Below are positions 1-64,000 of a stretch of 64,000 nucleotides of DNA, piece after piece; within the stretch, counting starts at the first letter, position 1, and each line of letters begins with the position of its first letter. The notes under the pieces were generated by a model. The model did no database searches and was not told where the DNA came from. It was given only the letters and a program-made list of their open reading frames with translations. The DNA is from Gammaproteobacteria bacterium (GTDB taxonomy: Bacteria > Pseudomonadota > Gammaproteobacteria > Eutrophobiales > Eutrophobiaceae): contig CBDCDS010000003.1 of the NCBI GenBank assembly GCA_965215365.1, positions 320,001-384,000 on the forward strand. The letters run 5' to 3'. Position numbers and translations under genes: made by a program.

Positions 1-18
1 GACCTTAATCGGAACACC

Positions 19-606
19 ATGCGCATTTTATCCTTTCTGTCAGGATTGTCTCTGGGCCTGCTGGTGGCATTCATCGTCTTTCTGCGCTACCAGACGGTTG
101 ACCCCGAGCCGGGCGCAGGTCAGCAGGCACAGGTCGAACAGGAGCAACCGGACGTTAACTTCACCTTCTACGACACGTTGCGGAACAAGAAAGTCAATAT
201 TTCCGAATGGATGGCCGGGGACAAGGATAGCGGCACCGCTGCAACCGGCGTAGACGCGTTGACCGTTCCCAAGGTCGAACCGGACCGTGGACATGTCGAA
301 GCACAGCAACAACCGGCAACCCCGGACCGGAACGTGACACGGCCGGATACCGTTTACGTGCTGCAAGCCGGTTCATTCAGGGATTTTAGCGCCGCAGATC
401 AGGTCAAGGCAGAACTGGCCCTGCTGGGGCTGTTTGCCGACATTCAACGGGTCATGCTCAACGAAAAGGACATCCGCCACCGGGTACGCCTGGGCCCGTT
501 CAACAGCGCCCGGGAAATGCGCGCAATCAGCCGCACACTGAAGGACCACAACATGGACTTCCTGGTGCTGGAACTACGCGCAGGGCAGGGTTTATCTGCA
601 AATTAA
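19..606 (+). CDS. SPOR-domain cell division protein (FtsN-like)
   Basis: N-terminal TM, FTFYDTL motif, C-terminal SPOR domain (YVLQAGSF...HRVRLGPF). Confidence 0.8.
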   Translation: MRILSFLSGLSLGLLVAFIVFLRYQTVDPEPGAGQQAQVEQEQPDVNFTFYDTLRNKKVNISEWMAGDKDSGTAATGVDALTVPKVEPDRGHVEAQQQPATPDRNVTRPDTVYVLQAGSFRDFSAADQVKAELALLGLFADIQRVMLNEKDIRHRVRLGPFNSAREMRAISRTLKDHNMDFLVLELRAGQGLSAN

Positions 607-615
607 GGTCACCTC

Positions 616-670
616 TAACCCGCATATCTCACCAAGTCGCTTGTTGCCTTGTGAAACATGATGGTTCTCA
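616..670 (+). repeat. Solo left end of MITE family A
   Basis: TAACCCGCATATCTCACCAAGTCGCTTGTTGCCTTGTGAAACATGAT, near-identical to the left end of the full element at 21773. Confidence 0.85.
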
Positions 671-745
671 AATTGCGAGCACGTCAGTGCTTGAAAATGA
701 AGGGAATGACGAACGAAGGGGGTAATGACAGGTCATAATGCGCCC

Positions 746-2782
746 TTACAGCAAATCCTGTGGGTCGATATCCAGATGCCACCTTACCCGTTTTGCTTCC
801 TGCATGGATTCCAATGTCCGGCGCCAGGGGGTTAGCGCCTGATGCAAGGTGTTCCTGTTGCCGGACTGCACCAGCAGCTGGCAGCGGTAACGGCCTCTGC
901 GCTTTTCAATGGGCGCTGCGAGCGGCCCGAAAACGGCCAGGTTGGCGCGCTGTTTCAGGCTGTTGCGAGCCAGCTGCAGGAATTTTTCAGCAACTTCCTG
1001 TTTGGTGGCTTCGGCGCCCAGTAACGCTAGGTGCGTGTAGGGAGGCAGTTGCGTCTGCCTTCTTTCCCTGAGCAGCAGGTCGGCAAACTCCCGGTAATTC
1101 TTGTTCACCAGGGTTTGCAACAACGGGTGTTCAGGGAAGTGGGTCTGAATGTAAACGACGCCAGACTGTTGCGCCCGCCCGGCCCTGCCGCTGACCTGGA
1201 CAATAAGCTGGGCCATGCGCTCACTGGCGCGAAAATCCGCGCTCAGCAAGCCTGCGTCTGCATCGACGATTCCCACCAAGGTGAGACGCGGAAAATGGTG
1301 CCCTTTCGCCAGCATCTGGGTGCCGATCAGTATGTCGGCATCCCCGGCGGTGATGGCCCGCAGCATTTTCTCCATGGAGCCCTTGCGGCGCGTGCTGTCG
1401 CGGTCTATGCGCAATATTTTTGCGTCAGGGAAGTATCCGGCCAGAGTCTGGTCCAGACGCTGGGTGCCGTGGCCCACCTCAAGCAGTTGCGGCTGCTCAC
1501 AGTCAGGACACAGGGTCGGCAGGGCCTTGCGGGCCTCGCAGTGATGACAAATCAGGCAGTTTTTATCCTTATGAAACGTCATCTTGACGCTGCAGCGCGT
1601 ACATTCGGCATACCAGCCGCAATCATGGCAGAGAATGGCCGGCGCGTAACCTCTGCGATTCAGGAACAACAAAGCCTGATTGTTGCTTGCCAGGGTGCGG
1701 GTAATTTCATTCAGCAGGGTTTTTGATAGCGCGCCCGAAACGGGTTGCTTGCGCAGGTTAATAACACGGACTTCCGGTGGCTTGGCGCCCGTCGCCCGCG
1801 CCGGCAAGGTTTGCGGCAGGTATTTCCTGCCCTTGACATTGTTGATGGTTTCCAGAGAAGGCGTCGCGGAACCCAGCGTCACCGGCACCTCGTCAAACTT
1901 GCCGCGTACTACGGCGATGTCCCTGGCGGAATAGCGAAAGCCACTGTCCTGTTTATAGGATGGATCATGTTCCTCATCCACCACATACAGCCCCGGCGCT
2001 TTGAGCGGCGTCCAGACCGCAGAGCGGGTGCCGATGAGCACCGCCGCCTCGCCGTCGCGCGCGGCCAACCAGTTGTGCAAGCGTTCCGTGTCGCTTAGCG
2101 CCGAGTGCTGAACCAGTATGGCAACCGGCAAGCGTTGTTTGAGCCGTTCGATGAATTGCGTGGTCAGACCGATTTCCGGCACCAGGATCAAGGCTTGCCG
2201 GCCCTGTTCCGTCACGCGCCGCACCGCTTCGATGTAAACTTCGGTCTTGCCGCTGCCGGTAATGCCTTGCAATACGTGGGTGCTATGTGCATCTGTGCGC
2301 GCGGTGATGGCTGCAATCGCCTGGATTTGTTGCGGGTTCAGGTCAAAACCCCGGCTTGCTATGCCATCCTGCGCGGCAGTGGCGCTTGCAACCCGAGCCG
2401 GCTGTTCCGGCGCCGGCGCGCCCTTACCCTGGCGCAGCGGCTTCGGCAACGTGCTGAACAAGGTCTCACCCAAAGGGTAATGGTAGTAATCGGCGGCCCA
2501 GCATAGTAACTTGAAATGAGGCAGGGAAAATAATGGCTGGTCGTCGATGACATCGCTGATGGTTTTCAGCCGGTGCGGCGGCACGCCGGATCGGTCGGAG
2601 ATACCCAGCGCGATCCCGACCTGTTGCTGGCGGCGCCCGAACGGAACGCTGACCCGCATCCCCGGCAGAAACTCGACCTCGTTAAATTGCTCACCGATGG
2701 CATAGTCGTAATGCCGGCACAATGGCACCGGCAGCGCCACGTGTAAATATCGTTTTTGCACAGGGTAGGTGGGCTGGCCCAC
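746..2782 (-). CDS. priA: Primosomal protein N' (replication restart helicase)
   Basis: GITGSGKTEVY, DEEH, FLNRRGY, Cys-rich Zn cluster, DIDP C-terminus. Confidence 0.97.
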   Translation of the reverse strand: MGQPTYPVQKRYLHVALPVPLCRHYDYAIGEQFNEVEFLPGMRVSVPFGRRQQQVGIALGISDRSGVPPHRLKTISDVIDDQPLFSLPHFKLLCWAADYYHYPLGETLFSTLPKPLRQGKGAPAPEQPARVASATAAQDGIASRGFDLNPQQIQAIAAITARTDAHSTHVLQGITGSGKTEVYIEAVRRVTEQGRQALILVPEIGLTTQFIERLKQRLPVAILVQHSALSDTERLHNWLAARDGEAAVLIGTRSAVWTPLKAPGLYVVDEEHDPSYKQDSGFRYSARDIAVVRGKFDEVPVTLGSATPSLETINNVKGRKYLPQTLPARATGAKPPEVRVINLRKQPVSGALSKTLLNEITRTLASNNQALLFLNRRGYAPAILCHDCGWYAECTRCSVKMTFHKDKNCLICHHCEARKALPTLCPDCEQPQLLEVGHGTQRLDQTLAGYFPDAKILRIDRDSTRRKGSMEKMLRAITAGDADILIGTQMLAKGHHFPRLTLVGIVDADAGLLSADFRASERMAQLIVQVSGRAGRAQQSGVVYIQTHFPEHPLLQTLVNKNYREFADLLLRERRQTQLPPYTHLALLGAEATKQEVAEKFLQLARNSLKQRANLAVFGPLAAPIEKRRGRYRCQLLVQSGNRNTLHQALTPWRRTLESMQEAKRVRWHLDIDPQDLL

Positions 2783-2793
2783 TGGCGTGAGTG

Positions 2794-5226
2794 CTAGAAC
2801 AACCGGCCCGGTGCCACGGCGGTTTCCGCAGCGGGGTCGTAGGGAGCTTGAAGTCGCTCGCAGGTGTCGGTATCGGGCAGTTGCTCAGCCATAAAGACTT
2901 CAAACTCCGCGTTATCATCGTTGGCGCTGGCCGGGCAGCCGGTGTCTAGGTTGGTTCTGATGGTAACCAGATTCGCCGGCCGAGCCGGTGTGGTCACCGG
3001 CACATCCTGCAAGGCCGTGCGCATATACTCGATCCATATCGGCAACGCGGTTCTGCCCCCTACTTCACCGCGCCCCATGGGACTGAAGTCATCGAAACCG
3101 GTCCAGGCAACCGCCACCACGGCGGGATTGAATCCGGCAAACCAGCCGTCACGTTGCTCATTGGTGGTGCCGGTCTTGCCGGAGATATCGTCTCGTTTTA
3201 ATTCCCGGTAGGCCCTGACACCGGTGCCGCGCCGGATCGCATCCCGGGTCAGGTCATTCATGATCCAGATGTTTTGCGGGTTGACCACGCGCCGGGCAAC
3301 AGCCGCCGCAGGCTTGAGGGGCGCTACGGGCGGCGACTCCCCTTCCTCAACAACGCCTGTCAGCGGCGGCGCGCCGGTGTCGTTGTGCGCGCACTGTGCA
3401 CATACGACTACAGGCTCAGCCTGGAATAACAGCTCGCCCGTGTAGGTCTCAATCCGGTCGATGAAATAGGGCTCTACCCGATACCCGCCGTTGGCAAACA
3501 CTGCGTAGGCGCCGGCCAGTTGCCAGGGGCTCAGCGCGCCGGTACCCAGCGCCAGCGACAGGTTATGGGGCAGGTTGTCGGTATCAAAACCGAACCTGGC
3601 GATATGCTCAAGGGTGTTGCGCACGCCCACCGCGTGCAACAGGCGAATGGACACGAGGTTTCTCGAACGGCGCAAGGCTTCCCGGAGTCGGGTCGGGCCA
3701 TAAGACCGGCCACTGTAATTTTCCGGGCGCCACTGGTCCTCAAGCCCGGGGTCGTCGAACACGACGGGGGCATCGTTGATAACACTGGCCGCAGTAAAGC
3801 CATGTTCCAGCGCCGCCGAGTAGATAAACGGTTTGAAACTGGAACCCGGCTGACGCCGCGCTTGGGTAATACGGTTGAACTTGCTGCGATAGAAATCGAA
3901 ACCGCCGACCAGGGCCAGCAACGCGCCGTTATGCGGGCCCAGTGACACTAGGCCGCCTTCGATGACGGGTATCTGTGCCAGACGCCATTTCCCCTTGGCA
4001 TCCCGGATGACCCGCACTAGATCCCCGGCCTGGACCACATCCCCGGCTGTCTGCGGTGCCGCGCCGCGGCTATTTTCATTGATATACCGGCGCGCCCAGC
4101 GCAAGCTGTCCCAGTCCAGGTCTACCCAGCCGCGGCCGGCCAACCAGGCTGACGCGCTCTTGCTCTGCACCTCGGTGATCAATGCGGGGAGCAGGCCGCC
4201 GACGGTGCCATGCGCGGCCAGCAGTTGCTCCCACTCAACTCTGGCGTTGCGGTTGGCGCTGAGCTCATAGTGGTGTTCGGGGCCGCGATAACCGTGCCTT
4301 TCATCGTATTGCGTCAAGGCCAGCTTCAGGCCGCGGTTGGCCGCGGCCTGAAGTTTGGCGCGCAGCGTCGTAGTCACCACATAACCGGCGCTGTAGGCTT
4401 CCTCGCCGTAGTTTTCAACCATCTCCTTGCGCACCATCTCAGCGACATAGGGCGCTTCCAGATCGATGATGGGACTGTGCAGCGAGGCGCTGACAGGGGC
4501 GTTGTTTGCAGCCAGGAAACGGCTGCGGTCGATATAGTCGAGTTCCAGCATGCGGCGCAGCACATAAGACCTGCGCGCCAGCGCCTGCTCCGGGCTGGTG
4601 ACGGGGTTGGTTCTGGACGGCGCCTTGGGCAGTCCGGCTAACATGGCGTGTTGCGCCAGATCCAGCTCTGCGATACCGGCACCGTAATAGACTCGGGCCG
4701 CGGCACCGACGCCGTAAGCGCGCTGTCCCAGGTAGATTTTATTCAGGTAAAGTTCCAGTATTTCGCTCTTGCTCAGCTGCCGTTCTATTTTAATGGCAAG
4801 GAAAATTTCATTGAGTTTGCGCATATAGGTTTTTTCTCGGGACAGGAAAAAATTGCGCGCCACCTGCATGGTGATGGTGCTGCCGCCCTGTTTTTTTTGG
4901 CCGGTCAACAGTAGCGAGACCGAGGCGCGCGCCAGACCTTGCCAGTCCACACCCGGGTGGTCGAAGAAACGGTCGTCTTCCGCGGCGATAAATGCTTGCA
5001 GCAACTGTTCGGGAACTTCTTCGATAGTGACGGGCACGCGCCGTTTCTCACCGAACTCCCCAATCAGTGAGCCGTCGCGGGTGTAAACCCGTAACGGCAC
5101 CTGCATACGCACATCCCGCAGCGCCTCAATATCCGGCAGGTTGGACACAATCAGATAGGCCGCCGCGCCGCCGCCAGTAACACAAACCACGGCCAGCGTA
5201 ATGAATAAAATCCAGAGCAGACGCAT
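2794..5226 (-). CDS. mrcA: Penicillin-binding protein 1A
   Basis: Transglycosylase motifs EDDRF and GGSTITMQVARN; transpeptidase SSFK, SRN, KTG. Confidence 0.95.
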   Translation of the reverse strand: MRLLWILFITLAVVCVTGGGAAAYLIVSNLPDIEALRDVRMQVPLRVYTRDGSLIGEFGEKRRVPVTIEEVPEQLLQAFIAAEDDRFFDHPGVDWQGLARASVSLLLTGQKKQGGSTITMQVARNFFLSREKTYMRKLNEIFLAIKIERQLSKSEILELYLNKIYLGQRAYGVGAAARVYYGAGIAELDLAQHAMLAGLPKAPSRTNPVTSPEQALARRSYVLRRMLELDYIDRSRFLAANNAPVSASLHSPIIDLEAPYVAEMVRKEMVENYGEEAYSAGYVVTTTLRAKLQAAANRGLKLALTQYDERHGYRGPEHHYELSANRNARVEWEQLLAAHGTVGGLLPALITEVQSKSASAWLAGRGWVDLDWDSLRWARRYINENSRGAAPQTAGDVVQAGDLVRVIRDAKGKWRLAQIPVIEGGLVSLGPHNGALLALVGGFDFYRSKFNRITQARRQPGSSFKPFIYSAALEHGFTAASVINDAPVVFDDPGLEDQWRPENYSGRSYGPTRLREALRRSRNLVSIRLLHAVGVRNTLEHIARFGFDTDNLPHNLSLALGTGALSPWQLAGAYAVFANGGYRVEPYFIDRIETYTGELLFQAEPVVVCAQCAHNDTGAPPLTGVVEEGESPPVAPLKPAAAVARRVVNPQNIWIMNDLTRDAIRRGTGVRAYRELKRDDISGKTGTTNEQRDGWFAGFNPAVVAVAWTGFDDFSPMGRGEVGGRTALPIWIEYMRTALQDVPVTTPARPANLVTIRTNLDTGCPASANDDNAEFEVFMAEQLPDTDTCERLQAPYDPAAETAVAPGRLF

Positions 5227-5354
5227 GGTTTCATAATATCGTATTTCTCATAGTCGCCGCTAAAAATTGCGGCGCCTTTATCCGCGATACATCTGTGCTA
5301 ATCTGTACAGTTCGTGGAAACAGCAACACATTTGCAGCAATCCGTACCTGTGTC

Positions 5355-5876
5355 GTGGACAAAGCAACCGGAAATATTTTCCTTATCGGCCTGATGGGCG
5401 CCGGCAAGACTACCATTGGCAGGCAGCTTGCGCGCCGCTTGGGCAAGGAGTTCAAGGATTCAGACAGTGAAGTTGAGCAGCGCACCGGCGTAGGCATAGA
5501 CGTGATCTTTGACATAGAAGGAGAGCAGGGGTTTCGCCGGCGGGAGACAGAAGTATTGAGGGAGCTGGTCGCCACCCACGGCATCGTGCTGGCTACCGGC
5601 GGTGGCGCAGTACTGGCACCCGAAAACCGGCAATTGCTCAAGGAAAACGGCTTCATCATTTACCTGAAGGCATCCGTCGAACATCTGGCCGGCCGGCTGC
5701 GGCTGGATCGGCACCGACCGTTGCTGCAATCCGGCGATAAACTGGCAAAAATTCGCGACCTGATGGCCCGTCGTGAACCAGTCTATGAAGCCTTGGCAGA
5801 CCTGGTGGTGGAAACCAACGAGAGCAGTATCCACCGGGTCGTCGGCGAGATCAGCAACAAGATAAAACAGGCATGA
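5355..5876 (+). CDS. aroK: Shikimate kinase
   Basis: NIFLIGLMGAGKTT, ATGGG, RPLL; start moved to GTG at 5355. Confidence 0.93.
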   Translation: MDKATGNIFLIGLMGAGKTTIGRQLARRLGKEFKDSDSEVEQRTGVGIDVIFDIEGEQGFRRRETEVLRELVATHGIVLATGGGAVLAPENRQLLKENGFIIYLKASVEHLAGRLRLDRHRPLLQSGDKLAKIRDLMARREPVYEALADLVVETNESSIHRVVGEISNKIKQA

Positions 5877-6943
5877 AACGACTTGATGTAGCCTTGGGAG
5901 CACGCTCTTATCCGATTTATATCGGCACCGGGTTGTTGCAGCAGGCCGGGGAGCTGCTCGGTGCCCGATTGCGCGAGCAGACGCTGATCGTCAGCAATAC
6001 CGTAGTTGCCCCGTTGTACCTGGAACAACTGCAAGGGGAATTGCCGGCGCCCGCCTTCATCGTCGAAGACGGTGAACAGTATAAAACACTGGAAACCCTG
6101 AACGGCATTATCACGCGGTTGCTGGAGGAACGGTTTAACCGTACTGGCACGCTGGTTGCCCTTGGGGGCGGGGTGATCGGCGATGTCACCGGGTTTGCCG
6201 CAGCCTGTTACCAGCGCGGCGTCAACTATGTGCAGGTTCCCACCACCTTGCTGGCCCAGGTTGATTCTGCCGTGGGTGGCAAGACTGCGGTCAACCACCG
6301 GCTGGGAAAAAATATGATCGGTGCCTTCCACCAACCCGTGGCGGTGCTCAGCGATACCGACACGCTGGCTACATTGCCGGCGCGGGAACTGCGCGCCGGA
6401 GTGGCCGAGATTATCAAGTACGGGCTGATCAACGACGCAGAGTTTTTCGGCTGGCTGGAACGCAACATGGACGGCCTGTTGCGCCGCGATCCGGCCTGTC
6501 TGACCCATGCCATAGCCGTATCATGCGGCGCCAAAGCGGATATCGTGGCGCGCGATGAGCGCGAAGACGGCGTACGCGCCCTGCTCAACCTAGGCCACAC
6601 CTTCGGCCATGCCATAGAGACCGCCTTGAACTACCAGACCTGGCTGCACGGCGAGGCGGTGGCGGCAGGGATGGCCCTGGCTGCCCATCTATCGGTGTCG
6701 GCAACCGGCCTCCCGGCGGCAGCTGCCCGGCGCGTGAACGCATTGCTGCAACAGGCGGAACTGCCCACCACCCCGCCCGACGGTCTCAGCCATGCACAGC
6801 TGCGGGAACTGATGAGCGTAGATAAAAAAGCCCGCCACGGACAACTGCGCCTGGTGCTGCTGGAGGAGATAGGCAAAGCGGTGGTGACCGCGGATTTTGA
6901 GGAAGCAGACCTAGAAGCTACGTTGCGAGTTTTTACGGGGTGA
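5873..6943 (+). CDS. aroB: 3-dehydroquinate synthase
   Basis: GGGVIGD, PTTLLAQVD, GKNMIGAFHQP, NLGHTFGHAIE; ATGA overlap with aroK. Confidence 0.97.
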   Translation: MKRLDVALGARSYPIYIGTGLLQQAGELLGARLREQTLIVSNTVVAPLYLEQLQGELPAPAFIVEDGEQYKTLETLNGIITRLLEERFNRTGTLVALGGGVIGDVTGFAAACYQRGVNYVQVPTTLLAQVDSAVGGKTAVNHRLGKNMIGAFHQPVAVLSDTDTLATLPARELRAGVAEIIKYGLINDAEFFGWLERNMDGLLRRDPACLTHAIAVSCGAKADIVARDEREDGVRALLNLGHTFGHAIETALNYQTWLHGEAVAAGMALAAHLSVSATGLPAAAARRVNALLQQAELPTTPPDGLSHAQLRELMSVDKKARHGQLRLVLLEEIGKAVVTADFEEADLEATLRVFTG

Positions 6944-6971
6944 TACTACACTAATTCGGTTATTTTCAGGT

Positions 6972-7025
6972 TTTTTACACAGGTGTCAAAAAATCTTTCA
7001 AGATTTTTTGACACCTGTGTAAAAA
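6972..7025. repeat. Perfect 26-bp inverted repeat upstream of AAA-DUF4143 gene
   Basis: TTTTTACACAGGTGTCAAAAAATCTT-TC-AAGATTTTTTGACACCTGTGTAAAAA. Confidence 0.95.
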
Positions 7026-7044
7026 TCTGGAATTATGCTGTTGC

Positions 7045-8157
7045 ATGAAACGCTACCTCGAATCACAGGTTCGGCAGGACCTGAAACGCAAAATGGTCTT
7101 GGTCGGCGGTCCGCGTCAGGTGGGGAAGACGACGCTTGCCCGCAAGATACTGGGGAAATCGAAGGCCGGCTACCTGAACTGGGACGTTGCCCCGCATCGG
7201 GATATTATTCTGCGCCAGGAGTTTCCCAAATCTAAACTCTGGGTGTTTGATGAAATTCACAAATACCCACGCTGGCGCAACTACCTGAAAGGCATTTACG
7301 ACATGTGTCAGCCGGGGCAGCGGATACTCGTCACCGGTAGCGCCCGGCTGGATTACTACCGCTTCGGCGGCGACTCCCTGCAGGGACGTTACCACTACCT
7401 GCGGCTGCACCCGCTGAGCGCGGCGGAACTGAAGCTGACCTCAGCGCAAAATTTCAAGGCGCTGCTTACCCTGGGCGGTTTCCCGGAACCGTTCCTGGGC
7501 GGGTCGAAGAAAGAAGCGCGCCGCTGGTCCAACGAATACCGCAGCCGCTTGGTGCGGGAGGATTTGGCAGACCTGGAACAGGTACAAGACCTGGGCAGCC
7601 TGGAGTTATTGATGACCCGGTTACCCGAGCTGGTCGGCAGCCCCCTGTCAGTCAACAGAGTAGCCGAACAGCTGCAGATCAGCCACAAGACCATCAGCAA
7701 ATGGCTGGACATTCTGGCAAGACTGTATGCAATCTTCTTCGTGGCGCCGTTCGGCGCGCCACAGATCAAGGCAGTGAAGAAAGCCCGCAAACATTATCAC
7801 TATGACTGGTCGCTGATACCGGATACCGCCGCAAGGTTTGAGAACCTGGTTGCGTGCCACCTGCTGAAATGGACAAATTTTCGCACAGATACGGAAGGTT
7901 GCTTGACTGAACTGCGCTATTTTCGCGACATCGAACAACGCGAGGTGGATTTCGTAGTAGTGGAAGACGGTGCCCCGGTGTTACTGGTCGAATGTAAATC
8001 CTCAGATCGCTACGCCAGCCTGCCGCTGAAATACCTGAAACGACGCTTCCCCGATGCAGACGCTTGGCAGGTATCCGCGTTTGGAGAGAAAGACTACGTC
8101 ACGCGGGAAGGGATTCGCGTGGCGCCGGCGCTTACGTTTTTGAACAGGTTGCAATAG
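7045..8157 (+). CDS. AAA_14 ATPase with DUF4143 and C-terminal PD-(D/E)XK-like domain
   Basis: GPRQVGKTT, FDEIH, TGS, DSLQGR, GGFP, FEN, EVDFVV...VECK. Confidence 0.88.
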   Translation: MKRYLESQVRQDLKRKMVLVGGPRQVGKTTLARKILGKSKAGYLNWDVAPHRDIILRQEFPKSKLWVFDEIHKYPRWRNYLKGIYDMCQPGQRILVTGSARLDYYRFGGDSLQGRYHYLRLHPLSAAELKLTSAQNFKALLTLGGFPEPFLGGSKKEARRWSNEYRSRLVREDLADLEQVQDLGSLELLMTRLPELVGSPLSVNRVAEQLQISHKTISKWLDILARLYAIFFVAPFGAPQIKAVKKARKHYHYDWSLIPDTAARFENLVACHLLKWTNFRTDTEGCLTELRYFRDIEQREVDFVVVEDGAPVLLVECKSSDRYASLPLKYLKRRFPDADAWQVSAFGEKDYVTREGIRVAPALTFLNRLQ

Positions 8158-8180
8158 AGCAGGGATATCGCGCCATACGA

Positions 8181-8305
8181 TTACACCTTCCAGAAATTCA
8201 ATTCCTGCCAAGTTTCAGGGAAACCCATTGGGGCGGTGGGGACATGTCTGTGTTCGTTTAAGATATGCAACAGTCTGTGTTTCCACCGCTCGTCGCCACT
8301 GACAG
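8181..8305 (-). pseudogene. C-terminal remnant of Abi_2 (AbiD/AbiF-like) protein
   Basis: WKHRLLHILNEHRHVPTAPMGFPETWQELNFW resembles the MGFPxxW C-terminus of Abi_2 proteins. Confidence 0.6.
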
Positions 8306-8419
8306 GGCCGCCCCAAGGAAGCGGCCCTTGAGCCGACAGCACGCTGCCAGCGGGTAACTGTGTGTATTCTAACACCCAAGCAAATGTGTTTGCAAACGCG
8401 CAACGCGCCTTGCCGGAAA

Positions 8420-8477
8420 GTTCAGGCAGAACCAATCTGGCGCGATCTTCGCATCACTGGGTGAGATATGCGGGCTA
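8420..8477 (+). repeat. Solo right end of MITE family A
   Basis: CGCGATCTTCGCATCACTGGGTGAGATATGCGGG identical to 21937-21970; followed by CTAAAAATTTTTAGAGG. Confidence 0.88.
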
Positions 8478-8556
8478 AAAATTTTTAGAGGCACTTTTGA
8501 GCAATTATTACTTTGACCCGATCCTGCGTTAAGATAAGCATCCTTTTGTAGCGTGG

Positions 8557-11500
8557 ATGTTTGTCTTGCCAAATTCCAATCACACAATCAAACGCATACT
8601 GGTCGCGAACCGGGGGGAGATTGCGGTGCGGGTGGTGCGCGCGGCGCAAGAGCTGGGTATTGCCACGGTGGGCATCTTCTCCGAGGAGGACCGGCTTGCC
8701 TTGCACCGGTTCAAGCCGGATCAGTCCTACCAGGTCGGCCTGGGTGTGGGGCCGGTTGAGGCGTATCTGGACGGCGCCGACATATTGCGCGTGGCCGTTG
8801 AAGCTGAATGCGACGCGTTGCATCCGGGTTATGGTTTTTTGTCCGAGAATGCCGATTTTGCCGAGCAGTGTGAACGCCACGGCATCAATTTTATCGGCCC
8901 CCGTGCCGAGGTGCTGCGCGGGCTGGGCAACAAGGTGCAGGCGCGGGAACTGGCTGCCGCGGCTGGTATTGCGGTGATGCCGGCGTCGGGGCCGTTGCCG
9001 CAGGATGCACGGGAAACAGAACGCATCGCCGGCTCAATCGGTTTCCCGTTGATGCTCAAGGCCAGTTGGGGCGGCGGCGGGCGCGGCATGCGAGTGGTCA
9101 GAGACGGCGACGGTATGCACGATGTGGTCACGCGCGCACGCCAGGAAGCGCAGACCGCGTTCGGCAATGATGAGGTGTTTTTTGAAAAGCTGGTTGAGGA
9201 CGCGCTGCATATCGAAGTGCAGATTCTGGGCGATCGTCACGGCAATGTCGTGCATTTATACGAGCGCGACTGTTCATTGCAACGCCGTCACCAGAAGGTC
9301 ATCGAGCGCGCGCCGGCCATTCATCTGGTGCCGGCTAAACGTGAGGAGATTTGTCAGGCGGCAGTCAAACTGGCCTGCAAGGCCGGCGTGGACAATGCGG
9401 CAACGGTTGAGTTCCTGTATGACAAGGCGGCAGAGACATTCTATTTCATTGAGGTCAACCCCAGGGTGCAGGTCGAGCACACAGTCACCGAAGAGATCAC
9501 GGGTATTGACATCGTCAAGGCACAGATCAGGATTGCACAGGGAGAAAAAATCGGCCAGCCCGGCTCCATCATCCCGCCGCAGTCCGAGCTCCGGGTAATC
9601 GGCACCGCGCTACAGTGCCGGGTGACCGCCGAGGACCCGAACAACAATTTCATTCCGGATTACGGCAACATCATCGCCTACCGCAGCCCTGCGGGACCGG
9701 GCATTCGTCTGGACGGCGGCGCGGCCTACTCCGGCGCCTGGATTTCCCGCGCCTACGACAGCCTGCTGGTAAAAGTCACTGCCCGTGGCCGCGACGCGGA
9801 GGAGAGCAGCCGCCGGATGCGGCGCGCCCTGCTGGAATTTCGCGTGCGCGGCGTTGCCACCAACCTGTCGTTCTTATTGCAGCTGCTGGACCACCCCGGC
9901 TTCCAGACCGGCGCTTACAATACCCGTTTCATCGACGAGACGCCGGAGTTGTTTGAGTTCGGTCGGGGGCAAGGCCAGATTGAGCGGCTGCTGCGCTTTA
10001 TTGCCGACGTGATCGTGAACGGCAACAAGGATGTGCAGGAGCGGCCGGCGCCGGTTTCGTTACGCGAACCCACGGCGCCGGCAGGTGTGAGCAAGCCGCC
10101 TGCTAACGGGCCAAAAGCGATATTTGATGAAACCGGGGCGGCCGGCCTGGTGGACTGGATCAGGGCGCAGGAGCAGCCGTTGCTGACAGACACCACGTTT
10201 CGCGACGCGCACCAGTCGCTACTGGCAACCCGCCTTAGGAGCAGGGACCTGGTCGCAATAGCGCCGTATTACGCGCACAACATGTCCGGGTTGTTTTCCG
10301 TGGAGTCCTGGGGTGGCGCCACCTTCGATGTGGCGCTCAGGTTCCTGCATGAAGACCCGTGGCAGCGCTTGTTCGATTTATGTACGGCCATGCCCAACAT
10401 CATGCAACAGATGCTGTTGCGCGCCTCGAATGCAGTGGGCTACACGAGTTACCCGGACAATGTGGTCAGATATTTTGTCAAGCAGGCTGCGGCCGCCGGT
10501 ATTGACGTATTCAGAATCTTCGACAGCCTGAACTGGCCGGACAACATGCAGGTCGCCGTGGATGCAGTGGGGGAAACCGGCAAGGTCATTGAGACGGCAA
10601 TCTGCTACACGGGCGATATACTGGATCCGAACAAGAACAAGTACACACTGGATTACTACCTGGACCTGGCCGCCAAATACCGGGATATGGGCGCGCATAT
10701 CCTGGGTATAAAGGACATGGCGGGTCTGCTCAAGCCGGGCGCGGCGCGGCTGCTGATCACCGCGTTGAAACAGGAGATTGAGCTACCCATCCATCTGCAT
10801 ACGCATGATACCAGCGGCATTTCCGCAGCCACCGTGCTGGCCGCAGTGGAAGCAGGCGCGGATATCGTCGATGCCGCCATCGACAGCATGAGCGGCCTGA
10901 CCTCGCAGCCCAATCTGGGCGCCATCGTTGCGGCTCTGTCACATACCGACCGCAGCACGCACCTCGATACAGAGGCCATCCAGGTTATCAGCAGGTATTG
11001 GGAAGAAGTGCGGGAACAATATCGTGCATTCGAACCGGAAATACGCTCGGGCGCCTCAGAGGTCTATGTGCACGAAATGCCGGGCGGCCAGTACACCAAT
11101 TTAAGAGAGCAGGCGCGCGCCCTGGGCATCGACCGCCGCTGGCCGGAAATCGCCCGGGCTTACGCCGATGTCAACGAGCTGTTCGGAGATATCATCAAGG
11201 TCACGCCCACCTCGAAAGTGGTAGGCGACATGGCCCTGGCCATGGTCACGGCGGGGTTAACGAAGCAGGATATTCTCGACCCGGACCAGGAAATCGCCTT
11301 TCCCGAATCGGTCATCCAGTTTTTTTATGGGGAAATGGGGCAGCCGATGGGTGGGTTCCCGCCGGCATTACAGGCCAAAGTGCTGAACGGCAAAGCGCCG
11401 CTGACCGACCGGCCCGGCGCGTCACTGGCGCCGGTTGACCTAGAACAGGCCCGAAACGACCTTAAAGCCCAACTCAAGGAAGAGGTATCTGACTTTGATC

Positions 11501-12018
11501 TGGCATCCTACCTGATGTACCCGAACGTGTTTCTCGACTATGCGCAAATGAAACGCAAATTCGGCGCAGTCAGCCTGCTGCCCACCCATGTTTTTTTCTA
11601 CGGCTTGGCAATCGGCGAGGAGACCGTGTTGTCCTTTGCCGACCATCGCCAGGCGATAGTGCATTACCTGGCCACCTCCGAACCCGATGAAGAGGGCCGG
11701 CGCCGGGTATTTTTTGAACTGAATGGCCAGCCCCAGACCGTGATCGTCAAGGACAACAACCTGGGTTTTGAGGTCCACCAGAATGAACAAGCCGACCCTG
11801 CCGACCCCAACCAGCTCGCCGCGCCCATGCCGGGCCTGGTCGTTGCAGTGGAAGTATCAACCGGAGAACGCGTCCGCCAGGGCGACACGGCAGTGGTGCT
11901 CGAGGCCATGAAAATGCAATCCTCCGTCCCGGCCGGCAAGAGCGGCATCATCAAACGCGTGGTTGTCAGCGCCAACCACGTAGTCGACAGTGGTGATTTG
12001 CTGGTGGTGATTGAGTAA
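8557..12018 (+). CDS. pyc: Pyruvate carboxylase, single-chain BC-CT-BCCP form
   Basis: ANRGEIA, HPGYGFLSEN, RDAHQSLLATR, IKDMAG, HTHDT, EAMKM biotin site. Confidence 0.97.
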   Translation: MFVLPNSNHTIKRILVANRGEIAVRVVRAAQELGIATVGIFSEEDRLALHRFKPDQSYQVGLGVGPVEAYLDGADILRVAVEAECDALHPGYGFLSENADFAEQCERHGINFIGPRAEVLRGLGNKVQARELAAAAGIAVMPASGPLPQDARETERIAGSIGFPLMLKASWGGGGRGMRVVRDGDGMHDVVTRARQEAQTAFGNDEVFFEKLVEDALHIEVQILGDRHGNVVHLYERDCSLQRRHQKVIERAPAIHLVPAKREEICQAAVKLACKAGVDNAATVEFLYDKAAETFYFIEVNPRVQVEHTVTEEITGIDIVKAQIRIAQGEKIGQPGSIIPPQSELRVIGTALQCRVTAEDPNNNFIPDYGNIIAYRSPAGPGIRLDGGAAYSGAWISRAYDSLLVKVTARGRDAEESSRRMRRALLEFRVRGVATNLSFLLQLLDHPGFQTGAYNTRFIDETPELFEFGRGQGQIERLLRFIADVIVNGNKDVQERPAPVSLREPTAPAGVSKPPANGPKAIFDETGAAGLVDWIRAQEQPLLTDTTFRDAHQSLLATRLRSRDLVAIAPYYAHNMSGLFSVESWGGATFDVALRFLHEDPWQRLFDLCTAMPNIMQQMLLRASNAVGYTSYPDNVVRYFVKQAAAAGIDVFRIFDSLNWPDNMQVAVDAVGETGKVIETAICYTGDILDPNKNKYTLDYYLDLAAKYRDMGAHILGIKDMAGLLKPGAARLLITALKQEIELPIHLHTHDTSGISAATVLAAVEAGADIVDAAIDSMSGLTSQPNLGAIVAALSHTDRSTHLDTEAIQVISRYWEEVREQYRAFEPEIRSGASEVYVHEMPGGQYTNLREQARALGIDRRWPEIARAYADVNELFGDIIKVTPTSKVVGDMALAMVTAGLTKQDILDPDQEIAFPESVIQFFYGEMGQPMGGFPPALQAKVLNGKAPLTDRPGASLAPVDLEQARNDLKAQLKEEVSDFDLASYLMYPNVFLDYAQMKRKFGAVSLLPTHVFFYGLAIGEETVLSFADHRQAIVHYLATSEPDEEGRRRVFFELNGQPQTVIVKDNNLGFEVHQNEQADPADPNQLAAPMPGLVVAVEVSTGERVRQGDTAVVLEAMKMQSSVPAGKSGIIKRVVVSANHVVDSGDLLVVIE

Positions 12019-12051
12019 GTTTGGGTTCAGTTGTTTCCGGGAAGTGAGACA

Positions 12052-12143
12052 TCAAGGTGTGCCTACACCGGCGAAAGGGTCCAGTATGGTATCACCCCGG
12101 AAACTGAACAGCAGCATGACTCTTCTTGCCAGTTCTTCCGGTT
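12052..12143 (-). pseudogene. Fragment of N4/N6 DNA methyltransferase
   Basis: PEELARRVMLLFSFRGDTILDPFAGVGT (SAM-binding motif I region). Confidence 0.75.
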
Positions 12144-12322
12144 CTATTTCGACCCAGTCGAACAGGTAGGCCTTAGTCTCCTTGCGTACTTTGAGAAAAC
12201 TCGCGCTGGTAACACTGCGCCAGAGTTGTTTTGCCCACCTGCCGTGGTCCGCTGACGAAAGCCATTTTCTGAAATTCTGCAACAATCGTGTTGACCAGAG
12301 GGACGAGTGAGCGTTCGATCAT
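12144..12322 (-). pseudogene. Internally deleted AAA_14-DUF4143 ATPase remnant
   Basis: Manual translation: MIERSLVPLVNTIVAEFQKMAFVSGPRQVGKTTLAQ..., then in another frame KETKAYLFDWVEIE (cf. KARKHYHYDWSLI in 7045-8157). Confidence 0.8.
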
Positions 12323-12339
12323 GTCGATATTTTATACCA

Positions 12340-12371
12340 AACTCTGAAAAAGTCCTGACTTTTTCAGAGTT
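12340..12371. repeat. Perfect 15-bp inverted repeat upstream of AAA remnant
   Basis: AACTCTGAAAAAGTC-CT-GACTTTTTCAGAGTT. Confidence 0.93.
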
Positions 12372-12516
12372 GTATCTGATAAAGACACCTCTGATTTTTA
12401 GAGGTGGCCATGTGGTTGACGAATCCTGGAAAATATGTAGAATGCCGTTTTTGACAGGTATTCTGCCTGCTCGGTATTCATTTCCGACAATTGAACGAAG
12501 CAACTGAATATTGATT

Positions 12517-13287
12517 ATGTCAACCAATGACAACACGCCGGTGATAGAGGTCAAGGGGCTGGACAAGCACTTTGGGCCTATTCATGCGGTGCGGGATATT
12601 TCCTTTTCCGTGCGGCAGGGCGAGGTGCTCGGCTTTTTGGGGCCCAACGGTGCCGGGAAGTCCACGACCATGAAAATGATTACCGGCTTCTTGGAGCCGA
12701 CCGACGGCACCGTGCTGGTGAATGGGCACGATGTGCTGACCGATCCCATCGGTGTCAAGGCGTCTATCGGCTACCTGCCAGAGGGCGCGCCGGCTTATGG
12801 TGAGATGACGGTACGGCGTTTCCTAGAGTTCGTGGCGGAGATACGCGGCTATCAGGGCGTGGAACAAGGGCAACGGGTGGACCGGGTGGTGGAACTGGTG
12901 CATCTGGAAGGGGTGCTGGACCAGACCGTCGAAACTCTGTCCAAAGGTTTCAAGCGGCGCGTGGGCGTGGCTCAGGCGCTGTTGCACGACCCGGAAGTCT
13001 TGATCATGGACGAGCCCACGGACGGCCTGGACCCGAACCAGAAGCATGAAGTCCGCAGCCTGATCAAGGAAATGGCCGAGCGCAAGGCCATCGTGATTTC
13101 CACCCACATCCTGGAGGAGGTGGACGCCGTGTGCAGCCGCGCGATCATCATTGCCGCCGGGCAGATCCTGTTCGACGGCACGCCAGAGGAGCTCAAAGCC
13201 GAGTCTGAAACGAGCGATTACGACGATGCGTTCCGCGCCATCACCAGCCGCTTCTATGCCAGCCAGGGCGAGGCAACCCAATCATGA
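12517..13287 (+). CDS. ABC transporter ATP-binding protein (GldA-like)
   Basis: GPNGAGKST, LSKG signature, DEPT, STH. Confidence 0.9.
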   Translation: MSTNDNTPVIEVKGLDKHFGPIHAVRDISFSVRQGEVLGFLGPNGAGKSTTMKMITGFLEPTDGTVLVNGHDVLTDPIGVKASIGYLPEGAPAYGEMTVRRFLEFVAEIRGYQGVEQGQRVDRVVELVHLEGVLDQTVETLSKGFKRRVGVAQALLHDPEVLIMDEPTDGLDPNQKHEVRSLIKEMAERKAIVISTHILEEVDAVCSRAIIIAAGQILFDGTPEELKAESETSDYDDAFRAITSRFYASQGEATQS

Positions 13288-13316
13288 GCCCGCGAGCATG
13301 AGCCCACGAGCATGAG
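13283..13316 (+). repeat. 14-bp tandem repeat at gene junction
   Basis: CATGAGCCCGCGAG CATGAGCCCACGAG CATGAG. Confidence 0.85.
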
Positions 13317-14055
13317 TATGAACAGCAACATCAAGGCGGTATTAAAGCGCGAGCTGTACGGCTATTTCCACACCCCGGTTGCTTACGTTTTTATCATCAT
13401 CTTCCTGTTTTTGACCGGCATCTTCAGTTTTTATCCGGGCGCCTTCTACGAGCGCGGTCAGGCCGACCTGGGACCATTTTTCCAGTTTCAGCCCTGGCTC
13501 TACCTGTTCCTGATACCGGCCATTTCCATGCGGCTGTGGTCGGAAGAACGCAAGACCGGCACCATAGAGCTGCTGATGACGCTGCCCATTACCGTAACCG
13601 CTGCGGTACTGGGCAAGTTCCTGGCGGCCTGGTGTTTTACTGCGGTGGCCCTGGCGCTGACGTTTCCCATGTGGATTACCGTGAACTACCTGGGCGACCC
13701 GGACAACACCGTCATTCTCGCCGGCTACCTCGGCAGCCTGTTGCTGGCCGGGGGGTTGCTGGCTATCGGTTCCTGCATCTCCGCTTTGTCCAAGAGCCAG
13801 GTGATCGCGTTTGTGATCAGCGTGGTCATCTGTTTTTTGTTCATCATGAGCGGGTTTCCGCTGGTGCTGAATTTTTTCCAGGGCTGGGCGCCCCAGGCCT
13901 TGGTGGAAGTGATTGCCTCGATCAGTTTCCTGACCCATTTCGATTCCATCAACAGGGGCGTTATCGACCTGCGCGACCTGATTTATTATCTGGTGATGAT
14001 CTCGTTCTGGCTATATGCCAATGTCGTAGTCATCGATGCTCGCAAGGCGCTGTGA
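13312..14055 (+). CDS. ABC-2 permease (GldF-like)
   Basis: RELYGYFHTPVAY, EERKTGTIELLMTLP, multiple TM helices. Confidence 0.88.
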   Translation: MSMNSNIKAVLKRELYGYFHTPVAYVFIIIFLFLTGIFSFYPGAFYERGQADLGPFFQFQPWLYLFLIPAISMRLWSEERKTGTIELLMTLPITVTAAVLGKFLAAWCFTAVALALTFPMWITVNYLGDPDNTVILAGYLGSLLLAGGLLAIGSCISALSKSQVIAFVISVVICFLFIMSGFPLVLNFFQGWAPQALVEVIASISFLTHFDSINRGVIDLRDLIYYLVMISFWLYANVVVIDARKAL

Positions 14056-14064
14056 GATTTGGCC

Positions 14065-15918
14065 ATGAAGTATAAACGTCTGTTATCGGGTTCCGGGATT
14101 CTGTTGGCGGCGGCGCTGGCGCTGGCGCTGGTTACCATCAGCGACAACCTGTTCACCGGCGTGCGTCTGGATTTGACCGAGAACCGGCTGTTCACATTGT
14201 CGCAGGGTTCCATCAATATCATCACCGGCCTTGAGGAACCGGTTGACCTGGACCTCTACCTGTCCCGCAAGACCATGGCAGACTTCCCGCAACTGGTGAA
14301 TTACGCCAACCGGGTGCGCGATCTGCTGGAAGAGTACGCGGCAAAATCGGACGGTAAAATCAGGCTGTCCGTCATTGAGCCGGAGCCTTTCTCCGAGGAA
14401 GAAGACCAGGCCGTGGCCAGCGGCCTGAATGGCGTTGCCGTGAATGCCGCCGGCGACCGCGCCTACTTCGGGCTGGTAGGGGTCAGCTCCACGGATGATG
14501 AGGCCACCATCCCGTTCTTTCAGGCAAGCCGGGAAAATGCGCTGGAATACGACATTACCAAGCTGATCTATAACCTCGCCAACCCGGAAAAGCGCGTCAT
14601 CGGCGTAATGTCGGCACTGCCGTTGTTCGGCGATCCGATCCGCGGCGTACAGGAACGCTGGGCCATTATTAATGTGATGGAAGAATTCTTCGAGGTGCGC
14701 AATCTCGGTTCAAATACGGACAATATCGAGCAGGATGTGGATGTGTTGATGGTGGTGCATCCCAAAAATTTCGGCGAGCGGACACTATTCGCCATCGATC
14801 AGTTCCTGTTGCGTGGCGGCCACGCCATGTTGTTTGTCGATCCACTGGCAGAAGGTGACAACATGCAGCCCGATCCGGCCAACCCCTACGTAATGCCGGT
14901 CTTGTCCTCCGACCTGAACGTCATGCTGGAAAGCTGGGGGGTAGCAGTCGATACCAGCAAGATCGCAGCAGACATCAACTTGGCCATGCGCGTACAGGCA
15001 CAGGGCGCGCGCGGCCTCCAAGAGACCAATTACCTGCCCTGGCTGCAACTGGGGGAACAAAACCTCAATCGCGACGACTTCAGCACCAGTGAGTTGAATC
15101 AGGTGCACATGGGCACGGCGGGGGTTATCGAGCGCCAGGACGATGCTGTGGTCGAATTGACCCCGTTGATAGAGACCACCGCCGAGTCCATGAAAATGGA
15201 ACGGGACATGATTTTCTTCCAGCGCGACCCCAACGTCATGCTTGCTAACTTCAGAGCGGAAGGTGCGCCCCTGACGCTTGCTGCAAGGCTCAGCGGCACC
15301 GTGCCCAGTGCCTACCCGGACGGCCTGCCGGGCGCGGGTGAGGGAGCAGATGCGGCGGATATTGTCAAGGAGGGCCGGATTGATGTCGTGCTGGTGGGTG
15401 ATACCGACATCCTGGCGAATCATTTCTGGATCAGGATGCAGAATTTCTTCGGCATGCAGATCCCCCAGAGCATTGCCAACAACGGCGATTTCGTCATCAA
15501 TACCCTGGACAATCTGGCCGGTAATACCGACTTGGTCAGCCTGCGCAGCCGCGGCGAGTTCTCCCGTCCGTTTACCGTGGTCGAACAGATACGCCGGGAT
15601 GCCGAAGCGCGCTTCCGCACGCAGGAACAGGCGCTGCAATCCCGCCTAGAGGAAACTGAACAGAAGATCGCCCAATTACAACAGGAAGGCGGGGAAGGCG
15701 CCTTGTTACTGAGCCAGGAACAGGCCGCCGAGATTGAAAAATTCAGGCTGGAGCAAATCAAAACGCGCAAGGAACTGCGCGCGGTGCAGCACGAATTACA
15801 GAAGAACATCGAGCGTCTGGGCACGCAACTCAAATTCATCAATATCGGTCTGGTGCCGTTGATTATTGCGTTACTGGCACTGGTAGCGGGCCTGCGGCGC
15901 GCGCGTCAGCGAGTCTGA
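14065..15918 (+). CDS. GldG-family ABC transporter auxiliary protein
   Basis: RLDLTENRLFTLS, LEYDIT, C-terminal coiled coil and TM; operon context. Confidence 0.85.
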   Translation: MKYKRLLSGSGILLAAALALALVTISDNLFTGVRLDLTENRLFTLSQGSINIITGLEEPVDLDLYLSRKTMADFPQLVNYANRVRDLLEEYAAKSDGKIRLSVIEPEPFSEEEDQAVASGLNGVAVNAAGDRAYFGLVGVSSTDDEATIPFFQASRENALEYDITKLIYNLANPEKRVIGVMSALPLFGDPIRGVQERWAIINVMEEFFEVRNLGSNTDNIEQDVDVLMVVHPKNFGERTLFAIDQFLLRGGHAMLFVDPLAEGDNMQPDPANPYVMPVLSSDLNVMLESWGVAVDTSKIAADINLAMRVQAQGARGLQETNYLPWLQLGEQNLNRDDFSTSELNQVHMGTAGVIERQDDAVVELTPLIETTAESMKMERDMIFFQRDPNVMLANFRAEGAPLTLAARLSGTVPSAYPDGLPGAGEGADAADIVKEGRIDVVLVGDTDILANHFWIRMQNFFGMQIPQSIANNGDFVINTLDNLAGNTDLVSLRSRGEFSRPFTVVEQIRRDAEARFRTQEQALQSRLEETEQKIAQLQQEGGEGALLLSQEQAAEIEKFRLEQIKTRKELRAVQHELQKNIERLGTQLKFINIGLVPLIIALLALVAGLRRARQRV

Positions 15919-17084
15919 TGAAGCACAAGTATGCCATAGTCGCAGCGTTGACGGTCGTGGTTGTCGCCGTGGCGGTGCTCGTCAGCCAGCAACGGGCGCC
16001 AGAAACCAGCAGAGAGAAGCCAGCACTGTTTCCGCAGCTTGCAGAGCGTATTAACGATGTCAGTAAAGTCGTTGTGCGTGACGCTCAGAATACCTTGACG
16101 GTGCAGCGCGTGGCCGACAACTGGGGTATTGCCGAAGCGGATAATTATCCCGCGTTGCTTGACAAGGTCAAGGAGGCGGTGCTGGCCGTTGCGGACCTCA
16201 AAGTCATCGCGGAAAAGACGGATAACCCGGCGCTTTACGAGCGGCTGGGCGTTGAGGATATCGACGGCCAGGGCGCAACATCCACCCTGTTGACTCTGGT
16301 CGCTGATGATGAAGAGCTGGCCGGCCTGATCGTCGGCGACACCAGGCGTAGCAGCTCGGCTGCCGCCGCGCCGGGTTTGTATGTGCGCATTCCCGCACAG
16401 CAACAGGCGTTGCTGGTGGCAGGCAGGCTGGCGCCCAGCGCCGATATCATCCAGTGGATCAAGCGCGACATCATCAATATCGAAGGCGAGCGGGTCAGTA
16501 CCGTGCGCCTGCGTCCGGCCGGCGCGACGGAGGTCATCCTGAGCCGGGATGAACCTGCCGACGACCTGGTATTGCAAGATCTGCCGGAAGGCAAGGAACA
16601 GCAATCGGAATACGTCATCGGGCGCATGGCGACCGTGCTTGAGAATGTATATGCCGACGGCGTAAGCAAGGCGGATAATATCGACTTCTCCACCCCGACC
16701 GCCACGCTCGAGGTGACCACCTTTGATGGCTTGACGGCTGCTATCGAGGTTGCGCAACGCGACGCGCAGCCCTATGCGCGTTTTTCCTTTACTGCGCGGG
16801 AGACGGCTGCAGACGATGCACAGGTTGATGCGGCTACAGACGAAGCACGAGTTGATGCTGAAGCTCCGTCCGGGCCCAACCCAGACTCCTCACCGGACAC
16901 CGACGCCGACACAGAGCAAAAACCAACACCCGCACAGGAAGCCGCGGCCCTGAACAACCTGCTGCAAGGCTGGGCCTACCGGTTATCCACCTCCAAGGCG
17001 GAGCTATACACCCAGACCCTCGACGATCTGGTGCGGGAGCCGGAGCCAGAGCCGGAGCCGGTTACAGAGGACGCAGAGCCTTAA
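15918..17084 (+). CDS. DUF4340-domain protein
   Basis: N-terminal TM, usual fourth gene of Gld-like ABC operons. Confidence 0.7.
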   Translation: MKHKYAIVAALTVVVVAVAVLVSQQRAPETSREKPALFPQLAERINDVSKVVVRDAQNTLTVQRVADNWGIAEADNYPALLDKVKEAVLAVADLKVIAEKTDNPALYERLGVEDIDGQGATSTLLTLVADDEELAGLIVGDTRRSSSAAAAPGLYVRIPAQQQALLVAGRLAPSADIIQWIKRDIINIEGERVSTVRLRPAGATEVILSRDEPADDLVLQDLPEGKEQQSEYVIGRMATVLENVYADGVSKADNIDFSTPTATLEVTTFDGLTAAIEVAQRDAQPYARFSFTARETAADDAQVDAATDEARVDAEAPSGPNPDSSPDTDADTEQKPTPAQEAAALNNLLQGWAYRLSTSKAELYTQTLDDLVREPEPEPEPVTEDAEP

Positions 17085-17099
17085 GCCCGGTCGCACGGC

Positions 17100-17129
17100 T
17101 GCCTGCGACCGAAACCATAGCGGTAGCTA
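17100..17129 (+). repeat. Repeat copy 1 (TGCCTGCGAC..CATAGCGGTAGCTA)
   Basis: Direct copy at 20122-20151. Confidence 0.7.
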
Positions 17130-17427
17130 ACGTCCCATAGCGGCAAGGGCTGCCAGACCCGGCTCCAGAACCCGTCCTGTAGAGGCTTCTGGCAGTGGCC
17201 TGGATTTGATACGGAAATCGGCCAGCTGATCGGCCCGCCCAAATGCCTGCTGGAATGATCTTAAATGGCCATCGAGGCCTGCCGCCGCGCCCTTGCCAGG
17301 AACGAGGGCGCCGGCAGGCCGCGCGTCTTGAAGGCTCCCGGAACGGCCTTACTATTACAACGGATTAAACCATCATGCCGAGGCGCAAAGCCCTGGCATC
17401 GCATCATTGTAACTTCCTTGAGATTTG

Positions 17428-17742
17428 CTACAACGCGCTGACATGTAGCTTTATCCCTTCATTTTTGCGAAGTGATGAAACCAGGTCGGCAATGTTGCTG
17501 AGGCGCGGGTTGCCATTGTCACTGAGCATACGCATAAGGCTTTGTGGTTTTTTACCCATCAGTGCGCCGAGCTTTTTAAACCCCAGAGTTGCGTTGACGT
17601 AATCACGCAACAAGGTTTTAGCTACGTTAATTTCATTATTCAATAAACACTCGGCCGCTTCTGTCAGCAAGCCCACACGAAATGCCGGGTCGGTTAACAC
17701 GCGTTCTTGAATAGTCAGTTTAAAATCTCGAGTAAGTGCCAT
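17428..17742 (-). CDS. HTH antitoxin (addiction module antidote)
   Basis: MALTRDFK..., LRDYVNATLGF, GNPRLSN; downstream of RelE-like toxin. Confidence 0.82.
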   Translation of the reverse strand: MALTRDFKLTIQERVLTDPAFRVGLLTEAAECLLNNEINVAKTLLRDYVNATLGFKKLGALMGKKPQSLMRMLSDNGNPRLSNIADLVSSLRKNEGIKLHVSAL

Positions 17743-17748
17743 AATTGG

Positions 17749-18075
17749 CTATTCCTTCATCTTGCGGGATTTATAGGCTTGCCAACGGGCGTATGCCTTT
17801 TGAATATCCCGATATTGCTGTTTCTTGGCGCCCCCGCCCAAAAGGATGGTCAGTTCATTACCGTCTCTGCCATAGTAAATCCGGTATCCCGGGCCAAAAT
17901 TAACCCGGTATTCACTGACACCTTGTCCAACGGGTTTCGCGTTAGAGAAATTGCCTTGTTCCATGCGCGCAAGGGCAGTACGTATTTTCAAGGCAGCCTG
18001 AACATTGAGGGACAAAAACCACTTGGCAAATGGGCGTGAGCCGTCTCGTTCCTCGTATTCAACAATCCTTGGCAT
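17749..18075 (-). CDS. RelE/ParE-family toxin (addiction module killer)
   Basis: GVSEYRVNFGPGYRIYY, LLGGGAKKQQ..DI. Confidence 0.88.
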   Translation of the reverse strand: MPRIVEYEERDGSRPFAKWFLSLNVQAALKIRTALARMEQGNFSNAKPVGQGVSEYRVNFGPGYRIYYGRDGNELTILLGGGAKKQQYRDIQKAYARWQAYKSRKMKE

Positions 18076-18084
18076 AGGGGGAAG

Positions 18085-18100
18085 ATAACATATTTGTTAT
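18085..18100. promoter_or_regulatory. Putative TA operator
   Basis: ATAACA-TATT-TGTTAT palindrome 9 bp upstream of the toxin ATG. Confidence 0.5.
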
Positions 18101-18217
18101 TATTATCAAAACTGAGTGTTGTGTCCTCGGAAGTGTAGTGATTTACACGCCAGCCGTGGCTGTGTAGTATAACGCCATCTTTGCTCTGTAGTCCCCGCAT
18201 CGGGAGTTGCAATCACC

Positions 18218-18380
18218 GTGTCCACGATCGAGTCCCTGCTTGATACCTATCGTTCCGAAACGGCCACTGCGCGTGATCAAGGTGCTGCCTTCGAGAGGCT
18301 GATGGCGCCGGCAAGACGCTCACCTCGTTACGCATTGTCGAAGCACTGGTGGGACGCGGCGGCTACGTGTTGTATCTAGT
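18218..18380 (+). pseudogene. Internally deleted remnant of a type ISP (LlaGI-like) restriction helicase
   Basis: VSTIESLLDTYRSETATARDQGAAFERL joined out of frame to GAGKTLTSLRIVEALVGRGGYVLYLV; ends at a MITE A end. Confidence 0.65.
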
Positions 18381-18437
18381 CCGCATATCTCAGTCTGAAA
18401 TGCGCTCGGTCATCCGCTTTGATCTGTGCTGAAAAAA

Positions 18438-18494
18438 TGATAATATATTATCAATTAAATCGAAATTAAGGCAATGATTGATAATATACTATCC
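18438..18494. promoter_or_regulatory. Two HipB-type operators
   Basis: TGATAATATATTATCA (perfect palindrome) and TGATAATATACTATCC. Confidence 0.7.
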
Positions 18495-18767
18495 TTATAC
18501 AAGTCTCCAAACGAAATCCAGCGCCACTTATCCGCAACGTTCAAAAACGCGCGCAAGCTCAAAAAGCACAGCCGTCGGGAAGCAGCCATCCGTACCGGCG
18601 TGCCGGCGCCAACCATTCGCCGCTTTGAAGACGCTGGCGAGATCTCGCTACGGCAACTGCTGATGCTGTGCGATGTCTATGGCAACCTCAAAGCTGCCGC
18701 CTCGCTGTTTCCCCGTCCCATCCCACAAACCATGGATGAATTGATTGCGTTGAGTGATGCAAAGTGA
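18474..18767 (+). CDS. HipB-like HTH antitoxin
   Basis: XRE-type HTH (GVPAPTIRRFEDAGEISL); GTGA overlap with hipA. Confidence 0.82.
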   Translation: MIDNILSLYKSPNEIQRHLSATFKNARKLKKHSRREAAIRTGVPAPTIRRFEDAGEISLRQLLMLCDVYGNLKAAASLFPRPIPQTMDELIALSDAK

Positions 18768-20053
18768 GACTGGTAAAGGCGCTCTATCATGGTTTTGGAG
18801 CGGGCAAGCCCGTTGCCATGGGTCAGCTCGTCTGGCAAGACCGGCATGCCTGGTTTGAATTTGCCGCAGAATTTTTGCAACGCGACTTGCATCCGTCTCC
18901 TTTCTCTCTGGACCTGACCCCCACGTTACAGAAGGCGCCGGCGGAACCTTTCAAGGGGTTGCATGGATTGTTCAGCGATTCGCTGCCGGACGGTTGGGGG
19001 CTGTATCTCATGGACAAGGCATTCAGGCAAACCGGGAAAGACCCGGCTACGCTCACCCCGCTTGACAGGTTGGCTTATCTGGGCGGGCGCACTATGGGGG
19101 CGATTTCATATCAGCCTGATGACAATGCGGCACAACCGATCGGCAGGGAGCTCGATATGGACTCGATCGGTATTGAAGCAGTCCGCCAGTACCAGGGAAA
19201 GCTCACAGAAGTACTCGAGCATCATGCCCTGAACGGCACGCCGTCCGCCGGCGCCAGACCAAAAATTCTTATTGGTTTATGCGGTGATAAAGTCATTGAG
19301 GGCGCCGGTGACCTGCCGCCTGGGTATGACCACTGGTTGGTCAAATTCCCAACCGGCCAGACACCCGATAAAAAATCAGACGGCACCATAGAATATATCT
19401 ACTCGCTCATGGCCCGGCAAGCCGGCCTCGATATGCCTGAGACAAGGCTCATCCCGACGAGTGGCGGCAATGCCTATTTCATGGCCCGCCGCTTTGACAG
19501 GAGCGCCGGCAACCGTCGCCATCACGTGCATAGCGTGGCCGGTCTGTTGAATCTGGATTTCAGGGTCGCTAACTTTGAATACCGGGAACTCATCAAACTC
19601 TGTGGCTTGCTCACTCACTCCCATGCGGAAAAGGTGGAGCTGTTCCGGCGCATGATTTTCAATATCGTTACCGGCAATCGCGATGACCATACCCGAAACT
19701 TCGCGTTCATGCTCTCAGACCGTAACGAGTGGAAAAATACACCGGCGTATGATGTCACTTGGTCCCGGGGGATAATGGGAGAACATACCCTGAGCATCGA
19801 CGGGAAAGGTAAAGGTATCCTTCTCGATGATGTACTTGCTATTGCAAACAGTGCCTCCATCTCCAGACACGAAGCAAGCCGTGTCATTGAGAGTGTGACA
19901 GATGCCGTGTCCGACTGGAGCAATCTGGCGCATCATTATGCCGTACCCTCAGAACAGCGCCTCGACATACATCAACACACTGTGCGCCAAAAGCGAATGA
20001 TGTCAGCTGCGACAACGGTAGTATTTTCCAGTACCAAAATGAGCCTGAAGTAG
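18764..20053 (+). CDS. hipA: HipA-family kinase toxin
   Basis: DSLPDGWG, SAGARPK, WLVKF, RFDR, GNRDDHTRNF, PAYD. Confidence 0.92.
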   Translation: MRLVKALYHGFGAGKPVAMGQLVWQDRHAWFEFAAEFLQRDLHPSPFSLDLTPTLQKAPAEPFKGLHGLFSDSLPDGWGLYLMDKAFRQTGKDPATLTPLDRLAYLGGRTMGAISYQPDDNAAQPIGRELDMDSIGIEAVRQYQGKLTEVLEHHALNGTPSAGARPKILIGLCGDKVIEGAGDLPPGYDHWLVKFPTGQTPDKKSDGTIEYIYSLMARQAGLDMPETRLIPTSGGNAYFMARRFDRSAGNRRHHVHSVAGLLNLDFRVANFEYRELIKLCGLLTHSHAEKVELFRRMIFNIVTGNRDDHTRNFAFMLSDRNEWKNTPAYDVTWSRGIMGEHTLSIDGKGKGILLDDVLAIANSASISRHEASRVIESVTDAVSDWSNLAHHYAVPSEQRLDIHQHTVRQKRMMSAATTVVFSSTKMSLK

Positions 20054-20062
20054 AACCCGGCC

Positions 20063-20151
20063 TATCCCGCAGATCTCACCAGGTGATGCGAAGATCGCGC
20101 CGGATTGGTTCTGTCTGCGGGTGCCTGCGACGATGAGCATAGCGGTAGCTA
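20063..20151 (-). repeat. MITE A right end (inverted) plus second CATAGCGGTAGCTA repeat
   Basis: CCCGCAGATCTCACCAGGTGATGCGAAGATCGCGCCGGATTGGTTCTG closely matches the reverse complement of 8427-8474. Confidence 0.82.
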
Positions 20152-20260
20152 TGGTTGAGGAAACCCCCCATTTTCAAAAAAATTTCCATTCATAACTCTC
20201 TGTTTCATAAGGAATAACAAAAAAAGTTGCAGTTTTTTTGAAAAAAATTGCATTTTCCTG

Positions 20261-20300
20261 TTGCATTGCACAATCAGCGGGTGTATGATGCACCGCAACA
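20261..20300. promoter_or_regulatory. Putative PhaR binding boxes
   Basis: TGCATTGCACAA and TGCACCGCAACA upstream of phasin. Confidence 0.6.
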
Positions 20301-20330
20301 CTCACCTGAAACCCTTAGGAGACAGCAACC

Positions 20331-20690
20331 ATGAATGTACAAGCCGCAAAATATTTTGAGCCCGTCAGGGAGATTAACACCTTGGCCCTGGAAAACGTTG
20401 AGAAGCTGCTGGACATCCAGCTCAAGTCAATCAACGACACCGCCAGACTGAGCGTTGAGCAGTTAAAAGCCGCAGCCGAGATCAAGGATGTGGATGGCCT
20501 GAAGAAATACTTCACCGATCAGGCTGAAACCGTAAAATCCCTGGGCGAGCGTTTCGTCAAGGACGGCCAGTCTGCGCTGGAACTGGGCGTGAACTACACC
20601 GACAAGGTACAGCAGATCGTCACCGAGACCATCAAGCAGGAGGCTCCCGTCGCGGCAAAGCCCGCCGCTACTGCCGTGAAAAGTAAGTAA
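20331..20690 (+). CDS. Phasin family protein
   Basis: Amphipathic helical 119 aa with Ala/Lys tail; AGGAG RBS; PhaR-like boxes. Confidence 0.8.
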
Positions 20691-20751
20691 GCAAGTAAGC
20701 AACCAAAACCCTCCTCGCCACCGGTTTCTCCCCCAAGGCCGGTGGTCGGTC

Positions 20752-20777
20752 AGCCGCCCGAAAGGGCGGCTTTTTTT
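20752..20777 (+). terminator. Rho-independent terminator
   Basis: AGCCGCCC-GAAA-GGGCGGCT followed by a T-tract. Confidence 0.9.
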
Positions 20778-20780
20778 ATG

Positions 20781-20805
20781 GGCGCCGCTAATTTTTAGAG
20801 GCGCC
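20781..20805. repeat. Short palindromic repeat family B
   Basis: GGCGCCGCTAATTTTTAGAGGCGCC; related copies near 12387, 43787, 43821, 32765, 60508, 8478, 41644, 5255. Confidence 0.7.
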
Positions 20806-20883
20806 TTTGTTTCTACCCTGCTAAAATACACCGCGACACAGTTACGGCAACCTTTGACTTCATCGGCGGTAGTATCCACACTC

Positions 20884-21762
20884 ATGACGTTCCAGCAATT
20901 GATTGCCGCCCTGCAGGCATTCTGGGCTGAGCGGGGCTGCATTATTCAACAACCCTATGACATGGAGGTAGGTGCCGGCACCTTCCACCCGGCTACGTTC
21001 CTGCGCGCCATCGGCCCGGAACCGTGGCACAGCGCTTATGTGCAACCTTCCCGGCGGCCCACTGACGGGCGCTATGGCGATAACCCGAACCGCCTGCAAC
21101 GCTACTACCAGTTCCAGGTGATACTGAAGCCTTCACCTGCCGATATTCAGGAACTGTATCTGGAATCATTGCAACACCTAGGTATTGATATGCTGACCCA
21201 CGATGTGCGGTTCATAGAAGATAACTGGGAATCCCCGACCCTGGGCGCCTGGGGGCTGGGTTGGGAAGTCTGGCTGAATGGCATGGAGATCAGCCAGTTT
21301 ACCTACTTTCAACAGGTGGGAGGGCTGGAATGCAAGCCGGTTTCCGGTGAGATTACTTACGGCCTGGAGCGCATAGCCGTTTACTTGCAGAATGTGGACA
21401 GTGTCTATGATCTGGTGTGGGTGGATGGGGCAAACGGTGCGGTGACTTATGGCGATATCCACCACCAGGATGAGGTGGAAATGTCAGCCTATAATTTCGA
21501 GAAAGCGGATACCACAGCCCTGTTCCGCTGGTTTGATGAATGTGAAGCGCAGTGCTTGAAGCTGGTGGAAGATGACCTGCCCTCGCCCGCCTACGAACTG
21601 GCACTGAAGGCGTCGCACATCTTCAATCTGCTGGACGCCCGACACGCCCTCAGCGTCACCGAGCGGCAACGCTTCATCCTCAGGGTGAGAACCGCAGCCC
21701 GCGCGGTAGCCCGATGTTATTACGACAAGCGAGACGCACTGGGCTTTCCATTGTGCAGATAA
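20884..21762 (+). CDS. glyQ: Glycine-tRNA ligase alpha subunit
   Basis: [31 protein letters not shown]. Confidence 0.98.
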
Positions 21763-21775
21763 TGGCTACCTCTAA

Positions 21776-21970
21776 CCCACATATCTCACCAAGTCGCTTG
21801 TTGCCTTGTGAAACATGATTGCTCTCAATAAGTTATGATAATACTTCTGCTCTTTCCACATAACACACTGCGCTTGATGCGCCCTCGCTGGTCTTTTTTG
21901 ATGCGCCCCAGGGAAGGGGCGCATCAAAAAATCCGCCGCGATCTTCGCATCACTGGGTGAGATATGCGGG
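21776..21970. mobile_element. Complete 195-bp MITE (family A)
   Basis: TIRs CCCACATATCTCACC / GGTGAGATATGCGGG, flanks CTAA / TTAA, internal hairpin TTTTTGATGCGCCCC..GGGGCGCATCAAAAA, no transposase. Confidence 0.88.
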
Positions 21971-24099
21971 TTAAAAAAGATCTGCTGTTTGAAACAGGCA
22001 CGGAAGAGTTGCCGCCGAAGTCCCTGGCCGGTCTGGCCGCAGCCCTGGCCGATGCCGTTCACCAGGGCTTGCTGGAGCAGGAGCTGGAGCACGGCGAGTG
22101 CGCCTGGTATGCCACCCCGCGCCGGTTGGCCGTGATGGTGCGCGACCTGGCGTCGGCTCAGGAAGATAAACAGGTTACCCGGCGCGGTCCGGCCGTTGCC
22201 GCCGCCTATGACGAAGACGGCAACCCCACCCGGGCCGCCCAGGGGTTTGCCCGTTCCTGTGGGGTGACGGTGCCGGAACTGACCCGGCTGGATACGGACA
22301 AGGGCAGCTGGCTGGCGTACCGCAGCCTGGTGCGAGGCGCCGGCGTTGCCGAATTATTGCCTGGTATCATTACCAGGGCGCTCGCCGGCCTGCCCATCGC
22401 CAGACGCATGCGCTGGGGCCACCACGAGGTCGAATTTGTGCGACCGGTGCACTGGGTGGTATTGCTGTTTGGAGCGGACATTATTCCGGCGACGGTGCTG
22501 GGGGTGGCAACGGGCCGGGACACCCGCGGTCACCGCTTTCACCATCCGCAGGCGCTGTCCCTGAGCGAGCCCGGACAATATCTGACCCGGTTGCACGATG
22601 AGGGGCGCGTGGTTGCGGATTTCGACCAGAGGAAGGAACTGATCAGGCAGGCCGTCACGGATACTGCCCAAACCCATGGCGGGCGCGCGCTCATCGACGA
22701 AGATTTGCTGGATGAGGTGACCGCGCTGGTAGAATGGCCGGTGGCCGTTATCGGGTCATTCGACGCGGAATTTCTACACCTGCCGCAAGAAGCGCTGATT
22801 GCCAGTATGCAATCGCACCAGAAATATTTTCCCGTACAAGACGCGGCCACGGGGGAGTTGAGCGCCCGTTTTATCACCATCGCCAATATCGACAGCACCG
22901 ACCCCGATGCGGTCCGGCGCGGCAACGAGCGGGTCATCCGCCCGCGCCTGAGCGATGCCGCGTTTTTCTGGGAGCGCGATCGCGCCAGATTGCAAATCCA
23001 TGCGACCAATACCGCGTCGGCCAAGGCATCACAACCGCCGGTGCCTTCGGACAAGGCGCCGCTGGAACAGCTGGGCGAGACCGATAAGGTGATTTTTCAG
23101 CAACAACTCGGCACGCTGGCGGACAAGACCGCGCGTATCGCCAGCCTGGGCGGATATATCGCACAGCAACTGGGCTTCGCGCCAGACCCGGTCGCGCGCG
23201 CCTCCCGCCTGGCCAAATGTGATTTATTGAGTGCCATGGTCGGCGAGTTCCCGGAGCTGCAAGGCGCCATGGGGCGCTATTATGCCGAAGCCAGCGGTGA
23301 ACCCCCGGCAGTCGCCCTGGCGCTGCAAGAACAGTATATGCCTCGTTACGCCGGTGCTGCGTTGCCGCAGACCGACACCGGCAGGGTGCTGGCGCTGGCC
23401 GACAGACTCGACACCCTGACCGGAATTTTCGCCATCGGCAAAGGCCCCACCGGCGCCAAAGACCCGTTCGCCCTGCGCCGCGCCAGCCTGGGGTGTCTGC
23501 GTATTATGATCGAGTGTGAGTTGCCGCTGGACTTAGAGCGCTGCCTGACGCACGCCGCCGGCGCTTTTCCAGCGGCCGTGAAGGCCACGGCCGTCATCGC
23601 CGACGTGTTTGATTTCATGCAGGACCGGCTGCGGCGCTATTACCTAGATAATGGGGTCGCCCCCGGCGTGTTTGAGGCAGTACAGGCGTGCCGGCCCACG
23701 CAACCCCACGATTTCAACCTGCGAGTGCTGGCCGTGGGCGAGTTTCTGCGCCTGCCAGAAGCCGCCGACCTGATAACCGCCAACAAACGCATCCGCAATA
23801 TCCTCAAACAAGCGCAATTTACCGAACAGGCCGGGCCGGATACGGCAGCACTGGTGGAACAGACCGAACTGGCGTTGTACGAGAAAATGCGCGCCTGCCA
23901 GACGCAGCAGCACGGCACCGGGCACGATTATATCGCCCGCCTGAGCGCACTGGCAGGTCTGCGTGACGATGTGGACGCGTTTTTTGACGAGGTAATGGTC
24001 TTATGCGAAGACACCGCGTTAAGAGCCAACCGCCTGGCCCTGTTAAATGAATTGCGACAACTGTTCCTGACCACCGCGGACATCTCCCGGCTGCAATGA
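21964..24099 (+). CDS. glyS: Glycine-tRNA ligase beta subunit
   Basis: LLFETGTEELP, TPRRL, MRWG, HQKYFP, GEFPELQG, DPFALRR; ATG lies inside the MITE TIR. Confidence 0.97.
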   Translation: MRVKKDLLFETGTEELPPKSLAGLAAALADAVHQGLLEQELEHGECAWYATPRRLAVMVRDLASAQEDKQVTRRGPAVAAAYDEDGNPTRAAQGFARSCGVTVPELTRLDTDKGSWLAYRSLVRGAGVAELLPGIITRALAGLPIARRMRWGHHEVEFVRPVHWVVLLFGADIIPATVLGVATGRDTRGHRFHHPQALSLSEPGQYLTRLHDEGRVVADFDQRKELIRQAVTDTAQTHGGRALIDEDLLDEVTALVEWPVAVIGSFDAEFLHLPQEALIASMQSHQKYFPVQDAATGELSARFITIANIDSTDPDAVRRGNERVIRPRLSDAAFFWERDRARLQIHATNTASAKASQPPVPSDKAPLEQLGETDKVIFQQQLGTLADKTARIASLGGYIAQQLGFAPDPVARASRLAKCDLLSAMVGEFPELQGAMGRYYAEASGEPPAVALALQEQYMPRYAGAALPQTDTGRVLALADRLDTLTGIFAIGKGPTGAKDPFALRRASLGCLRIMIECELPLDLERCLTHAAGAFPAAVKATAVIADVFDFMQDRLRRYYLDNGVAPGVFEAVQACRPTQPHDFNLRVLAVGEFLRLPEAADLITANKRIRNILKQAQFTEQAGPDTAALVEQTELALYEKMRACQTQQHGTGHDYIARLSALAGLRDDVDAFFDEVMVLCEDTALRANRLALLNELRQLFLTTADISRLQ

Positions 24100-24263
24100 A
24101 ACGGGTCATGCTCGACATGGACGGCATCCCCACCTGTGACGACCGGGCCCGGACTGCGCCGGCATTGTTTGTTGCGCCTTGAGACGCAATCGTGCGGGCA
24201 ACCGTCGCGGTGTAGAGCGGCTATCCTGCCGATTTGTACTGTAAGGCAGCAATGACGAACTGA
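24096..24263 (+). pseudogene. gmhB: Degraded gmhB (heptose bisphosphate phosphatase) remnant
   Basis: ATGA overlap with glyS; MKRVMLDMDG resembles HAD motif I; LE/AIVR trace after a frameshift; usual glyS-gmhB-plsC order. Confidence 0.6.
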
Positions 24264-24281
24264 TGTTAATGACAGCGGCCC

Positions 24282-25046
24282 ATGCACAACCACGATAAAT
24301 TCGGCCTGCTGCTGTGGCTCAGGTCAGCATTATTCCTGCTGGGCATGGGTATCTCTACCCTCATTATGGTCCCCGTCGCCCTGCTGCTGTTGGCGGCGCC
24401 CTTCCCGCTCAGGTTCCGCCTGGTGGCGAACTGGGCGCGGTTTAACCTGTGGTGGCTGGGGGTGACCTGCAGGATCAAAGCGGATATTAGCGGGCTGGAA
24501 AACATCATCGACCAGCCGGCCATCATCATGTGCAAACACCAGTCCGCCTGGGAAACCCTGATGATCCAGTTGCTGTTTCCCCCTCAGGTCTGGATACTGA
24601 AACGGGAATTACTGCATATCCCCATCTACGGTTGGGGGCTGGCGGCCATGAAGCCTATTGCCATCGATCGTTCCCTGGGAGTCCGTTCACTGAAACAGAT
24701 CGTGCGCCAGGGCTTAGAACGGCTACACGCGGGACTCTGGGTGGTGGTATTCCCGGAAGGCACCCGACTGGCGCCCGGCGTGCGCCGTAAATATCACCCC
24801 GGCGGTGCCATGCTGGCAGAAAAGGCCGGTTGCCCGGTGCTACCAATCGCACACAATGCCGGCTACCTGTGGCCGCGCAACAGCTTTCTCAAACACCCCG
24901 GCGTCATCCGCATGGTCATCGGCCCACCCATCCCGACCCAAGGGAAAAAGGCCGCGCAAATTATCCGGGAAACAGAGGATTGGATTGAAACCACGGTCGC
25001 CAGCCTGCCGGCGCCCGCCTGCGATACCCCAGGGGGCGGATTGTAA
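24282..25046 (+). CDS. plsC: 1-acyl-sn-glycerol-3-phosphate acyltransferase
   Basis: KHQSAWET, FPEGTR. Confidence 0.9.
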   Translation: MHNHDKFGLLLWLRSALFLLGMGISTLIMVPVALLLLAAPFPLRFRLVANWARFNLWWLGVTCRIKADISGLENIIDQPAIIMCKHQSAWETLMIQLLFPPQVWILKRELLHIPIYGWGLAAMKPIAIDRSLGVRSLKQIVRQGLERLHAGLWVVVFPEGTRLAPGVRRKYHPGGAMLAEKAGCPVLPIAHNAGYLWPRNSFLKHPGVIRMVIGPPIPTQGKKAAQIIRETEDWIETTVASLPAPACDTPGGGL

Positions 25047-25058
25047 ATCCGCCCCCTG
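25030..25058. terminator. 13-bp stem hairpin at plsC end
   Basis: CAGGGGGCGGATT-GTA-AATCCGCCCCCTG; no strong U-tract. Confidence 0.5.
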
Positions 25059-25077
25059 TGATATATTGTGCATCATA

Positions 25078-25506
25078 ATGCTCAGGTACGTTTTCGACAC
25101 GGATGTTATTGTAGCAGCTATGCGTAGCCCTTCGGGAGCGTCTGCTGCGTTATTGGGTGAAGCATTGGGCGGCCGGATAAAGATGCTGGTCAGCGTGCCG
25201 GTATTCTTTGAATACGAAGCTAAATGTACTTCTTCGGACCACTGGGCAGCAGCAGGGTTGGACCTGGAACAGGCGCGGGTCTTTGTTAACGGACTGGCAA
25301 CGGTTATTGAACCGGTAAAGACACATTTTTTGTGGCGTCCAACCCTGAAAGATCCTAATGACGAAATGGTGCTTGAGGTTGCAGTGAACGGTCAGGCTGA
25401 TGCTATCGTCACTTTTAACCTGCGGGATTATGGCACAGTACCGAAAATGTTTAATATTGCGGTGATCAATCCGGCGGAAGCATTGAGGAGAGTAAGAAAT
25501 GGCTGA
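25078..25506 (+). CDS. PIN-domain toxin
   Basis: VFDTDV, DPNDEMVLEVAV, VTFNLRD. Confidence 0.88.
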   Translation: MLRYVFDTDVIVAAMRSPSGASAALLGEALGGRIKMLVSVPVFFEYEAKCTSSDHWAAAGLDLEQARVFVNGLATVIEPVKTHFLWRPTLKDPNDEMVLEVAVNGQADAIVTFNLRDYGTVPKMFNIAVINPAEALRRVRNG

Positions 25507-25753
25507 AATATCAAGCTATCCATTGAGACTACCGAAATCATTAAAAGAAAAGGTTGCCATAGTCGCCAAGCGGGATGGATCGAGCATGAATCAGTTCATT
25601 ACCATTGCTTTAGCCGAGAAGATATCAGCGCTGGAAACCGAGAAATATTTTGAAAACAGGATAAAGGAGTCAGATATAAACGCTTTTCGCTCACTACTTT
25701 TTCGGTCTGGCGGAGAACCTCCCCGTGTTGGCGATGAGTTACCTTCTGCCTGA
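25499..25753 (+). CDS. RHH/HicB-like antitoxin
   Basis: YPLRLPKSL...SMNQFITIALAEK; overlaps the PIN gene. Confidence 0.82.
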   Translation: MAEISSYPLRLPKSLKEKVAIVAKRDGSSMNQFITIALAEKISALETEKYFENRIKESDINAFRSLLFRSGGEPPRVGDELPSA

Positions 25754-25779
25754 AAAAAATTCCTAATCATCTAAATTTC

Positions 25780-26310
25780 TCATGACTTTCTGAAATCTCT
25801 GTCAATTCGTGATTTAACCAGAGAACTCGTTGCTGTTGCCAATCTGGTTTTGTTTAACCGTTTATACAGAAGTTCCTTATCGGTTATACCCTGCTTGGCG
25901 AGCTCTCGTGTGAATTCCATATCCTTGGGCCGTCCTGCCACATATTTTGATATAGCCAGATCATGCACTTCAAGACAGAGCCCCGTTATTCCATTCGTGT
26001 TCTCATTACTGATACTGACCAGACGTTTTTCCCAACCGTCTGGAAGCACTGCGGTTTCCGGGCCAACGCCTTGTGCATAATAGCCAAACTGTTCATGGAA
26101 AAATGAGCCCTCACCAATGGAACCATCAACCAGATCTGCGCGATCCGGTTTGTTTCTGGGGTAAACGTCCATTTCCATGGAAATACAAAGCGTGTTCGGC
26201 GCGTTTGGAAACTGACCAAGAATTGATTGGCTGCCGATGATAATCAATTCACCGTCATCTGCGATTGCGCCACTGGCGCGAATCAAATGCTCAAGTTCTG
26301 AACGCTTCAT
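25780..26310 (-). CDS. DUF6036-like nucleotidyltransferase
   Basis: LEHLIRA, IIGSQS, SMEMDV, HDLAISK, GRPKD. Confidence 0.75.
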   Translation of the reverse strand: MKRSELEHLIRASGAIADDGELIIIGSQSILGQFPNAPNTLCISMEMDVYPRNKPDRADLVDGSIGEGSFFHEQFGYYAQGVGPETAVLPDGWEKRLVSISNENTNGITGLCLEVHDLAISKYVAGRPKDMEFTRELAKQGITDKELLYKRLNKTRLATATSSLVKSRIDRDFRKS

Positions 26311-26758
26311 AAATGCGTTTTCGCTCCTGATGACTGAGAACGCCGGCAAAAGGTGAAGATTGTCTGAGACGAAACGCCTTGTCAGTACAGCTTACGATAA
26401 ATGCAGCAACGTCCGGCCACGGTTGAGTAAGAATTTGTTGCCATTCTTTGATGTATTGTGGCATCTGCTCAGGCGGTGTTTTTTGACTCCAGCGCCGCAA
26501 ATTTCGTAGCGGAATCTCCAGCAGACCAGGGTCCACGTTTATCTTTTGCACGATTTTGCAATGTAAGGCCAAACTCCTTGCCTCAAGCAGACGATGGTCG
26601 GAATAAGGAGCTGAAGTATCCGGTGTTGCTGGCGCCCAGCTGCTTACAGCTTTAAGACCTGCTGCGCGTTTGCGCGCACGATAGGTGCGCATCCGTTCAG
26701 CAGGAGTCATAGGACTGTCGGCGCGTGGCCTTCCTCTCTTTTTTACGGTTTTACTCAT
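26291..26758 (-). CDS. Putative antitoxin/regulator partner of DUF6036
   Basis: KRGRPR, PAERMRTYRARKR, LRQSSPFAGVL; overlaps the NTase; upstream palindrome CGTAAC-CA-GTTACG. Confidence 0.65.
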   Translation of the reverse strand: MSKTVKKRGRPRADSPMTPAERMRTYRARKRAAGLKAVSSWAPATPDTSAPYSDHRLLEARSLALHCKIVQKINVDPGLLEIPLRNLRRWSQKTPPEQMPQYIKEWQQILTQPWPDVAAFIVSCTDKAFRLRQSSPFAGVLSHQERKRIYEAFRT

Positions 26759-26854
26759 TATATTTATCGTAACCAGTTACGTGAATGAACGCAACTGAAC
26801 TCTCATGGTCAAGGTACTGCCCGCCCTTCGCAGAAAGCAGGCTGCTTTACAAAA

Positions 26855-26893
26855 AGGCGTAATATCGAATATTATAGATTCAATATTACGCCT
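26855..26893. repeat. Orphan copy of the AAA-associated inverted repeat
   Basis: Identical to 28970-29008; abuts the IS4 end. Confidence 0.9.
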
Positions 26894-27810
26894 CACTAGT
26901 GTCCGGTTAATAATCGAATAAATTCAGTTGGTTAGAGAGGGCGTCATGGTTCATGTTGGTCTCACAGTCGCTAAGTAGTTGATTCATCGCGCAAACTTGA
27001 GGTTGGACTTGGCTCGGACCACGAAGAAGGCCGAGGCCTGTGTGAACGGGTAGAGTCGCTCGAAGTCGAGATAGGCCCGGTCCATGATATAGAAGGCGCC
27101 GGGCTCCGGTAGCAGGGTATCGAGCGCCTTGACATCGTGCAGTGTGCCCGGTGACACATGGATAAACGTGGGGATATTGCCGCGCAGGTCTAGCAAGGTA
27201 TGCAGTTTCACCGCCGCCTTGGTGCGTCGGAAGTGCGCCCAGGGGAATACGGATAGACATAGGTCGATGGTGGTGGAATCGAGGGCATAGACCGTGTTGT
27301 CGAGTTCGACGCCGAAGCGGTCGTCGAGATACAGACGTCGTGCGCGGTGTATCAGGGCGTGTGCAAAGTCGGCATAGATACGCCAGTCGCGTTGCTCGTT
27401 GGCATCGGCCAGGGTGCTGCGCGACACCGTGCTGCGTAGCCCCATATGATAGAGTTTGTTGCTGTGCGCGCGCAGGCAGGCTTCGATATCGCGCAGGCTC
27501 TCGCGATAGGTGAGTTGCGCGAACGCCATGCAGCGATACTGGTCTTGGCAACTGAAACGTTTGACATGCTGATTGCCCCGGTAGCGTTCAATACAGCGCC
27601 GCAGGGTATGGTGGGGAAGATGCTCCATTGCCTGTGCGAAAAGCAGTTTGCCGTGGTACATGTGTGGGGGCTCCCATCGTGTTAGTCGATGGAAGAGTTT
27701 GAGGCAAACGGGACCGGCAGTTCAAGTCGGTGACACCCACAAAAAGAGTATTTTATAATGAATTACAGTAAGTTAACTCTAAGCTTCACCGGATATCCCG
27801 GACACTAGTG
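26894..27810 (-). mobile_element. IS4-family element, internally deleted
   Basis: 13-bp TIRs CACTAGTGTCCGG / CCGGACACTAGTG; no matching target duplication. Confidence 0.85.
26907..27661 (-). pseudogene. IS4-family (DUF4372 + DDE) transposase, truncated
   Basis: ALDSTTIDL, VKLHTLLD, MDRAYLDF, then an out-of-frame C-terminus ...SNQLNLFDY; the region with the catalytic E is missing. Confidence 0.85.
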
Positions 27811-27818
27811 ATACTCAC

Positions 27819-28067
27819 TCAAGGAGCGCTGGCCTCGATACGGCAATTTTTGTAAACAAATTCAGGGGCAAGATCAGCACCGGTCTGCCAGGCAATGGTA
27901 TCAAACGAAACGCGAACGTCCTTGAAGATACAGGGATCCTGTATTTTTTTGAAAATTCCGAAACTCAGATAGGGTTTCATATCCAACAATCCGTTTTCTC
28001 CGTTATCGAAACCCACCGAGAGGATATAATCTCCCCTGTCCTCAACTGAAGTGATAGCCGGGTACAT
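27819..28067 (-). CDS. DUF2442-family antitoxin
   Basis: LSVGFDNG...TIAWQTGADLAPE. Confidence 0.8.
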   Translation of the reverse strand: MYPAITSVEDRGDYILSVGFDNGENGLLDMKPYLSFGIFKKIQDPCIFKDVRVSFDTIAWQTGADLAPEFVYKNCRIEASAP

Positions 28068-28077
28068 CAACTGCTCC

Positions 28078-28240
28078 TCATTGCAGGGGCTGAATCTTGA
28101 ATGGTTCCTCACCGTTCATCACGAGCTTCCAATTTGCTATTAGTTCCTCCTGGTGGAGTTCAGCCCACGCCAGGACCAGCTTGGCCTGCTTGCTCGGCAG
28201 CCTGCCGTAAGTTATTTCACAAGTTTGAATATTCACCTTT
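28078..28240 (-). pseudogene. C-terminal half of a DUF4160-family toxin
   Basis: GRLPSKQAKLVLAWAELHQEELIANW...KIQPL; N-terminal half missing. Confidence 0.75.
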
Positions 28241-28612
28241 GACCTTTTTGGAATCATACGTCCCTGCGCCATAGCTATTGTAAAAATGCCACTCATCTCC
28301 GTCTGTAAAAATAATCATCGGGATACCGCCTTGTCTGGCAGCGTACTCGAAGACCTGCTCTTGGCCTTGTGGAGAACATTTGCCCGGAGCCTTCACCTCC
28401 ATAAAAATTACCGGCTCTCTGGGAGAATGGCAAAGTGCTATATCCACTCTCAAGCTGCGGATGTTATATTCGGGAATAAGATGAACGGGCGATTCCGTAT
28501 CCCAACCCAGTTCCCGTAAAATCGGATAACAAATATGTGACCTTACCAACTCCTCACTGTTGTACGCGCCCGTATCGAAATATTGCTTGATTTTGTTAAT
28601 CAGATTTTCCAT
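28217..28612 (-). pseudogene. Type I restriction HsdR N-terminal-like nuclease, truncated
   Basis: SEELVR, PILRELGWD, PEY, RVDIAL, MEVK, FTDGDEW; fused to the DUF4160 fragment. Confidence 0.7.
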
Positions 28613-28675
28613 TGAACAAGCCGCGCCTCTTTCAGGGAAGAGGTGGCAATGTAACATAATCGCAGTATGAGATAA

Positions 28676-28969
28676 AGAAGTTCCTTATCGGTTATAACGT
28701 ACTTGGCGAGCTCGCGTGTGAATTCCATATCCTTGTCATCTGCGATTGCGCCGCTGGCGCGAATCAAATGCTCAAGTTCTGAACGCTTCATAAATGTGTT
28801 TTCGCTCCTGATGACTGAGAACGCCGGCAAAAGGTGAAGATTGTCTGAGACGAAACGCCTTGTCAGTACAGCTTACGATAAATGCAGCAACGTCCGGCCA
28901 CGAGCGCAACTGAACTCTCATGGTCAAGGTACTGCCCGCCCTTCGCAGAAAGCAGACTGCTTTACAAAA
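28676..28969 (-). pseudogene. Doubly deleted copy of the DUF6036 module
   Basis: Colinear with 25867-26854 but lacking about 327 bp and about 365 bp. Confidence 0.88.
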
Positions 28970-29008
28970 AGGCGTAATATCGAATATTATAGATTCAATA
29001 TTACGCCT
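28970..29008. repeat. 16-bp inverted repeat (1 mismatch) upstream of AAA-DUF4143 gene
   Basis: AGGCGTAATATCGAAT-ATTATAG-ATTCAATATTACGCCT. Confidence 0.9.
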
Positions 29009-29020
29009 ATTATTGAATCT

Positions 29021-30277
29021 ATGCGTTCCCGATCCCTGCTTCCACTGTTGCGCGCACTGGCCACCGAGTCATCCTTGGGGCGTATTGTGGTATTGACCGG
29101 GGCGCGCCAGACCGGCAAAACCACGTTGGCCCAGCGCGGGTTTCCTGAATATACCTACCTGTCACTGGAAGACCCCGTAACCCGACCCGAATACTGCGCG
29201 CTCAGCGCCGCACAATGGCGCGCCGGTTATCCGCTGGCAATATTGGACGAAGTGCAAAAAGCGCCGAGCCTGATCGAGTCGGTCAAGGCGGCTTACGATG
29301 CCTGGCCTGAGGTGCGCTATCTGTTGCTCGGTTCCAGCCAGATACTGCTGCTGGAGAAAGTGCGTGAAAGTCTGGCCGGGCGCGCCGCCCTGGTGGAACT
29401 GTATCCGCTGACACTGCCGGAAATGTTGACGGAGGGTTGGCGTAACCCGGTGCCGGAATCACGTTTTATTACCTGGTTGAGAAGTGGCGCCAGGACAGCT
29501 TTTACGGGCATTCCAAGGGCCGAAACCGGTCATGCCCGCAGTGAGCTTGCGTTTCGGCAATATCTCCAATTCGGCGCCATGCCCGCGGTTGCGGCAGGTG
29601 AGTTGAACGAACCCGAACGCTATGATTGGTTAAGCGCCTATGTGCGCACTTACCTGCAAAGAGACTTGCGCGATCTTGCCAATTTGCGCGACCTGACTCC
29701 TTTTGCTCGAGCCCAGAAAAGCCTCGCCGGCCTGACCGGACAGCTGCTCAATATCAGTGAGCTAAGTCGCCTTGCCGGCATCACTGCACCCACGGCCAAA
29801 CGCTTTATTCAGTATCTTGACCTCAGTTATCAGGTCATATTGCTTGAACCCTGGTCTCGTAACCTTGGCAAGCGTCTGGTTAAGGCGCCCAAGTTACATT
29901 TTCTCGACCCGGGCATTCAGCGCAGCCTGCTGCAACGCCGCGGCGAGCTTACCGGCGCCGAGTACGAGAGCGCCGTGGTTGCCGAGATTTTCAAACAACT
30001 GAAAAACAGTCGTTTACCTGTGAGTTGCCATCACCTGCGCACGGCTGACGGTCGTGAAGTGGACTTACTATTGGAATTGGAGACGGGTTTTGTACCAATT
30101 GAAATCAAACAGACCACGCATGCATCAGCAAGCGCTGCGCGCCATCTGAAACGACTAGAAGACATCTTGGACAAACCCGTACTTCATGCCCTGCTCGTAT
30201 CCAACGACCCCCAAATTCGCAGCTTGGGGGATAATATTACTGCGGTTCCAGCACCTTGGTTATTAGCGTTTCAGTGA
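29021..30277 (+). CDS. AAA_14-DUF4143 ATPase with PD-(D/E)XK-like tail
   Basis: GARQTGKTT, LDEVQ, ESLAGR, KAPKLHFLDPG, EVDLLL...IEIK. Confidence 0.88.
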   Translation: MRSRSLLPLLRALATESSLGRIVVLTGARQTGKTTLAQRGFPEYTYLSLEDPVTRPEYCALSAAQWRAGYPLAILDEVQKAPSLIESVKAAYDAWPEVRYLLLGSSQILLLEKVRESLAGRAALVELYPLTLPEMLTEGWRNPVPESRFITWLRSGARTAFTGIPRAETGHARSELAFRQYLQFGAMPAVAAGELNEPERYDWLSAYVRTYLQRDLRDLANLRDLTPFARAQKSLAGLTGQLLNISELSRLAGITAPTAKRFIQYLDLSYQVILLEPWSRNLGKRLVKAPKLHFLDPGIQRSLLQRRGELTGAEYESAVVAEIFKQLKNSRLPVSCHHLRTADGREVDLLLELETGFVPIEIKQTTHASASAARHLKRLEDILDKPVLHALLVSNDPQIRSLGDNITAVPAPWLLAFQ

Positions 30278-30333
30278 CTACTCGCGTTAGAATGGTCTTC
30301 TCAAACCATATCGAGCAACCTCGGGAGCACAAC

Positions 30334-31341
30334 ATGAAAGCAGTGGTACTGGCAGAACTTGGCGGGCCGGATAATCTGGCAATCAAAGAGGTGGATACGC
30401 CCGAACCAGGGCCAGGCGAAGTACGGGTGAAACTGCACAATTCCGCCCTTAACCGGCGCGACTACTGGATGACCGTCGGCAGGTATCCGCGCACCAGCCT
30501 GCCTTGCATTGCCGGTTCCGACGGAGCCGGCACTATTGATGCCGTGGGTGCGGGCGTTGATGACGGAATGACGGGCAGGGAAGTAGTGGTATATCCGGCG
30601 CGGGAGTGGGGTGACAGCGAGCTCGCGTTCGGACCGCATTTTCGGGTACTGGGCATGCCCGATCAGGGCACGTTTGCCGAATATATCTGCTGCCCGGCAA
30701 CAGACGTGTATGACAAACCCGCGCACCTGGGCTGGGAGCAGGCGGCCGCGACACCGCTGGCTGGCCTCACCGCCTGGCGCGCCGTCGTCACCCAGGCGCA
30801 GGTGCAGGCCGGACAGACGGTACTGGTGACCGGTGCCGGTAGTGGCGTGTCCACCTTCGCCATCCAGTGGGCCGCCGGGCTCGGCGCCGAGGTCTATGTA
30901 ACCAGTGGGTCGCAAGAGAAAATCGAAAAAGCCCGGGCTATCGGCGCCGTTGGTGGCATCAGCTACCGGCAACGCGACTATCATAAAACCCTGAGCAAGC
31001 AGGCCGGCGGCTTTAACGCCATCATCGACAGCGCCGGTGGGGACGACATGAATAACCTGCTAGGTACCCTGAGGCCTGCCGGACGGTTCGTATTCTTCGG
31101 CGCTACCATGGGTATCCCCGCAACCGGACTGGAACTGCCGAGGCTGTTTTTTAACCAGACTCGCATACAGGGAACGATGATGGGCTCTAATGCCGAGTTC
31201 AAAGCCATGCTGGATTTTGTCAGTGACAGGAAGGTCGAGCCGGTCGTGGACCGGGTGTTGCCCATGAACGAAGCGGTGGCCGCGCATAAACTGCTGGAAA
31301 CGTTCGGGCAGACCGGCAAGGTCGTTTTGCAAAACAGTTGA
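30334..31341 (+). CDS. MDR-family oxidoreductase (quinone reductase-like)
   Basis: GSDGAG, VTGAGSGV, GKVVL; GGAG RBS. Confidence 0.88.
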   Translation: MKAVVLAELGGPDNLAIKEVDTPEPGPGEVRVKLHNSALNRRDYWMTVGRYPRTSLPCIAGSDGAGTIDAVGAGVDDGMTGREVVVYPAREWGDSELAFGPHFRVLGMPDQGTFAEYICCPATDVYDKPAHLGWEQAAATPLAGLTAWRAVVTQAQVQAGQTVLVTGAGSGVSTFAIQWAAGLGAEVYVTSGSQEKIEKARAIGAVGGISYRQRDYHKTLSKQAGGFNAIIDSAGGDDMNNLLGTLRPAGRFVFFGATMGIPATGLELPRLFFNQTRIQGTMMGSNAEFKAMLDFVSDRKVEPVVDRVLPMNEAVAAHKLLETFGQTGKVVLQNS

Positions 31342-31415
31342 CATTTCAGGGTTGCAGTGATGAGGCTGGCAATCCCTCGTCATAGCAGCCGCTCTTCTGC
31401 CGTCCGTTGTGATAC

Positions 31416-31508
31416 TGTAAAACTCGTATTAAGCTCTTGTAAAACTCGTATTAAGCTCTTGTAAAACTCGTATTAAGCTCTTGTAAAACTCGTATTAAGC
31501 TGTAAAAT
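31416..31508 (+). repeat. 22-bp tandem repeat, about 4 copies, upstream of AAA-DUF4143 gene
   Basis: TGTAAAACTCGTATTAAGCTCT at 31416, 31438, 31460, partial at 31482, ending in TAAAAT. Confidence 0.96.
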
Positions 31509-31515
31509 ACAGTCC

Positions 31516-32769
31516 ATGTACGACAGGTTTTTACAAACATCACTGGAGGAACTGCTCAGGGAGTTCCGCGTGGTTTATCTCACCGGCCCCAGACAGTCGG
31601 GCAAGACCACGCTGGCGCGCGCCGTTGCCGAACAAGCCGCAATGGATTATGTCACCTTGGATGATCAAACGCTGCTGGCGACCGTCCTGTCGGACCCGCA
31701 TGGTTTCGTGCGCTCACTGGAGGACAGGAAGATCGTGCTCGATGAGTTCCAATATGCTCCGACATTGATACCTGCCATCAAGGAAGCATCAGACCGGTTG
31801 GCTCCTGAGGCAAGAGGCAAATTCCTGTTGACGGGGTCCACGGATATATTTCGTTCTGCACAGGCTCAGGAAGCGCTGCCGGGGCACCTGGCGCGCCTAG
31901 AACTGTATCCGCTGTCTGTTGCCGAAGTGCAGGGCACCCGCCGGAATATTATCGATTACCTGTTGGCGGGGGAGTTTCAATCATGTAGTGCCCCCTTCAT
32001 CAGTCGGCAACAACTTGCCGGGTGGCTGCTGCGTGGCGGCTATCCGGAAGTCATGGACAAAAGCGCCCGCGGCAGGCAGGTGTGGTTCAAATCCTATATG
32101 GAAGGCCGGCTGTATAAGGATTTCGAAAACCTGTACGCAGCGCGTGGCGATTACCACTCGAAGCTGCGCGCTATGGCACCTTATCTCGCGGGCTTAAGCG
32201 GCAACTTGTTGAAATACGCCAATCTTGCCAATGATCTGGAACTGAATGACAAACTGGTGAAGGACTATATCGAAATTCTCGAGTTGATGTTTATTATTCA
32301 GCGGCTCCCGGCCTGGCTGAAAAATCGGGCGAAGCGAATGGCGACGCGCATGCCGAAAATTCATTTTGTCGATACTGGTCTGGCCTGCCATTTGCTGGGC
32401 TTGCGCAACGAACGGCAGTTGCTGCAAAGCCAGTACTACGGAGGCCTGCTGGAGAACATGGTGTATATGGAATGCGTTAAACAGGCCTGCTGGGCCGGGG
32501 AGGATGTTCGCCTGCACCACTTTCGCGATCAGCGGCAGCATGAGGTGGATATAGTGCTGGAACGCGCTGATACGACCGTTATCGGTATTGAAGTCAAGGC
32601 CTCTGCCAGCGTAACCGCGGGTGATTTCAAGGGCTTGGCGGTACTGGCAGAACTGGCCGGCGCGCAGTTCGAGCGCGGCGTCCTGTTTTACACAGGCCAG
32701 GAAGTACTGCCGTTTCGCTACCGGAATATGATTTTCCACGCGTTGCCGCTGGGCTTGTTGTTATGGTAA
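31516..32769 (+). CDS. AAA_14-DUF4143 ATPase with PD-(D/E)XK-like tail
   Basis: GPRQSGKTT, LDEFQ, GGYP, PKIHFVDTG, EVDIVL...IEVK. Confidence 0.88.
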   Translation: MYDRFLQTSLEELLREFRVVYLTGPRQSGKTTLARAVAEQAAMDYVTLDDQTLLATVLSDPHGFVRSLEDRKIVLDEFQYAPTLIPAIKEASDRLAPEARGKFLLTGSTDIFRSAQAQEALPGHLARLELYPLSVAEVQGTRRNIIDYLLAGEFQSCSAPFISRQQLAGWLLRGGYPEVMDKSARGRQVWFKSYMEGRLYKDFENLYAARGDYHSKLRAMAPYLAGLSGNLLKYANLANDLELNDKLVKDYIEILELMFIIQRLPAWLKNRAKRMATRMPKIHFVDTGLACHLLGLRNERQLLQSQYYGGLLENMVYMECVKQACWAGEDVRLHHFRDQRQHEVDIVLERADTTVIGIEVKASASVTAGDFKGLAVLAELAGAQFERGVLFYTGQEVLPFRYRNMIFHALPLGLLLW

Positions 32770-32931
32770 CCTCTAAAAATACCCTTGCGGTCAGGTACCA
32801 GCCCGCATACCTCGCCGATTGTTCCCGCTGACCTCGCTAAGTCACTTGTTACCATCTGCACTAACAGGATATACTTCAGGTTACTTTTTTCCGTTTTTGG
32901 CAAAAAAGGCACAACCTGATTTTATATTTTC

Positions 32932-34320
32932 ATGCGAGCTAATCGTTGCGATTGCGTAATATCTGTGGCGTCAGTCGTGCTCTTTATGCTGGCGCCGCTG
33001 CCGACGCTGGCAGATGACCCACCGCCGCTTGAGTTAACACTGCAAGAAACGCTCGATCTGGCGCTGCAGAACAATCGACCGTTGCTCAACCGACGCCTGG
33101 ACCGGGAAGTAGAGCGCTTCTCGCTGGAAGTGACGGAGGATCGTTGGACGCCCCAGGCCACCATCCGTCCCTTCGCCCGTAAGGATCGACAGGATCACCA
33201 GACGGGTGTCAGCAGCCAGCTCAGCCTGCGCGTGCCGACCGGTGGTCAGTTCAGCCTGAGCTGGGACGAAAGAATGTCCGGTCAGTTCGGCAGTTCCCGG
33301 TCACAGGCATTGAGCTTTAACCAACCGTTGCTGCGGGGCGCCTGGATTGACATTGAGACGGCGCCGGTGCGTCAGGCCCGGCTGGGAGAAAAAGTCAGTA
33401 TTCTCTCTTTCCGGCAGGCACTGGAGAGCCTGATCATCTCGGTGATTGGCGCTTATCGCGCGCTCATCGGTTCGGGGCGGCAGGTGGAAATTGCCGAGAC
33501 CGCACTGCTGCGCGCCCGTGAGCAGCTGCAGGCCACGCGCGCGCTGATACGCGCCGGGCGCGTGGCGACGCGTGAAGCGGTGCGCGCAGAAGTGACCGTA
33601 GCCAACCGGGAGCTGTCCTTGACCCAGGCCCAGAACCGTCTGGATGCCACGAATTTCCGCCTGCTCGACATCTTGGAACTGGACAGTACAGTGCGCATCC
33701 AGCCGCTGGAAAAACTGCGGGCGGAGCCGATCCACCCCGTGTTCGAGGCGGTATTCGAAGAGGCCTTGCGCAAACGCCCGGACTATCTGCAAGCCGGCAT
33801 AGCCATCGACGCGGCCCACATTAACCTGGCGGTGGCGAAAAACAATCTGTTGCCGGATCTGTCCCTGGGAGTTAATTTGAGTGATAGTGACTCGGGACGC
33901 GGCGATGTGCAGGTGCAGCTGAATCTGGCTGTTCCCTTCAACGAACGTTCCCGCGACGTGAACCACATGCGTGCGCGCAACAACCTGCTCAAGGCTGAGA
34001 GAAACCAGGTGGAGCTGCGCACGGCTATTGAAGTGGCGGTGCGGCAGGCTGTGAATGACGTTGCCGTCGGATTGCGCCTGACGGAGCTGGCGCGCGGCGC
34101 GCGCGAGCTGGCAGAACAGAACTTAACTATTGAGCGTGAGAAATTCAACAATGGGTTATCGTCGTCCTTTGAGGTATCGGCTTCCGAGGACGAGCTGGTG
34201 AGTGCGGAACAGGCCGAAGTAAACTCAATCATTGCCTACCTCGATGTGCTGATACGGCTCGACCAGACCGCCGGCCGCACTTTGGAAAGTTGGGGCATTG
34301 CCGCGGAGAATTTGCCATGA
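32932..34320 (+). CDS. TolC-family outer membrane channel
   Basis: Signal peptide, LTLQETLDLALQNN, OEP helical repeats. Confidence 0.85.
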   Translation: MRANRCDCVISVASVVLFMLAPLPTLADDPPPLELTLQETLDLALQNNRPLLNRRLDREVERFSLEVTEDRWTPQATIRPFARKDRQDHQTGVSSQLSLRVPTGGQFSLSWDERMSGQFGSSRSQALSFNQPLLRGAWIDIETAPVRQARLGEKVSILSFRQALESLIISVIGAYRALIGSGRQVEIAETALLRAREQLQATRALIRAGRVATREAVRAEVTVANRELSLTQAQNRLDATNFRLLDILELDSTVRIQPLEKLRAEPIHPVFEAVFEEALRKRPDYLQAGIAIDAAHINLAVAKNNLLPDLSLGVNLSDSDSGRGDVQVQLNLAVPFNERSRDVNHMRARNNLLKAERNQVELRTAIEVAVRQAVNDVAVGLRLTELARGARELAEQNLTIEREKFNNGLSSSFEVSASEDELVSAEQAEVNSIIAYLDVLIRLDQTAGRTLESWGIAAENLP

Positions 34321-36095
34321 CAACATCTGAGCCCCGGGATATTTACCGCACCTTGCTGGAGAACCTGACCGACGGCGTGATGGTGGTCGATGCCGATGGG
34401 ACTGTGCGCCTTGCCAATCCCGCCCTGTGCCAGATATTCGGACTCAGCGCCGCAGAGGCGGTCGGGCGTGCTTTTGGGGAGATTTTTGTCACGTTTGAGG
34501 GCTTTGACGACTTCGTCGAGATCGTGCTGGAGGCCATTACCGAGCAGGGCGGCATCAAGCGTCGCGTGGTGAGTGTGCGCAGCGACGACGAAGTGCGCTC
34601 GTTGTCGGTAACAACCTCGTATCTGCTGGCCGGCGACGCGCAACAGACCGGGCAGGCCGCAGTGATTGCCGTGGTCGCGGACATTACCGAAGTCAAGGAG
34701 CTGCGCGAAGCCGAGCTGCGTATGGCCAGCGTGGTGGAGGAACAGCTTGCCGAGTTGCAAGTGGCTTACCGGGATATCGAGACCCGCAACGACGACCTGT
34801 CGCTGATGATGAAGCGGGTGCAGACCACGCGTGGCATGGCGGCGGTGCTGGTGGTCGGGGCATTTCTGATCATTGGCGGCTGGTACCTGCAGCCACTGGA
34901 CTGGTTCGGCGATAACGCTGCCGCGCCGGTTCAATCCGGTACCGAGTCCGTTGACCCGCAGTCGCTGCCGACTCGGGTGGTCGAACCCAGCGAGTTTCGC
35001 TCGACGCTGTCGCTACTTGGCCGTCTGGAGCCGGGCCATGTTGAAAAGATCGTCAGTCCGGTCGAGGGCCACATCAGCACGGTGCACGTCAGTCGCGGCC
35101 AGCGGGTGGCAGCCGGCGACCCGTTGGTCGAGCTTGATACCGGCCAGCTCGCCATGGAGCATCGGCGCGCACAGGTTGAGCAGATCCAGGCGCGTAACCG
35201 GCTGAGCGAGCTCGAGGACTGGGACCGCGGCGCCGAGATGACGCGCTCCCGGCGCGCGCTGCGACGCGCCAAAATAGCAGTGGATGAAGCGCAGAATGAG
35301 CTTAAGGAAACCACGTTCCTGCTGGAGCAGGGAATCGTCCCGGCGTCCCAACACAAGCAGGCGCAACAGCGCTACCAGAGCAGTCAACTGGACTACGAGG
35401 AGGCTGAACGGCAACTGCAGGCGACGCAGGAAAAGGGCAATGAAGAAGCCCGGCAGGTGGCGCGCCTGGAGTTTGAGAACGCCAGTAGCCGCTTGCAGGA
35501 GCACGAGGACAAACTGGGTCTGGCCACGATCAAAGCGCCGCTGGCCGGGGCGGTCATCATCAGTGACGATGCGCGCGGCAAACCGCTGGAAAAAGGCCGC
35601 CCGGTGTCACAGGGAGAATTGCTGTTAAGCATCGCCGACCTAGAGCGCTTCGCGGCACAGACCAGTGTTGATGAGGTAAACGTAAGCAAGGTTGAGGTGG
35701 GTCAACAGGCTTTGATCACCGGCCCCGGATTTCCCGGCGCGCAAATCGACGGAGCGGTTACGCAGGTGTCCGCGCGCGCGGCCAGGGCGCAGCGCAACAC
35801 CCCGCAATTCGAGGTGACGGTGGGCATGGCACGGGTGCCGCCGGCAATCCGTGCGCAGTTGCGTGTCGGCATGACTGCGCACATCACTATCGTTGTGTAC
35901 AGTGACCCGGAGGCATTATTGGTTCCGCTCGCTGCAGTCAGTCATGCCGATGGCGCCAACTGGTTGCAGGTTATCGATAGCAACACCGGCTCGGCGCAGC
36001 GGCGTCAGGTCGAACTTGGCCGCACCACCATCGATTCGGTCGAAGTGCTGCAAGGGCTTGCAGCCGGCGAGAAAATCATCGCGATGTCACAATGA
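34317..36095 (+). CDS. PAS-domain-fused periplasmic adaptor (MacA-like)
   Basis: N-terminal PAS (LLENLTDGVMVVDADG..ANPA..IFG), coiled coil, TM, lipoyl half-motifs (SPVEG..GQRVAAGDPL; IKAPLAG), VLQGLAAGE. Confidence 0.82.
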   Translation: MTTSEPRDIYRTLLENLTDGVMVVDADGTVRLANPALCQIFGLSAAEAVGRAFGEIFVTFEGFDDFVEIVLEAITEQGGIKRRVVSVRSDDEVRSLSVTTSYLLAGDAQQTGQAAVIAVVADITEVKELREAELRMASVVEEQLAELQVAYRDIETRNDDLSLMMKRVQTTRGMAAVLVVGAFLIIGGWYLQPLDWFGDNAAAPVQSGTESVDPQSLPTRVVEPSEFRSTLSLLGRLEPGHVEKIVSPVEGHISTVHVSRGQRVAAGDPLVELDTGQLAMEHRRAQVEQIQARNRLSELEDWDRGAEMTRSRRALRRAKIAVDEAQNELKETTFLLEQGIVPASQHKQAQQRYQSSQLDYEEAERQLQATQEKGNEEARQVARLEFENASSRLQEHEDKLGLATIKAPLAGAVIISDDARGKPLEKGRPVSQGELLLSIADLERFAAQTSVDEVNVSKVEVGQQALITGPGFPGAQIDGAVTQVSARAARAQRNTPQFEVTVGMARVPPAIRAQLRVGMTAHITIVVYSDPEALLVPLAAVSHADGANWLQVIDSNTGSAQRRQVELGRTTIDSVEVLQGLAAGEKIIAMSQ

Positions 36096-36164
36096 CCGCA
36101 TTCCGCTCATCCCGCCAAGTCCCTTGTCGCGGTCTGCAACACTGCCGCCGGCAGGCGCCCCGTC

Positions 36165-36914
36165 ATGCTGCATCTGGTTGATGTGCGCAAGTCCTACCGG
36201 GCCGGGCCGACCACCAGGGAAGTCCTGCAAGGCATCGACCTGAAGGTCGGCGCCGGCGACCTGATATCGATCATGGGGGCTTCGGGCAGCGGTAAAACCA
36301 CGCTGATGAATCTCATCGGTCTGCTCGACCGTCCCACCTCCGGTGCCTGTTTCCTGAATGAACGCGATGTCTCCAGGCTGGCGGATGACGAGCTGTCGGC
36401 CCTGCGTAATGCCCACATCGGGTTTGTATTCCAGTCGTTTCACCTGTTGCCGCGGCTGACGGCCATTGAGAATGTGTGTCTGCCACTCGTGTACCGGGGG
36501 CTGCGGCGCGCGGACATGCAGCAGCGGGCGCAAGCCATGCTGGCGGGCGTCGGCATGGCGGACTGGAGTCAGCAGCGCCCCGGGCAACTTTCAGGCGGCC
36601 AGAAACAACGGGTTGCCATCGCCCGCGCGCTGGTGGGAGAGCCGGCGCTGCTGCTTGCCGACGAGCCTACCGGTGCCCTAGACGCAGATACCGCCGCCGA
36701 GGTTATGGCGTTACTGCTGGAGCTGAACGAGCAACAGGGGGTGACCATCCTGATCATCACCCATGACCCGTCGGTTGCGCGCCGCTGTAAGCGTCGGCTG
36801 CGTATCAGCAAGGGGGTGTTACTGGAAACAGAGCGCCATCAGGTTGCCGGCGCCCATGCCGAGCGGCCGGAGCCGGAAGCGACTGACGCGGCCATGGCGG
36901 ACTTGCAAGCATGA
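36165..36914 (+). CDS. ABC ATPase (MacB/LolD type)
   Basis: GASGSGKTT, LSGGQKQRVAIARAL, ADEPTG. Confidence 0.92.
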   Translation: MLHLVDVRKSYRAGPTTREVLQGIDLKVGAGDLISIMGASGSGKTTLMNLIGLLDRPTSGACFLNERDVSRLADDELSALRNAHIGFVFQSFHLLPRLTAIENVCLPLVYRGLRRADMQQRAQAMLAGVGMADWSQQRPGQLSGGQKQRVAIARALVGEPALLLADEPTGALDADTAAEVMALLLELNEQQGVTILIITHDPSVARRCKRRLRISKGVLLETERHQVAGAHAERPEPEATDAAMADLQA

Positions 36915-38143
36915 CATCCCGCGCCGGGGCGCTGTCCAGACTGCTGGCAGTCCTGCGTGGTAATGCCCGGGAAGCGATTGATAGCCTGCGCAAGGCGCGC
37001 CTGCGCACCGCACTGGGACTGGTCGGTATCATGATCGGCATCTCCTCCGTCATCACCATGGTGTCCCTAGGCGAGATTGCCAAGGAAATGGCGCGCAAGC
37101 AATTCGAGGCGCTCGGCACCGACATCCTGGTTATTCGGCCATCGTTTGCGGGCTTGACCTCCGGGAGCGGGGCGCTACTCAACCTGTCGGACGCCATGGT
37201 GCTGGCGCCACAGACATCGTCGATTACCATAGCTGCGCCCAGAATCTCAGGCTATGGAAATTTTCTCCATGCCGGCAAGCAAGTCGGCAACGGCAACATG
37301 CAGGGTGTCAGCGCCTCGTTTGCCCGCGTGAACAAGTTATCCCTGCAGCAGGGGCGTTTCATCTCGGACCTGGATGTGGACCGCTACTACTGTGTCATCG
37401 GCGCCGGCATTGCCGAGGCGATGCGCGCCGCCGGCGTCTATCAACCCATCGGCCGACTGCTGGAGATTGATAGTACGCTGTTTACCATCGTCGGCGTGTT
37501 GAACGGGATGGTGGAGAATTACGTGTTGCCGATACAGGTGAGCGCCAACGAATCGGTGTTTGTGCCGATTACCACGGCCGGCCGCATCGTCCCCGATGCG
37601 CGCATCGACGTAGTGATCGCCCGTTCAGCCGCAGAAGTTGATTACCGCACCGCAACGGAAGATGTGCGCGCATTCTTCCGCAGCAGGGCGCCCGAACTCG
37701 ATCTCGAGATCATTACCGCGCAGGAATTGATTGCCCGTATGGAAGAACAGATGCAGATTATGACCCTGCTGCTGGGCGCGGTGGGCAGCATCTCCCTGAT
37801 CGTCGGCGGGGTCGGGGTGATGAACATCATGCTGGTATCCGTCGCCGAGCGCCGCCGGGAAATAGCCATCCGCCGCGCGCTGGGCGCGCGCCGGCGCGAC
37901 ATCCAGAGCCAGTTCCTGATCGAATCCGTCATTCTGACGGTGGCAGGCGGCGTGCTGGGCATCATCCTGGGCCTGCTTGCAACCTGGGGCATTTGCCGGT
38001 TTACCGGCTGGGACTACCTTATCTCGACCGTATCCATGGCCAGCGGGCTCGTTACTGCGACAGCCGTCGGCCTGTTCTTCGGTTTCCAGCCGGCCCGTCA
38101 GGCCGCCCGCCTCGACCCGGTGGCCGGTCTGCAAGCGGATTAA
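36911..38143 (+). CDS. MacB/FtsX-type ABC permease
   Basis: GGVGVMNIMLVSVAERRREIAIRRALGA, PARQAARLDP; stop TAA contiguous with a MITE A end. Confidence 0.92.
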   Translation: MTSRAGALSRLLAVLRGNAREAIDSLRKARLRTALGLVGIMIGISSVITMVSLGEIAKEMARKQFEALGTDILVIRPSFAGLTSGSGALLNLSDAMVLAPQTSSITIAAPRISGYGNFLHAGKQVGNGNMQGVSASFARVNKLSLQQGRFISDLDVDRYYCVIGAGIAEAMRAAGVYQPIGRLLEIDSTLFTIVGVLNGMVENYVLPIQVSANESVFVPITTAGRIVPDARIDVVIARSAAEVDYRTATEDVRAFFRSRAPELDLEIITAQELIARMEEQMQIMTLLLGAVGSISLIVGGVGVMNIMLVSVAERRREIAIRRALGARRRDIQSQFLIESVILTVAGGVLGIILGLLATWGICRFTGWDYLISTVSMASGLVTATAVGLFFGFQPARQAARLDPVAGLQAD

Positions 38144-38309
38144 CCCGCATATCTCACCAAGCAGCCAGTTGCCCCGCAGCTGTTGGCTAACGCAGGGAAA
38201 TATAGTCGCGGGGATTGACGTTGCTACCGTTTTTGACAACCTCAAAATGGACATGGGCACCCGTGCTGCGGCCAGTACTGCCCATGAGCGCGATGGTCTG
38301 GCCTTTTTC
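38135..38309 (+). repeat. 175-bp target duplication, left copy
   Basis: Matches 40202-40376. Confidence 0.95.
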
Positions 38310-40201
38310 CCGACTTCGACGGTTTATTTCTCTAACTGATTGATTTTATTGAAGGCGCGTTGACCCGTAGGCACTACAATTGCCTTGTTTCGGCGTTCTC
38401 AGGGGCGGGCTATTTGAGCTCGTAGGGGGTGGTGGAGTGACTCAATCCCATGATTTTGTAGAGGCGCCGGGCGGTTTCACTGATGGCGGAGGGAATCACG
38501 TAGCGGCGGTGTGTCTGTTGATGTGTCAGGACACTGTGCTGCACGTGGGCCAGCGCGTTGCGGATGACTTCGGGGGAGACCGGCTTGGCTTGCAGGGTCA
38601 TGCGGTATTGCAGGTGTCGGACACAGAGCAGGGACATAAAGGCGATGGCGATGTGGGCTTCGATGCGTCGGGGGGTCCAGTGGTAGATGGGTCTTATCTT
38701 GAGATCGTGCTTACTTACCCGGAAGGTATCTTCGACCTGCCACAGGCCGCGATACTGGCTTAAGATGGCGGGGGCGGTGGTAGATGTTGGCAGGTTGGTG
38801 ATAACCCCGTGCAGGCCGTCCCAGCGTTGTGCTTGGGCAATTTTATCGGGGTTGACGCTGAGGGTACTGTTGCCGTCTACCTTGAGGTATTTCTTATAAC
38901 CGTAGTTGTTGAGCAGGTCTTTGGGGTTTTGGCTTTTGGCCAGTTTCTCACGGAGCTTGGCGATGGCCTGGTCGCGGTCATGCCGGTCTTTCTCGGCACG
39001 CACTGGGGAGTAGCCCACCACCAGACGGCGGGAGTCGTGGGGTAGGTCCGCCACCCGCAGTCCGTCGCTATCTGTCAGGGTCTCATAGCGGTCTTCATCG
39101 AGCACTTGGGTTTGCAGGGCGTGCGGCAGGGACTTGAGTCGGGCACCGACGATGTAGTGCAGGCCGGCGTCCTCTAAGGCGCTGAGGTTATCCCTGCTCA
39201 GCAGCCCCCGGTCGGCAACGACCACGGCGTTGTCGGCCTGACAGTCGGTTTGTAAGGCTTTGACCACCGGGATGAGGCTGTGTCCCTCGAAGGTGGCGCC
39301 GGGCAGCACGGTGTAGCGCACGGGCAGGCCGGTGTCGGTGACGGCCAGGGCCAGCAGCACCTGGCATTCTTTGAACTTGGCGTCTTTGCTGTAGCCGGGT
39401 TGTTTGAGCTCATCGTCGGTGAATGATTCAAAGTACAAGGTGGTGCAATCGAAGAACAGCACGCGTAGCGGCCCGCCGAGCAGCGCCCGGGCTTGGGTCT
39501 CGGCCAGGGTATTGAGGCGTTCGATACAGGCCGCATCGAGCAAGTCCATCATGCGGTAGATTTGGGGCAGGGACACTTGCACGCCGAAGTCGGCTGTCAG
39601 GGCGCGCACACTGGCCCGTTTGCTGTCCGGGTTGGCTAGGCGCGCCATCACCGTATGGAACAGCGCTTTGTGCGAGGCCCGGTAGCGCCAGGCTGGCAGC
39701 AACCGGGACAGCCCTAAGTCCTCGTACACGGCGCCGTACACCGCATGGATGCCGCTGATGACACGCTGGGTTTCCCGCAGGGCTTTGAGCTCGACTTTCA
39801 GCGGTGAGTCGTCCTGCCGGGCGCGGGCGGCGCTGAGTTGCTCGGCGACATCTTCGGGCGGGAACAGCTCGGGCTGGGTCTCGGCCTGAAGTTTGGCTTT
39901 GACCACTTCGGCTAAGTCTTTGAGCCGGACGAGCTCGTCTTCATCGAAGGCAATACCGATATGGCGCACAATGCGCTGGCGCACGGCCTTGCCGTCACGC
40001 ACTGACTCGACGAGTTGTACGGATTGACGCGGGCTGTTGGGGGTGGTTTTGACGCGCACGAACATAGCCCGGAGGATACCACGCGCCGCCCACAATGTCA
40101 AGCTACAAATATCAACTAGGCACTACAACTGCCTGCTCCAAAACACGTTTTGATTTACAAGAGATTTTCAGATAAAGTAAGCACCAGACCGTCGAAGTCG
40201 G
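38310..40201 (-). mobile_element. IS1634-family insertion sequence
   Basis: TIRs CCGACTTCGACGGT / ACCGTCGAAGTCGG; long flanking direct repeat. Confidence 0.92.
38410..40065 (-). CDS. IS1634-family transposase
   Basis: FDCTTLYFE, GYSKD, VADRG, LWQVEDTFRVSK, RPIYH. Confidence 0.92.
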   Translation of the reverse strand: MFVRVKTTPNSPRQSVQLVESVRDGKAVRQRIVRHIGIAFDEDELVRLKDLAEVVKAKLQAETQPELFPPEDVAEQLSAARARQDDSPLKVELKALRETQRVISGIHAVYGAVYEDLGLSRLLPAWRYRASHKALFHTVMARLANPDSKRASVRALTADFGVQVSLPQIYRMMDLLDAACIERLNTLAETQARALLGGPLRVLFFDCTTLYFESFTDDELKQPGYSKDAKFKECQVLLALAVTDTGLPVRYTVLPGATFEGHSLIPVVKALQTDCQADNAVVVADRGLLSRDNLSALEDAGLHYIVGARLKSLPHALQTQVLDEDRYETLTDSDGLRVADLPHDSRRLVVGYSPVRAEKDRHDRDQAIAKLREKLAKSQNPKDLLNNYGYKKYLKVDGNSTLSVNPDKIAQAQRWDGLHGVITNLPTSTTAPAILSQYRGLWQVEDTFRVSKHDLKIRPIYHWTPRRIEAHIAIAFMSLLCVRHLQYRMTLQAKPVSPEVIRNALAHVQHSVLTHQQTHRRYVIPSAISETARRLYKIMGLSHSTTPYELK

Positions 40202-40376
40202 GCGGATTAACCCGCATATCTCACCAAGCAGCCAGTTGCCCCGCAGCTGTTGGCTAACGCAGGGAAATATAGTCGCGGGGATTGACGTTGCTACCGTTTT
40301 TGACAACCTCAAAATGGACATGGGCACCCGTGCTGCGGCCAGTACTGCCCATGAGCGCGATGGTCTGGCCTTTTTC
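40202..40376 (+). repeat. 175-bp target duplication, right copy
   Basis: Matches 38135-38309. Confidence 0.95.
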
Positions 40377-41138
40377 AACGCGCTCGCCGACATTGACGAG
40401 GTTCTCCTTGTTATGGGCATAACGGGTCATGTAACCATTGCCGTGGCTGATCTCAACCATGTTGCCGTAGCCCTTGTAGCGACCCGACCAGGTGACGATG
40501 CCGGAGGCGATGGACGTGACCGCCATACCGACCCTGCCGGCCATATCAATACCCGGATGAAACGCTCTGCGCCCGGATATGGGATCGGCCCGGTAGCCGA
40601 ACGATGATGAAATCCAGCCCCCCTGCGCCGGGTTGCCCAGCGGCAGTGCCTGGGATTGCAGGTCTCTGCCCATAAGCATGGTCTCCATTGCCGACAACTT
40701 ATCCTGGCGATCCTGCAGGGCAAATTCCAACTGGTTCAGAGAGGTCAGAAAATCATAAGAAGACAAGCTCTGCGGTGCCTCATCGAGACGCGCCTGCGGC
40801 CCGCCCAGACCGGGCGGACTCTCCAGCCCGAACTCGATGTCCTCCAGTTGCGTCAGGTCTGCCAAGCGGGCACCTAAGGCATCCAGCCTTAGCACGTGGC
40901 TCTGCATCAGGCTCAGACGCCCGGCCATGGCAGCCAGGGCCGTCTGCGTCTCTCCTTTTACCTCTTCGAGCACCTGCACCTGCTCTGCAATAGCCTGCTT
41001 GTGCAGGTAGGCACCGCGTAAATCTGCAACATATCCGAACAACGCAACAACCGCCACCAGCACCACCACGGCACTGCCCCAACCAACCGACAGGTGCAAC
41101 GGCTTTTTTCTGTTGCGCGGAAAGATTATAATCTGCAT
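40254..41138 (-). CDS. M23-family metallopeptidase
   Basis: HPGID, YAH, GRSTGAHVHFEV. Confidence 0.9.
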   Translation of the reverse strand: MQIIIFPRNRKKPLHLSVGWGSAVVVLVAVVALFGYVADLRGAYLHKQAIAEQVQVLEEVKGETQTALAAMAGRLSLMQSHVLRLDALGARLADLTQLEDIEFGLESPPGLGGPQARLDEAPQSLSSYDFLTSLNQLEFALQDRQDKLSAMETMLMGRDLQSQALPLGNPAQGGWISSSFGYRADPISGRRAFHPGIDMAGRVGMAVTSIASGIVTWSGRYKGYGNMVEISHGNGYMTRYAHNKENLVNVGERVEKGQTIALMGSTGRSTGAHVHFEVVKNGSNVNPRDYISLR

Positions 41139-41146
41139 GGTCTAAA

Positions 41147-41635
41147 ATGCCCACGCTGATTCAGACAATGATTAACCCGCATAGCTCGCCAATTCACTCA
41201 CTTGCTGACATTGTTACCGCGTCAGGCAGATTGTCGCAAATTCTTGATCATATAGAAAATATAAACAGATTACAAGCAAAATTATCCAAATATCTGGAGG
41301 CTCCGCTGAATCAGCATGTGGTGGTAGCAGATTACCGGCAACAAACGCTGGTGCTGCATGCCGACAGCGCGGCCTGGACTACCCGCCTGCGTTACCGCAC
41401 GCGTGAACTGCTTGCGGTTTTCAAAACCGAGCTTCCCGAACTGTGCACCATCCATATTAAAAATTGCCCCCCGGCACCCTCCCGCCAACCGACCCGTCAG
41501 GCCGTCAGAGTCACGCCGAAGGCGGCCGGCGCGCTGCGCGCGGCGGCGGACAGCATTGCCGACCCCTCCCTGCGCCGCGCGTTACTGAAAATAGCCGCTA
41601 CTGCAACTGCTTGTTCCGCCACAGAGAACACCTGA
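41147..41635 (+). CDS. DUF721/DciA-family protein
   Basis: LHADSAAWTTRLRY; position between lpxC and M23; start may be 41168. Confidence 0.75.
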   Translation: MPTLIQTMINPHSSPIHSLADIVTASGRLSQILDHIENINRLQAKLSKYLEAPLNQHVVVADYRQQTLVLHADSAAWTTRLRYRTRELLAVFKTELPELCTIHIKNCPPAPSRQPTRQAVRVTPKAAGALRAAADSIADPSLRRALLKIAATATACSATENT

Positions 41636-41690
41636 GGGGCAACGGCCACCTCTGATTTTTGGAAATTTTTCAGCGGCTCTGAGGGCCGGC

Positions 41691-42608
41691 TCAGAGGCTC
41701 TCGGCCGTAAGCGGACGAATGTAGGAGACCGACGCGGCCAGATCTTCGTTGAAATTGACGATTTCCCAGGCATCCCGGGATTGGGCCAGTTTACGCAACA
41801 AGCGGTTGTTCAGATCATGCCCGGATTTATATCCCTGATAAGAGCCGATCAGACTGTGGCCAAGCAGGTACAGGTCGCCTATCGCATCGAGTATCTTGTG
41901 CCTGACGCACTCATCCTGGTAGCGCAGCCCCTCTTCATTCACTACCTGTTCGTTGTCCACCACAATCGCGTTACTCAGACTGCCCCCCAGGATCAGGTTC
42001 TTTTTACGCAAAAAGTCGAAATCTTTCATAAAGCCAAACGTGCGCGCCCGGCAGACTTCCTTGATAAACGAAGTGGTGGAAAAATTGACCTCCGCCCGGC
42101 AGTCACGCTGCTGGAAAACGGGATGGTCGAACTGTATGGTGAAGCCGACCTTGAAGCCGTCGTAAGGTTCCAGCAGGGCCCACTTGTCGCCGTCCTCCAC
42201 CCGCAGTGCCCGGGTGATGCGCAGAAAACATTTCTCTTCGTCCTGCTCCTGCACCCCGGCAGACTGAATCATGAACACAAAAGGGCCGGCGCTGCCGTCC
42301 ATGATCGGCACTTCCTCAGCGCTCACGTCAATATAGGCATTATCAATGCTGAAACCGGCAAAGGCCGATAACAGGTGCTCCACTGTGGAAATACTGGCGC
42401 CATTCATCACCAGGGTGGTAGATAACCGGGTGTCGCCGACGTTGACCATACGCGCGGGAATCTCCGTCGGCGGATCCTGGTCAACACGGCGGAAGACTAT
42501 GCCCGTATTGGCTGCCGCGGGGCGTAGGGTAATATCGGCTTTTTTGCCGGTGTGCAAACCTACCCCTTGCGCCCTGATGGTATTTTTCAATGTGCGCTGT
42601 TTTATCAC
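41691..42608 (-). CDS. lpxC: UDP-3-O-acyl-GlcNAc deacetylase
   Basis: [21 protein letters not shown]. Confidence 0.97.
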
Positions 42609-42611
42609 CTG

Positions 42612-43751
42612 TCAATCGACCTGTCGTCGCAAAAATGCCGGAATCTCAAGATAATCAGGGTCATCCCTGACCGACACAACTTCGGGTGCGCTGACCTTGG
42701 TGCGCATGATTGCCGGGCGTTCCAGCGTGTCATAATCGACGATATCCTCGCCACCGGCCGTCGCCACCAGTTTTGGTTTGACCAGCTGCTCGCCGGGTTG
42801 CCCGAGTCCGGTCGCTACAATAGTGACCCATAATTCGTCACCAAGTTCCGGATTCACCACTGTTCCTATCACTACGGTGGCATCATCGGCGGAAACTCCC
42901 TTGATAATGTTGCCCACTTCATTGAACTCACCGATGCAAAAATCCATCCCGGCAGTGATGTTGGCCAGTATGCCTTTGGCGCCGGACAGGTCAATGTGTT
43001 CCAGCAGCGGGCTGCTGATAGCGGCCTCCGTCGCTACCCTGGCACGGTCTTCGCCCTGGGCTTTGCCGGAACCCATCATCGCCATACCCATTTCTCCCAT
43101 GACAGTCCTGACGTCGGCGAAGTCAACATTGATCAAGCCCTGACAGGTGATAACCTGTGCGATCCCCCGCACCGCGCCGAGCAGCACGTCATCTGCCGAT
43201 TCGAACGCATGCAGCAACGGCACGTCTGAACCCAGCACATCCACCAGCTTGTCATTCGGCACGGTGATCAGCGAATCCACGTACTGGCTGATTTCGCGGA
43301 TACCGGCAGCGGCGATTTCAGACCGTTTGCGACCTTCAAATGCGAATGGTTTGGTGACTATCGCAACCGTTAGAATGTGCATTTCCTTAGCGACCTGGGC
43401 TACCACCGGTGCCGCGCCGGTGCCGGTGCCGCCACCCATGCCGGCGGTAATAAACACCATGTCCGCGCCATCTAAGGCGTCTTCTATGCGATCGCGGTCA
43501 TCCAGCGCCGATTGGCGGCCGATTTCCGGGTTGGCGCCGGCACCGAGGCCATGCGTGATACTGTTGCCCAGCTGCAGAACGTTAGGCGCGGCCGAGCACT
43601 GCAGCGCCTGTGCATCGGTATTGGCGCAGATAAATTCAACGCCCTCAATCTCGGCTTTTATCATGTGGTTCACGGCATTGCCGCCACCACCGCCCACACC
43701 TATCACTTTTATGACTGCCGCCTGATTCGCGGCTTCGACCAGTTCAAACAT
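42612..43751 (-). CDS. ftsZ: Cell division protein FtsZ
   Basis: GGGTGTG, NVDFAD, IPAFLR tail. Confidence 0.98.
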   Translation of the reverse strand: MFELVEAANQAAVIKVIGVGGGGGNAVNHMIKAEIEGVEFICANTDAQALQCSAAPNVLQLGNSITHGLGAGANPEIGRQSALDDRDRIEDALDGADMVFITAGMGGGTGTGAAPVVAQVAKEMHILTVAIVTKPFAFEGRKRSEIAAAGIREISQYVDSLITVPNDKLVDVLGSDVPLLHAFESADDVLLGAVRGIAQVITCQGLINVDFADVRTVMGEMGMAMMGSGKAQGEDRARVATEAAISSPLLEHIDLSGAKGILANITAGMDFCIGEFNEVGNIIKGVSADDATVVIGTVVNPELGDELWVTIVATGLGQPGEQLVKPKLVATAGGEDIVDYDTLERPAIMRTKVSAPEVVSVRDDPDYLEIPAFLRRQVD

Positions 43752-43828
43752 TTTACCCACCTCCATTAATGGTGAAATTACAGAAACCTCTAATTTTTAG
43801 AGGCGCTTTTATTAAGTAACGGGAACCT

Positions 43829-45049
43829 CTAAAAATTACCCTGAAACCAACTCTTCATTCGTTTCCAGACGCCGGCGACGCCACCCTCAACAGGTCCTGA
43901 GTAGCCACGGCGACGCTGCTGGCGCTGACTGTGCAGCAATAACCCTACTCCGGTTGCATAAATCGGATTCTTTATGAGTTCGGCCAAACCGCCGACGTAT
44001 TGCGGCGTTCCCACCCGCACCTGCATGTGAAAAACTTCTTCGGCCAGTTCCACTGCGCCCTGCATATTGGAGCTGCCGCCGGTGATGACAATCCCCGCCA
44101 CGATCGAGCGCTCATAGCCGCTGCGCCGCAATTCCGCCTGCACCAGGGAAAACAGCTCCACGTAGCGCGGCTCAACCACCTCGGCTAAGGTCTGCCTGGA
44201 CATGCGGCGCACGGGCCGGTTGCCGACGCTGGGCACTTCCACGGTATCGTCAGAATTAGCCAGTTGCGCCAGCGCGCAGGCGTAGCGCACCTTGATCTCC
44301 TCGGCATTCTGTGTCGGCGTGCGCAGGGCCACAGCTATATCGTTGGTCACGTGGTCGCCCGCTATCGGGATCACCGCGGTATGACTGATAGCACCATTGG
44401 TGAACACGGCCAGGTCCGTGGTGCCGCCGCCGATATCCACCAGACACACGCCCAGATCTTTTTCGTCCTCGGTCAGTACCGAATAGCTGGACGCCAGTTG
44501 TTCGAGCACAATATCGTCGGCTTCCAGGCCACAACGACGCACACATTTGATGATATTCTGGGCCGCGCTGACGGCGCCGGTGACGATGTGCACCTTTGCT
44601 TCTAGGCGCACGCCTGACATGCCAATGGGGTCCTTGATACCCCCCTGGCCGTCAATGGCGAAATCCCTGGGCAGGATATGCAGGATCTTCTGGTCGGCCG
44701 GGATGGCCACGGCGCGCGCGGCGTCAATCACTCGCTCTATGTCGCCCTCCATCACTTCATTGTCACGGATCGCAACGATGCCGTGGGAGTTGAGGCTGCG
44801 GATATGGTTACCGGCAATCCCGGTATAGACAGCATGGATGTTGCAGCCGGCCATCAGTTCCGCCTCCTGTATGGCACTGCGTATGGTCTGCATGGTCGCT
44901 TCGATGTTCACGACCACGCCTTTTTTTAACCCGCGCGAACGGCACGAGCCCAGGCCGATGATCTCGATCTCATTCTGCCCGTGCACCTCCGCAACAATCG
45001 CAACCACCTTGGAAGTGCCGATATCAAGCCCGACAATCAATTCAGTCAT
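43829..45049 (-). CDS. ftsA: Cell division protein FtsA
   Basis: GLDIGTSK, DIGGGTTD, WFQGNF; stop codon lies inside a repeat B copy. Confidence 0.97.
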   Translation of the reverse strand: MTELIVGLDIGTSKVVAIVAEVHGQNEIEIIGLGSCRSRGLKKGVVVNIEATMQTIRSAIQEAELMAGCNIHAVYTGIAGNHIRSLNSHGIVAIRDNEVMEGDIERVIDAARAVAIPADQKILHILPRDFAIDGQGGIKDPIGMSGVRLEAKVHIVTGAVSAAQNIIKCVRRCGLEADDIVLEQLASSYSVLTEDEKDLGVCLVDIGGGTTDLAVFTNGAISHTAVIPIAGDHVTNDIAVALRTPTQNAEEIKVRYACALAQLANSDDTVEVPSVGNRPVRRMSRQTLAEVVEPRYVELFSLVQAELRRSGYERSIVAGIVITGGSSNMQGAVELAEEVFHMQVRVGTPQYVGGLAELIKNPIYATGVGLLLHSQRQQRRRGYSGPVEGGVAGVWKRMKSWFQGNF

Positions 45050-45837
45050 GTCTTTCCCCCTGCCGGAATAGTGCGCTCGGACTCGCCCGCCCACCTGACC
45101 GCGAACCCGTTCGTATATCTCATGTCGATGGATGCTGCCTGTGACAACCTGTCAGCCTGGTATGGAATTGCAAAATCAAAAAATCGCTGCAACCTGCCTT
45201 CCAGATCCTTGCGACCCAACAGCACCAGCGGCCCGTTGACCAGACTGAATTGCCAGGCCCGACGTTCGGTCAATGTCAACGCCTCCGGCTCCAGGTTCAG
45301 TGGCGCCAGTTGCTGTTGCAACAGCAGGTATTTTTGCAGTACTGCGCGGGCACTGCCTTGAGGGCCGCGCAGGGCCGGCAATGCGGCAGGAAAGGAATCC
45401 TGTAGCGGTGCAAATATCACCGCTTCGCTGCTCAGCAGACTGTTGTCGCCCCACAAGGCAACCGGTTCGTGCTCAGTGATATAGATCATCAGGCGGTCCG
45501 GCCACACCCGTCGTACCGCGACCTTGCTGATCCATTCCTCCTGCACCAACTCCCGCTTGATCGCGGCGACACTGACGCTGATAAAGCCGCCGCTGATAAT
45601 ATCTGTCGCTCTTGTTTCCAGTTCGGAGGGAGACAGGTGCATGAACTCCCCGGCAATCTCCACCTGTGTGATGGGCAGAATTTTCGGCCAGACATCCCTT
45701 AGCGGTACGATGCAGGCGCCCAGCGCCACCAGCGCCACCACGTACTTCTGCCATGGCGTCATGCTAACCCGCCAGATACGTAAACTGAAGGTACGTAAAT
45801 TACTGCGAATTACCGGACGGGCTGGTTTCATCATCAC
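45046..45837 (-). CDS. ftsQ: Cell division protein FtsQ
   Basis: POTRA (VRRVWPD), IDMRYTNGFAV. Confidence 0.9.
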   Translation of the reverse strand: MMMKPARPVIRSNLRTFSLRIWRVSMTPWQKYVVALVALGACIVPLRDVWPKILPITQVEIAGEFMHLSPSELETRATDIISGGFISVSVAAIKRELVQEEWISKVAVRRVWPDRLMIYITEHEPVALWGDNSLLSSEAVIFAPLQDSFPAALPALRGPQGSARAVLQKYLLLQQQLAPLNLEPEALTLTERRAWQFSLVNGPLVLLGRKDLEGRLQRFFDFAIPYQADRLSQAASIDMRYTNGFAVRWAGESERTIPAGGKT

Positions 45838-46778
45838 TCCCGGCCACGCGTCTGCGGTGCCATGCTTGTCTCCAGCACTTGTATGACCAGCTCATCGAAA
45901 TCCGTTCCCAGCTGGCGCGCGGCCATAGGCACCAGGCTGTGACCCGTCATCCCAGGCACGGTGTTGATGTCGATCAGGCTGGGCTGGTCGTTTTCGTCCA
46001 GCAACAAATCAACCCGGCCCCAACCGCTGGCGCCGATCGCAGCAAAGGCCCGCAGCGCCAACCCGGCCAGTTCCGCTTCCAGCGCCGGTGCTAACCCGCT
46101 GGGACAGAGATAGCGCGTATCGGCATCCACATACTTGGCCTGGTAGTCATAAAATTCCCGCGGCGTTTCGATCCTGATGGCGGGCAATGCCTGCCCGTGC
46201 AGGATACCCACGGTATAATCACCGCCGGGCAGCCAGCGCTCGCAAATCACCTCGTGATCGTAGCGGCTGGCAGCCTCCCAGGCCGCCTGCAGAGCGGCCG
46301 CGCTGGTCACCTTGGTGGCGCCCAGACTGGAGCCCTCATGCACCGGTTTCATCATGAACGGAAACCCCAGCGCCTGCGCCGCCGCGGGCAAGTCTTGAGC
46401 GCCGCGCAGCAGCGTGAATTGCGGAGTCGGCAGGTCCAGCCGTTGCCAGATCCACTTGCATCTCAGCTTGTCCATGGACAGCGCCGAACCGAGCACGCCA
46501 CTGCCCGTACCGGGCAGGTTCAGTGCCTGCAGGGCGCCCTGGATCACACCGTCTTCGCCGCCGCGTCCGTGCAGCGCGTTGAACACGCGCTTAAAGCCGC
46601 CCGCAATCAGGTCGCTCACCACGTTCTCATCGGCGTCGAGCGGCCACGCGTCCACACCTTGCCGGCGCAGGGCTGCCAGGATCGCCGCGCCGCTCTGCAG
46701 GGATATTTCCCGTTCGGCCGAGTTGCCGCCCATGAGCACCGCAACTTTGCCATAGCAGCTCTGTTGTTGACCGGTCAC
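45834..46778 (-). CDS. ddl: D-Ala-D-Ala ligase
   Basis: GGNSAEREISL, LHGRGGEDG, YDYQAKY, NTVPG. Confidence 0.96.
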   Translation of the reverse strand: MTGQQQSCYGKVAVLMGGNSAEREISLQSGAAILAALRRQGVDAWPLDADENVVSDLIAGGFKRVFNALHGRGGEDGVIQGALQALNLPGTGSGVLGSALSMDKLRCKWIWQRLDLPTPQFTLLRGAQDLPAAAQALGFPFMMKPVHEGSSLGATKVTSAAALQAAWEAASRYDHEVICERWLPGGDYTVGILHGQALPAIRIETPREFYDYQAKYVDADTRYLCPSGLAPALEAELAGLALRAFAAIGASGWGRVDLLLDENDQPSLIDINTVPGMTGHSLVPMAARQLGTDFDELVIQVLETSMAPQTRGRE

Positions 46779-47737
46779 GGGTGGCAGTCCGTTTGTTTGC
46801 GCCCGGCCTCGGCTCCCTCGCGCAAGGGGAGCGGGACGCGGCGGGTCGGGTTTGTTGCCTTGTGGGGTTCAGTCTCACCGATGATTCTTACCTCCGGGTC
46901 CAGTCGGATACCCGTCAGCTGCGCAACGGTTGCCTGTACGTGCCGGAGCAGTGCCTCAATATCCGCGGCGCGCGCAGCCCCGGTGTTGATGATGAAATTT
47001 GCATGTTTGTCTGACACCACCGCGGCGCCGATGGCACAGCCCTTGAGCCCGCATTGTTCGATCAGGCGACCGGCGAAATCACCTTCAGGGTTCTTGAACA
47101 CGGAGCCGCAACTGAAGCGGCCGGTGGGCTGGGTGGCGGCGCGCCGGGCCAGCAACTCACTGATCCGGATTTGCGCCATCCCGTCCGGGTCCGGCTGCAA
47201 CCGCAGCTGTGCGGACAGGAACCATTCATCGTCAGCCAGTTCAATCCGACGGTAGTCGGTATTGAAGTGTGTGCGCCGGCGTTCGGTGCGTATGCCGGCG
47301 CGATTGACCAGTTCCACCTGTTCGACGATATTCCAGGTTTCAGCACCGAACGCACCCGCGTTCATGGCCAGCGCGCCGCCCACCGAACCCGGTATGCCGG
47401 CCAGAAATTCGGCACCGGCAAGCCCGGACTTGGCACTGAAGCGCGCGACTTTTGCACAAGCCGCACCGCTGTTTGCGCGCAGCGCATTGCCCGCCAGCAA
47501 TTCCAGCCGGTTGTTCATGCCCGCGGTCGAAATGACGGTGCCCCTGATACCACCGTCCCGCACCAGTACATTGCTGCCCAGACCGATCCAGGTAACCGGC
47601 TCGGCAGCCGGCAACGCGGCCAGGAACGCGGCCAGCTCAGTGTCATCGGCGGGGACAAAAAACCGGTCCGCCGGGCCACCGACTTTCCAGGAAGTATGGC
47701 GCGCCATGGGTTCGTCAAGTTTAACCCGCATAGTCAC
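46775..47737 (-). CDS. murB: UDP-N-acetylmuramate dehydrogenase
   Basis: GSNVL, GIPGSVGG, MNAGA, GSVFKNP, KHANF. Confidence 0.96.
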   Translation of the reverse strand: MTMRVKLDEPMARHTSWKVGGPADRFFVPADDTELAAFLAALPAAEPVTWIGLGSNVLVRDGGIRGTVISTAGMNNRLELLAGNALRANSGAACAKVARFSAKSGLAGAEFLAGIPGSVGGALAMNAGAFGAETWNIVEQVELVNRAGIRTERRRTHFNTDYRRIELADDEWFLSAQLRLQPDPDGMAQIRISELLARRAATQPTGRFSCGSVFKNPEGDFAGRLIEQCGLKGCAIGAAVVSDKHANFIINTGAARAADIEALLRHVQATVAQLTGIRLDPEVRIIGETEPHKATNPTRRVPLPLREGAEAGRKQTDCHP

Positions 47738-49170
47738 TGACCGTTGCCCCCCGGCGCTGCCGTTTGCCGCTGATACAACTCCAGCAAGCGCCCGCCCAGC
47801 GCGCCGATAGCGCCGGCGCCCAGCAGCAGCAGCACATCGTTGTCGGCAGTGATGTTTTCCAGCACCTTCAACAGTTCCTTTTCCTTGCTGACGAGAATCG
47901 GCTCGAGCTTGCCGCGCACTCGCAACGCGCGGCCTAAGGAGCGGCTGTCAGCGCCCCGGATGGGCTGCTCGCCGGCCGGATAAACGTCCAGCAGGATTAA
48001 GGCATCCAGCGTTGACAAGACCTGGCAGAACTCGTCGAACAGGTCGCGGGTGCGGGTGTAACGGTGTGGCTCGAACACCACCACCACCCGGCGTCCGGGC
48101 CAACCCAGGCGCACCGTACTGACGATGGCGTTGATGGCGCTGGGGTGGTGGGCATAGTCATCCAGCAGCAATACATTCTTGCCGTTGATCTCAATATCAC
48201 CCAAAATTGAGCTTCTGCGGGCGATGCCCTGAAAGTTTTCCAGGCCGGCGCGGATGGCCTGTGGCGACACGCCCAGTTCGGTTGCCAGCGCGATCGCCGC
48301 CAGCGCATTTAAGACATTATGGCGGCCCGGCAGATTCAGCGTCACCGGAAACGTGTCGGCAGCGGCGCGTTGCACCACCTTAAAACGGGTGCGCGGCCCG
48401 TCGTAGTCAATGGCTTGCGCCCGGTAGTCAGCGTTGGAATCTATGCCGTAAGTCACATACGGTCGGTTGATGCGGGCGCTGATTGCGCGGATGCCGGCAT
48501 CATCGCCGCAAATGACGACCAGACCGTAAAACGGCAGGCAATGCAGGAAGTCGATGAAATTGTTTTGCAGGGCCTGATAACTGCCGCCGCAATATTCCAG
48601 GTGATCGGCGTCGATATTGGTCAGCGCCGCATACACCGGCGAGAGATGCAAAAAGGACGCGTCGCTCTCATCGGCTTCGGCCACGATGTACTTCCCCTTG
48701 CCCAGGCGGGCATGGGAACCGCTCATGTTCAGGCGTCCGCCAATAATGTAAGTCGGGTCGAACAGGCCCTCTGCCAGCAGGCTGGCGATCAAGCTGGTGG
48801 TGGTCGTCTTGCCGTGCGTGCCGGCCACCGCAATACCTTCCCGGAAGCGCATCAGTTCCGATAACATTTCTGCGCGCGGAATAATCGGAATACGTTGTCG
48901 GCGCGCGGCCACCAGTTCCGGGTTATCGGCCGGCACGGCACTGGAATAAACCACCACGTCACTGCCGTTCACGCGTTGTTCCCGGTGGGCATAATCGATC
49001 TTGATGCCCAGCTTTTCCAACCTGTCGGTGCTGCTGCCACGCGTTAAGTCGGTGCCCGTCACCGCATAACCCTGGTTGTGCAATACCTCGGCAATGCCGC
49101 TCATGCCAGCACCGCCGATGCCGACAAAATGCACCTGCCTGACGCGCCTCATGTGATGACCTTCAGGCAT
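47734..49170 (-). CDS. murC: UDP-MurNAc-L-Ala ligase
   Basis: GIGGAGMS, GTHGKTTT, EADESD, DDYAHHP. Confidence 0.97.
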   Translation of the reverse strand: MPEGHHMRRVRQVHFVGIGGAGMSGIAEVLHNQGYAVTGTDLTRGSSTDRLEKLGIKIDYAHREQRVNGSDVVVYSSAVPADNPELVAARRQRIPIIPRAEMLSELMRFREGIAVAGTHGKTTTTSLIASLLAEGLFDPTYIIGGRLNMSGSHARLGKGKYIVAEADESDASFLHLSPVYAALTNIDADHLEYCGGSYQALQNNFIDFLHCLPFYGLVVICGDDAGIRAISARINRPYVTYGIDSNADYRAQAIDYDGPRTRFKVVQRAAADTFPVTLNLPGRHNVLNALAAIALATELGVSPQAIRAGLENFQGIARRSSILGDIEINGKNVLLLDDYAHHPSAINAIVSTVRLGWPGRRVVVVFEPHRYTRTRDLFDEFCQVLSTLDALILLDVYPAGEQPIRGADSRSLGRALRVRGKLEPILVSKEKELLKVLENITADNDVLLLLGAGAIGALGGRLLELYQRQTAAPGGNGQ

Positions 49171-50296
49171 GAGCATACTCCAGGCACAAGGCGCCTACCG
49201 CTTGCGCGGCTGCGGGGAAGGCGCACTGACGGGCTTGCTGCGCCATCCCGGCCAGGCAGTTGCTGGCGCCGCATAACTGCCACAGCAGTTCTGCCAGCGC
49301 AGTTTCGGTCAATTCGCTTTCCGGGAGCATCACCGCGGCGCCGGCGTCGCACAGATAACCGGCATTGGCGCGCTGGTGGTCGTCTATGGCATGGGGAAGC
49401 GGCACCAGTATTGACGGGAGTCCGGCTGCGCACAGTTCGGCGATGGTCAGCGCGCCGGCCCTGCATACGGCAATATCCGCCCAGCGGTAAGCGGCTGCCA
49501 TATCAGTGATAAACGGGTCGATCCGGGGCTGCTGCAGTTGCAAACCGGCATAAACGCGCTGCGTCTCGGCAACATGCCGCGCGCCACACTGGTGCCAGAC
49601 ATTGACCTTAAGCCGGTCTTGCAGCCGGTTCATCCCGCGCGGCGCCAGCCGGTTCAGTTGACGTGCGCCCTGGCTGCCGCCCAGCACCAGCACGTTCAGC
49701 CGCGCCGGCGCGCCGCCAGGACCCGGGGTGATGTTACTCTGCTCCTTAGCTGCCGCCCCGCCGGCGCGCGCAGCCGGCAAGTCAACTATGGTGCGGCGCA
49801 CCGGGTTCCCTGTGGTAATCACCTTGGCGCTAGCCCTGAAAGTGCCCGGAAAACCCTGCATGATCTTAACTGCAAACCGCGACAGGATCCTGTTGGTGGT
49901 GCCGGCAACCCGGTTCTGTTCGTGGATCAGCAACGGCACCCGCAACAACCAGGCGGCAATGGCACCGGGCCCGCTGGCAAAACCGCCCATGCCCAGCGCC
50001 AGCACCGGGCGTCGTTGCCGGCAGATACGCAAGGCCTGTGCGAGCGCGCCGAGTATTGTCAACGGTGCCAGCAACTTGCGTCGCCAGCCCTTGCCGCGGA
50101 CGCCGCTCACCGGCACGGTCAGCAGTTCTATGCCGTGCGCCGGCACGACCCGGTTTTCAATACCACGCGGGGCGCCCAGCCAGAACAGCGGGACGCCCTG
50201 CTCGCGCAGGTAATCAGCCACCGCCAGCGCCGGGTAAACATGGCCGCCGGTGCCACCCGCCATGATCATGATTGCCTTACTCGGGGCCAAGGTCAT
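49163..50296 (-). CDS. murG: Lipid II GlcNAc transferase
   Basis: GGTGGHVYP, HEQN, GNPVR, GGSQGA. Confidence 0.97.
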   Translation of the reverse strand: MTLAPSKAIMIMAGGTGGHVYPALAVADYLREQGVPLFWLGAPRGIENRVVPAHGIELLTVPVSGVRGKGWRRKLLAPLTILGALAQALRICRQRRPVLALGMGGFASGPGAIAAWLLRVPLLIHEQNRVAGTTNRILSRFAVKIMQGFPGTFRASAKVITTGNPVRRTIVDLPAARAGGAAAKEQSNITPGPGGAPARLNVLVLGGSQGARQLNRLAPRGMNRLQDRLKVNVWHQCGARHVAETQRVYAGLQLQQPRIDPFITDMAAAYRWADIAVCRAGALTIAELCAAGLPSILVPLPHAIDDHQRANAGYLCDAGAAVMLPESELTETALAELLWQLCGASNCLAGMAQQARQCAFPAAAQAVGALCLEYAHA

Positions 50297-51470
50297 CTCC
50301 CCCCTTGTTTATCCTGAGGCCACGCGGATAACGGTTTTCCAAATCGATGCGCAGCAGGATCGCCACCAGCATACAGCTCACGACGATGCTGTTGGCGCCA
50401 TAACTGAACAGCGGCAGGGTCAGCCCCTTGGTGGGTAGCAGGCCGACGTTGACGCCCATGTGAATGAATGCCTGGATGCCGATCAACAGGCCAATGCCAT
50501 ACGCCATGTAGGCGGCAAAGTAGTTGCGCAACTGGTGCGCATAAGCGGCGATGGTAAAGGCTCTCCAGATAAAGAACAGAAATGCCGACGCGAGCAACAG
50601 GGAAAACAGCAAACCCAGTTCTTCGGCGGCAATGGCAAAAATAAAATCGGTGTGCGCCTGGGTCAGGTAAAACAGTTTTTGCACACTACTGCCCAGGCCA
50701 ACGCCGAACCATTCACCGCGGCCAAATGCGATCAACGACTGGATAAGCTGGTAGCCCGAATTGAACGGATCCTGCCAGGGGTCGATAAACGCCTTGAGCC
50801 GGGCCAGACGGTAAGAAGGAATGACTGCCAATGCCACCAGCACCGCCACCATCACCGGCAGCCACAGAAAAAAGCGGCCGACCGGGATGCCGGCCAGGAA
50901 TAACACGCCCACCGTGGTCAGGAAAATAACCACCACGGTGCCGTAATCCGGTTCCAGCAGCAGCAGGCCCGAGAGCAGCGTCATCACTGCCAGCGGCGGC
51001 ATGAACATGCGGAAACTCAGCCGCCGGGTTTCCGCCAACGGCGCCAGATAGGCCGCGACATAACTGATGATACAAAGCTTTGCCAGTTCCGAAGCCTGAA
51101 AATTGATCGGGCCCAGTTTAATCCAGCGCACACTGCCGTTGACCTCGCGACCAACGCCGGGCACCAGCACCAACGTCAGCAGCGCCATGGCCAGCAACAG
51201 CAACGGCAGGCCCAGTTTCTGCCACAACGCGACCGGGACTCTAACGATCACAAAGGCCAGCCCCAGACCCAGCATCGCGGCGACAGCCTGACGCTGGAAA
51301 TAGTACAGGGGATTATCATGCAGCCGGTCGCCCAGGGCAATCGACGAGGAGGCTACCATCACCAGCCCGCCTACCAGCAGGAACATGAGCGCCAGCACCA
51401 GCCAGTGGTCATAATCATGCCAGCCGGCGGTTCCCGCCTGGCGGCTGCTGACTGCTTGCAGTTGCTGCAT
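50277..51470 (-). CDS. ftsW: SEDS protein FtsW
   Basis: NGSVRWI, ELAK, HTDFIF, PTKGLTLP, SYG. Confidence 0.95.
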   Translation of the reverse strand: MQQLQAVSSRQAGTAGWHDYDHWLVLALMFLLVGGLVMVASSSIALGDRLHDNPLYYFQRQAVAAMLGLGLAFVIVRVPVALWQKLGLPLLLLAMALLTLVLVPGVGREVNGSVRWIKLGPINFQASELAKLCIISYVAAYLAPLAETRRLSFRMFMPPLAVMTLLSGLLLLEPDYGTVVVIFLTTVGVLFLAGIPVGRFFLWLPVMVAVLVALAVIPSYRLARLKAFIDPWQDPFNSGYQLIQSLIAFGRGEWFGVGLGSSVQKLFYLTQAHTDFIFAIAAEELGLLFSLLLASAFLFFIWRAFTIAAYAHQLRNYFAAYMAYGIGLLIGIQAFIHMGVNVGLLPTKGLTLPLFSYGANSIVVSCMLVAILLRIDLENRYPRGLRINKGGDDLGPE

Positions 51471-52822
51471 TATTGTTCCTCTCTGAGGCCGGCGACGCAG
51501 TGTTTGAACGCATTGCCGCGGGCGCTGAAATCCGTGAACATGTCGGTGCTGGCGCAAGCGGGGGACAGCAATACGGTATCCCCGGGCTGCGCCATACGCG
51601 CGGCGGCGCTGACCGCGGCGTCCATACTGGTTGCGTAACATACCTCGCAGTCAGGCGTAACGATGGCGGCTATTTCCCGCGCACTTTGACCCATCAGTAT
51701 GACGCCCTTGACATGCGCGCTGATGGCAGCCGCCAGCGGCGAGAAATCGGCACTCTTGCCGGCGCCACCGGCGATCAGCACGAGGTTGCGGCGTGCCGGC
51801 GCCAGACCCTGCAGGGCGGCCAGGGTAGCGCCCACATTAGTTCCCTTGGAATCGTTGATCCAGCCGACGCCGTTGAGCACAGCCACCCGTTCGCAGCGGT
51901 GCGGCAACCCGGAAAAATCGCGTGCGGCAGCCACCAGGGCCGGCAACGGCAGCTCCAGGGCCCGGCCCAGCGCCAGACAAGCCAGCACGTTGGCCAGATT
52001 GTGGCGGCCGCAAACCTTGAGTTCAGACTGCCTGAGCAGCGTCTCAGCCCGGTACAGCAGCCAGCTCTCGCCGTTGTAGCGACCGACCCGGAAGTCCGCA
52101 TCCGCCCGCGCCAGGGCATAACTGATAGTCCTGCGCCCCGGGCGCTGCATGGCGCGCACGGTGTCATCATCCAGGTTGATGATCATGGCACCGGCGCCGG
52201 CATAGATGTTCTGCTTGGCCCGTGCGTAGTCGTCCATACTGGCATGGCGATCTAGGTGGTCCGCCGACACGTTCAGCACCGCGGCGGCAACGGGGCGGTG
52301 CGAGCGCAGGGTTTGCAACTGAAAGCTGGACAGTTCCAACAGGTAATAATCCGGCGGCGGCGCAGCCAACAGGTCCAGGGCCGGGGTACCGATGTTCCCG
52401 CCCAGGCGCACCCGCAGACCCGCGCGCGCCAGCATCTGTGCCAGCAGACTCACCACCGTGCTCTTGCCATTGGACCCGGTGACCGCAACCAGCGGCGCGT
52501 TGACAGCGCGACAGAAAAGCTCTACGTCACCGACGATCTCCACCCCGGCGCGGGCGGCGGCGCGCAGGGCCGGATGCTCCGGCGCAACGCCGGGGCTGAC
52601 AATCAGCCGGCGCGCCCGGCACAACAGCTCGGGCTGAAAGTCCCCGGCAAGGAACGGCACCTGCGGGTAGCGCTGGCGCAGCTTGGCCAGCTGCGGCGGC
52701 TGCTGCCGGGTGTCGGCAACAGCCAGCCGCTCTCCCGAACCGGCCAGATGTCTGACACAGGACCAGCCGGTCTTGCCCAAACCCAGGATCAAGCTGTCGA
52801 AGCGCGGTTCCAAATCCGCCAT
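51470..52822 (-). CDS. murD: UDP-MurNAc-L-Ala-D-Glu ligase
   Basis: GSNGKST, ELSSFQL, DHLDRH, NDSKGTN, LSPACAS. Confidence 0.96.
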   Translation of the reverse strand: MADLEPRFDSLILGLGKTGWSCVRHLAGSGERLAVADTRQQPPQLAKLRQRYPQVPFLAGDFQPELLCRARRLIVSPGVAPEHPALRAAARAGVEIVGDVELFCRAVNAPLVAVTGSNGKSTVVSLLAQMLARAGLRVRLGGNIGTPALDLLAAPPPDYYLLELSSFQLQTLRSHRPVAAAVLNVSADHLDRHASMDDYARAKQNIYAGAGAMIINLDDDTVRAMQRPGRRTISYALARADADFRVGRYNGESWLLYRAETLLRQSELKVCGRHNLANVLACLALGRALELPLPALVAAARDFSGLPHRCERVAVLNGVGWINDSKGTNVGATLAALQGLAPARRNLVLIAGGAGKSADFSPLAAAISAHVKGVILMGQSAREIAAIVTPDCEVCYATSMDAAVSAAARMAQPGDTVLLSPACASTDMFTDFSARGNAFKHCVAGLREEQ

Positions 52823-52857
52823 GTCATCCTCATTCGGTTTACGTTGTGGCAACATGG

Positions 52858-53940
52858 CTACCGGATCTTCATGCTGGCAAGCCCGATCAGCACCAAGATG
52901 ACGGTGATGATCCAAAAGCGCACGATCACCCGCGGTTCGGGCCAGCCCTTCAGTTCATAGTGGTGGTGCAGCGGCGCCATACGGAATATACGCTTGCCGG
53001 TCAGTTTGTAGGAGCTGACCTGCAGGATCACGGAAACCGTTTCAATAACGAACACGCCCCCCATGATGAACAGCACTAGTTCCTGCCGCACGATCACCGC
53101 AATGGTGCCCAGCGCGGCACCCAGCGACAGCGCGCCGACATCGCCCATGAACACCTGAGCCGGATAGGTGTTGAACCAGAGAAAACCCAGACCGGAACCG
53201 GCAATGGCGGCGCCGACGATGCAGATTTCACCGACGCCCGGTATGTAGGGAAAGCCCAGGTATTCGGCAAAGCGGGCATGTCCGGTGACGTAGGCGAACG
53301 CAGTCAGGCCGCCCACCACCATGACGGTCGGCAGGATCGCCAGACCATCCAGACCATCGGTCAGATTGACCGCGTTGCTGGAACCCACAATGACAAAATA
53401 GCTGGTGATGATAAACAACAGACCCAGTTCATAGTTAAAGGATTTGATGAACGGCAGGAGCAAGGTGGTTTCCTCAGGCGTAGCCGCGCTGGCGTAGAGA
53501 AAAATGCCCACGCACAGGGCGAACAGCGATTGCCAGAAATACTTCCAACGGGCGCTGAGCCCGTTGGGGTCCTTGCGTACGATCTTGCGGTAATCGTCCA
53601 CCCAGCCGAGCAGTCCGAAGGCCACGATGACACCGAACACCACCCACACGAAGCGGTTTGACAAATCCGCCCAGCACAGGATGCTCACCGAGATGGAACA
53701 CAGGATTAACACCCCGCCCATGGTCGGGGTGCCGGCTTTATCCAGGTGTGTTTGCGGGCCGTCCGTGCGCACCTCTTGCCCGATGCGGTACTTATCAAGG
53801 TAACGGATCAACCTGGGCCCGATCAGCAAGGTGACAAACAAGGCCGTCAGCGCGCCCAGGATGGTGCGAGTGATGATGTACTGAAACGCATTGAACCCGC
53901 TGAGGAACTGCGTCAGATATTCTGCCAGCCACAGCAGCAT
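52858..53940 (-). CDS. mraY: Phospho-MurNAc-pentapeptide transferase
   Basis: [25 protein letters not shown]. Confidence 0.98.
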
Positions 53941-55295
53941 CAGCCGGTCTCCTGCGTCAGCGCGGCCACTAGCCGTTCCATAGCCATGGATCTCGAACCC
54001 TTGACCAGTAATACCACCTCGGGACGCAGCGCCGCGCGCAGCGCCTCGAGCAGGTCATCCGGCTCAGTAAAATGTGCGCCCCCGGCACCGAAACCGGTTA
54101 CCGCGTGCGCGGCCAGCGCGCCAATGCCGTACAGGCGTTCGACGCCCAGCGCGCGCGCCTGGGCGCCGGCCTGCTCGTGCAGCGCGGCGGCGGCGGTGCC
54201 CAGTTCGCCCATATCGCCCAGCGCCAGCCAGCAACGGCCCGGCATAGCACACGCCACCTCCAGCGCCGCGCGCAAGGACCCGGGGTTGGCATTGTAGCTG
54301 TCATCCAGGATGCCGGCGCCATGCCGCCCGGGTTTCAACTGCATGCGCCCGGCTACCGCCCGCACCTGACCCAGACCGCCGGTTATCTGCTCCAAGGGGA
54401 TGTCGATAGCGCAACAGCAGGCCGCAGCCGCCAGTGCGTTCATAACGTTGTGCGCGCCGCACAGGCTTAATTCCACAGGGGCCTGGCGTCCGTACAGCGC
54501 CAGTTCGAAGCGGGTCTGCCCGGTGGCAGGGTCAAGTTTGACGGCAGTGGCGGTCACATCTGCCGGCGAGTTCAGGCCAAAGGTGATTTGCCGCCGGTCA
54601 CGGGTGCGTTCCAGCCAGAACCCGGCGTAGGCATCATCGCCGTTGACGACGGCCGTACCGCCCGGCGCCAATTCCTGGTAAATCTCGGCCTTGGCCGCAG
54701 CTACGCCGTCCACAGAACCGAAACCCTGGAGGTGGGCCGGCGCGCACTGGGTGATGAGCGCCACCTGGGGTTGGGCCAGACGGCTTAACCAGCTTATCTC
54801 GCCGGGGTGATTGGCGCCCATCTCAATCACGGCATAGGCGTAACCGGGCGCCAGCCGGAACAGAGTCAACGGCACGCCGATGTCGTTGTTCAGATTGCCG
54901 CGGGTAGCCAGCACTTCGGCGTTGACGGACAGAATAGCGCGCAGCATTTCCTTCACCGTAGTCTTGCCATTGCTGCCGGTCACGGCAATGACCGGCAGCT
55001 CAAAGCGCGCGCGCCAGTGGGCCGCCAGCAAGCCCGCTTGCCGCCTGGCGTCGGCCACCCGGATGACAGGCAGGGGATAGTCGGCATCGCGCTCCACCAG
55101 CGCCGCGCCGGCGCCTTGGGCGCAGGCGGCGGGGATAAAGTCGTGGCCATCCCGCGCCGGCCCGCGCAAGGCGATGAACAGCGCCTCGGGTTCCAGCGCG
55201 CGACTGTCATAACTGCATCCGGTGAAGCGCCGGTCTGCGCCCCTGAGCTCGCCATTGATGACGCCGCAAGCGGTTGCTAATGGCATACTGATCAC
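53940..55295 (-). CDS. murF: UDP-MurNAc-tripeptide-D-Ala-D-Ala ligase
   Basis: [34 protein letters not shown]. Confidence 0.96.
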
Positions 55296-56830
55296 GCGGC
55301 TTGCTCCAGCAGCTGTCGGACTTGCTGGCGGTCGCTGAAGGGGTGGCGCTGACCGGCGATTTCCTGGCAGGTCTCATGGCCTTTGCCGGCGATCAGCGCA
55401 ATGTCACCCGGGCCCGCCTTGTGCAGGGCCAGCTCAATGGCCCTGGAACGGTTGCGTTCGACAGTCACCGCAGCCTTGTGGCTGATACCGGACAGAATGT
55501 CAGCGATGATGTCGGCGCCGGCTTCGCCACGCGGGTTGTCATCGGTGAGGATGATCTCGGTGGCAAGGCGTTCCGCCACTTCCCCCATCAGCGCGCGTTT
55601 GTCGCGGTCGCGCTCGCCACCGCAGCCGAACACACAGAGCAGGCGCGCGGCACCCGCCTCCCGCAAATGCCGCAGCGCCTGTTCCAGCGCGGCAGGGGTA
55701 TGCGCGTAATCAACGACGATGCGGGCGCCGTCGGCACGGGCGAAAGTTTCCATGCGGCCGGGAACCGGAGTCAGGTTTTCCAGTTGCGCCAATACCTGCT
55801 CCAACGACAGTCCCGCCAGACACAGCAGGGCGATGACAGCCAGGATATTGCCGACATTGAATGTTCCTGTCACCTGCAGGCGCGCCTGCCCCTGGCCCCA
55901 GGGACTGGCAACAGCCAACGCCAGCCCGGTGCCTGAGGCGCGCGCAGCCGCCGCCGGGGTCAGGGTTGCCCGGACTACAGGTTGACGCCGCCCGCCCGCC
56001 ATGCCATAGCTGATGGCTTCCACCGCCGCCGGCAGGCGTTGCAGTATTTTGCGTCCGTACTCATCGTCACAGTTCACCAGCGCGGCGCGCAGTGACGGGA
56101 ATGCGAACAGCTTTTGCTTGGCTGCGAAGTACTCGTCCAGACTGTGGTGGTAGTCCAGATGATCGCGGCTCAGGTTGGTGAACACGGCCACATCGAAGTC
56201 GATGCCGTTGACCCGGCCCTGGTCCAAGGCGTGGGATGATACCTCCATAAATGCCGTATCCATGCCGGCCTCCACAAAGCCGGCGCACAGGCGTTGCAGT
56301 TCAATGGCCCCGGGGGTGGTGTTCGGACCGGACGCCAGTTCCGGGAAAGAGCCGTAGCCCAGTGTGCCCACCAGGCCCGCCGGTTGCCCGGTGAGCAATG
56401 AGTGCAGCTGCGCCGCCCACCAGCAGATCGAGGTTTTGCCGTTGGTGCCGGTGACGCCGGCAAGGCGCAGGCGGCGGCTGGGCGCCTGATAAAACCGCGC
56501 GGCGATCAAACCCAGCTTGTCACGCAGGTTGGCGACCGGAATCACCACGCCCAGGCGCCGGTCCAGGTCGGACTGCAAGGCCTCGTCCACCACCACCGCG
56601 GCGGCGCCGGCCTTGATGGCGTCGCGAATAAACAGGCTGCCGCGGGTCTGTGACCCGCGGCAGGCCAGAAACAGGTCGCCCGCGCACAGGTTGCGACTGT
56701 CGGCGCTGAGCCCGCGGATGGAGAGGTCCTGGTTGACGTTATCCTGTATGGTAACGGGGTCGGCCAGCCCTTGCAGCAGCGCCCGCAATGGCATCCCGGG
56801 GTGTCGATTGCGTGCCGGCAATATCATCAA
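55292..56830 (-). CDS. murE: UDP-MurNAc-dipeptide-DAP ligase
   Basis: GTNGKT, MEVSSH, DHLDYH, DYAHTP, DNPR, GKGHE. Confidence 0.96.
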   Translation of the reverse strand: MMILPARNRHPGMPLRALLQGLADPVTIQDNVNQDLSIRGLSADSRNLCAGDLFLACRGSQTRGSLFIRDAIKAGAAAVVVDEALQSDLDRRLGVVIPVANLRDKLGLIAARFYQAPSRRLRLAGVTGTNGKTSICWWAAQLHSLLTGQPAGLVGTLGYGSFPELASGPNTTPGAIELQRLCAGFVEAGMDTAFMEVSSHALDQGRVNGIDFDVAVFTNLSRDHLDYHHSLDEYFAAKQKLFAFPSLRAALVNCDDEYGRKILQRLPAAVEAISYGMAGGRRQPVVRATLTPAAAARASGTGLALAVASPWGQGQARLQVTGTFNVGNILAVIALLCLAGLSLEQVLAQLENLTPVPGRMETFARADGARIVVDYAHTPAALEQALRHLREAGAARLLCVFGCGGERDRDKRALMGEVAERLATEIILTDDNPRGEAGADIIADILSGISHKAAVTVERNRSRAIELALHKAGPGDIALIAGKGHETCQEIAGQRHPFSDRQQVRQLLEQAA

Positions 56831-58566
56831 CCCGGGCTTCTCAGCAAATTGCTGTTGTTGGCGAGCAGCGCCCGTTGCTTCAACCCGATCAGGTTGTCAG
56901 GCGGGATATTCAATATGCGCAACGCGCCGTGCATGATATTGGCGAACACCGGCGCCGCCACCAGACCGCCGTAATATTCTCCAGCGCCGGGCTCATCAAT
57001 CAATACGACCAGCGTCAACCGCGGTTCCGTAGCCGGGGCGAAGCCGGCAAACAGCGACAGGTAACGGTCCTCATCGTAGCCTGCCTCCGAAGCCTTGTGT
57101 ACGGTGCCGGTCTTGCCGGCAACATGGTAGCCCTCTACGGCTGCACGCGTGCCGCTGCCGCCTTGCCCGACTACCGTGCGCATCATCGTGTTCACCTCGA
57201 ACGCGATCGCCTCCGACAGCACCCGCTTGGGGGTCGGGGGAGCGCTGACTTTCTGGAAACTGAGCGGGTACAGCAGCCCGCCTGAGGCAATCACGGCATA
57301 GGCCTGAGCCAACTGCATGGCCGTCACTGAAATGCCGTAGCCGTAGGAGGCCGCCGCCAGATCGATGCGCGACCAGTCGCCGGGGTCGGCCAGCGTCCCC
57401 AGGGCTTCACCCGGGTAACCGCTCATAGTCGGGGCTCCGAAACCAACATCCTGATGCACCTGCCACAGCGGTTCCGGCCCCAGCGACAGCGCCACTTTGG
57501 TGCTGCCGACGTTGCTCGATTTGCGGATGATGTCACTGATGCTCAACAGTCCGTAGTTGTTGATGTCGCTGATCGAATAACGGCCGATGGCAAGCCGTCC
57601 CGGCGCCGTGTCGATCATAGTCTCCGGCCGGTATTGGCCGGATCTGAGCGCGGCGGCGATGGTAAACGGTTTGATGGTGGAGCCGGGCTCGAATACGTCC
57701 GTTACCACGCGGTTGCGATACTGGTTGCCACTGATACCGATGCGGTTATTAGGGTTGAATGAGGGTTGCACCGCCAGCGCCAGCACCTCGCCGGTGCGCA
57801 CATCCAGCAATAGCGCCATGCCGCCACTGGCCTTGTGCTTGAGCACCGCGGATTTCAGTTCGCGGTAGCTCAGGTATTGCAACCGCTGGTCCAGGGCCAG
57901 GGTCAGCGCCTCGCCGGGTATGGACTGCTCGATATTCTCAATATCCTTGACCACCGAACCATACAGGTCTTTCAACACCATTTTTTTGCCCGGCGCGCCG
58001 CGCAACCAGTCATCAAAAGCCAGTTCGATGCCTTCCTGCCCGCGGTCATCAATATTGGTAAACCCAATCAGGTGCGAGGCCACCTCGCCGGAAGGATAAT
58101 AGCGCTTGTATTCCTTGATGGTGTTAATACCTGGAATTTTCATGGTTTGCGCCTGACGCGCAAGGTCGGGTCTGACGTGGCGCGCCAGATAAAAGAAGTC
58201 GCGGCGCTGCCGCGCGGAGAGCGTTTGACGCAGCTCTGCTGCTGACATATCCAGCAATTCGGCCAGTTCGTTCAGGTCGGCGCCCGAAGCCAGCGTGCGC
58301 GCGGGCACGGCCCAGATTGAGTCGACCGGCGTGCTCACTGCCAGGAGTTCGCCGTAGCGGTCGGTAATGATGCCCCGGTAAGCAGGAATGGTAACGTTGC
58401 GAACGGCCCTGGCATTGCCCTCGTTGATGAGAAAATCCTTGTTCAGAATCTGCAGATAAAAGGCGCGCAGGAAGATGGCCGCGGCGGCGCCGACGAACAA
58501 GGCCAGCAGCAGCCGCCGGCGCCCGGCAAAACCGAGTTCGATGGAGCTTTTGTTGCGGGTGCTCAT
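56827..58566 (-). CDS. ftsI: Penicillin-binding protein 3
   Basis: RGIITDR, EPGSTIK, SSN, KTGT. Confidence 0.95.
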   Translation of the reverse strand: MSTRNKSSIELGFAGRRRLLLALFVGAAAAIFLRAFYLQILNKDFLINEGNARAVRNVTIPAYRGIITDRYGELLAVSTPVDSIWAVPARTLASGADLNELAELLDMSAAELRQTLSARQRRDFFYLARHVRPDLARQAQTMKIPGINTIKEYKRYYPSGEVASHLIGFTNIDDRGQEGIELAFDDWLRGAPGKKMVLKDLYGSVVKDIENIEQSIPGEALTLALDQRLQYLSYRELKSAVLKHKASGGMALLLDVRTGEVLALAVQPSFNPNNRIGISGNQYRNRVVTDVFEPGSTIKPFTIAAALRSGQYRPETMIDTAPGRLAIGRYSISDINNYGLLSISDIIRKSSNVGSTKVALSLGPEPLWQVHQDVGFGAPTMSGYPGEALGTLADPGDWSRIDLAAASYGYGISVTAMQLAQAYAVIASGGLLYPLSFQKVSAPPTPKRVLSEAIAFEVNTMMRTVVGQGGSGTRAAVEGYHVAGKTGTVHKASEAGYDEDRYLSLFAGFAPATEPRLTLVVLIDEPGAGEYYGGLVAAPVFANIMHGALRILNIPPDNLIGLKQRALLANNSNLLRSPG

Positions 58567-58829
58567 GGCACTAAAAATACTCTGGAACGGTTGTCCGGCG
58601 CGCGCATGTCCAGGTCCTCCCTGACGATACGCTCGATGTGTTCTTCCATCGTCCAGGTGCTTTGCTCGATCTGCAATTTGCTCCATTCCTCATTCAACAG
58701 GTCGCGCTCCTTTTTTAACTGCTCTATCTCCATGAAAACGTTGCGCGCGGCATGTTGCGTGCCCACCACGGATACCGCCGACACCAGCACCGCGCCTACC
58801 AGCAACAGCACCACCACGCCCTTGATCAC
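58563..58829 (-). CDS. ftsL: Cell division protein FtsL
   Basis: TM plus leucine-zipper-like helix between rsmH and ftsI. Confidence 0.88.
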   Translation of the reverse strand: MIKGVVVLLLVGAVLVSAVSVVGTQHAARNVFMEIEQLKKERDLLNEEWSKLQIEQSTWTMEEHIERIVREDLDMRAPDNRSRVFLVP

Positions 58830-59764
58830 GATAGTTTCTCCGCCACTCTCAAAGTTGCGCTGCGGCCGCGCGGGTTGCGTGCGTTGGCCGCCGCCCCGGG
58901 CTGTTGCGGCGCTCCTATTGCGCGCAAGACGGGCTTTATCTGCGCGGCGGCAACGGGCAGGTAACTCGGGTAAGGGTCGGCCCGGAACTGCTGTCTGATG
59001 AAGCGTTTTACGATGCGATCTTCACCGGAATGAAAACTGATCACGGCCAGCCGGCCGCCGACCCGCAGCGCCTCGAGTGCCTGGGTCAGCGCGGTGCGCA
59101 ATTCCTCCAGTTCATGATTGATGTGGATGCGGATGGCCTGGAAGGAACGGGTCGCGGGGTGTTGGTCCCGCTCCAGAGTGGGAACCACGGTCTTGATCAG
59201 TTCGGCAAGTTGCGAGGTGGAGGTGAGGGGCTGCTCGGCACGCCGCGCCACGATGGCCCGGGCGATGCGTCGGGCATAGCGCTCCTCGCCGAAATTGCGC
59301 AACACTGCGCTGATTTCCGCTTGGGTGGCGCGGTTTATCCAAGTCGCCGCGCTGCAACCTGTGGTCGGGTTCATTCTCATGTCAAGCACGCCATCCCGGA
59401 GAAAACTGAACCCCCGGGACGCATCATCCAGTTGCGGCGAGGAAACCCCCAGGTCAAACAACAAACCATCCACCAGGCCCGCCAGACCCAGGTTATCGAC
59501 AACTTCAGCAAGACGGGTGAACGAACCGGCATAGCAACTGAAGCGTGGGTCACCGGCAAACTCCTGCCTGGCAAACCTGAGCGCGTCCGGGTCCTTGTCA
59601 AATGCCAGCAGGCGCCCGCATGCGCCAAGACGCTCGAGTATCGCCCTGCTATGACCGCCGCGACCGAAGGTACAGTCCACATAACAACCGTGCGGACGCA
59701 AAGCCAGCGCTTCGATGGCCTCATCCAGCAGTACCGGTTCATGTGTGTAATCATTCAAATTCAA
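58826..59764 (-). CDS. rsmH: 16S rRNA m4C1402 methyltransferase
   Basis: HEPVLL, DCTFGRGGHS, DLGVSSPQLD, FQAIRI. Confidence 0.97.
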   Translation of the reverse strand: MNLNDYTHEPVLLDEAIEALALRPHGCYVDCTFGRGGHSRAILERLGACGRLLAFDKDPDALRFARQEFAGDPRFSCYAGSFTRLAEVVDNLGLAGLVDGLLFDLGVSSPQLDDASRGFSFLRDGVLDMRMNPTTGCSAATWINRATQAEISAVLRNFGEERYARRIARAIVARRAEQPLTSTSQLAELIKTVVPTLERDQHPATRSFQAIRIHINHELEELRTALTQALEALRVGGRLAVISFHSGEDRIVKRFIRQQFRADPYPSYLPVAAAQIKPVLRAIGAPQQPGAAANARNPRGRSATLRVAEKLS

Positions 59765-59773
59765 TGAGAAGGA

Positions 59774-60232
59774 TCACAAGGACAGTGATTGCAGCGCTGC
59801 GGCCGGCGCCCCCTGTTCGTCACCTACCTGCTGCAACCAGTGCTCACGCTGTGCCTGCCAACTGGTTCTGTTCCAGATTTCAAATTTATTGCCCTGACCC
59901 AGCAGCACCGCCTGTTTATCGATTTGGGCATAGTCGCGCAGTTCCGCCGGGATCAGGATTCTGCCGTGCGTGTCCAACTGGCAATCGGTGGCATAGCCGC
60001 GCATCATCTGCTTGGCCCGGCGGCTGCGAGTATCAAAATCCGACAGGTCTGCCAGTTTTGCTTCGATAATTTCCCATTCGGGCAACGGGTACAGCCACAG
60101 GGAACGATCCAGCGGATTCAAGGTCTGCACCAGCGCGCCGTCAGCCCCACCCACGAGCCGTTCGCGATAACGGCTGGGTACGGCCAATCTGCCCTTGCTA
60201 TCAAGACTGACGCTGCTGAAACCCCGGAACAT
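59774..60232 (-). CDS. mraZ: Transcriptional regulator MraZ
   Basis: LDSKGRL..P and LDTHGRILIP repeats. Confidence 0.96.
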   Translation of the reverse strand: MFRGFSSVSLDSKGRLAVPSRYRERLVGGADGALVQTLNPLDRSLWLYPLPEWEIIEAKLADLSDFDTRSRRAKQMMRGYATDCQLDTHGRILIPAELRDYAQIDKQAVLLGQGNKFEIWNRTSWQAQREHWLQQVGDEQGAPAAALQSLSL

Positions 60233-60258
60233 TTCTCAACCCCTCTGACACATTTAGT

Positions 60259-60284
60259 ACCACAATTACCCACTTTCTCCCACA
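60259..60284 (-). promoter_or_regulatory. MraZ boxes
   Basis: Minus strand TGTGGG-AGAA-AGTGGG-TAAT-TGTGGT, 10-bp period. Confidence 0.85.
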
Positions 60285-60550
60285 ATCTCTAACTATAGAA
60301 AGCAAAGCAGGGGGCTGTCAAGTAAATGTTGTAACTTTTCCGTAAAAATTTGCCAGTGTTACAAGCACTTATGCGAGACTGTGCGAAGCAGTCGGTGGGA
60401 ATTGAGAAATAAACTTATATAAATTAGATAGTTGTCAAGGTTTATTGAGAAAAGACAGAAGGAGGGAGAGGGACAAGCACAAAGTGAGGGGGTGAGAAGT
60501 TACTACTGGTAACCTCTAAAAAAAGTGTCCCTTCGAGACTTTTTCCCACT

Positions 60551-60600
60551 GGATTCCCGCATTCGCGGGAATAACGATGAAGAGATCGGGAATGACGAAC
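60551..60600. repeat. ATTCCC-N8-GGGAAT (dRS3/REP-like) hairpin with GGGAATGAC tail
   Basis: ATTCCCGCATTCGCGGGAAT; GGGAATGACGAAC also occurs at 702-714. Confidence 0.6.
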
Positions 60601-60626
60601 GGGGGGGGCGAGGAGTTACGGGTACC

Positions 60627-61013
60627 CTACTGCTTATAAAACCAGAACTCCATCTCCACCGCGGCGTTGATGGGCAGCGCGCTGACACCAATGGCGGTAC
60701 GGGCGGGGAGACGCCTATCGGCGCTGAATACAGCTTCCCAGGCTTTGTTGATGTCCGCGAACCGGCCCATCTGCGTAGTGAAAATGCTGGCGCTGACCAT
60801 ATCATCTAGGGACAGGCCGAAATCGGGCAAGGCTTCGAGCAGGTTGCTGAGGATCCTGGCCGCCTCGGCGCCGGCGCCGCCTTGCTCCAGAGCGCCAGTC
60901 TCCTTGTTCAAGGCGAGCATGCCCGCGGTTTTGTAGAACGGGCCAGCCTTGACCAGCGGACTGTAGCGGAACAGCGGCGCCGACAGGTTGTTTGAACTGA
61001 GTGCTTGTATCAT
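60627..61013 (-). CDS. RidA/YjgF-family protein
   Basis: YSPLV, PARTAIGVSALP..AAVEME. Confidence 0.88.
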   Translation of the reverse strand: MIQALSSNNLSAPLFRYSPLVKAGPFYKTAGMLALNKETGALEQGGAGAEAARILSNLLEALPDFGLSLDDMVSASIFTTQMGRFADINKAWEAVFSADRRLPARTAIGVSALPINAAVEMEFWFYKQ

Positions 61014-61050
61014 GGGTCGAAGTCCTCGTTTATGAGGGATATTATACCTT

Positions 61051-61100
61051 AAAAAAATCCGGCGCGATGTTCGCGTCGCTTGGTGAGATATGCGGGTTAA
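61051..61100 (+). repeat. Solo right end of MITE family A
   Basis: AAAAAATCCGGCGCGATGTTCGCGTCGCTTGGTGAGATATGCGGGTTAA. Confidence 0.82.
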
Positions 61101-61164
61101 ACAGCTTGCGTAATCATCTTGTGCGCGGCCTAGAACAGTGAGCTTGCCGGATTGGCCGACAAGC

Positions 61165-62496
61165 TCAATTCTCACTCTCCCGGGCATCCCACAATTCCTG
61201 CCAATGATTGACCATGTAAAAGGGTATGGAAACAACGGGGGGTTGATATTGCAACGGCGCGGCCGATATTTTAATACCCCATCGTTGTTGTCTTTCCGAG
61301 AGAAACTGGTGCAGGCTTCTCAAGCGCCCGGTTTTCCCTGCTTTTACCTCTATCGGCACGAGGTCAGTACCGGATTGGCATACATAATCAATTTCAGCGC
61401 TGCTGTTTCTGGCCTCTCTGGCCCAGTAATACAGCGCCGGCCTAGTGAAACAATCCTGGCAGGCAAGCAGTTCCTGCCCGACAAATTGCTCCATTAACGC
61501 GCCATGATAGAGCGCCATCAGCTCTTTCTCCCGGATGATGTCTGTCGCCAGACCACAAAGGTTTTGCATCAGCCCGACATCAAGAAAAAGCACTTTGAAA
61601 AAACGCTCGTTGATATTGGCTCCCAGGGGCAAGCCCTCAGCGGATGACTTGATGACTTTGTGATATACCCCGGCCAGCGCCAGTAATTCCAAGGCGGTTT
61701 TTATGTTTCTGGAAAGTTCATCAGGGTCAACCCTGGCATATTTGAACTTGCTTCCCACCTGTTGCACGGCGGACTCGAATACCCTGCCGACGTTTTCGTG
61801 GCGTCCGAATTTTACGTATTTGTTGAAATCATCCCGATAAGTCTGTAGCAGGGAGGTCTGGATTTGGCGACATTGCTCATAGTTCCCGGACTCCAGGTAT
61901 TCCGCCACCACTTCAGGCATACCTCCGAGCAGCAGGTATTCCCTTACCCGGTCAAGCAGAGTGTTGTGAACCACCGGTTCTGCGAACAAACTACGGTCAT
62001 TTTTGAGCGCTTCGACTACCGTCTCCTGCCCCCGGGCAAGCAGGAACTCCTCAAAACCCATGGGCTTCATGTACAGGTACTGGACACGCCCCACCGGCAT
62101 GGGCAAACCACTCGTGCTCAGGGTCAGCTCCAGCAATGAACCCGCCGCAATCACGTGCAGTTCCGGCGTTTCCTCATAGAAGTAGCGCAACACCGAAACA
62201 GCCTTGGGAAATGCCTGGATCTCGTCTATAAACAACAGTGTTCTGCCGGGAACGACTTTTTGCCCGGTGAGTATTTCGATTTTGTTGAGTATCTCCCTGG
62301 GCTTCATACTCCGGAACAGTTCCGCAACCTGCGGTTCCGATTCAAGATTGATGACCGCCATAGCAGCAAATTCCTGCTCACCAAAGCGTTGCACAGACCA
62401 GGATTTCCCCACCTGACGCGCACCCCGGATCAACAAGGGCTTGCGCCTAGGAGCATCACGCCAAGCCCGCAGAACAGCATCAATGGAACGCTTCAC
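61165..62496 (-). CDS. AAA_14-DUF4143 ATPase with PD-(D/E)XK-like tail
   Basis: GARQVGKS, IDEIQ, AGS, PVGR, GGMP, FLDVG, EIDYV...IEVK; GTG start with GGAGG. Confidence 0.88.
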   Translation of the reverse strand: MKRSIDAVLRAWRDAPRRKPLLIRGARQVGKSWSVQRFGEQEFAAMAVINLESEPQVAELFRSMKPREILNKIEILTGQKVVPGRTLLFIDEIQAFPKAVSVLRYFYEETPELHVIAAGSLLELTLSTSGLPMPVGRVQYLYMKPMGFEEFLLARGQETVVEALKNDRSLFAEPVVHNTLLDRVREYLLLGGMPEVVAEYLESGNYEQCRQIQTSLLQTYRDDFNKYVKFGRHENVGRVFESAVQQVGSKFKYARVDPDELSRNIKTALELLALAGVYHKVIKSSAEGLPLGANINERFFKVLFLDVGLMQNLCGLATDIIREKELMALYHGALMEQFVGQELLACQDCFTRPALYYWAREARNSSAEIDYVCQSGTDLVPIEVKAGKTGRLRSLHQFLSERQQRWGIKISAAPLQYQPPVVSIPFYMVNHWQELWDARESEN

Positions 62497-62536
62497 GATC
62501 GGCGCCTCCGGCAAATAAGAAGGCACTATACTACAG

Positions 62537-62592
62537 ATTTGTCAAAAATACAAGGTAATTATTGACAGAATTTGTCAAAAATACAGGGTAAT
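62537..62592. repeat. 23-bp direct repeat with 33-bp period upstream of AAA-DUF4143 gene
   Basis: ATTTGTCAAAAATACA(A/G)GGTAAT at 62537 and 62570; nested TTGACA-N5-TGTCAA. Confidence 0.92.
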
Positions 62593-62604
62593 AAAAATTC
62601 AACT

Positions 62605-62882
62605 CTCCCGAACTGTGTTGCGAGGTTGAACACTGCGGAGGTCTCGGTTTTCACTCCGTTTAATCGCCGCGCCACCTGCCCGGCAAGTTCCAGCAATGTC
62701 GTGGTCAGAAATGTCTTTTCAAAAAACCGTGCCGGGTCCTGGTAATCTTCCGGCGCCGCGCCGTCCCGCACCTTGCCCAGGTGCACAGCAAGCTCCGCCG
62801 CATCCAAAGGCTTGCCCTCGCGCAGGTCGGCCCGTGGCGTGACTACCTTGTACCAGGGTTTTAACCGCTTTTTGATACTCAT
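62605..62882 (-). pseudogene. N-terminal fragment of a DUF499-type ATPase
   Basis: LKPWYKVVTPRADL..AVHL..YQDPARFF; breaks at NLATQFG where the Walker A should continue. Confidence 0.72.
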
Positions 62883-63013
62883 CCCCTCTGTTCAAGTATT
62901 GACGTTTTACGAATGTGGCTCTTCCAGCGTTTGTGCCCGGTTGCCGGCGGCGTGGATAAGCCGAGGGAACTGGCTGCCGATGTCTGAAGGGTGGGTTTCT
63001 CAGGGGCGAATGG

Positions 63014-63187
63014 TTACTGCTGTTTAGACGAAGCAGGTGGCGCAGGCGGATTAGGAGGGGGCGCCGGCTTCAAAGTGGCAACGGGAAGAGGGTTTGGGTT
63101 ACTGTCCTCGGTTTGCAGGGAAGGACTGAATTGCGCTGGATCTGGAAACGGATTTGAGCCTCTTCTAAGTGGTACTTTTTCGGTCAT
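63014..63187 (-). CDS. Small proline-rich peptide (57 aa)
   Basis: MTEKVPLRRGSNPFPDP...SNPNPLP...PPPNPPAPP; overlaps the upstream remnant. Confidence 0.45.
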   Translation of the reverse strand: MTEKVPLRRGSNPFPDPAQFSPSLQTEDSNPNPLPVATLKPAPPPNPPAPPASSKQQ

Positions 63188-63293
63188 ATCTTTCACCCGG
63201 TTTAACAAATTCTACCCATTGAACATCTTCAGCGTTTATAAGTATACCATCCAGTTCCGATAAGTCTAATTCCGTCCCATCTTCGCGAATCCA
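63165..63293 (-). pseudogene. C-terminal remnant resembling DUF6338 family
   Basis: Manual translation WIREDGTELDLSELDGILINAEDVQWVEF. Confidence 0.5.
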
Positions 63294-63371
63294 ACTATTG
63301 CTTCATCCGAAGCGTTCCGTGTCAACCTCCTTGATTTGCTCAGGTTTCATGACCAATCTTCTCAAGTTTGC

Positions 63372-63998
63372 TCACACTGACGTCAATGCTTCCACATCCT
63401 CCAGTTTCATCACTTCCGTGTATTTCATCTTCAAGTCGAACAGGTTGGCCTGGTGCTGGGCGATGGAGCGGTCGCCTACGCAATCTTCGACGATGACGGG
63501 CCGGAAACCGTGGCATACGGCATCGACCGCGGAGGCGCGCACGCAACCGCTGGTGGTGGCGCCGGTGATGAACAGGGTTTTGATGCCGCGCAGGGTCAGC
63601 GCCGAGGCCAGGTGGGTGCCGAAAAACGCAGAGGGATAGCGTTTGCGGATAATCAGGTCGCCCGGCGCCGGAGGCAGTTGCGGCACTATGTGGCTGAGCT
63701 CAGAGGCTTCGGTAAAGGCCAGACAGCCCGGCACCTTGTCGGTGAACACATTGGCGTCGGAACCGTCATCCGCATACACCACGCGGGTGTAGCTGACCAG
63801 CCAGCCACGCGCACGCGCCAGTGCCAGTAACTTAACAGTCTGCTGAATCGCAGAGTCGATATTGCCACCGCCGAACACTTCCGGGTCGGCAAAACCATTG
63901 ATAAAATCCACCAGCAGCAGCCCCGCCGGCGCCTGCAGCTCCAAGCTGTTGCCAAAGCCCTGACGGTCATACACTGCCTGTTCGTGCGTGTCGGTCAT
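63372..63998 (-). CDS. Isochorismatase-family cysteine hydrolase (maleamate/N-carbamoylsarcosine amidase-like)
   Basis: LLVDF, KRYPSAFFGT, TTSGCVRAS; the start may lie at or beyond the window edge. Confidence 0.88.
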   Translation of the reverse strand: MTDTHEQAVYDRQGFGNSLELQAPAGLLLVDFINGFADPEVFGGGNIDSAIQQTVKLLALARARGWLVSYTRVVYADDGSDANVFTDKVPGCLAFTEASELSHIVPQLPPAPGDLIIRKRYPSAFFGTHLASALTLRGIKTLFITGATTSGCVRASAVDAVCHGFRPVIVEDCVGDRSIAQHQANLFDLKMKYTEVMKLEDVEALTSV

Positions 63999-64000
63999 CA

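Follow-up and report, generated by a model that had tools for sequence, protein, structure and literature searches.

Private promoter sites point to a candidate substrate and off-switch for an ATPase–nuclease family

Why should each member of one gene family carry a different repeat immediately upstream of its start codon? Five loci raise this question in the window, by which we mean the whole 64,000-nucleotide stretch of DNA analysed here. A preliminary description assigned all five to the AAA_14–DUF4143 ATPase–nucleases, and that assignment holds. Genes A, C, D and E (Table 1) match Pfam AAA_14 and DUF4143 above cut-off within a single protein and also match the PADLOC PDC-S01 profile, the two marks of PDC-S01/COG1373, and remnant B matches the family profile at 7e-7; an NCBIfam search gave no match. 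The four intact proteins share 23–31% pairwise identity. In the part of PMC12988326 available, PDC-S01 is an ATPase fused to a PD-(D/E)XK nuclease, with validation pending, and ranks fourth among defence candidates in prokaryotes (~39,000 occurrences); the available part of PMC3424549 lists its function as unknown. It is a very common candidate without a known substrate.

The repeats of the five loci are distinct, as first described, and each outscores all 40 of its own dinucleotide shuffles. Intact 409-amino-acid orthologues of B, preceded by the same palindrome, are present in three congeners (G016, G001 and G018), and because of this conservation we rejected a REP origin for the palindrome. 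REP half-sites within 200 nt are not enriched around family genes (2/32 upstream and 3/32 downstream, versus 96/1,986 and 90/1,986 genes). The second copy of the C operator, at 26855, was considered as a cassette end and rejected as a local duplication. Contigs of four runs contain no joints at 27900–33600, a result without evidential weight since contigs drop rare variants.

Table 1 Family genes, remnant and putative operators in the window
Feature	Position	Strand	Description	Basis
Operator of A	6965..7028	.	Four ~13-bp sites in alternation, period 32; the two central ones form a perfect 26-bp inverted repeat (arms 6972–6997/7000–7025), hairpin-read halves inward as judged from relatives	
−10-like hexamer of A	7034..7039	+	5 nt 5′ of the gene A ATG	Sequence
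Gene A	7045..8157	+	AAA_14–DUF4143 (PDC-S01), 370 aa; helix triplet SHK, hairpin RDIEQRE	
Remnant B	12173..12322	-	Initial ~41 codons of a 409-aa family gene fused to a later piece via internal deletion	
Operator of B	12340..12371	.	Perfect 15-bp inverted repeat (arms 12340–12354/12357–12371)	Conserved 5′ of intact orthologues in three congeners
Second C-operator copy	26790..26893	+	Gene-less, within a ~104-bp local duplication; truncated by an IS4-type element	
Operator of C	28970..29018	.	16-bp inverted repeat (28970–29008, one mismatch) and a third site 33 bp further, adjoining a −10-like hexamer (29009–29014)	
Gene C	29021..30277	+	418 aa; helix triplet TAP, hairpin RTADGRE	
Operator of D	31416..31501	+	22-bp unit ×4, head-to-tail sites, period 22; −35-like hexamer (31481–31486) inside the last unit; −10-like hexamer 31503–31508	
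Gene D	31516..32769	+	417 aa; AAA+ (Walker A K30; Walker B D76 E77), winged helix (recognition helix starts at 244–246, NDK), nuclease domain (hairpin 337–343; E313, D345, E359, K361)	
Gene E	61165..62496	-	443 aa; GTG start at 62496 behind an SD; orthologues have ATG at this position	
Operator of E	62537..62592	.	23-bp direct repeat (62537/62570, one mismatch), period 33; 16-bp core kept across 9 aligned promoters, spacers vary	

The window's genome (G000) encodes 31 intact family genes and two remnants. Walker and nuclease residues are invariant across the 31 paralogues, and the conserved PD-(D/E)XK residues (E, D and ExK) are found in all of them and in 166–168 of 169 homologues. Identity to the nearest paralogue is 26–54%, with no near-identical copies, and the recognition-helix triplets of the 31 genes are all different; another genome, G004, has two genes with identical specificity residues. 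The genes are solitary, with housekeeping genes around them, and lack the linked partner of a restriction–modification or toxin–antitoxin pair: for 28/31, no same-strand gene was called in the 30 nt downstream (genes below 90 codons not being called), no linked methylase was found among the neighbours scanned in the 64-kb window, and a tRNA lies within 600 nt of 1/33 loci. For a homing site in the gene-free allele, two near-empty sites were read by eye. A phylum-wide search at E 1e-100 returned nothing beyond G000, viral contigs yielded only 16 and 9 loci, and a single clade was represented in 137 plasmid records.

A strong upstream repeat (score ≥11) precedes 17 of the 33 family genes, compared with 87 of 1,161 controls, genes that have a free upstream region and whose starts were set by a simple purpose-made gene caller; the control subsets gave 50/537 (AT-rich) and 12/232 (atypical codon use). 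An inverted repeat whose end lies no more than 20 nt from the start is present at 15/33 family genes and 16/1,161 controls. The enrichment anticipated in the preliminary description is therefore confirmed, although its claim of a repeat at every family gene was too strong, as 9/33 promoters score below 9 and have no clear repeat. The leaderless appearance noted earlier also stands in part. Promoters under the family sites are mostly of the leaderless type, as predicted from sequence, with such a −10 at 18/33 family genes versus 77/1,161 controls and an SD at 2/33 versus 288/1,161; gene E has an SD, and among homologues elsewhere only 57/226 have a leaderless-type −10.

The repeats resolve into a private ~13-bp site present two to seven times, at spacings of 22–23 or 32–33 bp or in palindromic pairs. 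Across 101 arrays, identity between copies is 0.58–0.89 in the 13-bp core and 0.30–0.56 in the linkers. Among 77 homologues across phyla, all 31 direct repeats scoring at least 12 have periods of 22, 23, 44, 45 or 46, compared with 0/6 such repeats among 235 neighbouring ORFs; at gene A, the period is 32 and not 33 as first given. One supported clade of 82 contains all 60 period-22/23 arrays. Most repeat arms have 14-mers found, genome-wide, solely at their own gene. Across the genome, resident sites show neither enrichment nor depletion, with no regulon or site avoidance seen (log2 observed/expected for near-cognate sites: 0.07 for 16 resident 12-mers, −0.09 for 40 non-resident and −0.05 for 32 shuffled). 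Upstream similarity survives at 40–70% protein identity, when similarity of far-upstream and downstream DNA is lost.

Covariation connects the letters of each site to two patches of the protein that very probably read it, and from which those letters can be predicted. The 5′ half covaries with a residue triplet that opens the recognition helix of the winged helix, and the 3′ half with a hairpin of the nuclease domain. In a blind scan of 411 residues, site columns 6–8 pointed to residues 242–244 and columns 13–15 and 17 to residues 336–338 (z 4.9–8.9); the peaks lie collinearly on two patches predicted to face the DNA, a trend absent from crossed controls. Residue-to-base rules fixed before scoring were right at 46 of 52 held-out loci for the 5′ half (1 wrong, 5 unclear) and at 34 of 41 for the 3′ half (2 wrong, 5 unclear), in a set where 26 of 88 loci gave no repeat unit, one more was dropped for poor anchoring, and the loci are kin of the training loci because they were found using the training alignment. 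At column 15, the hairpin rule outperformed the nearest relative by 13 to 3 in a comparison that includes training rows; column 14 is equally well predicted by other residues. The helix code trained in one clade picked cognate promoters in 23 distant outside lineages (2.40 versus 0 ± 0.59; 0/20,000 permutations; far-upstream control p 0.68), the other 38 of 61 being unscorable, and window genes A and C performed middlingly in this test. Supported branches of trees from FastTree and quick IQ-TREE offer only 1–6 independent pairs per trait; their directions agree (for example, 4.6 same and 0.0 opposite; 3.7 and 0.0), with no single tree-independent contrast reaching p 0.05. Together, covariation and prediction in held-out and outside lineages support well the earlier suggestion that each protein has its own cognate, helically phased binding site. 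The two-part recognition code appears to be new: the published material consulted on DUF4143, PDC-S01, COG1373, SSO1545 and STAND/REase transposon proteins describes no operator, promoter structure or code.

The same data bear on whether the repeats are promoter elements, sites of an unrelated host regulator or DNA hitchhiking with the gene. Many 5′ halves look like a −35 hexamer, 23 bp corresponds to a −35 plus spacer, and sites and genes are co-inherited, with few tree-independent contrasts. We nevertheless consider this explanation very improbable, given that every site belongs to a single gene, that covariation falls collinearly on the two predicted DNA-facing patches with crossed controls flat, that the code crosses clades, and that sites persist where all flanking similarity has gone.

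The predicted fold (pLDDT 35 from a single sequence, 87 with an alignment) places these patches in a recognizable architecture. A sequence search for solved structures found no relative (best E 0.005). Over residues 1–295, the best structural matches were SSO1545 (2FNA; Z 14.8, rmsd 5.0) and PAB2304 (2QEN; Z 14.2, rmsd 4.5), and Foldseek matched 1FNN, 2QBY and 2V1U; the nuclease domain fold was barely covered by the structure search. The predicted structure runs from AAA+ to winged helix, as in Cdc6/Orc1 initiators, but unlike them does not end there and continues into the conserved nuclease domain. Plasmid iterons resemble the 22-bp phased arrays. This likeness and the matches to Cdc6/Orc1, origin-bound structures included, would suit arrays that serve as iterons for the replication initiator of a cryptic replicon. 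That reading is extremely improbable for a protein with an attached, conserved nuclease domain, encoded by solitary genes amid housekeeping genes at 31 per chromosome, and with many sites that are single palindromes.

The reading we favour, at a probability of about 0.65, is self-repression of an intact, site-reading nuclease, each gene forming a one-gene, self-limiting cassette. Its product would be a STAND/Cdc6-like AAA+ ATPase with a winged helix and a PD-(D/E)XK nuclease. In all likelihood it binds its private ~13-bp site as a single unit, with the start of the recognition helix on the 5′ half and a β-hairpin just N-terminal of the nuclease catalytic aspartate on the 3′ half. Two to seven sites, two or three helical turns apart or palindromic, would place several subunits on one DNA face, where their ATPase domains could oligomerise. 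The predicted −35 to −10 interval is overlapped by a site in all 28 tandem-array genes with a leaderless-type −10, and because the sites cover this region the bound protein would probably shut its own promoter. It is the autorepression part of the 'autorepressed defence nuclease' first suggested that these positions favour. The array would limit, and also hold, the few intact nuclease molecules. Its loss or displacement, for which phage breakdown of host DNA, DNA-mimic proteins and loss of the locus are candidate events, might free or induce the nuclease as a defence or addiction effector, a step to which we give slightly less than even odds. Different specificities would not cross-repress, so dozens of divergent copies could coexist. 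Against this reading stand the negative phage test of one PDC-S01 member, described below, and the two G004 genes whose specificity residues are identical.

An extension that we advance tentatively treats the promoter array as a DNA antidote, which would repress the gene and hold the enzyme until array loss or destruction releases the nuclease; PDC-S01 might then form a large family in nature whose ATP-driven nucleases read sites by a modular two-part code. If so, it would represent a one-gene addiction or guard system that needs neither a protein nor an RNA partner, and would supply 13-bp DNA readers that can be re-specified. An unusual regulatory design would result, in which a nuclease domain takes part in reading the operator of its own gene and specificity is drawn from two halves that can be exchanged. 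With the code, a DNA site can be predicted for each family member and the residues to exchange are named, so that binding, repression and cutting become directly testable. The code also offers a possible reason for failed cloning tests, namely that expression level and the native array may govern activity.

In a competing reading, the gene is a self-mobilising element, with the ATPase assembling on the array as an end or origin and the nuclease nicking to excise or copy the element. Between G000 and G006, whose genes are 88–97% identical, 13 of 24 family genes have dissimilar flanks on both sides, versus 6 of 94 single-copy controls, which are general rather than matched accessory genes. Homology mostly begins at the operator edge and stops within 30 nt of the stop codon, and one family gene occupies a different locus in each genome. 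A family gene's own array recurs after the stop in 2/251 homologues, too rarely for the both-ends layout of an insertion sequence. Many flank changes are local insertions in two indel-rich genomes, and a toxin–antitoxin pair has likewise changed place. No target duplication was seen in five junction sets from genomes ~90% identical, and the closest G000 paralogues, at ≤54% identity, are unlike those of an active IS. We consider self-mobilisation unlikely, and the initiator- or iteron-like self-mobilising cassette of the preliminary description fares poorly, with sites nearly all 5′ of the gene; the transposon and replication-origin readings are both weak.

Alternatively, the operator could mimic the true target while being cut poorly, the protein being a rare-cutting, site-specific nuclease directed against ~13-bp sites in incoming phage, plasmid or rival DNA, with many specificities giving coverage without a methylase. 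The covariation of the nuclease domain itself with the site would fit, as would the 31 different specificities in one genome and the hairpin-read halves, which face one another across 1–4 bp in several palindromes. There is also a precedent: I-TevI binds an operator as well as its homing site and cuts the operator ~100-fold less (PMC2988022, available part). Set against this, the host does not avoid near-cognate sites, no foreign target was found, and the one PDC-S01 member tried in E. coli B against T4, T5 and T7 was outside the four protecting systems, a negative phage test in the available part of 10.1101/2024.09.26.614923. We judge rare cutting to be decidedly unlikely.

The family has partial counterparts in known systems. 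Cdc6/ORC-clade NTPase and REase proteins (CR-effector relatives; Tn7/Mu ATPases) show the same domain pairing and are described as transposon-derived in the available parts of PMC10853773 and PMC11342252; by contrast, the family here shows no second end, target duplication or recent copies. Archaeal Cdc6/Orc1 and the STAND-like SSO1545 and PAB2304 share its AAA+, helical and winged-helix architecture, to which it adds a C-terminal nuclease domain and dozens of paralogues with private sites; it shows no sign of origin function. In R.DpnI, the catalytic domain and the winged-helix one each have a sequence specificity (PMC4117772, available part). It differs in having a 4-bp methylated site read by each domain separately and in having no ATPase. 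To our knowledge, R.DpnI has no self-operator. I-TevI, likewise a nuclease, binds at an operator that overlaps the promoter of its own gene (PMC2988022), an overlap predicted here for the tandem-array genes. It is a GIY-YIG enzyme without an ATPase, with a single operator, a known homing site and a catalytic domain disengaged at the operator, whereas the family described here has arrays of sites with which the nuclease domain itself covaries.

Four intact genes in the window (A, C, D and E) matched Pfam AAA_14 and DUF4143 as well as PADLOC PDC-S01. The fifth, the remnant B, proved to be a genuine family gene with an internal deletion, and its palindrome is kept before intact orthologues in three congeners. 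A profile search of the 2.7-Mb genome (G000) returned 31 intact members and 2 remnants, and the domain was present in 18/18 congeners searched, with 1 to 36 matches per congener. For L027 and L028, two relatives of gene D at 62%, the search table lists open frames of 739 and 791 codons, and separate frame calling gave frames of ~427 codons.

Positions of family genes, remnants, operators and neighbouring features, in the window or on contig C3 of G000
Feature	Position	Remark
Gene A	window 7045+	
Gene B (remnant)	window 12322-	break ~125 nt past start codon
Gene C	window 29021+	
Gene D	window 31516+	
Gene E	window 62496-	
5' remnant	C3:1885722-1885869	promoter retained; broken 105 nt past start codon
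5' remnant	C3:1984689-1984794	promoter retained; broken 106 nt past start codon
REP-like half copy	window 12385-12400	
REP-like half copy	window 32770-32785	
Gp49-like toxin gene and HipA-like kinase	window 17428-20053	flanked by ABC transporter operon and glyQS
PIN toxin	window 24805-28900	hot spot before gene C
DUF6036 nucleotidyltransferase and partial duplicate	window 24805-28900	hot spot before gene C
IS4-type transposase piece	window 24805-28900	hot spot before gene C
HSDR_N fragment	window 24805-28900	hot spot before gene C
Gene-less operator	C3:2221610-2221650	after tRNA gene
Paralogue	C3:1617666	apparent tRNA 3' end before operator
Segment of ~46 kb	C3:381053-427403	seemingly inverted relative to L344 (G006)

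All five promoter repeats were recovered at the positions originally reported. A repeat scoring at least 11 within 120 nt of the start was found in 17/33 family promoters, compared with 87/1161 control genes, 50/537 AT-rich controls and 12/232 atypical-codon controls. The wording of the preliminary description, a repeat at every gene, was too strong: 9/33 score below 9. A -10-like hexamer lies 5-9 nt before the start in 18/33 family genes (77/1161 controls; 57/226 homologues elsewhere), and 2/33 have an SD (288/1161 controls). Judged by sequence, one of the private ~13-bp sites overlaps the -35 to -10 interval in 28/28 tandem-array genes with a leaderless-type -10. Within arrays, the 13-bp core is conserved between copies and the linkers are near random. 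Most arms were found at their own gene only, and resident sites were neither enriched nor depleted genome-wide. Contig C3 also carries 31 full copies of a REP-like palindrome family, 29 with identical inner length.

In a tree of 169 proteins, repeat architecture tracks protein clade. The 60 period-22/23 arrays were all confined to one clade of 82 rows, gene D included; a period of 32-33 marks the E clade (19/30) and the A clade, and palindromes dominate the remaining clades. Periodicity likewise held across 77 homologues from many phyla, with 31/31 direct repeats scoring at least 12 having periods of 22, 23, 44, 45 or 46, compared with 0/6 in 235 neighbouring ORFs. For proteins 40-70% identical, upstream similarity still scores at least 14 in 10-62% of pairs, as against 0-1% for far-upstream and downstream DNA. 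By these comparisons, the repeats behave as binding sites.

Judging by consensus units from D's sister clade, the 5' half seemed to track the start of the recognition helix and the 3' half the nuclease hairpin, a beta-hairpin that precedes the catalytic aspartate. These rules were fixed in writing before new loci, some of them viral, were inspected; 62 of 88 held-out proteins yielded a repeat unit and 61 were kept. The 5' rule, applied to 52 loci, was right at 46, wrong at 1 and unclear at 5, and the 3' rule, applied to 41, was right at 34, wrong at 2 and unclear at 5; a post hoc extension of the latter was right in 15/17. A blind scan for mutual information between 411 residues and the individual site columns (residue numbering of the G000 sister gene) linked columns 6, 7 and 8 to residues 242, 244 and 243 (z 6.8, 4.9 and 8.9), and columns 13, 14, 15 and 17 to residues 336, 336, 338 and 337 (z 5.4, 6.0, 5.7 and 7.5), although column 14 admits no single-residue assignment. 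The gene D equivalents are 244-246 (helix) and 339-341 (hairpin). There is free mixing between the classes of helix and hairpin: DxK is paired with four hairpin classes and the hairpin KD[QKR] with four helix classes. All 31 helix triplets within the genome are distinct. Where rule and nearest relative disagreed (training rows included), column 15 favoured the rule 13 to 3, or 20 to 5 with relatives above 75% barred; column 8 did so 5 to 0 and 6 to 0, respectively, and column 6 by 5 to 4.

With training confined to a single clade, cognate promoters in 23 outside lineages received higher helix-code scores than permuted ones did (2.40 versus 0 ± 0.59; 0/20000 permutations reached the cognate score; far-upstream control, p 0.68), the other 38/61 being unscorable. 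Gene D ranked first, with A and C middling. In the A clade, inspected by eye afterwards, one hairpin type accompanied one 3' half and another type a second. Pairs independent on supported tree branches, 1 to 6 per trait, agreed in direction (same/opposite 4.6/0.0, 3.7/0.0, 1.8/0.0, 1.4/0.0 and 2.3/0.2), whereas crossed controls did not (0.3/1.9 and 0.6/0.0); no single trait reached p 0.05 in these contrasts.

In a structure model of the gene D protein built from an alignment (pLDDT 87), the order is AAA+, helical lid, winged helix and DUF4143 nuclease region, the last classed as PD-(D/E)XK in PMC3424549. The model's best matches were SSO1545 and PAB2304 (Z 14.2 and 14.8 over residues 1-295), and it also matches Cdc6/Orc1. 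Because Walker A/B and the nuclease E, D and ExK residues are invariant in 31/31 paralogues, ATPase and nuclease activities both appear to be retained.

At the level of sequence, private phased sites, their covariation with two protein patches and intact catalytic residues are established. We propose that a monomer would bind each site with both domains, that monomers on an array would oligomerise via the ATPase, and that the bound protein would repress its own promoter. More tentatively, the array might restrain the enzyme, so that its loss or displacement would set free an effector of defence or addiction. External support for this is slight: a Thermus thermophilus family gene rose 6.6-fold only with both Argonaute and plasmid (PMC4406477). 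Counting against this role, two genes in G004 share one specificity, and one PDC-S01 member was among the 4/8 candidates that gave E. coli B no protection from T4, T5 or T7.

The cassette is gained and lost as a discrete unit. Between G000 and G006, homology begins at the operator edge and stops near the stop codon, and both flanks differ at 13/24 family genes versus 6/94 single-copy controls, as a self-mobilising element would predict. However, the flank changes are mostly local insertions between two indel-rich genomes, a toxin-antitoxin pair was likewise relocated, no target duplication was seen in this comparison, and paralogues within the genome are at most 54% identical; self-mobilisation appears unlikely. 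The one clear relocation of a family gene carries extra DNA on both sides. The operator of one paralogue (C3:1617666) is identical to the gene-less one, as if that cassette had once been located at the tRNA. The apparent ~46-kb inversion is bounded by two family genes, gene E among them, each end falling at a gene's 3' end. Two of 251 homologues, L037 and L126, have their array repeated shortly past the stop codon, as a partial second copy in direct orientation.

No recognition code for the family was found in the mostly open-access main texts searched; in PMC12988326, PMC13356809 and 10.1101/2024.01.29.577857, the family is already known but uncharacterised. It would work like I-TevI, an autorepressing nuclease (PMC2988022), and is built on a Cdc6-like chassis, yet it is a member of neither group.

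Follow-up and report, generated by a model that had tools for sequence, protein, structure and literature searches.

A MITE lodged in the first codons of glyS probably supplies the start codon of the gene

Several small repeats of bacterial genomes have been described that touch the coding ends of their neighbours. In Acinetobacter baumannii the outward-facing terminal inverted repeat of MITEAba12 gives the neighbouring gene its first codons, and three insertions result in proteins starting MQQS (Adams and Brown 2019, PMC6382973). Neisseria REP2 and the Borrelia IR-A and IR-B repeats form a second group (Parkhill 2000; Morelle 2003; summarised in Delihas 2011, PMC3184786); REP2, in that summary, brings a promoter, sits upstream of genes, and has no terminal inverted repeats or known transposition signature. 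In-frame fusions have been reported for the Rickettsia palindromic elements and the pneumococcal BOX, RUP and SPRITE repeats (Ogata 2000; Croucher 2011; cited in PMC3184786). With regard to transposition, MITEPsy1 and ISPsy2 of the IS5 family are associated with a 4-nt duplication of CTAG or YTAA, MITEPsy1 being a small element with terminal inverted repeats that is proven to be mobile (Bardaji et al. 2011, PMC3189936).

[quoted passage not shown] The features of the site are as follows.

20854..21762, + strand: glyQ, glycyl-tRNA synthetase alpha subunit (ORF list; MTFQQL starts of relatives)
21762..21818, + strand: stranded native glyS start and 18-codon remnant frame (ORF list; empty alleles continue this ATG into glyS)
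21772..21775, no strand: left target-site copy, CTAA (family target YTAR)
21776..21970, + strand: MITE copy of 195 bp, a short-centre variant of a family with a length of about 239 bp
21776..21794, + strand: left terminal inverted repeat, pairing with the right repeat in the predicted RNA fold
21835..21960, + strand: small internal frame of 41 codons (ORF list)
21894..21931, no strand: perfect 16-bp hairpin (stem arms 21894-21909 and 21916-21931) with T6 on its 5' side and A6 on its 3' side
21952..21970, + strand: right terminal inverted repeat, carrying GGTGA (21956-21960) and the beginning of glyS (ATG 21964-21966)
21971..21974, no strand: right target-site copy, TTAA, now glyS codons 3-4
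21964..24099, + strand: glyS, glycyl-tRNA synthetase beta subunit, 711 codons (ORF list; TIGR00211 match)

The glyQ frame is open from a TTG at 20854 and stops at TAA 21760-21762, the likely start being the ATG at 20884 (MTFQQLI...), as relatives begin at the MTFQQL position. The stop overlaps the old glyS ATG (21762-21764) as TAATG, from which the sequence reads ATG GCT ACC TCT AA into the element; this remnant frame spans the entire left inverted repeat and ends at TGA 21816-21818. The inverted arms 21773-21794 and 21952-21973 are 22 nt long and 91% complementary, and the flanks CTAA and TTAA have three of four letters alike, as a target-site duplication would leave them. At the right repeat GGTGA is followed by GAT and then by ATG 21964-21966, which opens the 711-codon glyS frame beginning MRVKKDLLFETGTEELP, with an in-frame TGA (21958-21960) just upstream. 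An earlier note, made on the sequence by itself, had described the TAATG overlap and the reading into the element, the length of 195 bp, the single-base difference between the flanks and the in-frame GGTGA-GAT-ATG, and all four agree with our recount. The 41-codon frame is the longest inside the element, and its TGA overlaps GGTGA and is separated from the new glyS ATG by 3 nt; the hairpin stands in place of a longer central hairpin found in the usual family copies.

The element at glyS matches 85 places in its own genome, and the 15-nt end of its repeat occurs 297 times when up to 2 mismatches are allowed. YTAR flanks 226 of these 297 ends (TTAA 84, CTAA 59, TTAG 58, CTAG 25), and 67 copies are paired at less than 400 bp, 43 of them 238-239 bp long. 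YTAR is the target of IS5 elements, and agrees with the CTAG or YTAA of MITEPsy1. Of the stand-alone copies, 35 have a TA core in both flanks; here the flanks agree at position 1 in 26, at position 4 in 25 and at all four positions in 19, as would be expected of a 4-bp duplication followed by decay. Because position 1 is not the same in several pairs of flanks, a duplication of TA only, IS630-like with A...T ends, was also considered; it was rejected as a general rule, as the complementarity of left position 4 and right position 1 (19/35) is at chance level whereas positions 1 and 4 agree as often as given above. The family thus has the inverted ends, the target duplication, the many small copies and the empty site in relatives that define a MITE, and the 4-bp YTAR duplication of an IS5 derivative. 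No parent insertion sequence with the same ends was found in this genome, where 7 pairs of ends lie 700-3000 bp apart and their longest frames, judged by eye, do not resemble a transposase. The family is present in 21 of 23 genomes of the genus.

Empty alleles are available for comparison, as the earlier note had proposed to look for. One contig each in sequencing runs X6 and X7 (studies P3 and P4) joins position 21771 to 21973 with only 'TA' between, and against the filled stretch shows 10 differences in 272 letters to the left and 3-5 in 328 to the right, an identity of about 97-98%; both read MATLKKDLL. The closest sister species, G006, has no element, keeps the TAATG overlap and reads MTTLKKDLL, with 90% identity over the first 179 residues. 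The earlier note's prediction of MATSKKDLL after excision is right as to the length removed, the element plus one 4-bp flank, but not as to the sequence, the real allele being MATL-KKDLL. When both flanks of the filled site are compared with the empty allele, two neighbouring letters are changed, and the left flank is CTAA where TTAA would be expected; the site is therefore not a clean duplication of the ancestral one, and at least two further mutations at the flanks must be assumed.

Native glyS starts are found at 20 of 22 junctions in the genus. In 17 of 21 other genomes of the genus the glyS start overlaps glyQ or lies no more than 5 nt from its stop, and longer gaps are seen in G010 (17 nt), G014 (20 nt), G003 (92 nt) and G001 (152 nt); in the genome described here the gap is 201 nt, and stop and start neither overlap nor abut in the manner of translationally coupled genes. 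The earlier note held that element-free relatives starting MRVK would speak against a donated start, and among the 22 junctions no relative without the repeat sequence starts MRV. The nearest case is G010, with a glyS start MRIEEK that is supplied by a 17-nt solo repeat beginning 7 nt past the glyQ stop, with its ATG 17 nt past that stop; this genome has 36 matches to the repeat pattern against 0 for a control pattern. Since the 'MR' start of G010 carries the same terminal repeat, it supports start donation rather than refuting it. Public collections call both a 711-residue MRVKK protein and a 695-residue MRIEEK protein, and these two are the only repeat-type starts among the 111 homologues with a readable motif of the best 120.

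The 16S rRNA tail of the genome ends ...GGATCACCTCCTTA, and the predicted duplex with the 20 nt before ATG 21964 has an energy of -8.3 kcal/mol, compared with -1.5 for the old ATG; among 1167 long frames of the genome that open with ATG, only 16% reach a duplex of this strength. A Shine-Dalgarno sequence and ATG (GGTGA-N3-ATG) are thus fused to the downstream frame, as in a REP2-like cassette. The next in-frame ATG, GTG or TTG of glyS is a TTG at codon 16, within a conserved EELP motif, and TIGR00211 matches GlyS with 802.8 bits over residues 6-710 (model positions 1-684); because the model aligns from residue 6, there is no other usable start. The gene is single copy, with one match in the genome, and no dimeric glycyl-tRNA synthetase scored above cut-off in this genome (97.6% complete). 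We infer from these data that the element's ATG very probably keeps glyS whole, with ribosomes initiating at 21964. The earlier note's proposal that the insertion is tolerated through an outward start codon is thereby supported by the empty alleles, the frame and the lack of another start.

The same end opens frames elsewhere in the genome. The ATG is retained in 190 ends; 34 of these open a frame of at least 150 codons in the ATG frame and 6 do so in frame +1, against 8 and 11 in the same two frames for the 107 ends without ATG (Fisher p = 0.0015; binomial p = 8e-6); the bias is weaker in G010 (10/30 against 6/30). In 12 of the 38 repeat-opened frames of at least 100 codons, NCBIfam models align from residue 2-10, and the next possible start is 14-65 codons downstream; these genes include glyS, prlC, radA, hldE, hisB, metF, deoC, rppH, bamB and others, so that at least 11 housekeeping genes besides glyS probably use the element's ATG. 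Removal of the element in silico restores short in-frame native starts, and intact native starts are visible in relatives for six of the 12 genes, including prlC (MSNPLL), radA (MTKTRARK), hisB (MSNNRQAA), hldE (MQTTIPNSF) and metF (MTSNRLPRHSLKLSF), where the present genome has MRV or MRA instead. Six other candidates, HMG-CoA lyase, MetZ, LipA, Lnt, HlyD and GspK, were set aside because the family model begins well downstream of the repeat, and an internal start is at least as probable there. Of the 38 repeat-started frames, 16 have no partner repeat within 420 bp, compared with about 163 unpaired of 297 ends genome-wide, and half-elements are therefore not enriched among repeat-started genes. 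We also note that the flanks of the radA copy, CCAG and CTAA, are not what a simple duplication of the site seen in G006 would give.

These features point to a non-autonomous transposon, a MITE with 4-bp YTAR duplication and IS5-like behaviour, that entered a TTAA spanning glyS codons 4-5, within the species. The gene body was thereby separated from its native start, which has no Shine-Dalgarno sequence and appears to rely on its TAATG overlap with the glyQ stop. The gene would survive because the 15-nt end of the element, reading outward GGTGA-GAT-ATG-CGG-G, carries a Shine-Dalgarno sequence and an ATG that, across the 4-bp target copy, is in frame with the rest of the gene; GGTGA would pair with UCACC of the 16S rRNA tail, at a spacing that corresponds to some 6 nt from a GGAGG core. 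GlyS would then be made as MRV-KKDLL... and not as MATL-KKDLL..., with the replaced part being one that varies freely among relatives. Only in-frame insertions can persist in a single-copy essential gene, and the frame would thus reflect selection and not aim. As the same repeat end starts many other genes in the genome and genus, it may be regarded as a portable translation start that would let the family occupy the 5' ends of genes.

The hairpin at 21894-21931 was noted before as a strong T/A-flanked structure between the subunit genes with possible terminator function, and the structure is indeed present as a perfect 16-bp stem. The terminator reading did not hold up, since on either strand the stem is preceded by the T-run and followed by the A-run, leaving it without the 3' U-tract of an intrinsic terminator, and a terminator scan called none on the + strand inside the element. 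A consensus scan found no sigma-70-like site on either strand of 20600-22200 (0.8 expected), which is weak evidence against a new promoter inside the element; by the same scan the glyS MITE has no promoter of its own of the REP2 kind. In the predicted transcript fold (-88.4 kcal/mol, z = -7.3) the two repeats pair, 21773-21794 with 21952-21973, and cover both GGTGA and the ATG, and this stem alone would hinder initiation. The earlier note had also stated that the element uncouples glyS from glyQ; this holds only in the literal sense that TAATG now leads into an 18-codon remnant, and the predicted fold suggests that coupling could be relayed instead of lost.

Such a relay would be a refinement of start donation: the repeat start, hidden in the stem, would be opened by ribosomes that restart at ATG 21762 after glyQ, so that translation of the remnant across the left repeat would keep glyS tied to glyQ despite the 201-nt gap. 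We consider this possible though doubtful. The remnant frame crosses the full left arm and retains the TAATG overlap, the arms cover the Shine-Dalgarno sequence and ATG in the predicted stem, and the second small frame ends just ahead of the glyS ATG; furthermore, the geometry is forced in every in-frame rescue, since in a canonical copy the old frame runs into the left end as ..AAC CCG CAT ATC TCA CC.. and meets a TGA about 43 nt inside. The basis of the relay is nevertheless a structure prediction, and neither the 16 of 38 repeat-started frames without a partner repeat nor the solo repeat of G010 would form such a stem. The same predicted pairing of Shine-Dalgarno sequence and ATG could be taken to mean that GlyS starts elsewhere, at a downstream or non-canonical codon or at the old ATG through read-through or frameshifting across the element, and codons other than ATG do occur at the start position in the genus (ATC in G014, ATG in its relatives). 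However, the old frame meets TGA 21816-21818 and more stops beyond, a start at codon 16 would remove KDLLFETGTEE, a conserved stretch covered by the glyS model, which aligns from residue 6, and the same repeat ATG stands at the model N-terminus in 11 other frames, making this very unlikely.

Two further alternatives concern the history of the site. The empty alleles and G006 have TT followed by 7 A, and the filled allele has TT followed by 6 A to the right of the element; after a clean insertion at the ancestral site the repeat ATG would be out of frame by one base and meet a stop some 10 codons on. The element could therefore have landed out of frame in the TTAA plus 7-A run and regained the frame when one A was lost; until then leaky frameshifting on the A-run would have bridged the gap. 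We regard this as improbable, in that the intermediate would be lethal or severely impaired, glyS being essential and single copy, and an extra C in the left flank would be left unexplained. A path of two substitutions, viable at each step, fits equally well: the third base of a TTA codon would change to T before the insertion, the target would be TTAA, and the left copy would later change from T to C. The remaining concern is an artefact, either a misassembly that placed the element in glyS or an ancestral MRV start with a chance likeness to the repeat. The repeat is highly multi-copy, and among the listed contigs of the filled runs none holds the whole element, since short-read contigs tend to end at repeats; the filled state is documented by two junction contigs and a 3-contig assembly. 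Against this, runs X1 and X5 (studies P1 and P2) have the filled left junction with zero differences, contigs of the two studies spanning glyQ into the element (21500-21809), and an X1 contig spans the element into glyS (21945-22300), again with no differences, the flanks in both cases being at single-copy depth. No X1 or X5 contig bridges an empty glyS site, the empty allele is common to G006 and the X6 and X7 contigs, and the 297 genomic copies of the 15-mer argue against chance likeness, leaving an artefact scarcely credible.

Start donation by the element therefore remains the preferred reading, and it can be extended tentatively. As both element ends carry a Shine-Dalgarno sequence and an ATG, either orientation could restart a gene, and the terminal repeat might conceivably have evolved as a portable module for translation initiation that includes its own relay, although we would lean against this fuller version. 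In it, the stranded native start would, at each in-frame insertion, drive ribosomes across the entering repeat and melt the stem that hides the new start, so that the original translational control, including that of glyS by glyQ, would pass through the element. If true, this would explain the family's takeover of a dozen or more housekeeping starts in a 2.7-Mb genome, with glyS taken twice independently.

To our knowledge, the opening codons of an essential gene are generally regarded as off limits to transposons. The natural transposon family described here appears to occupy them, which it could do because the element end is itself a start site, and the locus offers a clean natural pair of filled and empty alleles of an aminoacyl-tRNA synthetase gene within a species. 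At least 12 conserved genes have annotated N-termini (MRV.. or MRA..) that would be derived from a transposon, which matters for start-site annotation and ortholog alignments. The site may also serve as a testable model for mobile DNA that replaces, and perhaps relays, translational coupling in an operon whose two products are needed together.

Compared with the systems described above, the nearest in transposition behaviour is MITEPsy1, which differs in its length of 100 nt, in its repeat sequence (Table 3 of PMC3189936) and in that its genic insertions shift the frame to give new or inactive alleles; start-codon donation is not among the effects reported for it in that account. The Rickettsia and pneumococcal repeats resemble the glyS MITE in being tolerated within or at the ends of coding sequences by keeping the frame, but they add residues, and the summary in PMC3184786 does not describe them as replacing the initiation region of essential genes. 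Unlike REP2, as summarised in the same source, the glyS MITE is a classical transposon with terminal inverted repeats and target-site duplication that lies within the first codons and replaces the native N-terminus. The closest parallel is MITEAba12, also non-autonomous and multi-copy, with a terminal inverted repeat that supplies a neighbour's first codons. Its sequence and target are unrelated, and the published account (PMC6382973) gives only three fusions, none of them in an essential housekeeping gene, and emphasises outward promoters, whereas the glyS family has a Shine-Dalgarno sequence and ATG in both ends, at least 12 conserved genes, empty alleles and no promoter-like site. A full-text literature search found no paper on a MITE supplying essential-gene starts at such scale. 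Going by these accounts the phenomenon is not new in kind, being preceded by REP2 and the three MITEAba12 fusions; what is unusual here is its scale, the essential genes among its targets and its having arisen at glyS twice independently.

The boundary between glyQ and glyS is occupied by a 195-bp MITE, and the glyS frame now opens inside the element rather than at the ATG that overlaps the glyQ stop. The features of the junction are as follows.

Features of the glyQ–glyS junction, read from the sequence
21760-21762, + strand: glyQ stop codon TAA
21762-21764, + strand: old glyS ATG, overlapping the glyQ stop (TAATG) and reading ATG GCT ACC TCT AA up to the element
21776-21970: element with inverted ends, 195 bp
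21773-21794 and 21952-21973: inverted-repeat arms, 22 nt, 91% complementary
4-bp flanks: CTAA on the left, TTAA on the right
21964-24099, + strand: glyS frame, 711 codons, its opening ATG inside the right inverted repeat

The sequence statements of the earlier note (stop/ATG overlap, arms, flanks, GGTGA and ATG) are all correct, including its claim that the right terminal repeat supplies an in-frame ATG and GGTGA, which indeed open the 711-codon frame. GGTGA lies 3 nt upstream of the ATG at 21964, with an in-frame TGA directly before it, and the frame from the old ATG now runs for only 18 codons (stop at 21816-21818). The product matches the glyS family model TIGR00211 with 802.8 bits (residues 6-710 on model positions 1-684), and no further ATG, GTG or TTG occurs in frame before codon 16, which lies within the conserved EELP motif. 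The 16S rRNA tail of G000, the genome carrying this DNA, ends ...GGATCACCTCCTTA, so GGTGA pairs with UCACC; by our reading of this alignment the spacing from the GGAGG core to the ATG is ~6 nt. The predicted duplex in the 20 nt before ATG 21964 is -8.3 kcal/mol; among the 1167 long ATG frames of G000, no more than 16% do as well. That before the old ATG is -1.5 kcal/mol, so the native start lacked a Shine-Dalgarno sequence and relied on the glyQ overlap. GlyRS is indispensable; glyS is single-copy in G000 (97.6% complete), and no dimeric-type GlyRS reaches the cut-off in this genome. As judged from the sequence, the repeat ATG at 21964 must be the glyS translation start, and a 711-residue MRVKK GlyS is already among public gene calls. 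Three to six residues precede the conserved DLL motif in most homologues with inspected starts, and these vary freely among the 111 motif-readable of the 120 best homologues, so replacement of MATL by MRV should be harmless.

The allele without the element is found in public data. Contigs of four sequencing runs (X1, X5, X6 and X7) were aligned to 21500-22300. For X1 and X5 (studies P1 and P2), contigs cross from glyQ into the element without a difference (21500-21809), and a second X1 contig runs from the element into glyS (21945-22300); the filled allele is thus represented by junction contigs and a 3-contig assembly, with no single read spanning the element. X6 and X7 (studies P3 and P4) each yield one contig joining 21771 to 21973 with only TA between. 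Left of the junction these contigs have 10 differences in 272 letters and right of it 3–5 in 328, placing them at about species level relative to the window. The empty allele has exactly the length predicted in the earlier note (element and one 4-bp flank removed); its sequence is not the predicted MATSKK, the contigs reading MATLKKDLL. The closest sister species among the genomes compared is G006, with 90% identity across the first 179 residues; it too has the TAATG overlap, and reads MTTLKKDLL. Among the 22 genomes of the genus with a readable junction, only G000 carries the full element and G010 a solo repeat; the remaining 20 keep native starts (MY-, ML-, MH- and MR-KKDLL from GTG; MSEN-, MTD-, MTET- and MAAA-), most overlapping or abutting glyQ, and the earlier reading thus survives its check for element-free relatives already starting MRV.

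The filled flanks (CTAA and TTAA) do not cleanly duplicate the ancestral site, and three paths fit. The TTA codon could have become TTT before insertion, giving a TTAA target whose left copy later changed from T to C, at a cost of two substitutions and with viability throughout. Alternatively, a clean insertion into the ancestral site would have left the repeat ATG one base out of frame until one A was lost from the 7-A run, with one C gained on the left; this would take two indels and a lethal or leaky intermediate. The TCT allele proposed in the earlier note would take three substitutions. The path through TTT is our tentative preference.

G010, whose GlyS N-terminus is 66% identical to that of G000, provides a second case. 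Its glyQ TAA is followed by 7 nt and then a 17-nt stretch identical to the repeat end, with an ATG 17 nt past the stop, a TTGA flank after the repeat and a product reading MRIEEKDLL. This genome has 36 matches to a 14-nt pattern at ≤1 mismatch, versus 0 for a control pattern. G003 and G001, which share the IGAEELP motif with G010, have native MTD- and MTET- starts, and the insertion point is unlike that in G000. In our reading, the G010 gene took an insertion of its own near codon 2-3, and the remainder of the element has presumably been deleted since. Other junctions also vary. The glyQ–glyS spacers are 92 nt in G003 (locus L037) and 152 nt in G001 (L045), where most of the genus has an overlap; G001 has small inverted repeats in the spacer and a glyQ longer by ~11 codons, and these spacers are probably other inserted repeat DNA. 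In G014 (L046, minus strand of the locus) glyS reads ATC-ACT-GAC where relatives have ATG-ACT-GAC (MTDKKDLL). The ATC is 20 nt past the glyQ stop and behind GAGGA, and from the upstream TAA to the conserved DLL no ATG, GTG or TTG is in frame. Either initiation of an essential gene at a non-canonical codon, ATC (or ATA), or a sequencing error may account for this. The glyQ–glyS junction is a hot spot of change in the genus.

A scan of 20600-22200 for sigma-70-like sites gave none on either strand, and no + strand terminator was found inside the element. The central hairpin was rejected as an intrinsic terminator because the T-run is 5' and the A-run 3' of the stem in either direction, which leaves co-transcription of glyS with glyQ as the default expectation. 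The RNA of 21755-21995 is predicted to fold at -88.4 kcal/mol (z = -7.3), the terminal repeats pairing and burying GGTGA and the ATG. The 18-codon remnant frame would still be TAATG-coupled to glyQ and crosses the whole left repeat, and ribosomes on it would open the repeat–repeat stem. Any in-frame insertion necessarily has this arrangement, since the phase in which the old frame enters the left flank is the one in which the new frame leaves the right flank. It is conceivable, though rather doubtful, that coupling from glyQ is relayed through the element to the glyS start in this way; glyS would then not be truly uncoupled from glyQ, contrary to the earlier note. A 41-codon frame inside the element (21835-21960) ends on the TGA within GGTGA, leaving 3 nt to the glyS ATG, a geometry that would suit termination–reinitiation; in canonical copies the same internal ATG is in another phase, ending at the TAA/TAG of the target flank.

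The element sequence has 85 matching places in G000 by genome search, and the 15-nt repeat end occurs 297 times at ≤2 mismatches (139 exact). We measured the open frame outward from all 297 ends. The 190 ends keeping the ATG lead into frames of 150+ codons 34 times in the ATG frame, 6 in frame +1 and 2 in frame +2, versus 8, 11 and 1 for the 107 ends without it (Fisher p = 0.0015; 34 vs 6, binomial p = 8e-6); the target's TAR puts a stop in frame +2. All 38 ATG-frame ORFs of 100 or more codons were scanned with NCBIfam and checked for the next possible start. Twelve combine a model alignment from residue 2-10 with a next start 14-65 codons downstream: GlyS, oligopeptidase A, HldE, RadA, FAD oxidoreductase, BamB, MetF, two CinA-like paralogues, DeoC, HisB and RppH. 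ArgD, MreD, TolB, RegB, an MFS transporter and TIGR04282 are ambiguous; HMG-CoA lyase, MetZ, LipA, Lnt, HlyD and GspK more likely start downstream of the repeat ATG, and 11 of the 38 have no NCBIfam match. At G000:C3:564807-564840 a 34-bp 'element', little beyond two terminal repeats back to back, has its outward ATG in frame with HMG-CoA lyase; M12 is probably the true start of that gene. When the element and one flank are taken out, short in-frame native starts reappear (e.g. MSNPLL for prlC, MTTKTRARK for radA, MPKRDSQ for rppH), and native starts were compared in five relatives per gene.

N-termini in relatives and in G000
prlC: relatives MSNPLL / MTNPLL; G000 MRVNPLL
radA: relatives MTKTRARKQYQC; G000 MRAKARKQYQC
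hisB: relatives MSNNRQAAV; G000 MRARQAAV
hldE: relatives MQTTIPNSFIPGEH; G000 MRANSFIPGEH
metF: relatives MTSNRLPRHSLKLSFEFF; G000 MRAKLSFEFF

By these comparisons the element replaced 2–11 native N-terminal residues, start included, in at least six conserved genes; the direction of change, from native to repeat start, is proven by the intact sites that relatives keep. The estimate of how widely the genus has repeat-started genes draws on the whole genome of G000 and on 30 loci of G010. The 30 G010 ends have 100+ codons in the ATG frame in 10 cases versus 6 in frame +1, a weaker bias than in G000; the ten include glyS, the orthologue of an MFS gene also repeat-started in G000 and, reading the N-termini by eye, phosphomannomutase-like and TrmB-like genes. 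The MFS orthologues (G000:C3:2262967-2264115 and L091 of G010) begin MRARALCAIFAC... and MRVNKALFAIFAC..., reflecting either an old common insertion with its end kept, or recurrence.

Of the 23 genomes of the genus, 21 carry the family; a search of G000 for its parent IS found none. YTAR adjoins 226 of the 297 ends (TTAA 84, CTAA 59, TTAG 58, CTAG 25), and of 67 end pairs <400 bp apart, 43 are spaced by 238-239 bp. Both flanks have a TA core in 35 stand-alone copies; position 1 matches between the two flanks in 26 of these, position 4 in 25 and the whole 4-bp flank in 19, and the complementarity predicted by a TA-only duplication model is at chance level (19/35); together these point to a target duplication of 4 bp of YTAR, which would have partly decayed since. 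The prlC, metF, glyS and hldE copies (G000:C3:628316, 1992127, 341964 and 1243001) often have one flank unlike the ancestral target of relatives, mostly Y-for-Y next to the repeat and, for hldE, R-for-R at base four; possible sources are decay of the flank and transfer of a base from the donor site. CCAG or CTGG replaces YTAR at ~25 of the 297 ends, which may point to an additional class of target or to a repeat variant of greater length, and the flanks of the 135-bp radA copy (G000:C3:1872221-1872355; CCAG / CTAA) are not what simply duplicating the G006 site would give. Several copies lie head to tail with a single TTAA between; arrays of 2–3 copies with a single 4-bp YTAR (or CCAG) between them (G000:C3:785021-785743, 664072-664637, 1858935-1859659, 104497-105221 and 178766-179489) look as if new copies had repeatedly inserted into the flank of one already in place. 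The copy at glyS is a variant with a short centre, in which positions 1-121 and the last 42 are common to usual copies and a perfect 16-bp hairpin replaces their longer central hairpin; a related centre occurs in one other copy, on contig C1. Four further partial copies lie in the window (618-671, 8423-8474, 20066-20162 on the minus strand, and 61056-61097), one of them ~170 bp upstream of a phasin-like gene (20331-20690).

We file the element as a MITE with IS5-like target behaviour, acting like a portable start site. Full-text literature searches gave no account of a MITE supplying starts to essential genes at such scale. MITEPsy1 resembles the element in its 4-nt duplication of CTAG/YTAA, but genes that it enters are reported to be disrupted (PMC3189936). 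The Neisseria REP2 and Borrelia IR repeats are described as providing a promoter, RBS and ATG in fusion with the frames downstream, but as being without inverted ends (PMC3184786). For MITEAba12, the end of the element, read outward, is reported to give the neighbouring gene its first four residues (MQQS) in three insertions (PMC6382973).
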